Positions 1 through 34,382 of a stretch of 34,382 nucleotides of DNA are shown piece by piece (position 1 is the first letter of the stretch; the number at the start of each line of letters is the position of its first letter). The DNA is from Patescibacteria group bacterium (GTDB taxonomy: Bacteria > Patescibacteriota > Microgenomatia > Levybacterales > UBA12049). Under the pieces are notes generated by a model. It ran no database searches. It was not told the DNA's origin and saw only the letters and a list, made by a program, of their open reading frames with translations. The DNA lies in assembly GCA_036381535.1 (NCBI GenBank), contig DASVCQ010000150.1, positions 1-34,382 on the forward strand, read 5' to 3'. A program made the translations under genes and the position numbers.

Positions 1-11
1 AAAGGAAAATT

Positions 12-851
12 TTGGATAAAGATAAATTGATCCATCTTACCTATAAAGAATATAGTGGGAAAAATGTACAAAATGTAGACCGTGCAACTATTTTCTTGAC
101 TGGATGGTCTATGAAAGGGAATAGCAGGTCTTTAAGGCATATTGGACGCGAGTTACAAAAATCAGCTCCTGATGAAAAAATTTTTACAATTGCCTGTAGA
201 TCTCTTCGGACGAATGAAAGAATAAGATATGAAGCACACGCGGTAAAAGATTTCGTTAAGAATCAAGGAATAAAAGAGTTAACACTTATTGGATATTCCG
301 AAGGAGCAACGAAGGCTATCTCAACGTCTGCATTGATTGAAGAAGACAAAGACCTAAGGCTTAGGGGATTAATACTTTCATCTCCTCTGGGCTTGTCTTG
401 GACACCTAATATTGTCATAAGACTTATTAATGCAATGGCTTTTGCAATTCCAATTAATACATTGTCTCAAATAAGAAAAAATCCAAAAGAATGGAGAGCC
501 TTTTTTTATGCTTATTCCGCTGGAATGGCTGTTTTCCGTGGTATCTTGGGAGAGGTTTTGAAGCAGGGGATACATTATTTGCCCAATCTTAAAAATGATG
601 TTGATGAAATAAGTGAGAAAAATAAAGATATTTACAAAATTACATCTCCTGTCCTAATTATTGCAGGGGCTAAAGATAGCGTTGTAAAAAAAAGAGAAAT
701 AATAGGAGATATAAATTTAGATGCAAAAATGGGCATTCCAATTAAGGTTTTGGGTGCTGAAAAATTCAGTAGCCATGGACTACCCTTTTTAAGACCAAGG
801 ACATTTATCAGAGCCTCTCTAGGAGAATTGGAAAGAATCAGACAAGCCTAA
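12..851 (+). CDS. alpha/beta-fold serine hydrolase
   Basis: 279-aa ORF with nucleophile elbow GYSEGA (GxSxG) after the beta-strand LTLIGYS and a late SSHG His. TTG start follows AAAGGA. The frame is open to the window edge, so the N-terminus is uncertain. Confidence 0.6.
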   Translation: MDKDKLIHLTYKEYSGKNVQNVDRATIFLTGWSMKGNSRSLRHIGRELQKSAPDEKIFTIACRSLRTNERIRYEAHAVKDFVKNQGIKELTLIGYSEGATKAISTSALIEEDKDLRLRGLILSSPLGLSWTPNIVIRLINAMAFAIPINTLSQIRKNPKEWRAFFYAYSAGMAVFRGILGEVLKQGIHYLPNLKNDVDEISEKNKDIYKITSPVLIIAGAKDSVVKKREIIGDINLDAKMGIPIKVLGAEKFSSHGLPFLRPRTFIRASLGELERIRQA

Positions 852-887
852 TTAAATGATTATTTAAATTTTTACGACTTATTATAT

Positions 888-1694
888 ATGGCGGTGGAGT
901 TAACAAATATTAATGAAAAAGCAGAGTTTCAGGAAAGCCTAAGAAAAAAGTCTATGTCGGGTGAGGATCCAATTGTTCTTCTAGCTAGAAGTGGATTGAG
1001 TATGCCGTCTCATGTAGCAATTATTCCGGATGGAAATGGAAGATGGGCAAAAAAAAATGGACTGCCTATTTTGGAAGGACACAATAAAGGTGCAAAAGTA
1101 TTGGAAAATTTACTTGATGATTTGGAAAATATTCCAGATATAAAGTTAATAACTCTTTGGGCTCTTTCTGTAGACAATTTGGTTAAGCGTTCGGAAATAG
1201 AAGTAAGCAATATTATGTCGCTTGCAGAATCAATGATAGACAGGCTTTTGCCTAGTATTAAAGCAAGAGGAAATAAATTTCTTCACATAGGAGATGTGAC
1301 AAAATTGCCCAAATCCCTTCAGGAAAAATTGATCAATGCGCAAGATGAAACATCCCAAAATAAGGGCAAAACAATAAGGATTGGAATAAATTATCAGGGA
1401 TTCCAAGAAGATGTTGCACTTGTAAATGCGGCAATAGAGCAATTTTCAACATTTGGTAGAAGACCTTCATCTAGAGCGGATATAGAAGATCTTAAAAGAA
1501 TTTCCCAGACCCCACATGCGGATTTTGTTATCAGAACATCTGGTGAGCAAAGATTTTCAGGTTTTGGTGCAATTGCCGAGCAAGCAGAATTTTATGCACC
1601 CTCGACTCTTCTACCTGATATGACTTCACTTGACTGGGCTCTAGCACTATCTGAGTATGGCTTTAGGGATATGAGATTTGGGGGAAGAAAATAA
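888..1694 (+). CDS. uppS: isoprenyl transferase (undecaprenyl-diphosphate synthase family, cis-prenyltransferase)
   Basis: Carries the HVAIIPDGNGRWA and IRTSGEQRFSGF signature motifs. The C-terminal region is divergent. An internal Met at aa 23 is an alternative start. Confidence 0.85.
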   Translation: MAVELTNINEKAEFQESLRKKSMSGEDPIVLLARSGLSMPSHVAIIPDGNGRWAKKNGLPILEGHNKGAKVLENLLDDLENIPDIKLITLWALSVDNLVKRSEIEVSNIMSLAESMIDRLLPSIKARGNKFLHIGDVTKLPKSLQEKLINAQDETSQNKGKTIRIGINYQGFQEDVALVNAAIEQFSTFGRRPSSRADIEDLKRISQTPHADFVIRTSGEQRFSGFGAIAEQAEFYAPSTLLPDMTSLDWALALSEYGFRDMRFGGRK

Positions 1695-1764
1695 ATTTTT
1701 AAATCCGAATGATTTTGGTAAAAGTTACGACTAAAAAATACGGTAATAATTTAAAGCTTAATAT

Positions 1765-2625
1765 ATGAGTTTTGCTAGATTAGAAAATGTACGTTTGGTA
1801 AGTAGGTCACTCATTGGAAATGCTTTGGAAAATACTAAAAGTACTTTTGGAGCATACATTGAGTCAGTTGGGCGTGAGAATCCTACTCAATACAATCCAA
1901 AAGGGGAAGAAATAGCAGCAAATCTTGTTGAATTGACACATAAAGCTCTTCTAGAAAAAGATTCTCAAGATAGTCTGCTTTCAATCCCTTGGAGTACGCG
2001 TCGGGGTTTTAGGGTTGAAAAGGTACACCCTTCTCGTCTTGCGTCATCACTTATTGCCTATGCTGATTCCCAGGGGAAAAAGTTGGCAGATGAATACTTC
2101 CCTACCGCTGAAATTAAAGAATTTTTGAATGAGGTTAAAAATAAAGCACAAGAGAATGAGAAGCCTCTTACAGTACCTGAGCAATTTGAAGTTGCCTTAA
2201 ATTTAACTGATAATAATCCTCTTGCTGCGTCTATACTTGCTCACAGTGCATATAGGGCAATAGCAAGAGTAAAAGATACCAGAATTTCACCTGATTTAGA
2301 ATTTTCTCTAGACGAAATGATGGATATCTCAAGGAGTACTGCAGATTTTTATACAAATGATAGCCCTTCCAGGGACCCACTTGGGGATACTTACCATTGG
2401 TGGGCGTCTCATACTGCAGGACTTGGATTTACTCTTTCAAAAGAAAATTTTCCCAAAACATCCAGAATGTTAACTTGGATGTTTTATAATAGTGCCGCAA
2501 TAACCACATTTGTCAGAAAGACAATACTTCATAAGACCAATCTCGCTAATCATCATAAAGATGTAGATAGACAAGGGTTACAGGTTGGAATAACTTTAGG
2601 GGAATTTTTAAAAAATATAAATTGA
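1765..2625 (+). CDS. hypothetical protein
   Basis: 286-aa ORF with no domain I recognise. Ends in TGA, 1 nt from the convergent methyltransferase stop. Confidence 0.5.
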   Translation: MSFARLENVRLVSRSLIGNALENTKSTFGAYIESVGRENPTQYNPKGEEIAANLVELTHKALLEKDSQDSLLSIPWSTRRGFRVEKVHPSRLASSLIAYADSQGKKLADEYFPTAEIKEFLNEVKNKAQENEKPLTVPEQFEVALNLTDNNPLAASILAHSAYRAIARVKDTRISPDLEFSLDEMMDISRSTADFYTNDSPSRDPLGDTYHWWASHTAGLGFTLSKENFPKTSRMLTWMFYNSAAITTFVRKTILHKTNLANHHKDVDRQGLQVGITLGEFLKNIN

Positions 2626-2626
2626 G

Positions 2627-3664
2627 TTACTTACTCCATCTGGCAAAAATTCCGGTTGAGAGAAGTCTTTTGCTTGTTTTCTCTTCAAGACACAGTTCTC
2701 CAACTTCTATTCTTCCTTTAGGTAAGAAATCTTCCATAACATTTTCAAGCATAAGGGCCGAGGATGAGATTGCATAAGCATTAACAATTACAAAAAGAGG
2801 ATTCTTAGATAAAATTTTTGAGACATTTTCCATTAGTCTAGGAAAATTTTCATTAAATTTCCAAATTTGTCCTGTCGGACCGTGTCCATAGACAGGCGGA
2901 TCCATAATTACTCCGTCATATGTATTTCCACGTTTTATTTCACGCTCCACAAATTTGACAGCATCATCCAAAATCCAACGTATTGGTTTGTCATTAAGTT
3001 TGGAGAGATCTTGATTGTCCCTAGCCCAGGTAATAGAGGGCTTACTTGCATCAACATGTGTTACTTTTGCTCCACTTTCTGCTGCTGCCAAAGACGCAAT
3101 ACCTGTATACCCGAAAAGGTTAAGAACTTGAGGTGTGCTGAGGTCGGAATTAAAATTTTCTTCACTAGGCTGCGCAAAATTATTTTTTACTCCCATTGAA
3201 TTTGCTGGTGCTAACGCTCGTTCGGAAAATTTTATCCCTCCCCGCGTATGAGTTTCCTCTTTATTGTTCGAAACCGAAGGTTGAGAACTTCTCATTTCAT
3301 TCGAAGAATAGCTTTTTATATTCTTTTTGATTTGCTCATCTATAAAATCCCACTGTAGACTTTGTTCTGGAAAAACTCCTGTATGTTTAAAAGAAGTAAG
3401 CCTTGCCCAAAAAGAAAGATTTTTATAACTCATTTTCCATTTTTCAGGAATATGCCTTTTGAATTTCCAAATGCCTTTATCATTTTGTGTCCTTATATAT
3501 CTTACATCTGCATCAAGCCATTCTTTTTCAGAAAGTGAGGGTTTCCAAATTGCCTGAGGGTCAGGGCGCGCAGTAAGGTAAGGTCCGAATTGCTCAAGTC
3601 TCATTCCATTGCCGCTATCGAGAAGTTGGTAATCCTGCCAGCCTTTAGAAATTAATATTTGCAT
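2627..3664 (-). CDS. class I SAM-dependent methyltransferase (rRNA methyltransferase-like) with an internal low-complexity insert
   Basis: SAM-binding LNLFGYTGIASLAAAESGAKVTHVDAS and DPP motif (IMDPPVYG). N-terminal WQDYQLLDSGNGMRLEQFG module. Start moved from the track's TTG (3679) to ATG 3664, because the first five track codons read as TG-TATAAT-N6. Confidence 0.7.
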   Translation of the reverse strand: MQILISKGWQDYQLLDSGNGMRLEQFGPYLTARPDPQAIWKPSLSEKEWLDADVRYIRTQNDKGIWKFKRHIPEKWKMSYKNLSFWARLTSFKHTGVFPEQSLQWDFIDEQIKKNIKSYSSNEMRSSQPSVSNNKEETHTRGGIKFSERALAPANSMGVKNNFAQPSEENFNSDLSTPQVLNLFGYTGIASLAAAESGAKVTHVDASKPSITWARDNQDLSKLNDKPIRWILDDAVKFVEREIKRGNTYDGVIMDPPVYGHGPTGQIWKFNENFPRLMENVSKILSKNPLFVIVNAYAISSSALMLENVMEDFLPKGRIEVGELCLEEKTSKRLLSTGIFARWSK

Positions 3665-3678
3665 AATAGTATTATACA
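3665..3678 (-). promoter_or_regulatory. TG-TATAAT -10 element, 6 nt before ATG 3664 (leaderless-type)
   Basis: Minus strand reads TTGTATAAT-actatt-ATG. Confidence 0.5.
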
Positions 3679-3768
3679 AAAAAATAACGTTAGTCTCTAT
3701 TCTACTATTACCTTTTTATTTCAAAATATATCAAAGTATAGAAATTTTAAAAAAAGTAAAAAAGGGTG

Positions 3769-3797
3769 TTGACGAAAAAAAATAAATGTTGTATCAT
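3769..3797 (+). promoter_or_regulatory. sigma70-like promoter of tuf
   Basis: TTGACG (3769-3774), 17-nt spacer, TATCAT (3792-3797). Confidence 0.55.
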
Positions 3798-3837
3798 GTT
3801 TACAGACTCAAAAAAACGAGTCTTTCTTTTTAACTAT

Positions 3838-5016
3838 ATGGCAACATACCAAAGAACCAAACCACATGTAAATATCGGAACCATCGGTCACGTCGATCAT
3901 GGTAAGACAACAACAACAGCAGCTATTACCACAGTTCTCGCTAAGAAGGGAATGGCAGAAGCAAAGAAATACGAAGATATCGATAACGCACCAGAAGAAA
4001 GAGCTCGAGGAGTCACCATTAATATCTCCCATCAAGAATACGAAACAGCAAAAAGACACTATGCACACATTGATGCTCCAGGTCACGCAGATTACATCAA
4101 GAATATGATTACAGGAGCAGCTCAAATGGATGGAGCTATCCTCGTTGTTAGTGCACCAGATGGTCCAATGCCTCAGACAAGAGAACATATTCTTCTTGCA
4201 AGACAGGTTGGAGTTCCAGCAATTGTTGTTTACATGAATAAATGTGATATGGTACAAGATCCAGAGCTTCTTGATCTTGTTGAAATGGAAGTTAGAGAGC
4301 TTCTTACAAAATACCAATACCCAGGTGATGATGTACCTGTTATTCGAGGTTCTTCTCTTAAAGCACTTGAAGGTGATCCAGAAGCAGAACAAAAGATTTT
4401 GGATCTCATGGATGCAGTAGACAGTTATATTCCAGATCCAGTCAGAGCACTCGACAAGCCATTCCTTATGCCTGTTGAGGATGTTTTCTCAATTAAAGGA
4501 CGAGGAACAGTTGTTACCGGAAGAATTGAAAGAGGAGTTGTAAAAGTTAATGAGCCTGTTGAAATCGTTGGAATGAAGCCTACAGCACAATCTGTTGTAA
4601 CTGGAGTTGAGATGTTTAGAAAGCAACTTGATGAAGGACAAGCAGGAGACAATGTAGGACTTCTTCTTCGAGGAGTTGAAAAGGATGATGTAGAGCGTGG
4701 TCAAGTTGTTGCAAAGCCAGGAAGTATTACTCCTCATACACAATTTGAAGCAGAAGTTTATGTACTTGCAAAAGAAGAAGGTGGACGCCACACACCATTC
4801 TTTAAAGGTTACAGACCACAATTCTATATCCGAACAACAGATGTTACAGGAAATGTTACACTTCCAGATGGTGTAGAAATGGTTATGCCTGGAGATAATA
4901 CAAAGATGACTGTTGAGCTTATTGTTCCTGTTGCTATGGAAGATGGAATGAGATTTGCTATCCGAGAAGGAGGCAAGACTGTTGGAGCAGGAGTTGTTTC
5001 AAAGATTATTAAATAA
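3838..5016 (+). CDS. tuf: elongation factor Tu
   Basis: [19 protein letters not shown]-loop, DAPGH and NKCD motifs, full-length EF-Tu. Start set at ATG 3838 ([10 protein letters not shown]), because the track's GTG 3766 extension overlaps the promoter. Confidence 0.97.
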
Positions 5017-5025
5017 TAAATTGTC

Positions 5026-5047
5026 ATCCTGAGCGAAGTCGAAGGAT
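5026..5047 (+). repeat. small hairpin motif with GAGCGAAGTCGA core, copy 1
   Basis: ATCCT-GAGCGAAGTCGA-AGGAT, 10 nt after the tuf stop. Confidence 0.6.
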
Positions 5048-5059
5048 TTCACTAATTAT

Positions 5060-5080
5060 CCGCCACTAGGCGGTTTTTTT
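5060..5080 (+). terminator. intrinsic terminator after tuf
   Basis: CCGCC-acta-GGCGG followed by T7. Confidence 0.75.
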
Positions 5081-5122
5081 GTGGATAATGACGTAATCGC
5101 ACCTGATTTGCAAAACTTTTTT

Positions 5123-5142
5123 CCCTGAGCGTAGTCGAAGGG
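5123..5142 (+). repeat. small hairpin motif with GAGCGTAGTCGA core, copy 2
   Basis: CCCT-GAGCGTAGTCGA-AGGG. One core mismatch and an altered but still complementary stem. Confidence 0.55.
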
Positions 5143-5194
5143 TGTATTGTAGCAACTTTAATGCTCTAACAAATTTTATAACGAGCTTGTCTAA

Positions 5195-5329
5195 CTGCTC
5201 AGCAATAAATTTCTTTGGAAACTCCTGCTAGGAAGACGTGATATTGTTAGATTGATTGAAAATGACGGTAAAAAATTAGTTTTGATAGGATTTATTAATG
5301 ATGCAAATGCAAAGGCTAAAAGAAGATAA
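5195..5329 (+). pseudogene. possible gene remnant (start-less 44-codon frame, vaguely RelE/Gp49-like C-terminus)
   Basis: Frame LLSNKFLWKLLLGRRDIVRLIENDGKKLVLIGFINDANAKAKRR* has no ATG/GTG/TTG start. It lies in an otherwise unexplained 290-nt spacer. Confidence 0.2.
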
Positions 5330-5352
5330 TATTTATTGTATACCAAAACTTC

Positions 5353-5367
5353 TGATATACTACCTCT
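5353..5367 (+). promoter_or_regulatory. extended -10 promoter, leaderless-type
   Basis: TGaTATACT-acctct-GTG(5368). Confidence 0.5.
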
Positions 5368-5784
5368 GTGAAGACTATTTTACCCTCAACAAAAATTTAT
5401 CTTTCAAAATCAACTATTCCCAATGCGGGGCGTGGAGTATTTGCAAATCAAGATATAAAAGCAGGTCAGGTAATTGAGATATGCCCTGTTATTGAATTTC
5501 CCAAGAAAGACTTAGAGCATCTAAGACAGACAATTCTTAGAAATTATTATTTCCAATGGGGAAAAGGCAATGAGACTGTTGCAGCATGTCTTGGATTTGG
5601 GTCTTTATACAACCATTCCTACGAGCCAAATGCTACATATATGAAGCACTGGGAGAATGCAACAATCCACTTTAATGCAATTAAAGACATTGCAAAAGAT
5701 GAGGAAATAACGGTTAATTACAACCATGGCGACCCAAATGATAAATCTCCTCTTTGGATAGAAGATATCCCCAAGTCTGAATAA
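5368..5784 (+). CDS. SET-domain protein (putative protein-lysine N-methyltransferase)
   Basis: 138 aa. Has GRGVFA, NHSYEPNA (the NHSCxPN-type motif) and EEITVNY (the ELxxDY-type motif). GTG start. Confidence 0.8.
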   Translation: MKTILPSTKIYLSKSTIPNAGRGVFANQDIKAGQVIEICPVIEFPKKDLEHLRQTILRNYYFQWGKGNETVAACLGFGSLYNHSYEPNATYMKHWENATIHFNAIKDIAKDEEITVNYNHGDPNDKSPLWIEDIPKSE

Positions 5785-5793
5785 AGCTTTATT

Positions 5794-5813
5794 GTTCGAG
5801 CGAAGTCGAGAAC
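5794..5813 (+). repeat. small hairpin motif with GAGCGAAGTCGA core, copy 3
   Basis: GTTC-GAGCGAAGTCGA-GAAC, 10 nt after the SET gene stop. Confidence 0.55.
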
Positions 5814-5888
5814 TTCCGTCTTCGTGCAAACTCTTCGATTGGTACTTATAACTCACTTAAAAATGAAATCATGGTTACAATTTAACTC

Positions 5889-5903
5889 TGCTATAATCCA
5901 ACT
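5889..5903 (+). promoter_or_regulatory. extended -10 promoter, leaderless-type
   Basis: TGcTATAAT-ccaact-ATG(5904). Confidence 0.55.
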
Positions 5904-6497
5904 ATGGTTAAGGCTGTTATTTTTGATGTTGACGGTGTGATTATTGATATCTCAATTGAGAAGGCGCAGGAGCAACTTGAGAGAGATTATGGTATATCCC
6001 CCAGTCAGACAGAATCTTTTTTCAAAAATGAATTTCTATCTTGTCTTAGAGGTGAGAAAGACTTAAAAGAAGAAATTGCGCCGTATCTTAGGAAATGGAA
6101 ATGGAACGACAGTGTGAATGCATTTTTGGACTATTGGTTTGAGAGCCAAAAAGAAGTAGATGAAAGACTTATAGAAGAGATTAAAGATCTTAAGAAACAA
6201 AAAATAAAGGTTTGTATAGCAACCAATCAGGAAAAATATCGTGCAGAGTATCTACTGAATAGACTGGGTTTTAAAAATATTTTTGATGATATTTTTGTTT
6301 CATCAACAATAGGATTTACCAAGAAAAATCCTGAATTTTTTAAGCTTGTTTTGCAAAAGATAGACCTAAAGCCAAATGAAGTCATTTTTTGGGACGATCA
6401 TATGAGTTATGTACAGTCAGCAGAAAGTCTAGGAATCAACGCCCATTTTTATGCTAATTTTGACCAATACAAAAAAATAATGGATTCTTTGATATAA
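5904..6497 (+). CDS. HAD-superfamily hydrolase (subfamily IA-like)
   Basis: N-terminal IFDVDGV (DxDG nucleophile motif), ATNQ, and WDD near the C-terminus. Confidence 0.8.
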   Translation: MVKAVIFDVDGVIIDISIEKAQEQLERDYGISPSQTESFFKNEFLSCLRGEKDLKEEIAPYLRKWKWNDSVNAFLDYWFESQKEVDERLIEEIKDLKKQKIKVCIATNQEKYRAEYLLNRLGFKNIFDDIFVSSTIGFTKKNPEFFKLVLQKIDLKPNEVIFWDDHMSYVQSAESLGINAHFYANFDQYKKIMDSLI

Positions 6498-6504
6498 TTT
6501 TTTT
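6490..6504 (+). promoter_or_regulatory. extended -10 promoter overlapping the HAD stop codon, leaderless-type
   Basis: TGaTATAAT-tttttt-ATG(6505). Confidence 0.5.
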
Positions 6505-6987
6505 ATGGATATTAGGCGCGCAACAATTGAGGACAAAGAAGAGATAGTTAGACTTATGGATGAGTTTAACAATTACTATTATGAAGAAAATATTTTTAGC
6601 GAGGATTTTATTCCTTTTTGGGAGTACAAAGATAAAATGGCAACTTTTGAAGAGGCAGCAGATGAATGGCTTTCTCATTCAAAATTTATTATGTATGCAG
6701 CCTTTGAAAATGGAAAAATGGTTGGCTACATTTGCGGTGAGGTTAAAGATAGAAAAGTTAGGGTAATGGATAAGGAAGGATATATCAATGATTGGTTTGT
6801 CTCGAAAAATTTTAGAAATAAAGGAGTGGGAATGGCCTTATATAAAAGACTGGTTGAGGATTTTAAAAATGCAGGATGTAATAGATTGGGACTTTTGAGT
6901 AATGTAAATAACAAAAATACAATTGCCTTTTATCACAAATTAGGATTTATAGATGATTCTGTAAATATGGTAAAGAAAATAGACTAA
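6505..6987 (+). CDS. GNAT-family N-acetyltransferase
   Basis: 160 aa. Acetyl-CoA motif-A-like FRNKGVGMALYKRL, followed by N..AFYHKLGF. Confidence 0.85.
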   Translation: MDIRRATIEDKEEIVRLMDEFNNYYYEENIFSEDFIPFWEYKDKMATFEEAADEWLSHSKFIMYAAFENGKMVGYICGEVKDRKVRVMDKEGYINDWFVSKNFRNKGVGMALYKRLVEDFKNAGCNRLGLLSNVNNKNTIAFYHKLGFIDDSVNMVKKID

Positions 6988-7005
6988 GGTATTTGTGATA
7001 GTATG

Positions 7006-7034
7006 TTTACAATCTGAATTCAGTTTGATATAAT
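7006..7034 (+). promoter_or_regulatory. promoter of rpsJ
   Basis: TTTACA-17-TATAAT with TGa (7026-7028). The 10-bp palindrome CTGAATTCAG (7014-7023) lies in the spacer. Confidence 0.55.
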
Positions 7035-7064
7035 AACTATCACTATTAGTTCTTTAACAGACTT

Positions 7065-7373
7065 ATGCCAAAAGGAAGAATCAGAGTTAGATTAAAATCA
7101 TACGATGCACGTGTCATTGACGCGACCTGTCAGCAGATCTTGGATACTGCAATTAGGACGGGTGCTAAAGTCGTTGGTCCAGTACCACTTCCTACAGACA
7201 GGTCTGTATATGCAGTAAATAAAGGCCCCTTCATAGATAAGAATGCCAGAGACCACTTCGAAATAAGAATCCACAAAAGACTTATTGATATAGTATCTCC
7301 AACAGAAAAAACAATTGATTCCCTAACACATCTTGAACTCCCAGCAGGAGTTGATGTAGAAATTAAAATGTAA
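7065..7373 (+). CDS. rpsJ: 30S ribosomal protein S10
   Basis: RIRVRLKSYD...IRIHKRLIDI signature, 102 aa. Confidence 0.96.
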   Translation: MPKGRIRVRLKSYDARVIDATCQQILDTAIRTGAKVVGPVPLPTDRSVYAVNKGPFIDKNARDHFEIRIHKRLIDIVSPTEKTIDSLTHLELPAGVDVEIKM

Positions 7374-7410
7374 AAATAAGTCAAAAGGCAAAATGCAAAA
7401 GTCAAAATAT
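7374..7410 (+). repeat. A-rich intergenic repeat, half element (unit GTCAAAAGGCAAAATGCAAAAGTCAAAAT)
   Basis: taaAAATAAGTCAAAAGGCAAAATGCAAAAGTCAAAAT directly after the rpsJ stop. Near-identical to 12042-12078. Confidence 0.8.
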
Positions 7411-7412
7411 AC

Positions 7413-7432
7413 CCGCCACCAGGCGGTTTTTT
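7413..7432 (+). terminator. intrinsic terminator after rpsJ
   Basis: CCGCC-acca-GGCGG followed by T6. Nearly identical to the tuf terminator. Confidence 0.75.
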
Positions 7433-7467
7433 AATGCTTGTTTGTAAACTCTGATTTGTCCAAATGC

Positions 7468-7482
7468 TGCTATAATCATTTT
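7468..7482 (+). promoter_or_regulatory. extended -10 promoter, leaderless-type
   Basis: TGcTATAAT-catttt-ATG(7483). Confidence 0.55.
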
Positions 7483-8130
7483 ATGAATAATCCAACTACT
7501 TTTTATATTGTTAGGCACGGCGAATCAGAGGCAAATGTAGGTTTTAGAGACGGGACTATAAAAACATATTCAGGAAGTTTAGCTCATGGGACAGATCTAA
7601 CGGAAAAAGGTATTTCTCAGGCAAAAGAGCGGGCTAAAGACTTACAAAATATCAAATTTGACGCTGCATTTTCTTCTGATTTTACTCGGGCAAAAAGGAC
7701 AGCTGAGATTATTGCAAAAGAGCATGAGCTTGTTGTTGAGTCACTTAAGATTCTTCGCGAGAGATTTTGGGGAAGTCTTGAAGGATGGCCGATTGAAAAA
7801 ATTGATTCAGAGATGAAAAGGCTTCAAGAAGGGCTTAACGCACAGCAGAAAATGAAATTTAAATTAGTTGAGGACGCAGAAAGTAATGAAGAGGCAGCAG
7901 TTAGAATGGTGCAATTTGTTAGGGAAATGGCACTTGCCTATCCTGATAAGACAGTACTGGTGGTAAGTCACGGGGATATTATGAGAAGATTTCTGACCAA
8001 AATTGGTTATGTGGAATATGAAGAATTGCCCGCTCATTCGGTAAAAAATACAGCCTATTTTGTCCTAAAATCTGATGGAATTGAGTTTGAAGTAATTAAG
8101 ACAGAGGGTATAGAGAAAAAGACTAGTTAG
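7483..8130 (+). CDS. histidine phosphatase family protein (phosphoglycerate mutase-like)
   Basis: FYIVRHGESEAN (RHG motif), SSDFTRAKRTAE and VVSHGD. Start set at ATG 7483 rather than TTG 7438. Confidence 0.8.
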   Translation: MNNPTTFYIVRHGESEANVGFRDGTIKTYSGSLAHGTDLTEKGISQAKERAKDLQNIKFDAAFSSDFTRAKRTAEIIAKEHELVVESLKILRERFWGSLEGWPIEKIDSEMKRLQEGLNAQQKMKFKLVEDAESNEEAAVRMVQFVREMALAYPDKTVLVVSHGDIMRRFLTKIGYVEYEELPAHSVKNTAYFVLKSDGIEFEVIKTEGIEKKTS

Positions 8131-8470
8131 GGTTTCTTATAGGAGGATTTTCTTGGTTTCTTTGTTTTCTCGCATCTCTTCGGTCAAGATAGAAAATTCC
8201 GCCGGCAATAGAAGTGACTATTCCAATAGAGGCAACAACAATTGCAGGGATAGCGTCTACTGTTTGCTTCACAATCTCTGCTTTTTGCTCGGGAGATAAT
8301 GCAAGAATGCCCCCTACTAAAACTGCTCCAGTCGCTGCTATCATAGCACCCACAACGCCAAGTAATGCAATTGCTGGTATTTTTGTTGCATTAGTAATCC
8401 ATTTTTCATCTTCTGTTAACTGCTCAGGCGGTCTATTTGTATTATCTGGTTCAATTCCCATAGGAGGCAT
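8123..8470 (-). CDS. small membrane protein, hypothetical
   Basis: 115 aa with two hydrophobic G/A-rich helices and charged termini. Its 3' end overlaps the convergent phosphatase gene by 8 nt. The antisense ORF 8214-8588 is the alternative reading. Confidence 0.5.
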   Translation of the reverse strand: MPPMGIEPDNTNRPPEQLTEDEKWITNATKIPAIALLGVVGAMIAATGAVLVGGILALSPEQKAEIVKQTVDAIPAIVVASIGIVTSIAGGIFYLDRRDARKQRNQENPPIRNPN

Positions 8471-8512
8471 TTTAACATGTTTGGTATGTTATATCAATTT
8501 TATCCCCGCCTC

Positions 8513-8541
8513 TTGCGGTAACCGTATGTTTTTGGTACAAT
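8513..8541 (+). promoter_or_regulatory. candidate promoter of the rplC operon
   Basis: TTGCGG-17-TACAAT with TGg (8533-8535). Confidence 0.4.
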
Positions 8542-8619
8542 ACCAATGTTTCGTCAACATGATCCAAATCTTTTCTGATACGGATTGAAAGTAGCTTCAA
8601 GTTTTCCCTCAAAAGAGAG

Positions 8620-8641
8620 GTGGCTTGCTAGCCACTTTTTT
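8620..8641 (+). terminator. terminator-like hairpin in the rplC leader (possible attenuator)
   Basis: GTGGCT-tgct-AGCCAC followed by T6, 38 nt upstream of the rplC ATG. Confidence 0.5.
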
Positions 8642-8678
8642 GTTGGCTTTTTAAGGTATTAGTCTTATACACAAATAT

Positions 8679-9761
8679 ATGCAAGCAGTAATTGGAAAAA
8701 AATTAGAACAGACACAAAAATTCTTATCTGATGGAACTCGAATTCCAGTTACTATTGTGGCAACCCCAGGAAATCCGGTTGTCTCAATTAAGACAATGGA
8801 TAAAGATGGCTATTGGGCAATGCAACTTGGATTCGGAGAAAGAAAGCATGCCAATAAGCCACTTCTCGGACACATTAAAAAGGCGCAACTTCAGAAGGCG
8901 CCTTTTGCGTTAAGAGAGGTACGACTTACTGAAAAAGAAGCCGAGAATCTACCTGAGGCAGGCTCCACGCTTGAAGTTGCAACTGTTTTGGAAGAGGGAG
9001 ATATTGTTGATGTTACAGGAGTATCTAAAGGTAAAGGATTTGCAGGAGGCGTTAAAAGACATAATTTTAAAGGTGGTCCAAGGACTCATGGTCAGTCAGA
9101 CAGAGAGCGTGCACCTGGATCTTTAGGCCAAACTACAACTCCAGGAAGAGTTTATAAAGGTAAAAGAATGGCCGGAAAAATGGGAAATGACACTGTGACT
9201 CTTAAGAATTTGGAAATTGTTAAAATTGGATCTGACTTTGTCTGGGTTCGCGGGCTTGTTCCTGGAAAAATTGGTACTGTTGTAACTATCAAAGCAACAG
9301 GTAAAAAAAATAAAAGATTTGTTGAGGTAATGAAGACCAAAGAAGAATTGGCAGAAATTGCAGCTCAGGAAGCAAAGGCTGCTGAAGAAGCAGAAAAAGC
9401 AAGAGTATTGGCAGAGGAAGAGGCTAAAAAAGCAGCAGCCGAGGCTGAAGCTATGGCAGCCAAGGCAGCAGGGTCAGAGACGCCAGAGGAGTCAGAAGGG
9501 ACAAAAGAGACAGAGGAAGCAAAGGTAGAGGTTTCAGAGGAGACAAAGGTAGCAGAGGAAAGTTTGGAAGAGGCTAAAGAAGAAGTCGTAGAAGAAGTGA
9601 AGACAGAAGCAGTTGCCACAGAGGCAGTTGCAGAAGAGGTCAAAGCAGAGGAGACAGAAGAGACAGAGGAGACAAAAGCAGAGGGTTCGGAGGAGACAAA
9701 AGAGACAGAAGGTTCAAAAGATAAAGAAGAGACAGAAGAGACAAAGGAGGAGGCAAAATAG
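8679..9761 (+). CDS. rplC: 50S ribosomal protein L3 with a ~150-aa acidic C-terminal extension
   Basis: The canonical L3 core (FAGGVKRHNFKGGPRTHGQSDRERAPGS) is followed by an E/A/K/T-rich tail. Confidence 0.93.
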   Translation: MQAVIGKKLEQTQKFLSDGTRIPVTIVATPGNPVVSIKTMDKDGYWAMQLGFGERKHANKPLLGHIKKAQLQKAPFALREVRLTEKEAENLPEAGSTLEVATVLEEGDIVDVTGVSKGKGFAGGVKRHNFKGGPRTHGQSDRERAPGSLGQTTTPGRVYKGKRMAGKMGNDTVTLKNLEIVKIGSDFVWVRGLVPGKIGTVVTIKATGKKNKRFVEVMKTKEELAEIAAQEAKAAEEAEKARVLAEEEAKKAAAEAEAMAAKAAGSETPEESEGTKETEEAKVEVSEETKVAEESLEEAKEEVVEEVKTEAVATEAVAEEVKAEETEETEETKAEGSEETKETEGSKDKEETEETKEEAK

Positions 9762-9792
9762 TAGTTAGTATCTAGTATTTTGTATTTAGTAT

Positions 9793-10581
9793 ATGGCGAT
9801 AAAGAAAAGTACACCAAAACAAACCAAGATAGCACCAAGGTCTTCAGAAGAGCCAAAGGCAGTAAAAAAGGTTGTAGCTAAGTCAGCTATTAAAAAAGCT
9901 GAAAAAGTCGAAGCAACAATACCAGTTGCGAAAAAATCTGAATCTTTAACAGTTTCAGTATATGATGTCAAAGGCAAAGAGACAGGAAAAATGGATCTTC
10001 CAAAAGAAGTATTTGGAGCAAAAATAAATCCTGTTCTTATGGCTCAAGCTGTTAGGGTTTATTTAACCAACCAAAGGCAAGGTCGCGCAAATACCAAGTC
10101 ACGAGGAGAAGTAGACGGTTCGACAAGAAAAGTTTATAGACAAAAAGGTACAGGTCGTGCAAGACACGGTGGAATAAGGGCTCCAATCTATGTAGGTGGA
10201 GGAATTGCACACGGTCCTAAATTTAAGGATTTTGAGCTTTCTTTATCTAAAAAAATGAAAAAAGCATCACTTTTTTCTGCTCTTTCACAAATGGCAAAAG
10301 ACGGACGCATTATAGTTGTGTCTGGATTTGAAAAAATAGAGCCTAAGACAAAAGTTGCAGCGTCAGCGCTTGTTGGAATGGGGCTTTCAGGACAAAAAGC
10401 ATTGGTTGTAATGCCATCTCATCTTGAAAATGTCTTTAAAGCAGCAAGGAATATTGCAAAAATAAAAGTTTCAACGACATTACTTTTAAATACTTATGAC
10501 GTTTTGAATGGAGGCACATTAGTTATTATGAAGGAAGCAGTTGAGGGTCTAGCTGGAGCAAAAAAGGAGGCTAAAGCATAA
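9793..10581 (+). CDS. rplD: 50S ribosomal protein L4 with a ~50-aa Lys-rich N-terminal extension
   Basis: L4 core: RQGRANTKSRGEVDGSTRKVYRQKGTGRARHG. Confidence 0.92.
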   Translation: MAIKKSTPKQTKIAPRSSEEPKAVKKVVAKSAIKKAEKVEATIPVAKKSESLTVSVYDVKGKETGKMDLPKEVFGAKINPVLMAQAVRVYLTNQRQGRANTKSRGEVDGSTRKVYRQKGTGRARHGGIRAPIYVGGGIAHGPKFKDFELSLSKKMKKASLFSALSQMAKDGRIIVVSGFEKIEPKTKVAASALVGMGLSGQKALVVMPSHLENVFKAARNIAKIKVSTTLLLNTYDVLNGGTLVIMKEAVEGLAGAKKEAKA

Positions 10582-10583
10582 AT

Positions 10584-10883
10584 ATGAATGTACTTAATAT
10601 CTTAGTTAGTCCGGTTATTACAGAAAAATCAATGGCAGATGCAGAGAATAGTAAATTTACTTTTATTGTGTCTATGGACTCAGACAAGCCGACTATTCAA
10701 AAAGCAGTTGAAGCACAATTTGGAGTAAAAGTACTTGATGTTGCAACAAGTATTGTTAAAGGGAAAATAAAAAGAGTAGGAAAAAAGAGAACAGAAAAAA
10801 AATTGAATTCTATTAAGAAAGCAATTGTCACCTTGGAAAAAGGACAAAAAATAGATTTATTTGATTTGGGAGACAAGAAATAA
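10584..10883 (+). CDS. rplW: 50S ribosomal protein L23
   Basis: ILVSPVITEKS N-terminus plus synteny. The SD AAGGAGG lies inside the rplD 3' end. Confidence 0.92.
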   Translation: MNVLNILVSPVITEKSMADAENSKFTFIVSMDSDKPTIQKAVEAQFGVKVLDVATSIVKGKIKRVGKKRTEKKLNSIKKAIVTLEKGQKIDLFDLGDKK

Positions 10884-10891
10884 GGAGAAGA

Positions 10892-10912
10892 TCCTGAAAT
10901 AAATTCAGGAGG
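10892..10912 (+). promoter_or_regulatory. hairpin partly sequestering the rplB Shine-Dalgarno
   Basis: TCCTGAA-ataaa-TTCAGGA. The 3' arm overlaps AGGAGG (10907-10912). Confidence 0.4.
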
Positions 10913-10920
10913 ACAAGAGT

Positions 10921-11658
10921 ATGAAATTGAAAGTTATAAAAAAGAAAAATTCGGGTAGAAACTCAAGCGGAAGCGTTACTGTTAGGCATCAAGGTGGAGA
11001 AGAAAAACGTTTTTTGAGAAATATTGACTTTAAGCGCGATAAAAGGACACCTGGTAAGGTCGTTGCGATAGAATATGATCCTAATAGAACTTGTGACATT
11101 GCTTTGATACAATATACGGACGGTGAAAGAAGGTATATCCTTGCACCTGATGGACTTAAAGTAGGAGATACGGTCGCTGCAGGAGAAAATGTTGATACCA
11201 AAGTTGGAAATGCATTGCCTTTGTCAGCACTTCCTCTTGGATCTGTTGTCCATAACGTAGAGCTTACTCCTGGAAAGGGAGGACAATTTGCAAGAAGTGC
11301 AGGGGTTTTTGTAACTCTTGCAGCAAAAGAAGGTAAATATGCACACTTAAGAATGCCTTCAGGTGAAGTAAGACTTGTGCCTGTTACCAGTATGGCAACT
11401 GTTGGACAGGTAGGAAAAGTTACTTGGAAAAATGAAGTAATTGGTAAAGCAGGTAGGGCAAGACACATGGGTATAAGGCCAAGTGTTAGGGGAGTTGCTA
11501 TGAATCCAAGATCTCATCCTCACGGAGGAGGAGAAGGTAGGTCAGGAATCGGTCTTAAAAGACCAAAGACCTATGCAGGACGTGCAGCTGTTGGAAAAAG
11601 GAGAAATCCTAAAAAATATTCTAATAAATATATAATACAAAGGAGGAAAAAGAAATAA
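10921..11658 (+). CDS. rplB: 50S ribosomal protein L2 (shortened N-terminus)
   Basis: Has IEYDPNRTCDIALIQYTDGERRYILAP and GVAMNPRSHPHGGGEG. At 245 aa it lacks about 30 N-terminal residues of typical L2. Confidence 0.94.
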   Translation: MKLKVIKKKNSGRNSSGSVTVRHQGGEEKRFLRNIDFKRDKRTPGKVVAIEYDPNRTCDIALIQYTDGERRYILAPDGLKVGDTVAAGENVDTKVGNALPLSALPLGSVVHNVELTPGKGGQFARSAGVFVTLAAKEGKYAHLRMPSGEVRLVPVTSMATVGQVGKVTWKNEVIGKAGRARHMGIRPSVRGVAMNPRSHPHGGGEGRSGIGLKRPKTYAGRAAVGKRRNPKKYSNKYIIQRRKKK

Positions 11659-11745
11659 GTTTAAAGTAGAAAGTTAAAAGTATAGGAACTTTTATTTCTA
11701 TAAATAAAATACCTAAACTTTTCATTTTTAAGTTTTAAATTTTAA
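11659..11745 (+). repeat. AT-rich imperfect inverted repeat (AAAGTAGAAAGTT subfamily)
   Basis: Starts right after the rplB stop. Shares the 13-mer AAAGTAGAAAGTT with 16708-16720. Arms are GTTTAAAGTAGAAAGTTAAAAGTATAGG and CCTAAACTTTTCATTTTTAAGTTTTAAA. Confidence 0.55.
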
Positions 11746-11756
11746 TTTAATAAAAT

Positions 11757-12041
11757 ATGGCAAGAAGCGCAAAAAAAGGACCATACGTAGACGATAGACT
11801 CTTAAAAAAGGTCTTAAAACAAAAACAGAGTGGAGATCATTCACTTATCAAGACATGGTCAAGAGCATGTCAAATACCACCTGAATTTGTCGGACATACA
11901 ATAGGAGTACATAACGGGCGTATTTTTGTAAATGTTTTTGTTGTTGAAGGAATGGTTGGACATAGACTTGGTGAATTCGCACCAACCAGGACATTTAGAT
12001 CTCATGGAAGAATTGTCGCACGTGAGATAAGTAAGACATAA
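11757..12041 (+). CDS. rpsS: 30S ribosomal protein S19
   Basis: [11 protein letters not shown]...[10 protein letters not shown] signature. Confidence 0.95.
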
Positions 12042-12078
12042 AAATAAGTCAAAAGGCAAAATTCAAAAGTCAAAAGTT
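12042..12078 (+). repeat. A-rich intergenic repeat, half element
   Basis: taaAAATAAGTCAAAAGGCAAAATTCAAAAGTCAAAAG immediately after the rpsS stop. Confidence 0.8.
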
Positions 12079-12095
12079 TGATAAGGAGAAAATAT

Positions 12096-12473
12096 ATGCA
12101 AGCAGTAGCAAAATTAAATGGAGCAAAGATTAGTCCAAGGAAAGCACAACTTGTTGCGGATGCAATAAGAGGTCTTTCTGTTATACGTGCACAGCAAATA
12201 CTTGCTGTTACCAATAAGCACGGTTCACCTATTCTGAGCAAAATATTAAGTAGTGCAGTTGCAAATGCCGTAAATAATAAAAAAATGGCAGGAGACGATT
12301 TGGTAATAAGTCAACTTTTGGTACAAAGTGGATCTTTTTTAAGGAGATTTCACTCTGCAGCAAGAGGAAGAGTAAGGCCATACACAAAAAGAACAACAAA
12401 TATTACTATGGTAGTAAGTGATGAAAAAATGAATACAAAAAAAGCAGTTAAAGAAGAGAAAGGAGAAAAATAA
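12096..12473 (+). CDS. rplV: 50S ribosomal protein L22
   Basis: MQAVAKLNGAKISPRKAQLVADAIRG. ATG 12096 with SD AAGGAGA (12083-12089). The track's TTG 12078 was rejected. Confidence 0.94.
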   Translation: MQAVAKLNGAKISPRKAQLVADAIRGLSVIRAQQILAVTNKHGSPILSKILSSAVANAVNNKKMAGDDLVISQLLVQSGSFLRRFHSAARGRVRPYTKRTTNITMVVSDEKMNTKKAVKEEKGEK

Positions 12474-12545
12474 GTTAAAAGGCAAAAATCATAAATCATA
12501 AGTGTAAGAAAATTACCTAAATTTTGACTTTTGCATTTTTAATTA
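12474..12545 (+). repeat. A-rich intergenic inverted-repeat element
   Basis: Left arm GTTAAAAGGCAAAAAT starts at the rplV stop. Right arm AAATTTTGACTTTTGCATTTTTAA is the reverse complement of the family unit. Confidence 0.7.
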
Positions 12546-12560
12546 TAAATTTTAGAAAAT

Positions 12561-13223
12561 ATGGGACAGAAAGTTAATCCACAAGTATTAAGACTTGGAA
12601 CAGTTTACAATTGGGAATCTCGCTGGTTTGATGAGCGTGAGTACAAAAAGACTCTTCTTGAGGATTACAAACTCAGAAAGGCTCTTATGGCAAAACTCAA
12701 ATTTGCAGGAGTTTCTAATATAGAAATTGAAAGATCTATTAATTCTGTAAAATTAATAATTAATGTAAGTAAGCCAGGTATGGTTATAGGTCGTGCAGGC
12801 ACAGGACTTGAAGATTTAAAGAAATTTATAATGGCAACCTTTAAGAGTGTGGATTCTAAAAAAACAGGTAAAAATGCTCCTAAAGTTGACCTTAGAGTTG
12901 AGGCAATTAAAGAGCCAAATCTTGATGCATTCTTGGTTGCTAAAAATGTTGCTGAAATGCTTGCAAAAAGACTTCCTTATAAAAGAGTCTTAAATAGTAA
13001 TGCAGAGCGTGTAATGGGAGCAGGAGCAAAGGGTGTAAGAATTGTCTTATCAGGAAGAATTGGCGGAGCAGAAATTGGAAGACGTGAGAAAATTCAGGTT
13101 GGAAAAGTACCATTATCAACAATTAGAGAGCATATCGAGTATGCATCTTATCCTTCCTTGACACAAAAAGGATATATAGGAGTTAAGGTATGGATTAATG
13201 CGCCGGAAAGAGAGGGAAATTAA
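12561..13223 (+). CDS. rpsC: 30S ribosomal protein S3
   Basis: MGQKVNPQVLRLG and KH domain GMVIGRAG. Confidence 0.95.
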   Translation: MGQKVNPQVLRLGTVYNWESRWFDEREYKKTLLEDYKLRKALMAKLKFAGVSNIEIERSINSVKLIINVSKPGMVIGRAGTGLEDLKKFIMATFKSVDSKKTGKNAPKVDLRVEAIKEPNLDAFLVAKNVAEMLAKRLPYKRVLNSNAERVMGAGAKGVRIVLSGRIGGAEIGRREKIQVGKVPLSTIREHIEYASYPSLTQKGYIGVKVWINAPEREGN

Positions 13224-13290
13224 TTCAAAAGGCAAAATGCAAAAGTCAAAATTTAGATAATTTATACTTTTGACTTTTAACTTTTGAATT
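13222..13290 (+). repeat. A-rich intergenic inverted-repeat element (two-segment hairpin)
   Basis: Outer 10 bp: AATTCAAAAG (13222-13231) pairs with CTTTTGAATT (13281-13290). Inner 11 bp: AAAAGTCAAAA (13241-13251) pairs with TTTTGACTTTT (13268-13278). The outer stem includes the last 2 nt of the rpsC stop. Confidence 0.8.
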
Positions 13291-13303
13291 TTAACTTAAA
13301 ATT

Positions 13304-13714
13304 ATGTTAGTACCAAGAAGAGTAAAATACAGAAAACAAATGAGAGGTACACGTACAGGTAATGCTTACCGAGGTACAGCAATTACTTTTGGTGACTTTG
13401 GTTTGCAGAGTCTTGAAGCGGGATGGGTAAGCAGTAGGCAAATTGAAGCAGCAAGACGCGCAATTACCCATTATATTGCAAGAGGTGGAAAAGTCTGGAT
13501 TAAAATTTTTCCTGACAAACCTATTACTAAAAAACCACCTGAAACACGTATGGGATCTGGAAAGGGTGATGTACATGAGTATGTTGCAGTTGTTAAGCCG
13601 GGAAGAATGTTATTTGAAATGGGTGGAATAACTAAAGTAGTTGCACAGGAAGCACTAAGACTTGCAGCATATAAATTGCCCGTTAAGACAAGATTTGTAA
13701 CAAAAGGAGAATAA
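13304..13714 (+). CDS. rplP: 50S ribosomal protein L16
   Basis: [15 protein letters not shown]...RMGSGKG. Confidence 0.95.
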
Positions 13715-13715
13715 T

Positions 13716-13922
13716 ATGGTAAAAAAAACAGATAATTTTGCACAAAAAAGTGCAGCAGAATTAAAAGAAGCAGTTAAAAATTTAAGAGAAGAACTTATGA
13801 AATTAAGACTTGATCATTCAAAAAGACAGCTTGCTAAGACAAAAGATTTGACAAATAAGAGAAAAGAAATTGCAAAAGCATTAACAGCTTTGGGGCAAAA
13901 GAAAGGAGGATCTAGTAAATAA
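13716..13922 (+). CDS. rpmC: 50S ribosomal protein L29
   Basis: 68 aa with [18 protein letters not shown], plus synteny. SD AAGGAGA. Confidence 0.9.
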
Positions 13923-13993
13923 AATATAAAAAAGTAAATAGTAAATAATAATTACTTTTTACTCTTTAATATTAAATATTTACTATAAATTTT

Positions 13994-14227
13994 ATGGCAA
14001 AAGCATTAGTTGGAAAAGTAATATCAACAAAAATGACAGGAAGTGTTATTGTTGAGGTAACAAGACGCACTCCACATCCTTTGTATAAAAAACTTTTAAA
14101 AAGAAGTAAAAAATATACTGTCTCACCTGACGGTAAAGAGGTAAAAGAAGGAAATTATGTAAAGATTGTTGAAACTAAAAAGGTCGCAAAAAATAAGAAT
14201 TTCAAGATAGAGGAGGTATTAAAATAA
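13994..14227 (+). CDS. rpsQ: 30S ribosomal protein S17
   Basis: LVGKVISTKMTGSVIVEV...HPLYKK. Confidence 0.93.
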   Translation: MAKALVGKVISTKMTGSVIVEVTRRTPHPLYKKLLKRSKKYTVSPDGKEVKEGNYVKIVETKKVAKNKNFKIEEVLK

Positions 14228-14602
14228 ATGATACAACATAGATCTTTGCTAAGGTCAGCAGATAACTCTGGAGCAAAAGTCCTGAGAGTAATTCATATTT
14301 TTGGCGGATCAAAGAGAAAATTTGGATATATTGGGGATGTTTTGAACTGTGTTGTTATTGAAGCTGCTCCAAATGGACAAGTAAAAGATAGTGAAATTGT
14401 AAAAGTTGTTTTGGTGAGAGCAAGAAAAGAGACAAAAAGAAAAGACGGGTCACATATCAGATTTTCTGATAATGCAGGAGTTGTGATTGACAATGCTAAG
14501 GACAGGAATCCACGTGGAACACGTATTTTTGGACCAATAGCACGTGAAGTGAAAGACGCAGGGTTTAACAAAATTGCCAGTATGGCAATAGAAGTTGTTT
14601 AA
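14228..14602 (+). CDS. rplN: 50S ribosomal protein L14
   Basis: [17 protein letters not shown]...GPIAREV. Confidence 0.95.
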
Positions 14603-14647
14603 TTATAACGTTTGTAAAGTTATAAGGTAAAAAAGGAGAAAAAAATT

Positions 14648-14974
14648 ATGAAATTAATAAAAAATGACGAAGTAAAAGTAGTAGCAGGAAAAGATAAAGG
14701 AAAGACAGGAAAAATTGAGAAAGTCTTTTCTAAAGAAGAAAAAGTCTTAGTAACTGGTGTAAATCAGTACAAAAGGCACTTAAAAGGTGGTTATGGTGAC
14801 CAAAAGTCGGAAATTGTCACTATTACAAAACCGCTTCCTGTTGCTAATGTCCAGCTTGTTTGTCCTAAGTGTAAAAAATTAACAAGAGTAGGATACAAGG
14901 TTGAAGCAACAAAAACAAAAAGTGGAAGTACAACTAAAGTAAGAATTTGTAGAAAATGTGGAAAGGAAATATAA
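14648..14974 (+). CDS. rplX: 50S ribosomal protein L24 (with CxxC...CxxC zinc-ribbon-like C-terminus)
   Basis: KNDEVKVVAGKDKGKTGKI KOW motif, then CPKC...CRKC. Confidence 0.92.
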   Translation: MKLIKNDEVKVVAGKDKGKTGKIEKVFSKEEKVLVTGVNQYKRHLKGGYGDQKSEIVTITKPLPVANVQLVCPKCKKLTRVGYKVEATKTKSGSTTKVRICRKCGKEI

Positions 14975-14984
14975 ATTTTTTAAT

Positions 14985-15530
14985 ATGACATACGTACAAG
15001 ATAAATATCAAAAAGAAGTAATAAAAAAATTGCAAGAAGAATTGGGAATCAAAAACCCAATGGCGATTCCTGCAATAAAGAAAATAGTTGTAAATATGGG
15101 GGTTAAAAATGCAACTGCAGATAAGAAAAATATGGAGTTTGGGGCTGAAATAATGAAAGCAATAACCGGCCAAAAACCAAAAGTAACAGCAGCCAAAAAG
15201 TCTATTTCAAGCTTTAAATTGCGAGAAGGAGAGAAAATTGGCCTTATGGTAACACTTAGGGGTAACAGGATGTATGACTTTTATGGTAAACTAGTAGACG
15301 TTGTTCTGCCCCGCTTAAAAGACTTTAGAGGTGTAAGTGCTAATAGCTTTGATACAAAAGGTAATTACACAATCGGTCTTTATGAATACACTGTTTTTCC
15401 GGAAATTGACCCAGGAAAGGTTGAGAGGGTTCAGGGATTGCAGATTACAGTTGTTACCAGTGCAAAAAATAAAGAACATGCAGTTGCTTTACTTAAAGCA
15501 ATGGGTATGCCTTTTGTAAAGAATAAATAA
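14985..15530 (+). CDS. rplE: 50S ribosomal protein L5
   Basis: [10 protein letters not shown]...[19 protein letters not shown]. Start at ATG 14985. The track's GTG 14958 overlaps rplX. Confidence 0.93.
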
Positions 15531-15534
15531 AACT

Positions 15535-15720
15535 ATGGCAAAAACATCAGATATTGTAAAATTTAAAAGAAAACAGAAATTTGAAGTAAGAATGAAAAAC
15601 AAATGTAATTTGTGTGGTAGGTCCCGTGCTTATATGAGAAGATTTGGACTATGCCGTATGTGCTTTAGAGAATTAGCACAGAAAGGAGAATTGCCAGGAG
15701 TGCTTAAAGCATCTTGGTAG
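15535..15720 (+). CDS. rpsN: 30S ribosomal protein S14, type Z (zinc-binding)
   Basis: 61 aa with CNLCGR...CRMCFRE...KASW. Confidence 0.94.
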
Positions 15721-15729
15721 AAATAAATT

Positions 15730-16119
15730 ATGTATCAAGTAGCAGATTTTATTATTAGACTTAAAAATGCAGCAAAAGCTAGAAGACGAGAAGTTGTTTT
15801 GCCTTATTCAAAATTAAATAAAGCAATCGGAAATGTTTTGGTAAAACAAAATTTACTCGAGTCTATAAAAGAAGTAGCTAAAGATGGAAAGAAAGATCTT
15901 GTAGCAACAATTATTTTCGATAAAAGACATGCAGTCTTCACAGAAGTTATTGTTATCTCAAAGCCATCTCTTAGAGTATATGCAGGCTCAGATGACAAGG
16001 TTTCATTAGTTGGAAGAGGACTTGGAGTAAATGTTGTTTCGACAAGTAAGGGTGTTATGACAGGACATGAAGCATTCAAGAAAGGAGTCGGAGGAGAAGT
16101 CTTATTCAAGATTTGGTAA
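15730..16119 (+). CDS. rpsH: 30S ribosomal protein S8
   Basis: ADFIIRLKNA...GGEVLFKIW. Confidence 0.94.
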   Translation: MYQVADFIIRLKNAAKARRREVVLPYSKLNKAIGNVLVKQNLLESIKEVAKDGKKDLVATIIFDKRHAVFTEVIVISKPSLRVYAGSDDKVSLVGRGLGVNVVSTSKGVMTGHEAFKKGVGGEVLFKIW

Positions 16120-16148
16120 TTCTGCAGCGCAGAATTTGAAATATAAAT

Positions 16149-16700
16149 ATGTCTAAAATAGGTAAATTACCAATAATTATAAAAGAAGGGGTTAGTGTAG
16201 CAATTGCAAATGGTGTTGTAACAATTACTGGACCAAAAGCAACGGAGTCGTATACTCTTCCAGGTGGAATTAATGCCGAGGTAGTTGAGGGGAAAATTGT
16301 TATAACTCAAGATGCAAAAACAAAAAATCTAACCAAAAATTTATTTGGTTTGACACGTGCACTTTTGGCAAATATTGTTACAGGTGTATCGGTTGGAGTT
16401 GAGAAAAAATTAGAGTTAACAGGAGTTGGATATAGAGCACAAGCAAGTGGACAGGATTTAACACTTTCTGTTGGATATTCTCATCCGGTAAAAATAAAAG
16501 CACCTGTTGGGGTTACATTTTCTGTTGCCGATAATGTAATTACAGTAAGCGGATACAATAAATCAAATGTAGGTCTTGTTGCATCTTGGGTAAGAGCTGT
16601 TAGACCTCCAGAGCCATACAAAGGTAAAGGTATTAAATACGCTGGTGAGTATATTAGAAAGAAAGCAGGAAAGGCTGCCAAAGCAGTAGGAGGTAAATAG
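16149..16700 (+). CDS. rplF: 50S ribosomal protein L6
   Basis: SKIGKLPI...GVGYRA...PEPYKGKGIKY. Confidence 0.95.
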   Translation: MSKIGKLPIIIKEGVSVAIANGVVTITGPKATESYTLPGGINAEVVEGKIVITQDAKTKNLTKNLFGLTRALLANIVTGVSVGVEKKLELTGVGYRAQASGQDLTLSVGYSHPVKIKAPVGVTFSVADNVITVSGYNKSNVGLVASWVRAVRPPEPYKGKGIKYAGEYIRKKAGKAAKAVGGK

Positions 16701-16741
16701 AGTTTATAAAGTAGAAAGTTTGTAAACCTATAAATTTAATT
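16701..16741 (+). repeat. AT-rich spacer element (AAAGTAGAAAGTT subfamily)
   Basis: AGTTTATAAAGTAGAAAGTTTGTAAACCTATAAATTTAATT directly after the rplF stop. Confidence 0.5.
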
Positions 16742-17089
16742 ATGGAAAATAAAATTGTAAGAGCAAGTAAAAGACAAAAAAGAATTAGAGCAAAAATAAC
16801 AGGATCTGAAAAGATGCCTAGACTATCTGTGCATAGGACAAATGTTTATATTTATGCTCAATTAATTGACGATTCAAAGGCAGCAACACTGATCGGTGTT
16901 TCGGAGAAAGAATTAGGAAAGACATCGGGTACAAAAATAGAAAGAGCAAAGGCTTTAGGGACACTTCTTGCAAAAAAAGCAGCAGAGAAGAAAATTAAAA
17001 AAGTCGTCTTTGATAAGGGAGAATTTAGATATCATGGACGAGTTAAAGCATTAGCAGATGGAGCAAGGGAAGGAGGACTAGAATTTTAA
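16742..17089 (+). CDS. rplR: 50S ribosomal protein L18
   Basis: RLSVHRTNVYIYAQLIDD...FDKGEFRYHGRVKALADGAREGGLEF. Confidence 0.95.
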   Translation: MENKIVRASKRQKRIRAKITGSEKMPRLSVHRTNVYIYAQLIDDSKAATLIGVSEKELGKTSGTKIERAKALGTLLAKKAAEKKIKKVVFDKGEFRYHGRVKALADGAREGGLEF

Positions 17090-17127
17090 TTTGAAATTTC
17101 AAATTTTAAATTAAAAACTAAATTAAT

Positions 17128-17670
17128 ATGGCATTTAATAGAAATCAAAATAGAGGAAATTATAATCAACAACCTTCAGAATTTGCTGAGGATATTGTAA
17201 TGATAAACAGAATTTCCAAAAAGACTAAAGGAGGAAATAAAGTAAGCTTTTCTGCCCTTGCTGTTGTTGGGGATAAAAAAGGAAAAGTAGGTGCAGGACA
17301 CGGAAAAGCAGCTGACGTTGCTGCAGCAATTAGAAAAAGTATTTCTGCTGCTAAAAAGCACTTTATTACAGTACCTTTAGTAGAAGGAACTATTCCATTT
17401 AGTGTGACCATAAAATTAAAAGCTGCAAAAGTAATGCTAAAACCGGCTCCTTCAGGATCAGGTATTATTGCAGGCGGAGCAGTAAGAAGTGTTGTCTCAG
17501 CAGCAGGAATTACAAATATTTCATCCAAAGTTTTGGGAAGTGGAAATAAAGCAAGCAATGTTTATGCATCACTTGAGGCATTAAGACAGATTGCTGAATT
17601 GCATAAGAAAAATCAAAGTAAGAGAGCATCAAAAGGTTTGAAAGAACCAAAGCAGTCAAAAGGAGAGTAA
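17128..17670 (+). CDS. rpsE: 30S ribosomal protein S5
   Basis: INRISKKTKGGNKVSFSALAVVGD...GSGIIAGGAVR. Confidence 0.95.
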   Translation: MAFNRNQNRGNYNQQPSEFAEDIVMINRISKKTKGGNKVSFSALAVVGDKKGKVGAGHGKAADVAAAIRKSISAAKKHFITVPLVEGTIPFSVTIKLKAAKVMLKPAPSGSGIIAGGAVRSVVSAAGITNISSKVLGSGNKASNVYASLEALRQIAELHKKNQSKRASKGLKEPKQSKGE

Positions 17671-17673
17671 TTT

Positions 17674-18114
17674 ATGAATTTAAGTAGCCTTGTACAAACA
17701 ACAAAGAGATCTAAAAAAAGAAAAGGACAGGGTCATGGATCTGGAAAAGTGAAGACCTCAGGCAGAGGTCAAAAAGGACAGAATTCCAGAAATAAAGTTC
17801 CTTTTACAAGATATAGTGGAGGATCTTTGGCTTTTGTTAAAAGACTTCCTTTTCTTCGTGGAAAAGATAAAAATAATTCTTTCAAATTAAAACCTGTTTT
17901 GGTAAATGTCAGTGCACTAAATGGTTTGTCAAAAGGTACAACAGTAGATCTTAAGTCTCTTGTTGCCAGCCACTTAGTAAATGAAAATGAAGCAAAGAAA
18001 AATGGAATTAAAATCCTAGGAAACGGGGAGCTTACTGTTGCCCTCACAGTATCGTTGCCTGTTTCTAAAGGGGCCCTAGTAAAAATAGAAAAGGCCGGGG
18101 GAAAAGTAGCATAA
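17674..18114 (+). CDS. rplO: 50S ribosomal protein L15
   Basis: KRKGQGHGSGKVKTSGRGQKGQ. Starts 3 nt after the rpsE stop, so there is no rpmD. Confidence 0.94.
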   Translation: MNLSSLVQTTKRSKKRKGQGHGSGKVKTSGRGQKGQNSRNKVPFTRYSGGSLAFVKRLPFLRGKDKNNSFKLKPVLVNVSALNGLSKGTTVDLKSLVASHLVNENEAKKNGIKILGNGELTVALTVSLPVSKGALVKIEKAGGKVA

Positions 18115-18121
18115 TTAGTTC

Positions 18122-19408
18122 ATGAATAATATTCTTTCGCTTTTTAGAAAGAGTTTCCAAACACCGGAAGTAAGACGTAAAATACTCTTCACTGCAGCTA
18201 TTTTTGTTGTATTCAGACTCTTTGCACACATACCTGTCAGTGGTGTAAATGTTGCAAGTCTTAGAGCTCTTTTTTCCCAAAATCAATTTTTAGGACTTTT
18301 GGATATCTTCTCAGGAGGTACTCTTGCTAACTTTTCTATTATGGCATTAGGACTAAATCCTTATATCAATGCGTCAATTATTCTTCAACTTCTTACAATG
18401 GTTTTTCCAAAGCTTGAGGAAATGTCCAAAGAAGGAGAGGCAGGAAGACAAAAAATTAATCAATACACAAGACTTCTAACAGTCCCCCTTGCTGCACTCC
18501 AGGCATTTGGAATGTTTTTGCTTCTTAAGAGTCAGCATATAATTGGTACTTTTAGTCCTATTCAGATAGTAGGTCTTATCCTGACTATGACTGCCGGTAC
18601 AATGCTTCTTGTCTGGCTTGGAGAATTGATTACTGAGCGCGGAATCGGAAATGGTATTTCTATGCTTATTTTTGCCGGAATTATCGGAAGACTTCCTGTT
18701 GCTTTTACCCAAACCGTCTCTACAACTTCAGGAGACAGTACTTTTAACTTGCTTATTTTTCTTGGAATGGGGCTTGCCGTTATTTCGGGTATTGTTATAA
18801 CAAATGAGGCAACACGCCAAATCCCTGTTTTTTATGCAAAACAAGTGCGTGGAAATAAGACTTATGGAAGCCAATCTACTCACCTTCCCCTTCGCCTCAA
18901 TCAAGCTGGAGTTATACCAATTATTTTTGCCGTGTCTTTGGTCCTTCTTCCTTCACTCATTGCTAATTTTTTTAGTGCAGCCAAAAATCCATTTTTGCAT
19001 AATGTGTCACTATGGCTCTCAACGACCTTTAATCCTAACGGTTGGATATATAATGTTGTTTACTTTATTTTGGTCGTTGGATTTACATACTTTTATACTG
19101 CAGTTATCTTCAATCCTACAAAAATTGCCGAAGATGTCCAAAAATATGGCGGATTTGTGCCTGGAATTCGTCCAGGTAAGCAAACAGCAAATTATTTAAA
19201 TTATGTTTTGACAAGAATTACCTTGGCCGGTGCAATTTTCTTGGGTACTATTGCTATTTTCCCAACAATTGCTAAAAGTTTTACCAATATTCAGACACTT
19301 TTATTAGGTGGTACTGGTATTTTAATCGTAGTTAGTGTAATATTAGAAGCTGTCAAGGCAATGGAAGCACAACTCGTAATGCGCAATTACGAAAGGTTTG
19401 TAGAATAG
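18122..19408 (+). CDS. secY: preprotein translocase subunit SecY
   Basis: 428 aa, about 10 TM segments. Has [15 protein letters not shown] and [15 protein letters not shown] motifs. Confidence 0.96.
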
Positions 19409-19419
19409 TTTATAAAAAG

Positions 19420-19989
19420 ATGAAAATAATATTAATTGGAATTCAGGGAGCAGGAAAATCAACACAAGGGAATATTCTGTCAAAAAAATTAAAAATTCCG
19501 TATCTTTCAACCGGGCATATTTTCCGTACAATCGCCCAGGAAAAAACCACAATGGGAAGATATATTAAAGAGGTAATGAACGCAGGTTTTCTTATTCCTG
19601 ATAAGAAAACTCTGGAAGTTGTAAGTGAATACCTTTCACGTCCTGAATATGAAAAAGGGTATATTATGGACGGGTTTCCTCGCACTGTTGGACAAGCCAA
19701 AACTTTTAAAAATGGTATTTCAGCGGTGGTTTATCTTCAGGTTAGTGACAGAGAGGCATTGTGGAGGCTTTCATTTAGGGATCAAGCAGGTCGGGAAGAC
19801 GAAACTTTGATGGCTCTTAGAAAAAGAATTGAGCTTTTTCACAAATTCACCGAGCCGGTACTAGACTTTTATCGAAGGAAAGGAATACTAATTGAAATCG
19901 ACGGGGAAAAAGATATAAAAGAAATTTCTAAAGAAATCTTGGAAAAGCTTGCAAAAGTAGAAAAGAAGAATGATTCCCAAAAAGGATAG
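19420..19989 (+). CDS. adk: adenylate kinase (short form)
   Basis: IILIGIQGAGKSTQG P-loop and MDGFPRT. Confidence 0.9.
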   Translation: MKIILIGIQGAGKSTQGNILSKKLKIPYLSTGHIFRTIAQEKTTMGRYIKEVMNAGFLIPDKKTLEVVSEYLSRPEYEKGYIMDGFPRTVGQAKTFKNGISAVVYLQVSDREALWRLSFRDQAGREDETLMALRKRIELFHKFTEPVLDFYRRKGILIEIDGEKDIKEISKEILEKLAKVEKKNDSQKG

Positions 19990-20500
19990 ACCACTGATAA
20001 TCGGTATAACCGGTGCCTTAGGAAGCGGAAAATCAACTGCAAGCTCTTTTTTCTCAAAAAATGGATTTAGTGATATTGATTTATCATCTTTTTTAGAGGA
20101 AGAAATACATACTAGAGGAATTAGTAAAATAACCAGAAAAGTTATAGATGACGTTGAAAATGAATGGCAAAATAAATATGGAAAAGGAATTTTAGCAGAA
20201 AAAGCCATAAAAGTATTGGGAAAAGGAAAGCTATTTGTTGTTGATGGTATAAAGAATATTGAAGAAGTAGAAGTTTTGAGAAAAGAAGGTAATTTTTTGC
20301 TACTGGCAATTGTTAGTGAAAAAAAAGAGCGGATTGAGAGAATAAAGGGAGTAAATAAAAAAGAAATGAATCAGGAATTATTTAAGCAGGTGGATTGTGA
20401 AGTAGTTTGTACGAAAATTGCTGATAAATTTGTTGAAAATAACGGGACGTTAATGGAATTTGTTGAAAAATTGCAAAAAGTATCAAAGGAAATAATATGA
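19970..20500 (+). CDS. P-loop nucleotide/nucleoside kinase (dephospho-CoA kinase-like, UPF0200-like)
   Basis: IIGITGALGSGKST Walker A and VVDGIKNIEEVEVLR. 176 aa. Overlaps the adk end by 20 nt and the cmk start by 4 nt. Confidence 0.6.
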   Translation: MIPKKDRPLIIGITGALGSGKSTASSFFSKNGFSDIDLSSFLEEEIHTRGISKITRKVIDDVENEWQNKYGKGILAEKAIKVLGKGKLFVVDGIKNIEEVEVLRKEGNFLLLAIVSEKKERIERIKGVNKKEMNQELFKQVDCEVVCTKIADKFVENNGTLMEFVEKLQKVSKEII

Positions 20501-21192
20501 CTAAAGATTTAGTAAATGCAATAGCAATTGATGGTCCGGTCGCTGCGGGTAAAGGAACAATCGCAGCACTTCTTGCCAAAAGGCTGAAAGGATTTCATCT
20601 TTATACAGGCGCTATGTACCGTTGTCTTGCATTATGCTGTCTTGAGAGAGATATAGATGTTACAAAAGTTGATAGCGTCCTATCTGCCCTTTCTGAGATT
20701 TGGTTTGATTTGGATGGTGACATAGTATATCTGAATGATCAGGACGTCACTGAAAAGCTAAAACAAAGGTCTGTTACGCAGCTTGTCCCAAAAGTTGCGG
20801 CAATAGGGAAAGTTAGAGAAGAAATGGTGAAACGTCAGCAGGAGATTGGTCGAAAAAAGATGGATATGGGTAAAGTCGTCGTTGCTGAAGGCAGGGATGT
20901 TGCGACAAAGATTTTTCCTGATGCAAGGCTTAAGATATTTCTTACTGCCAGACCTGAAGTTCGCGCAAAAAGAAGATATGAGCAAATGGGAGGCAAAAAT
21001 AACGCAACAATTACCTTTGAAGATATCCTGGGGGATACAAATGAGCGTGACAGACGCGACTATGAAAGAAAGGTAGATCCACTAGTCAAAAACCCAGAAA
21101 AAATGGGTTATACCCTCATAGATAATTCAGACCTTACAGAAGATGAGACAGTTGAGGCTGTTGTTAGTGCATGGAATAGTCATATAAAATGA
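20497..21192 (+). CDS. cmk: cytidylate kinase
   Basis: IAIDGPVAAGKGT, GRDVATKIFPDA and RAKRR. Confidence 0.9.
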   Translation: MTKDLVNAIAIDGPVAAGKGTIAALLAKRLKGFHLYTGAMYRCLALCCLERDIDVTKVDSVLSALSEIWFDLDGDIVYLNDQDVTEKLKQRSVTQLVPKVAAIGKVREEMVKRQQEIGRKKMDMGKVVVAEGRDVATKIFPDARLKIFLTARPEVRAKRRYEQMGGKNNATITFEDILGDTNERDRRDYERKVDPLVKNPEKMGYTLIDNSDLTEDETVEAVVSAWNSHIK

Positions 21193-21959
21193 AAATCTAC
21201 TTAAAAACACCAAAAGAAATAGAAATTATGGCAAAAGGGGGGAAAATCCTCTCTAACGTCATGTGGGAGGTTCTAAAGCATGCAAAAGAGGGAGTTTCGG
21301 AGCTAGAACTGGACGCTTTGGCCGAAAAATTAATCCTACAACAAGGTGGAGAGCCTGGATTTAAGAAAGTAGAAGGCTATAAGCATACTATTTGTATCTC
21401 AACAAATGAGGTGGTTGTACACGGAATTCCAACTGCATACAGGCTTAAGGCAGGAGATGTTGTGGGAATTGATTGCGGAGTTTTTTTAGAAGGTTTTCAT
21501 ACTGATATGTCAGAATCGATTCAAGTTAAAGGTGAAAATTCGCAGCTAAAAGATGAAAAAGTAGAGAAGTTTTTAGTAACAGGCAAAAGGGCCCTGGAAG
21601 AGGCAATAAAACAAGTCAAACCAGAAAATCGAATTGGACATATTTCAAAGACAATTCAAGAGATTGTTGAGGGGAGTGGATATAGTGTAGTCAGAGAGTT
21701 GATTGGTCATGGAGTGGGAAGAGAATTACATGAAGATCCACCTATTCCAGGATATGTTTATGGTAAGGTTGAGCGTACTACTATTCTTAGAGAAGGAATG
21801 GTTATTGCAATTGAAGTAATATATAATATGGGCAAAAAAGAAGTAGTTTTCTCAGGTAAAGACGATTGGACGATACAAACAAAGGATAATTCCCTCTCAG
21901 GACTATTTGAAAGAACAGTTGCTGTGACCTCAAACGGATATAGAATATTAACCCCCTAA
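21189..21959 (+). CDS. map: type I methionine aminopeptidase
   Basis: VVHGIP, DCGV..GFHTD, HGVGRELHE and EVIY. ATGA overlap with the cmk stop. Confidence 0.94.
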   Translation: MKIYLKTPKEIEIMAKGGKILSNVMWEVLKHAKEGVSELELDALAEKLILQQGGEPGFKKVEGYKHTICISTNEVVVHGIPTAYRLKAGDVVGIDCGVFLEGFHTDMSESIQVKGENSQLKDEKVEKFLVTGKRALEEAIKQVKPENRIGHISKTIQEIVEGSGYSVVRELIGHGVGRELHEDPPIPGYVYGKVERTTILREGMVIAIEVIYNMGKKEVVFSGKDDWTIQTKDNSLSGLFERTVAVTSNGYRILTP

Positions 21960-21968
21960 TTATTCTTC

Positions 21969-21997
21969 TTGACACGCACAGATCTTAATTGTAAAAT
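21969..21997 (+). promoter_or_regulatory. strong sigma70-like promoter, near-leaderless
   Basis: TTGACA-17-TAAAAT, then 9 nt to ATG 22007. Confidence 0.6.
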
Positions 21998-22006
21998 TTT
22001 GCCGAA

Positions 22007-22633
22007 ATGGTAATTGTTGAAGGCAAAGAAATTAATGTCGTTCTGAATATGAGGCCTCATCATGCCAGAATGCCTGAATATCAAGATATTCTGAGAAGAA
22101 AAAGGACTCCTGCAATACATGCAAAAGCAAGAAGTAAATTAATGTCTAATATGCTAGAGGAAATGCATGTTGGATATAGATTTGATGTTTTAAAAAGTTT
22201 GGAGGAATGTGACGTTAGGGCATATGAGGATGAAATAGAAAAAGGAGACATTCGTCTTCAACTTTTAACTGATGATTCTTTTATACAACTAGACCTAAGA
22301 GAGGATTTGATATGTTTTGCAGCATGCAGAAGAAGACACTGTAGCGGGACAAGATATCTGACGACTAGACCGGCTGTGGATATAAAAGCGGCAGAAGAAG
22401 TAAATGTCAGGGCAATAAAAAAGGATTTGATTGAGGCTGGATATAAATCAGGTGAGGATTATTTTGATATACAAACAACTCATACTTTGTATGATTTTGA
22501 AGGAAAAGACTTAAATCATGGTGAAGCTATACCAAAAATTGTTAAATTTAACGGTCTTATTGTCAGGACAGGAGCGCTTCGTGACCCCAGAATAAAACCC
22601 GCGATTCGCTCTAATAAGAATAAGGACTTATGA
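22007..22633 (+). CDS. hypothetical protein inserted between map and infA
   Basis: 208-aa ORF, Arg/Asp/Glu-rich, with a CFAACRRRHC cluster. It has its own promoter and no family I recognise. Confidence 0.55.
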   Translation: MVIVEGKEINVVLNMRPHHARMPEYQDILRRKRTPAIHAKARSKLMSNMLEEMHVGYRFDVLKSLEECDVRAYEDEIEKGDIRLQLLTDDSFIQLDLREDLICFAACRRRHCSGTRYLTTRPAVDIKAAEEVNVRAIKKDLIEAGYKSGEDYFDIQTTHTLYDFEGKDLNHGEAIPKIVKFNGLIVRTGALRDPRIKPAIRSNKNKDL

Positions 22634-22635
22634 TA

Positions 22636-22664
22636 TTGCTCTTTGAAGCAAGGTTTGGTATAAT
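22636..22664 (+). promoter_or_regulatory. promoter of infA-rpmJ...
   Basis: TTGCTC-17-TATAAT with TGg (22656-22658). Confidence 0.5.
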
Positions 22665-22685
22665 GAGTCTCTAGTCTTGACATAA

Positions 22686-22904
22686 ATGGCACACCAAGGA
22701 TCTTACGAAGTGGATGGGGTTGTCAAAGAATCTCTTCCAAATACACTTTTCAGAGTCGAATTATCCGACGGGTCTGTTATTTTGTGTCATTTGTCCGGTA
22801 AGATGCGAATACATTATGTTAAGATCTTGCCCGGAGATAGAGTAAGAGTTGAAATGACTGAATACGATAAGACTAAAGGTAGAATTGTCTATAGAGGAAG
22901 ATAA
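22686..22904 (+). CDS. infA: translation initiation factor IF-1
   Basis: [33 protein letters not shown]...[12 protein letters not shown]. Confidence 0.96.
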
Positions 22905-22960
22905 GTTAGAAGTCAAAATGCAGAAGTAAAAATTATTACTTACACTTTTGCCTTTTGAGT
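22905..22960 (+). repeat. A-rich intergenic inverted-repeat element
   Basis: GTTAGAAGTCAAAATGCAGAAGTA starts at the infA stop and pairs with CACTTTTGCCTTTTGAG (22943-22959). Confidence 0.7.
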
Positions 22961-22980
22961 TATAAATTTTAAATAAATAT

Positions 22981-23094
22981 ATGAAAGTACAAGCAAGTGT
23001 CAAACCAAGATGTGCAAAATGCAAAGTTATTAAGCGCAAAGGCGTGCTTAGGGTTGTTTGTGAAAATCCCAGACATAAGCAGCGTCAAGGATAA
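22981..23094 (+). CDS. rpmJ: 50S ribosomal protein L36
   Basis: Not in the ORF track because it is under 60 aa. Translates to [37 protein letters not shown]. Confidence 0.93.
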
Positions 23095-23099
23095 TTAAT

Positions 23100-23516
23100 A
23101 TGAGAGTATCAGGAATTACAATACCAGATGATAAAAAAGTTGAAATTTCGCTAGCCTATCTTTATGGTGTTGGAAGAAGTAATGCTAAAATTATACTTAA
23201 GAAAGCTAAGGTAGATGGAGCTAAAAGAGTAAAGGACCTAACAGAAGACGAACAAAAGAGTATTGCCAAGGTTCTTGAAGAATACAAGGTTGAAGGAGAC
23301 CTAAGAGCAGAGGTTGGAGGAAATGTAAAAAGACTTAAAGAAGTAGGAGCATATAGAGGGTTAAGACATATTCATAATTTGCCTTCCAGAGGTCAGAGGA
23401 CCAGATCTAATGCTCGTACCAAACGTGGGAAGAGATTAACAATTGGTGCTATCAAGAAAGAAGTAGCAGCAAAGATGGAGGCATCCCAAACGCAGAAAGC
23501 AAAAGCAGGAAAATAA
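23100..23516 (+). CDS. rpsM: 30S ribosomal protein S13
   Basis: MRVSGITIPDDKKVEISLAYLYGVG...GLRH..NLPSRGQRT. Confidence 0.95.
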   Translation: MRVSGITIPDDKKVEISLAYLYGVGRSNAKIILKKAKVDGAKRVKDLTEDEQKSIAKVLEEYKVEGDLRAEVGGNVKRLKEVGAYRGLRHIHNLPSRGQRTRSNARTKRGKRLTIGAIKKEVAAKMEASQTQKAKAGK

Positions 23517-23530
23517 ATTAATTTAAAAAT

Positions 23531-23929
23531 ATGGCTAAAAAAGACACAAAAATAGTTAAAAAGAAAAAAAACGGAGCAGTAGTGACATCTGGTGGTAAAA
23601 TTTTCATTACTGCAACATTCAATAATACTTTAGTTACAGTAACCAACGAAAAAGGTGAGACAGTTTCCTGGAGCTCATCTGGTGCAAAAGGATTTAAGGG
23701 TGCCAGAAAGTCAACTCCATATGCCGCTTCACTTGCTGTTGAAGATGCAGCAAAAAAAGCACTTGAAAAAGGCTTAAAATCAGTTGAGGTTTATGTAAAA
23801 GGACCGGGATCCGGAAGAGATAGTGCTCTTCGTGCAATTAGATCTGCTGGTCTATCTATCTCACTTATTGCAGATGTAACACCAATTCCACATAACGGAC
23901 CAAGGGCAAAGAAAAGGAGGAGAGTATAG
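23531..23929 (+). CDS. rpsK: 30S ribosomal protein S11
   Basis: [35 protein letters not shown]...[13 protein letters not shown]. Confidence 0.95.
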
Positions 23930-23991
23930 TTTATTGACCATGTATTGGTTTGGGCCAATATAAATGGAAAATATTAACCAACAAATAAAAT

Positions 23992-24594
23992 ATGGCAAGA
24001 TATACAGGACCAAAACATAAATTAGCAAGACGAGAAGGGATCAATCTTCTTGACAAACAATCTGCATCACTTCAAAAAAGGCTTACTCAAAAACCTGGTG
24101 CGCATGGAGCAAAAAGAGCACGCAAACTTTCAGAATTCGGACTACAACTTCGTGAAAAACAAAAAGCAAAGAATATGTATGGTATTTTAGAAAAGCAATT
24201 TTCAAATATGGTAGCAGATGTTCAAAAAATGAAAGGTGATACTTCTGAGGCTATTATTGCAAGACTTGAGCGAAGATTGGATAATATTGTTTATAGACTT
24301 GGTTTTTCAAAGTCTCGTTTTATGGCCAGGCAATTTGTCTCACATGGTCATGTTTTGGTAAATGGTAAAAAGCTAACAATCCCATCATATATTGTTCGTG
24401 AAGGAGATGTAGTTGAGCTAGGCACAAAAATTCAGAAAAATCCTGACGTAATTAAAGTCATGTCAGAAGAACGCATAGTTCTTCCTTTCCTCGAGAAAAA
24501 AGGTCCTGTTGGGAAATTAGTAAGAAATCCTAAAAAAGAAGACGTAGAAGTACCATTTGACGTACAGATGATTATTGAGTATTATTCTAGGTAA
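23992..24594 (+). CDS. rpsD: 30S ribosomal protein S4
   Basis: MARYTGPKHKLARREG plus the S4 RNA-binding domain RLDNIVYRLGF. Confidence 0.95.
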   Translation: MARYTGPKHKLARREGINLLDKQSASLQKRLTQKPGAHGAKRARKLSEFGLQLREKQKAKNMYGILEKQFSNMVADVQKMKGDTSEAIIARLERRLDNIVYRLGFSKSRFMARQFVSHGHVLVNGKKLTIPSYIVREGDVVELGTKIQKNPDVIKVMSEERIVLPFLEKKGPVGKLVRNPKKEDVEVPFDVQMIIEYYSR

Positions 24595-24678
24595 TAGACA
24601 CAAAGATATCACGTGTACTGTAAGTGAATTTGTGTGTTGATTATTGTTGGAATAAATGATAAAATACCAATTACAGCC

Positions 24679-25602
24679 ATGATGAACGCTAATTTTAAAG
24701 TTACACAGCATAACAGCTCAGACACATTTGCTCAATTTGTTATTGAGCCTCTTGAGCCTGGATATGGATACACACTCGGACACGCAATGAGACGTGTTCT
24801 ACTCGCATCTATTCCTGGAGCAGCAGTCACATCAGTTAAGATTTCAGGCGTTAAGCATAAATTTACCGCTCTTGCTGGCCTCAAAGAAACAATCGTTGAT
24901 TTCTTACTAAACCTCAAAAATGTTAACTTCAAACTAGCTCCATCAAAAGATTCAGCAACAGTAACACTTTCTGTTAAAGGACAAAAAGAAATAACAGCAG
25001 CAGATATTGAAGTAGTTGATGGTGTTGAAGTCGTAAATAAAGATGAATATCTTGGATCTTTATCAGGTGATAAAGCAAAGTTAGAAATGGAAATAAATAT
25101 AGAAAGAGGTTATGGTTATTCTTTAGCCGAGGAAAGACAGGCTGAAGTATTAGGTACAATTTTAACAGATGCAGTATTTACTCCTGTTAAAAGAGTAAAT
25201 TATACAGTTGAGGCAACCCGTGTTGGAAGACGCACAAATATGGACAAGCTTATTCTTCAAGTTTGGACAAATGGATCTGTCTCTCCAAAAGAGGCTTTGG
25301 ATGAAACTTCAAAAATTCTCGCTACATTCTTTAGGCAAGTATATGAGCCACAATCAGAAGCAGTAGAAGCACAAGAAGTTGCAACATCTTCAATTTCTGA
25401 GGATTTATTAAGACTTACAGTTGATGAATTAGATCTTCCTACAAGAATTTATAACAGTCTTCGCAACGGCGGAATTGAAACAATCGGTCAATTGCTTTCA
25501 ACCCCAAGGAAAGACCTTATTTCTATGAGAAATATGGGCGCAAAGTCAATTGCTATTATAGAAGATAAACTGTCCGAAAAAGGTATATCATTAAATATTT
25601 AA
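24679..25602 (+). CDS. rpoA: DNA-directed RNA polymerase subunit alpha
   Basis: FVIEPLEPGYGYTLGHAMRRVLLASIPG and C-terminal domain LDLPTRIYNSL. Start at ATG 24679. The track's 24634 extension was rejected. Confidence 0.94.
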   Translation: MMNANFKVTQHNSSDTFAQFVIEPLEPGYGYTLGHAMRRVLLASIPGAAVTSVKISGVKHKFTALAGLKETIVDFLLNLKNVNFKLAPSKDSATVTLSVKGQKEITAADIEVVDGVEVVNKDEYLGSLSGDKAKLEMEINIERGYGYSLAEERQAEVLGTILTDAVFTPVKRVNYTVEATRVGRRTNMDKLILQVWTNGSVSPKEALDETSKILATFFRQVYEPQSEAVEAQEVATSSISEDLLRLTVDELDLPTRIYNSLRNGGIETIGQLLSTPRKDLISMRNMGAKSIAIIEDKLSEKGISLNI

Positions 25603-25707
25603 GTCAAAAGTCAAAGGGCAAAAGTCAAAATTACAAGGTAAAGATCAATAATTTTTAAATTTGAAATTGTACTTTTGATTTTTGAATTTAACTTTTGACT
25701 TTTTTTG
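25601..25707 (+). repeat. A-rich intergenic inverted-repeat element, ~100-nt hairpin with U-tract
   Basis: Base stem of 11 bp: AAGTCAAAAGT (25601-25611) pairs with ACTTTTGACTT (25691-25701), followed by T6. The inner arms are imperfectly complementary GTCAAAA units. Confidence 0.8.
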
Positions 25708-25712
25708 TATAT

Positions 25713-26261
25713 ATGAGAAAAAGAGTATTTGGAAGAAAATTTAAGAGAGATGCAAATGAGAGAAAGGCCTTACTAAAAGGTCTTATGAATGATTTGGTTT
25801 TGAAAGAATCCATCAAAACGACTGAAGAAAAAGCAAAAGCTATAAAAGGACAAATAGAAAAGCTTGTTACTAAAGCAAAATTAAAAGGAGAAAAGTCAAT
25901 GCCACTTCTTCAACCTTATCTTAGTCCAAAAGCTGTCGAAAAAGTTCTTAAAGACCTTTCTGTAAGATTTGCAAAAAGAGCAGGCGGATATACAAGAGTA
26001 GTAAAATTAGGTGTAAGATTTGGTGATAATGCCTCAATGGCAATTATAGAATGGGTTGAAAAGGAAGCAGTAGTTGTTAAAGAAGCACCAAAAAAGAACA
26101 CTGCTGAGAATACAGAGAAAGTATCCCCCAAGGGGACTAGCTTCAAAGAAGCGGCGGAATCAACTGTAGCAGTTGAAAAAGAAACAAAAAAAACAGTCAA
26201 AAAGTCAGAAAAAAAGACATCTACCAAAACAGAAAAAAAGAGTACAAAGACAAAAAAATAA
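25713..26261 (+). CDS. rplQ: 50S ribosomal protein L17 with a Lys/Thr-rich C-terminal extension
   Basis: MRKRVFGRKFKRDANERKALL...GGYTRV. Start at ATG 25713. Confidence 0.93.
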   Translation: MRKRVFGRKFKRDANERKALLKGLMNDLVLKESIKTTEEKAKAIKGQIEKLVTKAKLKGEKSMPLLQPYLSPKAVEKVLKDLSVRFAKRAGGYTRVVKLGVRFGDNASMAIIEWVEKEAVVVKEAPKKNTAENTEKVSPKGTSFKEAAESTVAVEKETKKTVKKSEKKTSTKTEKKSTKTKK

Positions 26262-26264
26262 ATC

Positions 26265-26699
26265 ATGAATAAAATAACCAAACCAACATCAACAAAAGAT
26301 ATAGTAAGAGCATGGCACTTAGTTGACGTGAATGGTAAAGTATTGGGTCGTGAAGCAGTAGCTATAGCTCACAAATTAATGGGTAAAGGCAAACCATATT
26401 TTGCCAATAATATGGATTGTGGAGATTATGTTGTGGTAATTAATGCTAAAAATGTAAAAGTTACAGGTAAAAAGGCAACAGATAAGGTATATTATAGACA
26501 TTCAATGTATCCAGGAGGATTTAGATCTGAAACCTTTAAAGAGGTAATGATTAAGAATCCTTCAGAAATTATTGTACATGCAGTAAAAGGAATGTTGCCA
26601 CACAACAAATTGTCAGCTAAAATGCTAAAGAGACTTTTTGTTTTTGTAGGAGCAGAACACAAGTATACAGATAAATTTGGGAAAGGAGAAACAAAGTAA
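26265..26699 (+). CDS. rplM: 50S ribosomal protein L13
   Basis: WHLVDVNGKVLGR...GDYVVVINA...KGMLP. Confidence 0.95.
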   Translation: MNKITKPTSTKDIVRAWHLVDVNGKVLGREAVAIAHKLMGKGKPYFANNMDCGDYVVVINAKNVKVTGKKATDKVYYRHSMYPGGFRSETFKEVMIKNPSEIIVHAVKGMLPHNKLSAKMLKRLFVFVGAEHKYTDKFGKGETK

Positions 26700-26737
26700 A
26701 TATTAATTAAGAATTAGTATTTACAAATTTTTAGAAT

Positions 26738-27190
26738 ATGGCTAACAAAACACAGAAAAGAGATTATATTTATGCAATAGGAAGAAGACGAGAGGCAACA
26801 GCTCGCGTTAGATTGTATGCATCTGTTAAAGATGGACAAGCCTGGGGAGAGCATGCAGTCAGTAAAGACCAGATGCTTGTTAACGGAATGCCGGTTGAGC
26901 ATTACTTTTCAGGACCTATTGCAAAAGCAAAATACCAACTTCCTCTTGTATTAACAAATACTTTGGGCAAATATGCTGTTACTGTAAAAGTAGAAGGCGG
27001 CGGAAAGTCCGGACAGCTTGATGCGCTTGTCATGGGGCTTGCAAGAGCTTTATCTTTAGCAGATAAAGAAAAAAATAGACCTGTACTTAAGGCAAAAGGA
27101 CTTCTTAGGATGGATGCAAGAGCAAGACAGAGAAGAATGGTTGGAACAGGCGGAAAAGCAAGAAGAAAGAAACAGTCTCCAAAACGTTAA
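26738..27190 (+). CDS. rpsI: 30S ribosomal protein S9
   Basis: GRRREATARVRL...GGGKSGQLDA...RKKQSPKR. Confidence 0.95.
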   Translation: MANKTQKRDYIYAIGRRREATARVRLYASVKDGQAWGEHAVSKDQMLVNGMPVEHYFSGPIAKAKYQLPLVLTNTLGKYAVTVKVEGGGKSGQLDALVMGLARALSLADKEKNRPVLKAKGLLRMDARARQRRMVGTGGKARRKKQSPKR

Positions 27191-27220
27191 AGGTTTACAA
27201 TAAATTATTCGGGATTAATT

Positions 27221-27244
27221 ATCCGCTGCAGGCGGATTTTTTTT
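27221..27244 (+). terminator. intrinsic terminator after rpsI
   Basis: ATCCGC-tgcag-GCGGAT followed by a T-run. Confidence 0.75.
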
Positions 27245-27298
27245 ATTTTCTTGAGAAGTTAAGCTATGATAGAATATTTAGGTTAAAAGAAGTTTTTT

Positions 27299-27604
27299 TT
27301 ACCTCCTTTCTATAATACACACTTGAGCTTTAAAGGATTTGCCTCCTCTTTGTCTTAAGACAGTCTCTATGTGACTTAATGTCCCTATGCCATCATCAAT
27401 AACTCCACTGACAATATAATTTTCCTGATTTTCTCCGATCAGATGGTGGGTTGTTTGTTCTCTCAAAAGATGAATTACTCGTACATCCTCTGCTCCAAGT
27501 TCTTCCAGTAACACACGCGTACTTCGGCGTTCTTTTCGCTTTCTTTCGATACTGCTTCCTTTAGGGTATGGAATAGTATCTGTAAATAAATTTCCTTCTT
27601 TCAT
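27299..27604 (-). CDS. hypothetical protein (possible degenerate cyclophilin-like C-terminal fragment)
   Basis: 101 aa from ATG 27604, which lies 2 nt after the upstream stop. The pattern THHLIG..NYIVSGVIDDG...IE.V......V.IIE resembles the cyclophilin C-terminal half, but catalytic motifs are missing. Confidence 0.4.
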   Translation of the reverse strand: MKEGNLFTDTIPYPKGSSIERKRKERRSTRVLLEELGAEDVRVIHLLREQTTHHLIGENQENYIVSGVIDDGIGTLSHIETVLRQRGGKSFKAQVCIIERR

Positions 27605-27606
27605 AG

Positions 27607-28629
27607 TTATTTCCAAAGTTGCAAAAATTGTTTTTCATGTTTTTTTACAACTTTAGTATTACCCAGTAGACCGTGTTGTGTCATATCAGGTGAATATTTG
27701 CTTGCAATAACGGTCCGTCCCAATGCTTCGGCCATACTTCTCACATGGTGCGGTCCTGCTCCGCAGCAAATACCGATATAATTAATCCCTATTTCTTCTG
27801 CATTTTTCGCAAATTCTGCCATTTCATCTCGAGTACAAAGGAAAGGATCTAGATTTACGGGGAAGGCGAGAGATCCGTCTTTTTGGCGAAGAAACTGAAA
27901 GGCAGGTTGTTTATTCGTAGTATGATACGGAACAGGTTGGGCTGCTGTATAACAGGATACCGATTTTCTGAGTCTTGTTAGAAGTGGAAGAATTGTCTTT
28001 GGGCCCCGAATACAGTTAAATCCCACTACATCTGCACCTTTTTCTTCCAGCATTTTACATCCCTCTATCCAGTCTATGCCATCCTTACTTTTTTCATAAG
28101 TTGCTCCAAAAGTAACTAGGGCAGGGAGTTTGAATTTTTTGATAACATCTAGAGCAATTAATGCTTCACCAACATATTCAATTGTTTCAGCAATAATAAA
28201 GTCTACACCTGCCTCTTTAGCCCAGCCAACTTGCTCAGTGTACATTGCCCTAACAACTTTTTCTGTTGACTTATCCTTTGGATCGTATGCCCAAGTATTG
28301 CAAATATTTCCTGCAACGAGTGCATCTGTTTCTTTGGCAACTTTTTTTGCAATTTTTAATGCTTGTCTATTCATTGGCTCCAGATCTTTTTCCCGTCCAA
28401 TCACTCTTAATTTTTCCCGATGAGCATAGTAAGTAAATGCAACTATCACTTCTGCACCTGCTCTTAAAAATTCCCTGTGCAATTCTTCCACTGCACTTGG
28501 GTAGTCCAGAACAACTTCAGGTACAAAAGCTCCTGCCTTTAAAAAACCGCGTCTTTCAAGCTCAAATAAATATCCTTCAGCACCTAATACAGTACCTTTT
28601 TTAAGTTTTTCTATAATTGATTGCTTCAT
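27607..28629 (-). CDS. homocysteine S-methyltransferase family protein (betaine-homocysteine methyltransferase-like)
   Basis: 340 aa. The N-terminal GAEGYLFELERRGFLKAG...LHREFLRAGAEV closely parallels BHMT. Zn-ligand cysteines are at GFNC and GICCG. Confidence 0.85.
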   Translation of the reverse strand: MKQSIIEKLKKGTVLGAEGYLFELERRGFLKAGAFVPEVVLDYPSAVEELHREFLRAGAEVIVAFTYYAHREKLRVIGREKDLEPMNRQALKIAKKVAKETDALVAGNICNTWAYDPKDKSTEKVVRAMYTEQVGWAKEAGVDFIIAETIEYVGEALIALDVIKKFKLPALVTFGATYEKSKDGIDWIEGCKMLEEKGADVVGFNCIRGPKTILPLLTRLRKSVSCYTAAQPVPYHTTNKQPAFQFLRQKDGSLAFPVNLDPFLCTRDEMAEFAKNAEEIGINYIGICCGAGPHHVRSMAEALGRTVIASKYSPDMTQHGLLGNTKVVKKHEKQFLQLWK

Positions 28630-28646
28630 ATTTTAAAAATTGCCAC

Positions 28647-28668
28647 AAAAAAACCCCGCTTAGCGGGG
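28647..28668 (-). terminator. intrinsic terminator inside the 5' leader of the BHMT-like gene (attenuator)
   Basis: Minus strand: CCCCGC-uaa-GCGGGG followed by U7, ending 17 nt before ATG 28629. Confidence 0.75.
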
Positions 28669-28707
28669 TAGTTCGTTATAACAAAAAAGCCTACAACGAA
28701 TTCCCCC
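28665..28707 (-). promoter_or_regulatory. candidate antiterminator helix
   Basis: GGGG(g)aaTTCGTT (28707-28695) pairs with AACGAActaCCCC (28677-28665). It shares CCCC with the terminator's 5' arm. Confidence 0.5.
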
Positions 28708-28756
28708 TCAGAGGAGTCATCATCATTGCCATCATTTTTGCACTTAATTTATTCAT
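28691..28756 (-). CDS. putative Met-rich leader peptide MNKLSAKMMAMMMTPLRGNSL (or 14 aa from ATG 28735)
   Basis: In-frame ATG ATG GCA ATG ATG ATG run at 28735-28718. The stop TAG (28693-28691) lies 1 nt past the antiterminator's 5' arm. Confidence 0.55.
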   Translation of the reverse strand: MNKLSAKMMAMMMTPLRGNSL

Positions 28757-28765
28757 GTAAAATGA

Positions 28766-28795
28766 ATTGTAAACAATAGTCCTAACCTTTGTCAA
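28766..28795 (-). promoter_or_regulatory. promoter of the leader/BHMT-like unit
   Basis: Minus strand: TTGACA (28795-28790), 18-nt spacer, TACAAT (28771-28766), then 9 nt to ATG 28756. Confidence 0.55.
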
Positions 28796-28884
28796 GTTTT
28801 CATTTTATGTTGGACACAAATAGAATTAATACTATGTTACATAGTAAAAACTCTATATTTGCCAATTTGATTCATTTTTATCTA

Positions 28885-28912
28885 TTGCCAACTTTACAGA
28901 GTATGTTATAAT
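28885..28912 (+). promoter_or_regulatory. promoter of the SurA-N-like gene, near-leaderless
   Basis: TTGCCA-16-TATAAT with TGt (28904-28906), then 9 nt to ATG 28922. Confidence 0.55.
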
Positions 28913-28921
28913 AGTCAAGTT

Positions 28922-29677
28922 ATGCCACGAAAAAACACAACCCCAAAAGTTAAAAAAACAACAAATAGCCCAAGAGCTGTTAGAGCACCAAAAAAAGCTA
29001 CTGCTAAAAAAACGTCAGCCCGAGTAAAAAAAGAAGTTTTACAACAGACTCAATCATCTAACTTCCAACAAGAATCAATTTCAAAGATTAAAGCAAATAC
29101 CAGAAATCCGAGACTTTGGATTGGTCTTGCAATTGTTATTGTTGCAATACTAGCATTTTCCTTTAAAGGACTTTTTGTTGCTGCAGTTGTTAATGGGCAA
29201 CCAATAAGTAGGCTTTCTGTTGTTGAGCAATTGGAAAAACAAAATGGCAAACAGCAACTTGATAGCATGGTAACTCAAACTTTGATTACGCAGGAAGCAC
29301 AAAAGAGAAAAGTCACAGTTACTCAAAAAGACATTGATACAGACCTCACCCAAATTGATGAAGCACTCAAAAAACAAGGACAAAGTCTAGATACTGCACT
29401 TGCTGCTAGAGGCCTTTCAAAGCAAGATCTAATTGACCAAATAAGACTTCAAAAATTGGTTGAAAAAATGGTGGGAAGTGATGTAAAAGTGACAGATGCT
29501 GATGTACAAAAATATATTGATGATAACAAAGATAATTTACCAACTGATTTATCAGATGATCAATTAAAATCTCAGGTCAAACAACAGCTTGAGCAACAAC
29601 AACTTCAGGATAAGACCCAGGCATTTGTTGCCAATTTGCAGAAAAACGCAAAAGTCTCCTACTTTGTTAGCTACTAA
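28922..29677 (+). CDS. membrane-anchored SurA N-terminal-domain chaperone-like protein (PrsA/SurA-like, no obvious PPIase domain)
   Basis: Basic N-tail and one TM helix (LWIGLAIVIVAILAF), followed by VNGQPISRLSVVEQLEKQNGKQ..., which is typical of SurA_N-type domains. Confidence 0.6.
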   Translation: MPRKNTTPKVKKTTNSPRAVRAPKKATAKKTSARVKKEVLQQTQSSNFQQESISKIKANTRNPRLWIGLAIVIVAILAFSFKGLFVAAVVNGQPISRLSVVEQLEKQNGKQQLDSMVTQTLITQEAQKRKVTVTQKDIDTDLTQIDEALKKQGQSLDTALAARGLSKQDLIDQIRLQKLVEKMVGSDVKVTDADVQKYIDDNKDNLPTDLSDDQLKSQVKQQLEQQQLQDKTQAFVANLQKNAKVSYFVSY

Positions 29678-29718
29678 ATTCAGATAAATAAAATTCTTCA
29701 GTTTAGAGTTTTATTTTT

Positions 29719-30150
29719 TTATTTTTCAGAAGAAATTATTTCCCAAGGTTCGGGGTTGAGGTTGGTGTATTTCCAAGAAGTAGGAGTAAAAATTAAAAAA
29801 GTAAGATTTTGATTGTGCTCGTTGGCCAGAGCATTTGGGAATTTTAAATAATATGCTGCCTTTGCTTCATCCAACTCTTTTTCACTTCTTGGAATATGTA
29901 TATCTCCATCTGCTTGGAAAGTTACCCATTCTTCCTCACTAAAGCCTGTAACAAAGGATGCATTTGTTGATAATCCATCTAAAAGACCTACACATTTTTT
30001 AGATTTTTTTTCAGTAATTATATACACATGAAAAGGATTATCAGAGTGTGCATAATGGACTGTTGAGGCATGAGGAATATTTTGGGGGCTAAGTATACTA
30101 ATGACCCCTACCTTGTGATGTGCTAAAAATTCTTCTACTTTATTATCCAT
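29719..30150 (-). CDS. pyridoxamine 5'-phosphate oxidase-like FMN-binding split-barrel protein
   Basis: 143 aa with an N-terminal pattern FL..HKVGVISIL...PHASTVHY. SD GAGG lies 8 nt upstream, inside the MBL gene end. Confidence 0.5.
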   Translation of the reverse strand: MDNKVEEFLAHHKVGVISILSPQNIPHASTVHYAHSDNPFHVYIITEKKSKKCVGLLDGLSTNASFVTGFSEEEWVTFQADGDIHIPRSEKELDEAKAAYYLKFPNALANEHNQNLTFLIFTPTSWKYTNLNPEPWEIISSEK

Positions 30151-30153
30151 TTT

Positions 30154-30837
30154 TTATACCTCCATTATTTCTCCTGTCTCAACTGCTTTAAAGTCAATTC
30201 CATTTTGTGCAAAATATTCTTTTAGCCTTTGATAAAATGATTTTCTTGCTTCATCTCTCCAGTGCCAATCATGAATAGGAATAATAATTTTTGGTTTGAG
30301 CTCGAGTGCTAGTTCTACAGCTCTTGTCGTACTACCCCACGGGGCCTGGACAGGAAGTGCTAGGATAACGTCATTGCTGACTTGATCCACAACCTCATGA
30401 GATCCTTCACTATGTTCAGGATGACGATTAAGATTGAAAGAATGTGAGTCGCCAGGCGTAACAAATTTTCCAAAAAGGGTTGCCATAACATTTTCAGGAG
30501 CTTTGCCCATCCAAATTTTCTCATGCGGGACTGGCTCTAAAGAAATAAATTCATTTCCCTTTGTGTTAATATTTTCGATATTTTCTTGTTCTAAGAGTTG
30601 TTTGGCATTATTTGTTGTAAAAATAGGAGTGTTAGGAAATTTTTGGATTATTTCTTTTATCCAAGGAATATACATGTGGTCTGGATGTTCGTGGGTAATA
30701 ACAATAGCATCAAGTTGTTTGAGTGTATTTACATCTAAAGCCTTTGCGTCATATGAATAATTTCCTGGATCTATCAAAATTGTTTTATTTTGGTCTTCTA
30801 CCAAAAGACAGGAATGGATATGTTTGGAAATTGTCAT
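30154..30837 (-). CDS. MBL-fold metallo-hydrolase
   Basis: Has the ITHEHPDH (HxHxDH) motif and a later PIHDWH. Confidence 0.8.
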   Translation of the reverse strand: MTISKHIHSCLLVEDQNKTILIDPGNYSYDAKALDVNTLKQLDAIVITHEHPDHMYIPWIKEIIQKFPNTPIFTTNNAKQLLEQENIENINTKGNEFISLEPVPHEKIWMGKAPENVMATLFGKFVTPGDSHSFNLNRHPEHSEGSHEVVDQVSNDVILALPVQAPWGSTTRAVELALELKPKIIIPIHDWHWRDEARKSFYQRLKEYFAQNGIDFKAVETGEIMEV

Positions 30838-30852
30838 ATGGTTAGTATATCA
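30838..30852 (-). promoter_or_regulatory. extended -10 promoter, leaderless-type
   Basis: Minus strand: TGaTATACT-aaccat-ATG(30837). Confidence 0.55.
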
Positions 30853-30878
30853 AAATTTTAGAGAGTTTTTGTGTAAAA

Positions 30879-30893
30879 TGATATAATCATTTT
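30879..30893 (+). promoter_or_regulatory. extended -10 promoter, leaderless-type
   Basis: TGaTATAAT-catttt-ATG(30894). The 17-mer TATAATCATTTTATGAA is identical to 7471-7487. Confidence 0.55.
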
Positions 30894-31244
30894 ATGAAAT
30901 ATAAAATAAAAAAATCAGAAGCTATTACAACCCAAGAAAACGGCATATCTCGTTTTCATGAGTATCAATTTCCTTTTCAAAATGCCTCTTTGGGTGTTTC
31001 AGAAATTAACGGACGCTATCCTGAAAGCGGATTTGATATTGACACCGAGGTTGAGGCAAGTTGGTATGTTGAGGAAGGGAATGCAAATATTTGGATAGGA
31101 GGGAAAATATATCAAGTTGAAAAAGGAGATATGGTATATGTTCCAAAGAATGAAAAATATTGGATAGACGGAAAAAATCTTAAGTTAGTTGTTGCCAGTA
31201 GTCCAGTCTGGCACCCTGATCAACACTCTCATATTGAAGAGTAA
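30894..31244 (+). CDS. cupin-domain protein
   Basis: 116 aa with a beta-barrel pattern: WYVEEGNANIWIGGKIYQVEKGDMVYVPKNEKYW. Confidence 0.6.
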   Translation: MKYKIKKSEAITTQENGISRFHEYQFPFQNASLGVSEINGRYPESGFDIDTEVEASWYVEEGNANIWIGGKIYQVEKGDMVYVPKNEKYWIDGKNLKLVVASSPVWHPDQHSHIEE

Positions 31245-31250
31245 AGTGTG

Positions 31251-31321
31251 TCGGGGATCGGGGAATTGAACCCCAGCCTGACGCACCCCATGCGCCAATT
31301 CTACCGTTAAACTAATCCCCG
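31251..31321 (-). tRNA. tRNA-Pro (anticodon GGG), no encoded CCA
   Basis: Minus strand CGGGGAT-TA-GTTT-AACGGTA-GAAT-T-GGCGC-AT GGG GT-GCGTC-AGGC-TGGGG-TTCAATT-CCCCG-ATCCCCG-A. It folds as a 71-nt cloverleaf with a 7-bp acceptor stem and a TTCAATT T-loop. Confidence 0.85.
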
Positions 31322-31337
31322 GATTGGTCCTTAGCCC

Positions 31338-31715
31338 TTAGTCTTTGGAATCTGGACTTTTTGATTCTTTATTAAGTGATTTTATCAAAGAATGTAGTTC
31401 TTTGCCAACTATCGAACAACATTCCATTTCATTTTCAATTTTAATCCCAAACAATCTTTCTGCAATTTTAAGTCCTGCGACTGTCTCATACAGGGATTTA
31501 AGCGCGATCCTTAAAAATTTCATGAATTCAATATCTCCTTTGCTTCCTGTTCCTTCTGCTATATTTAAAACAATCGAAATGCTAGCTCGTTTGAGTTGAT
31601 CTGTTAATGCAAATTTTTCCTCAAAAGGAAGTTTTTTTGAAAGTTGATAGATCTTTTCTACCAAGTTAAGTGCATTTTGATAGACGCGAAGCTTTTCAAA
31701 TCTATATGTATCCAT
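31338..31715 (-). CDS. four-helix-bundle protein (23S rRNA intervening-sequence protein / Avd-like family)
   Basis: FEKLRVYQNALNLV...LTDQLKRASISIVLNIAEG family signature. Confidence 0.85.
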   Translation of the reverse strand: MDTYRFEKLRVYQNALNLVEKIYQLSKKLPFEEKFALTDQLKRASISIVLNIAEGTGSKGDIEFMKFLRIALKSLYETVAGLKIAERLFGIKIENEMECCSIVGKELHSLIKSLNKESKSPDSKD

Positions 31716-31840
31716 TTTTATTGGGAATAAAGACTAAAGACAAGAGACTTACGACTACATAAGATATATTTTCGTAAATAATTTGAGATAGTTTGTTCTA
31801 TTGTATTTTATCACACAGTTGGTAATATAGGTATATCTTT

Positions 31841-32935
31841 ATGGCAAAAAATAGCACTCCCAAACAAATGGGCACTAGTCCAGACGCGGATCAACAACAC
31901 AAAATGGATGCTGTACGAATGGCAATGGAGGCAATTGAAAAGCAATACGGTCGCGGCTCAATTATGCGTTTTGGAGAAGCAGCACAAAAATTAGATATTT
32001 CAGTTATTTCTACAGGTTGTCTTCCTCTAGATATTGCGCTTGGTGTTGGTGGACTCCCAAGAGGAAGAATTATTGAAATTTATGGTCCAGAGGCATCTGG
32101 GAAGACTACTATTTGTCTCTCAACGATTGCTCAAGCACAAAAGCACGGTGGAGTTGCTGCATTTATTGATGCTGAGCATGCTTTGGATCCACAGTGGGCG
32201 CAAAGAGTAGGAGTTAAATTAGATGAATTGCTTATATCCCAGCCTGATACCGGCGAACAGGCGCTTGAGATTGCCGAGTCTTTAGTACGCTCTGGAGGAA
32301 TAGATGTTTTGGTAATAGACTCAGTTGCGGCGCTTGTGCCAAGAGCAGAAATTGAGGGAGAAATGGGTGACTCAGTGATGGGACTTCAGGCAAGACTTAT
32401 GTCCCAGGCTTTAAGGAAATTAACAGCTGTTATTTCCAAATCAAAGACTGTTGTTATTTTTACCAATCAATTAAGACAAAAAATTGGTGTGATGTTTGGA
32501 AATCCTGAAACAACAACGGGAGGTTTGGCACTTAAATTTTATGCATCAGTCAGAATGGATGTTAGGAAAATTGAGACTATTAAAGATGGTGACAGAGTAG
32601 TGGGATCAAGACATAGAGTGAAAGTTGTTAAAAATAAAGTTAGTGTTCCTTTCCGCACTGCAGAATTTGAAGTCTCTGGAGAGGGAATATCAAGAGAAGG
32701 TGGAATACTGGATGTTGGAATAGAATTGGGAATTATTTCCAAATCAGGAGCTTTCCTAAGATACGGCGAGCAGATGCTTGGGCAAGGAAGAGCAGCTGCA
32801 ATGGATTCTCTGAAGGAAGATAAAGGTTTGGAAGCAAAAATTGTCAAAGAAATTCAGGAAAAATCCCAGACTCGTACCCCAATGGAGGTTGGAAAAGAAG
32901 ATAGTGAAGAGGAAGTAGAAAATTTAGAAGCATAA
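31841..32935 (+). CDS. recA: recombinase RecA
   Basis: [15 protein letters not shown] and GPEASGKTT Walker A, plus VIDSVAAL. Acidic C-tail. Confidence 0.97.
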
Positions 32936-32936
32936 G

Positions 32937-33158
32937 ATGGTAAAAATTTCCCCGGAAAAAAAATACTTTGTAAAACTTGATAGGTCTCCAGTACAAATTT
33001 TGGTGAGTGGCGATAAACTACACGGTCAAAAAGGAAAACTCATGTTAGACGTTGGTGGAGAAGGACTCGCAGCTCGTGCGCTTCAAAAAGATGCAATAGA
33101 GGATGAAGAAGGTAGAAGTGTCAGAAGAATTGTTAAGATAGAAGAAGTTCAAGAGTAA
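32937..33158 (+). CDS. hypothetical small protein coupled to recA
   Basis: 73-aa ORF starting 1 nt after the recA stop (taagATG). Acidic C-terminus. Not RecX-like in length. Confidence 0.45.
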   Translation: MVKISPEKKYFVKLDRSPVQILVSGDKLHGQKGKLMLDVGGEGLAARALQKDAIEDEEGRSVRRIVKIEEVQE

Positions 33159-33193
33159 CCACATAAATTATTTCATCTAAATTTTGATTTACT

Positions 33194-34382
33194 TCATTTA
33201 TTTTTCCTAGTATAAACATAATACATATAAGAATCTGCCTTATGATCTTTAAAGGGAATATACCCCCCGTTTTTTATTGTTTGTTTTACACCATTTTCTG
33301 TAGGTATTAAGTTGCCATCGGGCATATTAAGGAAAAACCAAAAGCCGTATACTGCATATGCTGCCCATAAAATAATCGGAATAACTTTGAGAAGCATAAA
33401 TTTTTGTTGAAAAGTAAATAATGTGATAAATGCTAGTGAGGCGATAGCAATGTCTTGGGGTAATAGAAAATAATAATCAGTTAATTCACCACTATATGTT
33501 GATAAAACAATCCAAGGGATAATTACCCATAAAGCCATTAAGTACAATAATGAAAAAGTATCCTTTCTAGAATTTGTTTTGTAGTAAAATATTCCAAAGA
33601 CTGGTAAAACCAAATATGATAAAAATCCCAAGAAGCTAAATTGCAATACTTTACCATAACTTATAAATGCATCACTTAAGAGTTGTAATAGACGTTTTAG
33701 ATGAATACCATGATAGGTAGTGTGGAAAAGTGTGAAAAGGTGTCCTGTTGTTTGGGTTTTGAGGTGAATACTGCTTAGTATGGAAGGTGCTAAAAAGAGT
33801 GAGAAAATTAAGACTGATAAAAGCAAATATTTAATGGTTTGTTTGGTCTTTGGTAAAAATGGCAAAACAAAGATAATAAGCAGTGGATATAAGACAGAAG
33901 TAAAATCTACATGAAATGATAACCCTGTAAAAACAGCTAACAGTGGCAAATATTTTACTTTCCCCCTAACTACTTTTAGTAGGGCATAAAATATTAGATA
34001 AGAAATTGGTACTATTAGGTAAAATGCGCTTTGTACCCTATCTGCAGACATAATAAGTGCTGAAAATGTATTAATAAAACAAGCGATAAGAGCAATATTG
34101 GTATTAAAGATTTTTTTAGTAACATAAAATAGAATAAGAAAATTAGCGATTCCCATAAATCCCTGAAAAATAGGAGAGGCAATAGGATCCAAATTGGTGA
34201 AAAAATATACTATTGTAACAAGATAGTAATATAAAGGGCCCATGTAGATACCACTATTCCCTTTTGCTACCGGCCCATTAATAAGGATGTGCTTATCCAT
34301 TAAAATGCCTTTTGCTGCCCAAGCACTATCTACCTGATCCCAGCCAAAATTTGCTCTTTGAAAAAGTAAGTAAAATCTAAAG
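33194..34382 (-). CDS. polytopic membrane glycosyltransferase (GT-C fold, ArnT/PMT-like), N-terminus outside the window
   Basis: At least 10 hydrophobic segments. The frame stays open upstream of the track's Met 34300 through to 34382 (...FGWDQVDSAWAAKGIL-MDKH...), so the gene is truncated by the window. Confidence 0.6.
   Translation of the reverse strand, partial: FRFYLLFQRANFGWDQVDSAWAAKGILMDKHILINGPVAKGNSGIYMGPLYYYLVTIVYFFTNLDPIASPIFQGFMGIANFLILFYVTKKIFNTNIALIACFINTFSALIMSADRVQSAFYLIVPISYLIFYALLKVVRGKVKYLPLLAVFTGLSFHVDFTSVLYPLLIIFVLPFLPKTKQTIKYLLLSVLIFSLFLAPSILSSIHLKTQTTGHLFTLFHTTYHGIHLKRLLQLLSDAFISYGKVLQFSFLGFLSYLVLPVFGIFYYKTNSRKDTFSLLYLMALWVIIPWIVLSTYSGELTDYYFLLPQDIAIASLAFITLFTFQQKFMLLKVIPIILWAAYAVYGFWFFLNMPDGNLIPTENGVKQTIKNGGYIPFKDHKADSYMYYVYTRKNK

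Follow-up and report, generated by a model that had tools for sequence, protein, structure and literature searches.

Why should the spacers between ribosomal protein genes carry A-rich inverted repeats that begin at the stop codon? An earlier note raised this question for an uncultured Patescibacteria (Microgenomates-like) bacterium, whose S10-spc-alpha ribosomal protein cluster lies within the 34,382-nt stretch of DNA analyzed here (the window). We found that these sequences are a dispersed palindromic repeat family and not AT-rich background. With a probability of roughly 0.55, we read them as a genome-specific family of small noncoding repeats of the MITE/REP/foldback type, at least six or seven copies of which inserted into once-compact stop/start junctions of the cluster. 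We regard this as a real mobile-repeat family that is probably near neutral and not a dedicated regulator.

A repeat family with a 7-nt period at ribosomal protein stop codons

The same unit of about 28 nt was said to recur in six spacers, and this was borne out by matching and by core enrichment over shuffles. The 28-nt unit GTCAAAAGGCAAAATGCAAAAGTCAAAA had four matches in the window with three or fewer mismatches, at 7380 (none), 12048 (one), 13224 (one), and 25603 (three), together with two degenerate copies; dinucleotide-preserving shuffles of the sequence gave 0 matches. Against the same chance level, the core AAAGKCAAAAK occurred 11 times in the window where 0.64 was expected, and all 11 occurrences lay inside the six named spacers, so that the alternative of an AT-rich background, raised in the earlier note, did not survive this check within the window. 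The six spacers were correctly placed, except that the rpsC and rpoA elements begin at 13224 and 25603 rather than at 13222 and 25601.

The arms are built from the heptamer KKCAAAA, repeated with a period of 7. Tandem Repeats Finder reported arms of period 7 for five of the six spacers; the array after infA scored under its threshold. From 7000 to 26000, all period-7 arrays lay within an intercistronic spacer or entered one (11647-11682). Being short KKCAAAA tandem arrays, the arms are thus also heptanucleotide simple-sequence repeats of the STRR/LSSR kind. Repeat clustering placed the six forward arms (A-arms) in one family, D2, and the four reverse arms (T-arms) with their leaders in another, D3. 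Period-7 arrays of other heptamers (TAGTATT, TAGTAAA, AATTTCA, and AAAAAGT) were present across many window spacers.

Every named copy begins with TAA. In four spacers this is the gene's own stop codon, as had been claimed for all six, but after rpsJ and rpsS it is another TAA, in frame and 6 nt past the stop codon. All elements and leaders described here lie on the + strand. The half element after rpsJ (7374-7409) consists of AAATAA, which contains the second stop (7377-7379), and an A-arm of four KKCAAAA units (7380-7407). It has no inverted arm, and a canonical GC-rich terminator follows directly (7413-7432). The half element after rpsS (12042-12077) also has the forward arm only; downstream of it lie an AAGGAG Shine-Dalgarno sequence and the start of rplV, which is probably the ATG at 12096 and not the TTG at 12078. 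The two half elements, previously described as nearly identical, agree at 36 of 37 positions counted from the stop codon, TAAAAATAAGTCAAAAGGCAAAAT[G/T]CAAAAGTCAAAA, including flanks outside the repeat. Insertion is polar, lone A-arm copies in the window always standing in sense orientation directly 3' of TAA.

The other four spacers do carry the reverse-complement arm reported for them, and spacer folding predicted stable hairpins of 52 to 101 nt (−14 to −28 kcal/mol), with imperfect double-stranded RNA stems of 22 to 35 bp running from the stop codon on and z-scores down to −5.7. Between rplV and rpsC, the foldback (12471-12544) has a degenerate A-arm (12474-12503) and a T-arm (12520-12551); its hairpin (12473-12544; −14.0 kcal/mol, z = −2.6) begins with the final base of the stop codon, and the 16 nt between it and the rpsC ATG (12545-12560) form an unpaired AU-rich leader that lacks a Shine-Dalgarno sequence. 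The rpsC-rplP foldback (13221-13290; A-arm, 13224-13251; T-arm, 13266-13298) forms a hairpin at 13222-13290 (−19.3 kcal/mol, z = −5.7), and a leader of 13 unpaired, AU-rich nucleotides (13291-13303) then runs to the rplP ATG. The degenerate infA-rpmJ foldback (22902-22964; A-arm, 22905-22932; T-arm, 22941-22968) forms one at 22910-22961 (−14.1 kcal/mol, z = −2.7), with an AU-rich leader of 19 nt to the rpmJ ATG at 22981. Longest is the rpoA-rplQ foldback (25600-25701; A-arm, 25603-25630; T-arm, 25671-25703), whose hairpin (25601-25701; −28.4 kcal/mol, z = −4.5) is separated by an 11-nt leader from the rplQ start, probably the ATG at 25713. The rpsC and rpoA copies pair the AA of the stop codon in the stem, confirming by folding that the basal stem takes in the last 2 nt of the stop codon.

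Four spacers can be aligned over the loop end (ATTACYTAMA), the T-arm, and the leader (family D3). Otherwise the loops vary from copy to copy and KK positions are mismatched between the arms of one hairpin, so simple recent duplication of a single master element does not account for the copies. Bit scores were higher for the A-arms of the window copies (20.7 to 27.6) than for the T-arms (13.6 to 22.7), a strand asymmetry which implies that the sense-strand A-arm could be under selection.

The set of six was incomplete. A seventh, degenerate hairpin (−17.4 kcal/mol) starts at the rplB stop codon in the rplB-rpsS spacer (11656-11742); it contains period-7 arrays of AAAAAGT and TAAATTT, its T-arm and leader belong to family D3, and a marginal motif match lies at 11717-11748. 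The rpmC-rpsQ spacer (13923-13993) has the same architecture built from a different heptamer (5.9 copies of TAGTAAA), with a hairpin of −9.6 kcal/mol and then a 20-nt leader. It is a related phenomenon outside the KKCAAAA sequence family.

Empty junctions in close relatives and arrays in other phyla

We compared the junctions with those of the closest relatives, in which S3 is 88 to 92% identical. Sites that are filled here were element-free there, the junctions measuring 0 to 23 nt and often being TAATG overlaps. At S3-L16 (rpsC-rplP), for example, L196 and L197 have a TAATG overlap and L122 has TAGCATG. Dispersed palindromic repeats at sites that are occupied here but vacant in close relatives uphold the REP/MITE-like reading offered earlier, and the sequence comparison suggests that the copies are recent, gained after the split from the nearest sampled relatives. 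The flanks of two insertions read ATAAG and AAATTA, and boundaries are ambiguous in DNA of about 70% A+T, so that target-site duplication is not demonstrable.

Unrelated heptamer hairpins occupy the same junctions in other relatives (S3-L16 in L125 and L22-S3 in L197) and lie at other junctions too, the position varying by genome. The L125 element at S3-L16 and the L126 element at L18-S5 are 88% identical over the whole TAA-to-ATG spacer, and such end-to-end identity at different junctions of two genomes points to copying rather than growth in place. Among 20 long intercistronic spacers from the window and seven relatives, all 20 gave a predicted fold with a single dominant hairpin and, after it, an AU-rich leader left unpaired, whatever the sequence. 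For 19 of the 20, the stem began between −2 and +8 nt relative to the stop codon; for 19 of the 20, its end lay 8 to 29 nt upstream of the ATG.

The copies are specific to this genome, as the description "lineage-specific" had implied, but KKCAAAA arrays and A-arm/T-arm foldbacks are not: they occur in Cyanobacteria, Bacteroidota, Acidobacteriota, CPR, and other groups. Adjacent paired arrays across phyla ran A-arm then T-arm in 31 cases and in the reverse order in 0, which is expected if a fixed inverted-repeat unit was copied. In a Stigonema genome, one such element is present twice, once in each orientation. Identical 27-mers were also shared between phyla, and these are explicable by combinatorics, with four variants per unit. 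The heptamer occurs in genomes of 31 to 62% GC, a range hard to explain by descent alone and hinting at function or a shared mutational bias. By crude ORF calls, 23 of 69 A-arrays but 9 of 55 T-arrays across phyla lay within 30 nt past a sense-strand stop codon (weak orientation statistics), and hairpin forms in other phyla lay seven times between convergent genes and once between divergent ones. Several CPR ORFs contain (GTCAAAA)n arrays in frame, and cyanobacterial arrays flank whole genes. No transposase or RAYT gene was present in the window or between long-range array pairs at other loci.

Origin and possible role of the elements

We suggest that the elements spread by copying of a preformed unit, which could have occurred by transposition in trans or by recombination or template switching at TAA-proximal microhomology, and that copies are retained at sites where the harm they cause is small. 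Once inserted, an element would be cotranscribed in the operon mRNA and fold on itself, which would bring the upstream stop codon at the stem base near the unpaired AU-rich leader of 11 to 19 nt and the downstream start codon. Such a hairpin, bridging stop to leader and start, would leave a downstream gene translatable without a Shine-Dalgarno sequence. Half elements may sit where bridging is unneeded, ahead of a real terminator (rpsJ) or of a gene that has a Shine-Dalgarno sequence itself (rplV). Genes downstream of the elements had been singled out as lacking this signal, but about 29 of the 39 genes in the window lack it, a genome-wide habit not specific to genes that follow an element. Several observations weigh against insertion of a MITE/REP-like repeat: the window holds neither a transposase nor a RAYT gene, target-site duplications are not demonstrable, loops and KK positions differ as they would not in simple recent duplicates, A-arms are better conserved than T-arms, and the heptamer spans genomes of such different GC content.

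Might the hairpins instead be selected RNA elements, that is, intercistronic stem-loops serving as sites for RNase III or other endonucleases or as barriers to 3' exonucleases? If so, they would govern how stable each segment of a long ribosomal protein mRNA is, and with it the stoichiometry. The predicted stems from the stop codon on, the recurrence of hairpin plus leader in 20 of 20 long clade spacers despite unrelated sequences, and the better conservation of the sense-strand A-arms all fit this idea, and Correia repeats are cleaved or protected by RNase III while ERIC exposes RNase E sites (PMC2649163, PMC10969869). By analogy with these two families, a role in RNase III/E processing or stability is plausible. 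As the reason for the elements' existence, however, we think selection of this kind unlikely. The hairpins are missing at the same junctions in the closest relatives and are therefore dispensable, their position differs between genomes, and we found no strand-specific (G-U) signal of RNA-level selection, sense and antisense strands folding equally well. The earlier suggestion of engineered RNA structures finds no support in a sequence that sits among environmental Patescibacteria relatives with analogous natural elements.

Growth in place by polymerase slippage, with inverted arms of local origin and copies that are convergent, would account for the period-7 arrays of several heptamers in many window spacers, for the differing loops, and, through combinatorics, for the 27-mer identity across phyla. 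Heptamers are described in PMC4679880 and PMC4692102 (after Mrazek 2007) as the most overrepresented long simple-sequence repeats of bacteria, with slippage blamed. Yet slippage is an improbable source of the near-identical rpsJ and rpsS copies with their nonrepeat flanks, of loop ends and leaders common to several spacers (D3), or of the L125/L126 pair, and a 31-to-0 arm order is not what local slippage predicts. We are very doubtful that the arrays are sites for a single-strand nucleic acid-binding protein (S1, cold shock, or KH type) that would load one molecule per 7-nt A-arm unit after the stop, with the T-arm as a sequestering competitor. The A-arm is indeed the conserved part, it also stands alone, in sense, directly after TAA in the window, arrays favor sense stops by the crude counts, and cold shock and S1-type proteins have been proposed to bind TAACTGA repeats (PMC4679880). 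On the other hand, the elements have no candidate protein connected with them, close relatives lack them, orientation statistics are weak, and arrays also lie in frame within CPR ORFs or flank whole cyanobacterial genes.

Partial termination, proposed in the earlier note, is unlikely as judged from the sequence, and there is only a slim chance that weak terminators or attenuators lower transcription stepwise along the operon. The A-rich 5' arm and U-rich 3' arm are invariant in their order and would give each transcript a U-rich 3' stem arm, like bidirectional terminators; seven U's close the rpoA-rplQ copy, and convergent placement prevails in other phyla. Nevertheless, a terminator scan flagged none of the four AU-rich hairpins, mixed AU sequence rather than a U-run follows three of the four, and the genome's own operon-end terminators combine a GC-rich stem with a T-run (7413-7432 and, as repeat family D8, about 5060, 27216, and 31611). 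Four or five intraoperon terminators would moreover be costly where products are needed in equal amounts. Chance in AT-rich spacers, or an assembly artifact, was refuted by the shuffles, the fold z-scores, and the separately catalogued public contig L121 (run SRR25158368, which may be the window's own read set), which is 100% identical over 12304-13342, including both hairpins. We prefer to read the elements as MITE/REP/STRR-like palindromic repeats that are tolerated in a self-folding form.

Comparison with known repeat systems

Cyanobacterial STRR heptanucleotide tandem repeats were reportedly described by Mazel in 1990. Related systems are the TAACTGA repeats of Beggiatoaceae, Cyanobacteria, and Bacteroidetes, which are also found within ribosomal protein operons, where they precede genes that lack a Shine-Dalgarno sequence (PMC4679880), and the GGGAATC heptanucleotide repeats of Xanthomonas (PMC4692102). 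Like the elements described here, STRR, TAACTGA, GGGAATC, and LSSR repeats are intergenic 7-nt units, strain specific in presence and length, sporadic across phyla, and in some cases inverted pairs. The TAACTGA arrays are direct repeats just upstream of start codons, whereas our elements use KKCAAAA, start from the stop codon, and in most cases form inverted pairs. By a search for terms, neither the A-arm/T-arm order (31 to 0) nor the stop-to-start hairpin architecture is mentioned in these two papers, and a literature search with sequence strings came back empty.

REP, BIME, and REPIN sequences, mobilized by RAYT, are likewise multicopy, short imperfect palindromes that lie just past stop codons, in many cases within operons; stabilization of upstream mRNA has been proposed for them. 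Unlike REPs, the elements here have no conserved GTAG-like head or GC-rich stem, their arms are AU-rich heptamers, and no RAYT gene lies in the window. Eukaryotic foldback transposons have long inverted arms of short tandem subrepeats, as our elements have arms of heptamers, and the in-frame insertions that Rickettsia palindromic elements make in coding genes resemble the (GTCAAAA)n arrays of CPR ORFs. Hosts and sizes differ and there is no sequence relationship, so these likenesses are architectural only.

In Correia/CREE (Neisseria), ERIC (enterobacteria), and Chunjie (Geobacter), as here, small, noncoding, multicopy elements with terminal inverted repeats form a long hairpin, lie in intergenic and intraoperon positions near gene ends, and show filled and empty sites between relatives. 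Here, in contrast, the arms are 7-nt tandem arrays instead of unique inverted repeats, the loops are unconserved, there is no demonstrable target-site duplication or partner transposase, and insertion is exactly between stop and start codons in a CPR host with a very small genome. The Chunjie MITE inserted in an operon that stayed intact; Correia and ERIC are cotranscribed, their hairpins being substrates of RNase III/E (PMC10969869, PMC2649163).

The repeat family and its operon setting

The earlier note had proposed that the six spacers after rpsJ, rpsS, rplV, rpsC, infA, and rpoA share a unit of about 28 nt, and the counts bore this out. Allowing up to 3 mismatches, the 28-mer GTCAAAAGGCAAAATGCAAAAGTCAAAA is present at 7380, 12048, 13224, and 25603, and it gave 0 matches in shuffled sequences, which speaks against mere AT-rich background as its source in the window. 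The core AAAGKCAAAAK was observed 11 times against 0.64 expected, with all 11 occurrences in the six named spacers. A repeat search of the window grouped six arms in forward orientation as family D2 and four in reverse orientation, with their leaders, as family D3. The model search suggested earlier, which we ran over the 34 kb with a profile from these ten arms, added nothing further except a marginal match in the rplB-rpsS spacer. The copy number is 6 to 7 within 18 kb.

Full elements, which combine a forward A-rich array (A-arm) with its inverted partner (T-arm), are 52 to 101 nt long, with arms of 28 to 35 nt and no ORF; the rpsJ and rpsS copies have a single arm. All six copies open with TAA-K-T-Y-A-R-A-A-G. 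In four of them the opening TAA is the stop codon of the gene; in the rpsJ and rpsS copies, which are identical at 36 of 37 nt, it is a second TAA that follows the stop codon in frame at a distance of 6 nt. Four spacers can also be aligned with one another through the end of the loop (ATTACYTAMA), T-arm, and leader, and the A-arm contains no stop codon in any frame. In five of the six spacers, Tandem Repeats Finder assigned a period of 7 and 4.3 to 5.1 copies to eight arms; it gave only 2.3 copies for the degenerate rplV A-arm (12486 to 12501) and no period-7 row for the infA copy. Other period-7 heptamers in the window were TAGTATT, TAGTAAA, AATTTCA, and AAAAAGT, and every period-7 array between 7000 and 26000 sits within, or extends into, an intercistronic spacer. 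The separately catalogued contig L121 is identical to the window across two of the hairpins, and its read set is possibly the window's own source.

The elements lie in an S10-spc-alpha cluster that runs on the forward strand from rpsJ (7065 to 7373) to rpsI (ending at 27190), in DNA of about 35% G+C. The gene for L30, whose loss is a hallmark of CPR bacteria, is absent between rpsE and rplO. All S3 homologues found were from Patescibacteria, and the named relatives, at about 72% identity, were Levybacteria. Shine-Dalgarno-like motifs precede only about 10 of the 39 window genes, so initiation from AU-rich leaders is the norm here and not a trait peculiar to the genes behind the elements, several of which the earlier note had listed as lacking such a motif.

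Several other features of the cluster were recorded. The rpsJ-rplC interval contains a canonical terminator, a His_Phos_1 gene, and a small ORF. Across the clade, rpsJ appears as a separate unit with its own promoter-like site (7006 to 7034) and terminator, and the phosphatase gene lies between rpsJ and rplC in the window (7410 to 8678) and in four contigs of relatives (L122, 1779 to 3330; L123, 5737 to 6553; L126, 5405 to 6413; L197, 2788 to 4828). A leader conserved clade-wide 5' of rplC (GTAGCTTCA..GAGTGGCYTG..AGCCACTTTTTTGTTGGC) includes a terminator-like hairpin (8614 to 8641 in the window); it matched no Rfam family and may be a ribosomal protein leader or attenuator. L3 (rplC, 8679 to 9761) has 360 aa here and is longer than its counterparts in relatives (254 to 320 aa) by a C-terminal tail with many E, K, and T residues (9364 to 9771). 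The tail is encoded by 9-, 12-, and 15-nt tandem repeats resembling GAGGAGACA (family D1), and its length differs from genome to genome. The spc/alpha region contains extra genes: an AAA_18/CoaE-like kinase gene and cmk lie between adk and map (19970 to 21192), and a 208-aa ORF without a Pfam match (22007 to 22633), preceded by its own promoter-like site (TTGACA-17-TAAAAT, 21969 to 21997), lies between map and infA. The 37-aa rpmJ (22981 to 23094) falls below the size of the mechanical ORF list. Three start calls are probably too far 5', since ATGs downstream better fit conserved N-termini or a Shine-Dalgarno sequence: rplV (TTG at 12078, moved to 12096), rplE (GTG at 14958, moved to 14985), and rplQ (TTG at 25695, moved to 25713). 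The elements lengthen spacers and mislead start-codon annotation of this kind.

Folding of the long spacers

When each spacer was folded, as the earlier note had advised, the four full elements gave single predicted hairpins of −14.0, −19.3, −14.1, and −28.4 kcal/mol, with z-scores of −2.6 to −5.7, and both half elements were unstructured. We then folded every intercistronic spacer that reached 62 nt in the window or in one of seven relatives, 20 in total. One dominant predicted hairpin occupied each of the 20 (z-scores, −2.0 to −5.8). In 19 of them its start lay at −2 to +8 nt relative to the last base of the stop codon, and in 19 it ended 8 to 29 nt 5' of the start codon, leaving an unpaired AU-rich leader; stop-codon bases were part of the hairpin in 10. 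This architecture was the same for heptamer and nonheptamer spacers. It suggests a rule for the clade, that a long spacer between cistrons is tolerated only if it consists of a stop-to-start hairpin plus a short unpaired AU-rich leader. The rule bears on how genes lacking a Shine-Dalgarno sequence are initiated inside operons. A G-U wobble signature of RNA-level selection was sought and not found, the sense and antisense energies being equal.

The hairpins are unlikely to be terminators, partial or otherwise, which the earlier note had offered as one possible role. A terminator scan of the window reported none of the AU-rich hairpins and did report 7413 to 7432 after rpsJ; this and the terminators at about 5060, 27216, and 31611 (the latter three forming family D8) show that the genome uses GC-rich stems followed by a T-run. 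A trailing run of seven U residues is found in the rpoA copy only. We also rejected the idea that the T-arm is a mobile promoter with TTGAC as its −35 box: promoter-like matches numbered 54 against 57 expected, and the sole match in an arm (12524 to 12551) is weak. At the gathering score, the only Rfam 15 match in the window was a tRNA-Pro (31251 to 31321), and the elements were unmatched.

A second family of small repeats, (T)GTCAT-stem-loop-stem-ATC (e.g., GTCATCCTGAGCGAAGTCGAAGGAT, GTCATTCCTGCGAAGGCAGGAATC, and GTCATCCCGCACTTGATGCGGGATC), adjoins the canonical terminators after tuf and rpsJ. It was seen in the window at 5017 to 5050, about 5130 to 5160, and 5785 to 5815, as well as in L122 (1785 to 1815), L123 (5745 to 5775), L125 (2410 to 2470), L201 (4275 to 4300), and L101. 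Its stems seem to covary between genomes.

Filled and empty sites in relatives, and arrays in other phyla

We compared the same operon in eight relatives. The S19-L22, L22-S3, S3-L16, and L2-S19 junctions measure 0 to 23 nt in the contigs L122, L196, and L197, versus 54 to 98 nt in the window. The relatives with short junctions are the closest by S3 (92% and 88% identity). At S3-L16, L196 and L197 have a TAATG stop/start overlap, and L122, the closest relative, has TAGCATG. The window therefore has insertions of about 35 to 90 nt at these four junctions, which supplies the empty sites that the earlier note had thought worth looking for. As candidate target-site duplications of fixed length, we saw ATAAG on both sides of the insertion at S19-L22 and AAATTA on both sides of that at S3-L16; nothing consistent borders the remaining copies, and boundaries are ambiguous in DNA this AT rich.

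Unrelated heptamer hairpins occupy the same junctions elsewhere, with TTAGAAA units at S3-L16 in L125 and CGAATAA units at L22-S3 in L197, and relatives carry further heptamer hairpins at L24-L5, L18-S5, L15-SecY, S11-S4, L3-L4, and L23-L2. One element family is 88% identical over the whole TAA-to-ATG spacer between S3-L16 of L125 and L18-S5 of L126, two genomes whose S3 proteins are themselves 88% identical. Such identity at two different junctions argues for copying of whole units and not for local growth, and pure in-place slippage is accordingly a less likely origin of the arrays.

Direct heptamer arrays in some spacers place a stop codon in every reading frame (L197, 10385 to 10449; window, 9762 to 9792; L126, 7377 to 7404). 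They include seven copies of TAGCNNN at L24-L5 of L197 and about five of TAGTATT between rplC and rplD, the latter array being partly conserved between the window and L126.

The heptamer itself is not lineage specific; the earlier note had suggested that the element family might be. When species-representative genomes were scanned with a degenerate pattern of four units, the matches listed fell in Nostocales and other Cyanobacteria, Bacteroidota, Acidobacteriota, CPR, and other phyla, and among them KKCAAAA was abundant in Nostocales contigs. The window's exact 27-mer occurs in 68 metagenome contigs of 31 to 62% G+C. We considered this as a sign of horizontal mobility and dropped it, since with four variants per unit such identity can be combinatorial.

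Where an array and an inverted partner lay within 150 nt of each other, the A-arm preceded the T-arm in 31 unique cases and followed it in 0, among the matches listed. Since either strand of a palindrome gives the same reading, the order of the arms is intrinsic to the element, and of the orientation data it alone is informative. By crude greedy ORF calls across phyla, arrays in codirectional contexts were sense in 36 cases and antisense in 29, and enrichment just after stop codons was mild, a result too noisy to use. Many paired elements, above all those in contigs of high GC content, fold back over a long, nearly perfect stretch around a variable center, and in one Stigonema genome the same element occurs twice, once in each orientation.

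In six CPR contigs (L022, L025, L026, L030, L042, and L119), (GTCAAAA)3-4 arrays lie in frame within open stretches of 250 to 720 aa, adding VKSQKSKVKS-like peptides. They recall the Rickettsia palindromic elements, which insert in frame into coding genes. In Nostocales, whole ordinary genes were seen with an A-array 5' and a T-array 3' (L010, 3129 to 4946; L118, 5192 to 5674; L111, 4757 to 6391), among them a biotin carboxylase-like gene (accC, as read from its translation) and one for a small alpha-helical protein (four-helix bundle). Judging from sequence, the 5' and 3' untranslated regions of one such mRNA could pair. Array pairs lying 300 to 4,000 nt apart at other loci, checked for an autonomous element, enclosed ordinary genes and no transposases, and the 34-kb window contains no transposase or RAYT gene.

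Interpretation and comparison with known systems

The best-supported reading is that the elements are small palindromic repeats, dispersed as a family specific to this genome and with arms made of heptamer arrays, that mix features of MITE/REP-type elements with those of STRR/LSSR heptanucleotide repeats. On this reading, copies inserted recently at TAA-proximal stop/start junctions. The copying mechanism and the RNA-level consequences are inferred: an insert would be tolerated because it folds on itself in the operon mRNA, a fold that would keep the stop codon beside the next start codon and the unstructured AU-rich leader 5' of it. Half elements would then stand where bridging is unneeded, before a true terminator (rpsJ) or before rplV, which has its own AAGGAG. 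Self-folding repeats have thereby colonized an operon that is the most conserved and most compact one in a CPR bacterium with a minimal genome, and they split the TAATG overlaps that normally couple translation.

In the main rival reading, the hairpins are under selection for RNA processing or stability, by analogy with the Correia and ERIC hairpins, which act in this way for RNase III and RNase E (PMC2649163, PMC10969869). Stems of 22 to 35 bp would be compatible with such processing, the architecture is universal among the long spacers examined, and the sense A-arm is the better conserved; against this, the hairpins are dispensable in close relatives. Two further roles seem less likely still to account for the family: attenuation by the hairpins, and protein binding by the arrays, as was proposed for TAACTGA repeats in ribosomal protein operons (PMC4679880).

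We think it improbable that heptamer foldbacks with the A-arm first form a cross-phylum functional class. In that reading, where Shine-Dalgarno sequences are seldom used (CPR, Bacteroidota, and Cyanobacteria), a hairpin that extends from the stop codon to a point about 8 to 29 nt 5' of the following start would be a bridge, over which ribosomes that terminate would pass to the next cistron. If true, such a bridge would explain the hairpins in 20 of 20 long ribosomal-operon spacers examined in the clade (19 of 20 with these offsets), the invariant arm order, and the recurrence of the same A-rich heptamer in genomes of 31 to 62% GC. It would be analogous, in bacteria, to ribosome shunting or to translational coupling over a long range and might also serve as a processing or stability signal. 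For any mechanism, the 31-to-0 arm order among the matches listed is a new constraint.

Term searches of the literature covered returned no mention of a foldback family built from KKCAAAA in the ribosomal protein operon of a CPR bacterium, of a strict arm order across phyla, or of a stop-to-start hairpin rule for long spacers, and the (GTCAAAA)n string was in print nowhere in the literature searched. Heptamer repeats and operon-resident MITEs are already known (PMC4679880, PMC4692102, PMC10969869).

Taken as MITEs, defined by terminal inverted repeats around a short noncoding core of under about 300 bp, the elements correspond in their terminal inverted repeats, their multiple dispersed copies, and their filled versus empty sites. 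REP/REPIN sequences have a GTAG-type head, a GC-rich imperfect palindrome, and a RAYT; the elements instead start with TAAGTCAAAAG, have AU-rich stems, and are accompanied by no RAYT-like ORF in the window. With STRR/LSSR-type repeats they share head-to-tail 7-nt units in noncoding DNA, a likeness that ties CPR genomes to the long-noted, unexplained excess of heptanucleotides in Cyanobacteria, Bacteroidota, and other phyla. STRR in the strict sense are the specific heptamers STRR1 to STRR3 of heterocystous cyanobacteria, from which the elements differ in their KKCAAAA heptamer and in their Patescibacteria-related host.

What the first reader, a model, noticed from the sequence alone, without database searches (positions are those of the whole stretch)
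28647..28795. Methionine-codon leader peptide with terminator and antiterminator upstream of a homocysteine methyltransferase
All positions are on the minus strand.
- **Promoter and ORF:** A TTGACA-18-TACAAT promoter is followed, 9 nt later, by a short ORF encoding MNKLSAKMMAMMMTPLRGNSL*. Codons 8-13 read AUG AUG GCA AUG AUG AUG (28735-28718).
- **Antiterminator:** The stop codon UAG (28693-28691) lies 1 nt past GGGGgaaUUCGUU. That segment can pair with AACGAAcuaCCCC (28677-28665).
- **Terminator:** The same CCCC is the 5' arm of a strong terminator, CCCCGC-uaa-GCGGGG-U7 (28668-28647). It ends 17 nt before the start of the BHMT-like, methionine-forming enzyme.
- **Model:** This is the geometry of ribosome-mediated attenuation. 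A ribosome reaching the stop covers the antiterminator arm, so the terminator forms. A ribosome stalled on Met codons leaves the arm free, so transcription reads through.
- **Why it is unusual:** The classic leader-peptide attenuators I know of are his, trp, leu, thr, ilv and phe. Met genes are normally controlled by SAM riboswitches, T-boxes or MetJ/MetR. A Met-sensing leader peptide would therefore be unusual, especially in a reduced genome.
Basis: partly seen in the sequence, partly recalled or inferred. Interest (0 to 1): 0.82.

Follow-up and report, generated by a model that had tools for sequence, protein, structure and literature searches.

The report
Methionine-codon leader peptide attenuator (CPR)
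A 21-codon mini-gene packed with methionine codons, followed by competing RNA hairpins and a terminator, sits ahead of a methionine-forming enzyme gene in an uncultivated, small-genome bacterium and in nine relatives, which points to a methionine version of the classic "stalled ribosome" switch where related bacteria use a SAM riboswitch.

Summary
No known riboswitch, T-box or leader family accounts for it.

The element has the full classic four-segment attenuator layout:
- a near-consensus promoter;
- a start codon 9 nt after the -10 box, so the mRNA has almost no leader;
- the peptide MNKLSAKMMAMMMTPLRGNSL;
- a 1:2 hairpin whose 5' strand contains the Met codons;
- a 2:3 antiterminator;
- a 3:4 terminator with U7, ending 17 nt before a BHMT-like homocysteine methyltransferase gene.

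The ten closest orthologues I could examine (77-100% protein identity) all share this layout.
- **Met run:** it stays in frame while the rest of the peptide varies.
- **Spacing:** the gap from the last Met codon to segment 2 is 9-11 nt in 9 of 10.
- **Pairing:** the segment sequences differ between loci, yet each locus's own segments 2 and 3 pair better than mismatched ones (9 of 20,000 permutations).

More distant orthologues in the same bacterial group carry a SAM-I riboswitch on a nearly identical terminator. This places the gene in the methionine/SAM regulon and suggests the sensor was swapped.

Caveats: nothing is tested experimentally. In the window's own copy the terminator is about 3 kcal/mol more stable than the antiterminator, so read-through must depend on the order of folding.

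I found no established Met leader attenuator in the literature. I rate it a new variant of a known kind.

The parts
28790..28795 (-). -35 box, TTGACA
   Evidence: TTGACA is present in all 10 leader loci.
28766..28771 (-). -10 box, TACAAT, after an 18-nt spacer
   Evidence: Relatives mostly have TATACT after a 15-18 nt spacer.
28691..28756 (-). Leader ORF of 21 codons plus UAG, encoding MNKLSAKMMAMMMTPLRGNSL*. It starts 9 nt after the -10 box, so it is leaderless or nearly so.
   Evidence: Relatives have equivalent ORFs of 15-26 codons. At least six ordinary genes in the window also start 6-9 nt after a TATAAT-like box.
28718..28735 (-). Regulatory Met-codon run, AUG AUG GCA AUG AUG AUG (codons 8-13)
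   Evidence: A Met run is conserved in frame in all nine relatives, weakest in L114 (MxM). The interrupting codons vary: GCA, GCU, ACU, CAG, GCU-ACA.
28712..28729 (-). Segment 1, GCAAUGAUGAUGACUCCU. It is the 5' strand of the 1:2 (anti-antiterminator) hairpin and includes the last three Met codons.
   Evidence: Minimum-energy folds. The 1:2 hairpin is -12.6 kcal/mol here and present in all 10 loci.
28691..28708 (-). Segment 2, AGGGGGAAUUCGUUGUAG. It pairs either with segment 1 or with segment 3, and it ends in the leader stop codon.
   Evidence: The G-run starts 10 nt after the last Met codon.
28665..28682 (-). Segment 3, GUUAUAACGAACUACCCC. It is the 3' strand of the antiterminator, and its CCCC is also the 5' arm of the terminator.
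   Evidence: in the nascent RNA with a stalled ribosome the antiterminator is -18.4 kcal/mol, against -10.8 +/- 2.5 for shuffles (1 of 500 as good).
28647..28669 (-). Intrinsic terminator, ACCCCGC-uaa-GCGGGGU followed by the U-run (U7, 28653-28647)
   Evidence: (stem -12 kcal/mol).
27607..28629 (-). Regulated gene: a 340-aa BHMT-like homocysteine S-methyltransferase (PF02574). The three Cys that would bind zinc are invariant.
   Evidence: C206, C288, C289 invariant; mammalian BHMT, E = 2e-52.

Best explanation
This is a ribosome-mediated (leader-peptide) transcription attenuator that is specific for methionine.

**How it would work**
1. Transcription starts a few bases before the leader AUG, and a ribosome loads on the (near-)leaderless mRNA.
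2. When Met-tRNA(Met) is plentiful, the ribosome runs to the UAG inside segment 2 and covers that segment. Segment 3 is then free to pair with segment 4, the terminator hairpin plus U7 forms, and RNA polymerase stops 17 nt before the gene.
3. When charged elongator tRNA(Met) is scarce, the ribosome stalls on the MMxMMM codons. It covers segment 1 but leaves segment 2 exposed, because segment 2 starts 10 nt past the last Met codon.
4. Segment 2 then pairs with segment 3 as soon as segment 3 emerges, which hides the terminator's 5' arm. Polymerase reads through into the homocysteine-to-methionine methyltransferase gene.
5. With no ribosome at all, the 1:2 and 3:4 hairpins both form and transcription terminates.

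**Shown here:** the sequence parts, their conservation, the alternative pairings and the spacing.
**Inferred:** translation of the leader ORF, the transcription start site, stalling, and the response to methionine.
For: 1. **Anatomy.** All parts are at the stated coordinates.
2. **Dependence on read-through.** Only 17 nt separate the U-run from the gene's ATG, which leaves no room for a second promoter. Expression must therefore come from read-through.
3. **Conservation.** The ten closest orthologues examined (P0001-P0010, 77-100% identity) all have the same layout: promoter, start codon 6-10 nt after the -10 box (L113 is ambiguous), a 15-26 codon ORF with an in-frame Met run, and a terminator 2-20 nt before the gene. 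The rest of the peptide, and the codon that interrupts the run, both vary. That pattern points to selection on the codons rather than on a peptide or an RNA motif.
4. **Spacing.** The gap from the last Met codon to segment 2 is 9-11 nt in 9 of 10 loci. This matches the leading edge of a ribosome whose A site sits on that codon.
5. **Folding with a ribosome in place.**
   - With the ribosome on the last Met codon and the terminator's 3' arm not yet made, the best fold pairs 4-8 nt of the terminator's 5' arm with segment 2 in all 9 loci tested this way. At most 5 of 500 shuffles do as well in 8 of these loci (32 of 500 in L115).
   - With the ribosome at the stop codon, that arm is free in 8 of the 9 loci (2 of 7 nt still paired in L115).
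   - L122 was folded only, where it also forms the antiterminator.
6. **Covariation without an alignment.** Each locus's own segment 2 and segment 3 pair at a mean of -16.9 kcal/mol. Mismatched pairs from different loci average -13.3. Only 9 of 20,000 permutations reach the observed value. The G-run, 5' arm and 3' arm change together:
   - GGGG / CCCCGC / GCGGGG
   - GGGAGG / CCUCCC / GGGAGG
   - CCGAGG / CCUCGG / GGGGCUC
7. **The gene belongs to the Met/SAM regulon.** Orthologues in other members of the group are preceded by a SAM-I riboswitch.
   - Above Rfam's cut-off in L004, L033, L038 and L039.
   - Below the cut-off in L118 and L123.
   - Recognisable by eye in L003, L034 and L119.
   - The terminators in these loci are nearly identical to those of the leader loci.
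8. **Leaderless starts are normal here.** Only 9 of 37 genes in the window have a Shine-Dalgarno-like motif. At least six genes begin 6-9 nt after a TATAAT-like box.
9. **No rival RNA family.** No known riboswitch, T-box or leader family reaches its threshold.
Against: - There is no experimental or transcript data. The organisms are uncultivated Patescibacteria.
- At equilibrium with a stalled ribosome, the terminator is still favoured by 2-5 kcal/mol in the window (-21.1 against -18.1) and in L114, L115 and L117. The antiterminator persists in the other 6 of 10. Read-through in the window's copy therefore requires kinetic trapping.
- L114 keeps only M-x-M in the run, and L035, which falls inside the same clade, has no leader.
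- The covariation reflects few independent events: about three types for the G/C helix.
- Methionine is also needed to initiate the leader ORF. Severe starvation could therefore prevent ribosome loading and cause termination rather than read-through. This is a conceptual objection to any Met attenuator.
- Whether transcription and translation are coupled in these bacteria is unknown.
Confidence: 0.75

Rival explanations
1. The sensor is the same (ribosome stalling on Met codons), but the main output is translational. The 3:4 hairpin would hide the ribosome-binding region of the methyltransferase gene instead of stopping RNA polymerase, or as well as doing so.
For: In most relatives the terminator's 3' arm is GGGAGG or AGGAGG, 9-14 nt before the gene's ATG, so it could serve as a Shine-Dalgarno sequence. 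Leaderless poly-Cys short ORFs in mycobacteria are reported to attenuate expression of the downstream genes in their operons (bioRxiv 10.1101/834739).
Against: - In the window the 3' arm is GCGGGG, 24 nt before the ATG, and the gene has no Shine-Dalgarno-like motif.
- Every locus keeps a U-run of 5-8 straight after the stem, which is the mark of an intrinsic terminator.
- The SAM-I loci have the same hairpin plus U-run.
Confidence: 0.12
2. The leader is an undescribed riboswitch or protein-binding RNA that senses SAM, SAH, methionine or a regulator. On this reading the AUG repeats are conserved as RNA sequence, and the ORF is incidental.
For: The Met codons form the 5' strand of a hairpin, so part of their conservation could reflect RNA pairing. 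Met genes are usually under riboswitch control, and the orthologues here use SAM-I.
Against: - No Rfam family matches.
- Conservation has a 3-nt period: the AUG codons are kept while the interrupting codon varies.
- The run is always in frame with a start codon at a leaderless-type distance from the -10 box, and with a stop codon in or next to segment 2.
- The strand that pairs with the AUG run differs between loci (UUCGUUGUAG, UUGUCGUAG, UAUCGCGUAG), while the AUG codons do not change.
- The free RNA is only about 60 nt of simple hairpins, with no conserved unpaired core typical of a ligand pocket.
Confidence: 0.06
3. There is no conditional regulation. The short ORF and hairpin would form a constitutive, leaky terminator or insulator, or the ORF would encode a Met-rich small protein with its own function.
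For: Nothing experimental shows a switch. L114's Met run has decayed to M-x-M.
Against: - A constitutive terminator 2-20 nt before the only gene it precedes would simply shut that gene off.
- The alternative 2:3 pairing is kept across loci through changes on both strands.
- The distance from the Met run to segment 2 is fixed.
- Apart from the Met run and the RNA-constrained C-terminus, the peptide is not conserved.
Confidence: 0.05

Closest known systems
Classical leader-peptide transcription attenuators of amino-acid operons (E. coli trpL, hisL, leuL, thrL, ilvL, pheL; Rfam RF00513 Trp_leader and related families)
   Same: It shares the short leader ORF with a run of the codon for the pathway's own amino acid, the four segments forming mutually exclusive 1:2, 2:3 and 3:4 hairpins, and an intrinsic terminator just before the first gene. 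The regulatory codons lie within segment 1, and the stop codon is placed so that a ribosome that finishes the peptide covers segment 2. As in trp, the terminator is more stable than the antiterminator (established knowledge).
   Different: - The amino acid sensed is methionine. I found no established attenuator for it in the literature searched.
- There is no sequence membership in any Rfam leader family: Trp_leader scores 25 bits against a cut-off of 41.
- The leader ORF is leaderless or nearly so and has no Shine-Dalgarno sequence.
- The host is a Patescibacteria (CPR) bacterium rather than a proteobacterium.
Leaderless leader peptides of Actinobacteria: Streptomyces and Corynebacterium trpL, leuL and ilvL, the tentative S. 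lividans 'metL' upstream of metNIQ (PMC8079986), and the mycobacterial poly-Cys leaderless short-ORF attenuators (bioRxiv 10.1101/834739)
   Same: The leader ORF starts at or next to the transcript's 5' end, and runs of the cognate codon regulate downstream amino-acid genes. The S. lividans 'metL' is the only earlier suggestion of a Met-dependent leader that I found.
   Different: - S. lividans metL (MSTTSDRTPATEATTTPGARCMCRRMCAF) has two scattered internal Met codons. Its authors say a typical Rho-independent terminator structure is missing and its termination is unclear, and they give no comparative support.
- The element here has 5 Met in 6 codons, a canonical terminator, and conservation in 10 genomes.
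- It comes from a different phylum and shows no sequence relationship.
SAM-I (S-box) riboswitch, RF00162, with a terminator as its expression platform
   Same: It controls the same orthologous gene or operon in sister lineages. It acts in the same direction (low Met/SAM turns the gene on), and it uses a nearly identical terminator, AACCUCC-loop-GGGAGG-U7.
   Different: The window has no SAM aptamer. The signal would be read by a translating ribosome through charged tRNA(Met), not by direct binding of a metabolite.

Membership tests
Ribosome-mediated leader-peptide transcription attenuators (mechanistic class) | A short translatable ORF lies between the promoter and the first structural gene | tested here: met
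   A 21-codon ORF at 28756-28691 starts 9 nt after the -10 box. Nine relatives have equivalent ORFs. Ordinary genes in the window start with the same geometry. Translation itself could not be tested.
Ribosome-mediated leader-peptide transcription attenuators (mechanistic class) | A cluster of codons for the amino acid made by the regulated pathway | tested here: met
   Five AUG in 6 codons here, and 2-5 Met per run in relatives. The regulated gene is a BHMT-like homocysteine-to-methionine methyltransferase.
Ribosome-mediated leader-peptide transcription attenuators (mechanistic class) | An intrinsic terminator between the leader ORF and the structural gene | tested here: met
   A 7-bp G+C-rich stem plus U7 at 28669-28647. 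All 10 loci have one.
Ribosome-mediated leader-peptide transcription attenuators (mechanistic class) | Mutually exclusive 1:2, 2:3 and 3:4 pairings, maintained in evolution | tested here: met
   Folds with the ribosome footprint masked. Shuffle controls reach the observed value 0-5 times in 500 for 8 of the 9 loci tested this way. Own versus mismatched segment pairing: 9 of 20,000 permutations.
Ribosome-mediated leader-peptide transcription attenuators (mechanistic class) | A stalled ribosome frees segment 2, and a ribosome at the stop codon covers it | tested here: met
   The gap from the last Met codon to segment 2 is 9-11 nt in 9 of 10 loci. The stop codon lies within or next to segment 2 in all of them.
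Ribosome-mediated leader-peptide transcription attenuators (mechanistic class) | Read-through rises when the cognate charged tRNA is limiting | not testable with these tools
   This needs coupled in vitro transcription-translation, a reporter assay or Term-seq.
Rfam leader families (Trp_leader RF00513, Phe_leader RF01859 and others) | A covariance-model score at or above the family's gathering cut-off | tested here: not met
   Trp_leader scores 25 bits against a cut-off of 41, and Phe_leader 15.4 against 55. Most of the Trp_leader match is the terminator.
SAM riboswitches (SAM-I RF00162 and the other SAM/SAH classes in Rfam 15) | An aptamer match in the leader | tested here: not met
   No hit in 28500-29000 even at E <= 10, and none in the leader-bearing loci at the gathering cut-off. 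The same search does find SAM-I in orthologous loci L004, L033, L038 and L039.
T-box leaders | A T-box covariance-model match (specifier loop and T-box sequence) | tested here: not met
   No T-box hit at either the gathering or the lenient threshold. The leader transcript is only about 110 nt.

The most novel reading that the evidence does not exclude
The Met-codon leader peptide arose within one Patescibacteria clade by replacing the SAM-I aptamer, while keeping the riboswitch's expression platform (GGGAGG ... AACCUCC-loop-GGGAGG-U7). That would be a direct riboswitch-to-ribosome sensor swap. Because the leader mRNA is leaderless, the device would read both pools of Met-tRNA: the initiator pool to load the ribosome and the elongator pool to stall it. 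This would show how a Met attenuator can work despite methionine's role in initiation.
Probability: 0.3. Interest if true: 0.8.

Novelty: new variant of a known kind. Interest (0 to 1): 0.68.

Why it matters
- **A missing specificity.** Leader-peptide attenuation is a textbook mechanism, but its established examples cover His, Trp, Leu, Thr, Ile/Val and Phe, plus Cys in mycobacteria. Methionine genes are normally controlled by SAM riboswitches, T-boxes or MetJ/MetR. A well-supported Met-codon attenuator fills that gap.
- **A conceptual question.** It asks how such a device copes when its signal amino acid is also needed to start translating the leader.
- **A new host group.** It would be, as far as I could find, the first leader-peptide attenuator described in the candidate phyla radiation. 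It implies that these reduced-genome bacteria couple transcription to translation and use leaderless mRNAs widely.
- **An evolutionary test case.** The same gene carries either a SAM-I riboswitch or the Met leader on near-identical terminators. This offers a clean natural case of sensor exchange on a fixed expression platform.
- **Testable.** The element is only about 150 nt, so it can be tested in vitro or in a heterologous host.

Tried and rejected
- **Known RNA families.** I ran Rfam on the whole window at gathering thresholds and on the locus at E <= 10. Only a tRNA-Pro passed. There was no SAM, SAH or T-box hit, and the weak Trp_leader, PyrR and sRNA hits are driven by the terminator. A known riboswitch is rejected.
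- **MAFFT plus RNAalifold on the leaders.** The alignment mis-registers the stems because loop lengths differ, so it recovered only fragments of the 1:2 and 3:4 helices. I replaced column-wise covariation with per-sequence folding under ribosome masks, shuffle controls, and a test of own versus mismatched segment pairing.
- **Genome-collection scan with the single protein.** This returned only 5 close Patescibacteria loci. The metagenome scan with an alignment returned mostly homologues from other phyla at 58-66% identity, none with a leader. Exact-protein look-ups of the top hits were what recovered the family.
- **Other Met-run leaders.** None turned up in the 34-kb window or in the flanks of related loci. 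A wider regulon could not be assessed, because the whole genomes were not available.
- **Literature.** Nine searches found no established Met leader attenuator and nothing on leader peptides in Patescibacteria. The only precedent is the tentative S. lividans metL.
- **Plus strand.** The reverse complement of the terminator has no T-run after it, so it is not a terminator on that strand.
Full report
**1. The observation**

All coordinates are on the minus strand.
- **Promoter:** TTGACA at 28795-28790, 18 nt, then TACAAT at 28771-28766. This is the best sigma-70-like match in 27000-30000, at 11 of 12 positions.
- **Leader ORF:** nine nt after the -10 box, ATG (28756) opens a 21-codon ORF, MNKLSAKMMAMMMTPLRGNSL*. 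Codons 8-13 are AUG AUG GCA AUG AUG AUG (28735-28718), and UAG is at 28693-28691.
- **Terminator:** ACCCCGC-uaa-GCGGGGU, with U7 at 28653-28647. It ends 17 nt before the ATG (28629) of a 340-aa PF02574 protein.

The feature is not a chance event.
- Met is 2.3% of residues in the window's long ORFs.
- This is the only run of at least 4 ATG in 6 codons on either strand of the 34 kb.
- In the first 112 related loci, such runs occur only at the orthologous position.

**2. Organism and regulated gene**

The window is a ribosomal-protein cluster (L17, L13, S9 and others) at about 36% G+C.

The closest homologues of the methyltransferase come from Patescibacteria (candidate phyla radiation) assemblies, including Levybacteria and Woesebacteria.

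The enzyme is BHMT-like.
- Its best solved relative is mammalian betaine-homocysteine methyltransferase (E = 2e-52). That is far better than the homocysteine domains of MetH.
- Three cysteines (C206, C288, C289) are invariant in relatives. I read these as the zinc ligands; that assignment comes from prior knowledge of the family, not from a test here.

It therefore very probably makes methionine from homocysteine. The methyl donor is not established.

**3. Known RNA families are excluded**

- Rfam at gathering thresholds finds only tRNA-Pro(GGG) at 31250-31321.
- At E <= 10 the locus gives no SAM, SAH or T-box hit. The top hit is Trp_leader at 25 bits (cut-off 41), most of it aligned to the terminator.

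**4. Anatomy: a complete four-segment attenuator**

The minimum-energy fold of the free leader has two hairpins.
- **1:2 hairpin:** GCAAUGAUGAUGACUCCU (28729-28712) pairs with AGGGGGAAUUCGUUGU (28708-28693), at -12.6 kcal/mol. The last three Met codons lie inside segment 1, as the regulatory codons do in classical attenuators.
- **3:4 terminator.**

Segment 2 can instead pair with segment 3 (GUUAUAACGAACUACCCC, 28682-28665). Segment 3's CCCC is the terminator's 5' arm.

I modelled ribosome footprints by masking the RNA up to 12 nt past the first base of the A-site codon.
- **Ribosome on the last Met codon, terminator 3' arm not yet transcribed:** the best fold is the antiterminator, at -18.4 kcal/mol against -10.8 +/- 2.5 for shuffles (1 of 500 as good).
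- **Ribosome at the stop codon:** segment 2 is covered and the arm is completely free.
- **Full-length equilibrium with a stalled ribosome:** the window's terminator still wins, -21.1 against -18.1 kcal/mol. Read-through must therefore depend on the antiterminator forming first. The same holds for the E. coli trp attenuator (established knowledge).

**5. Comparative evidence**

Exact-protein look-ups and collection scans recovered the upstream regions of the ten proteins most similar to the window's enzyme (P0001-P0010, 77-100% identity). All ten have the same device (table).

| Locus | Leader peptide |
|---|---|
| Window | MNKLSAKMMAMMMTPLRGNSL |
| L001 | ..QMMAMMMTSLREALS |
| L030 | MIHEQIMMTMMMSSLRGSSL |
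| L032 | MVLSNKTMTAMMMSPFREVLS |
| L113 | MTSTRKMMTMMMTPFGEVS |
| L114 | MMYRKFTIMTMSSLGGSLS |
| L115 | MTRAISLSFDMMMAS |
| L116 | MTHEPIAREAMMQMMPQPSPRGLLSA |
| L117 | .TKKQAMMATMMSSYREVIA |
| L122 | MIIATQSMMAMMSLS |

Features shared across the ten loci:
- TTGACA, a 15-18 nt spacer, then TATACT or a close variant.
- A start codon 6-10 nt after the -10 box (L113 is ambiguous).
- A 15-26 codon ORF with an in-frame Met run, in which the interrupting codon varies.
- A gap of 9-11 nt from the last Met codon to segment 2 in 9 of 10 (14 nt in L116).
- A stop codon inside or next to segment 2.
- A terminator whose U-run ends 2-20 nt before the gene.

The helices differ in sequence but keep their pairing.
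- **G-run / 5' arm / 3' arm triplets:** GGGG / CCCCGC / GCGGGG; GGGAGG / CCUCCC / GGGAGG; CCGAGG / CCUCGG / GGGGCUC.
- **Second half of the antiterminator:** UUCGUU:AACGAA, UUGUCGU:AUGACAA, GUUUGU:ACAAAC, UUGUU:AACAA and others.
- **Shuffle test:** the antiterminator of the nascent RNA beats shuffles in every one of the 9 loci tested this way. Shuffles do as well 0-5 times in 500 in eight loci and 32 times in 500 in L115.
- **L122:** it was folded only, where it also forms the antiterminator.
- **Alignment-free test:** each locus's own segments 2 and 3 pair better than mismatched ones from other loci, -16.9 against -13.3 kcal/mol. Only 9 of 20,000 permutations reach that value.
- **Equilibrium:** the antiterminator persists in six of the ten loci.

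**6. The same gene is under a SAM-I riboswitch in sister lineages**

- Rfam finds SAM-I above its cut-off in front of the orthologue, or its operon, in L004, L033, L038 and L039.
- It finds SAM-I below the cut-off in L118 (40 bits) and L123 (29 bits).
- L003, L034 and L119 have the same aptamer by eye, two of them with long insertions.

In those loci the gene usually follows a class I methyltransferase gene.

The terminators of the riboswitch loci and the leader loci are almost the same: AACCUCC, a 4-6 nt loop, GGGAGG, then U6-8.

A rough neighbour-joining tree puts nine leader loci in one clade, with L116 outside it, and the SAM-I loci basal or sister (no support values).

This shows that the gene belongs to the Met/SAM regulon and is switched on when Met/SAM is low, which is the direction the attenuator model predicts. 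It also suggests, as an inference only, that the leader peptide replaced the SAM-I aptamer on a retained expression platform.

**7. Plausibility of translating the leader**

The leader has no Shine-Dalgarno sequence, but that is normal for this genome. Only 9 of 37 genes in the window have such a motif. At least six genes (starts at 5904, 6505, 18122, 28922, 30154, 30894) begin 6-9 nt after a TATAAT-like box. Leaderless initiation therefore looks routine here, and the leader ORF has the same geometry.

**8. Rivals**

- **Translational output:** plausible as an extra layer in relatives whose 3' arm is GGAGG, 9-14 nt before the ATG. It is not plausible in the window, where the arm is GCGGGG, 24 nt away.
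- **An undescribed riboswitch:** disfavoured by the 3-nt periodic, in-frame conservation and by the lack of a conserved unpaired core.
- **A constitutive terminator or a functional small protein:** does not explain the maintained alternative pairing or the fixed spacing.

**9. Literature**

I found no established Met-codon leader attenuator.
- The only precedent is a tentative 'metL' upstream of metNIQ in Streptomyces lividans. It has two scattered internal Met codons, and its authors report that a typical Rho-independent terminator structure is missing (PMC8079986).
- Naville and Gautheret's survey of attenuators lists none for methionine (PMC2965389).
- Leaderless poly-Cys short-ORF attenuators are known in mycobacteria (bioRxiv 10.1101/834739).
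- Nothing was found on leader peptides in Patescibacteria.

**10. Verdict**

Mechanistically this is a member of the leader-peptide attenuator class. Five of its six defining features were tested and met, and the physiological response could not be tested. It belongs to no described sequence family.

It is a new variant of a known kind in three respects: a new amino-acid specificity, a new phylum, and a leaderless layout that stands in for a SAM-I riboswitch.

The main weaknesses are the absence of any experimental data, the few independent covariation events, the thermodynamically weaker antiterminator in the window's own copy, and the unresolved question of how leader initiation fares under methionine starvation.

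Confidence in the mechanism is about 0.75, and interest is 0.68.

Noticed in passing
window 5904, 6505, 18122, 28922, 30154, 30894 (gene starts): Many genes in this window have no Shine-Dalgarno-like motif (28 of 37). At least six start 6-9 nt after a TATAAT-like hexamer, which suggests this Patescibacteria genome uses leaderless mRNAs widely.
   Followed up: partly
L003 580-800; L034 150-330; L119 ~600-838; L123 1625-1733; L118 680-775: The SAM-I-like riboswitches upstream of the methyltransferase / homocysteine-methyltransferase operon in related bacteria fall below Rfam's gathering score or are missed altogether. L003 and L119 carry long insertions that may explain this. The current RF00162 model appears to under-detect these variants.
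   Followed up: partly
window 27299-27616 (-): A 105-aa ORF with a TTG start overlaps the end of the methyltransferase gene by 10 nt and has no Pfam or NCBIfam match. In relatives the position downstream of the gene holds a cupin or PNPOx-like gene instead. It is unclear whether this ORF is a real co-transcribed gene.
   Followed up: partly
L121 578-2523; L119 1-561: Some relatives carry two tandem PF02574 paralogues (L121). L119 has a MetE-like Meth_synt_2 gene just upstream of the SAM-I-controlled operon. This hints at a variable homocysteine-remethylation gene set in these reduced genomes.
   Followed up: no
window 28885-28922 (+): A divergent promoter, TTGCCA-16-TATAAT with a TG extension, drives the SurA_N-like gene at 28922. 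That gene also starts 9 nt after its -10 box. The leader promoter and this one sit back to back in a ~165-nt intergenic region.
   Followed up: no
window 31250-31321 (-): tRNA-Pro (anticodon GGG) is the only RNA gene in the window detected by Rfam or ARAGORN.
   Followed up: yes
L032 free-RNA fold: Segment 1 resembles segment 3, and segment 2 resembles segment 4. As a result, a nested arrangement of 1:4 plus 2:3 is about as stable as 1:2 plus 3:4 in some relatives. Folding order during transcription, not equilibrium, must decide the outcome.
   Followed up: no
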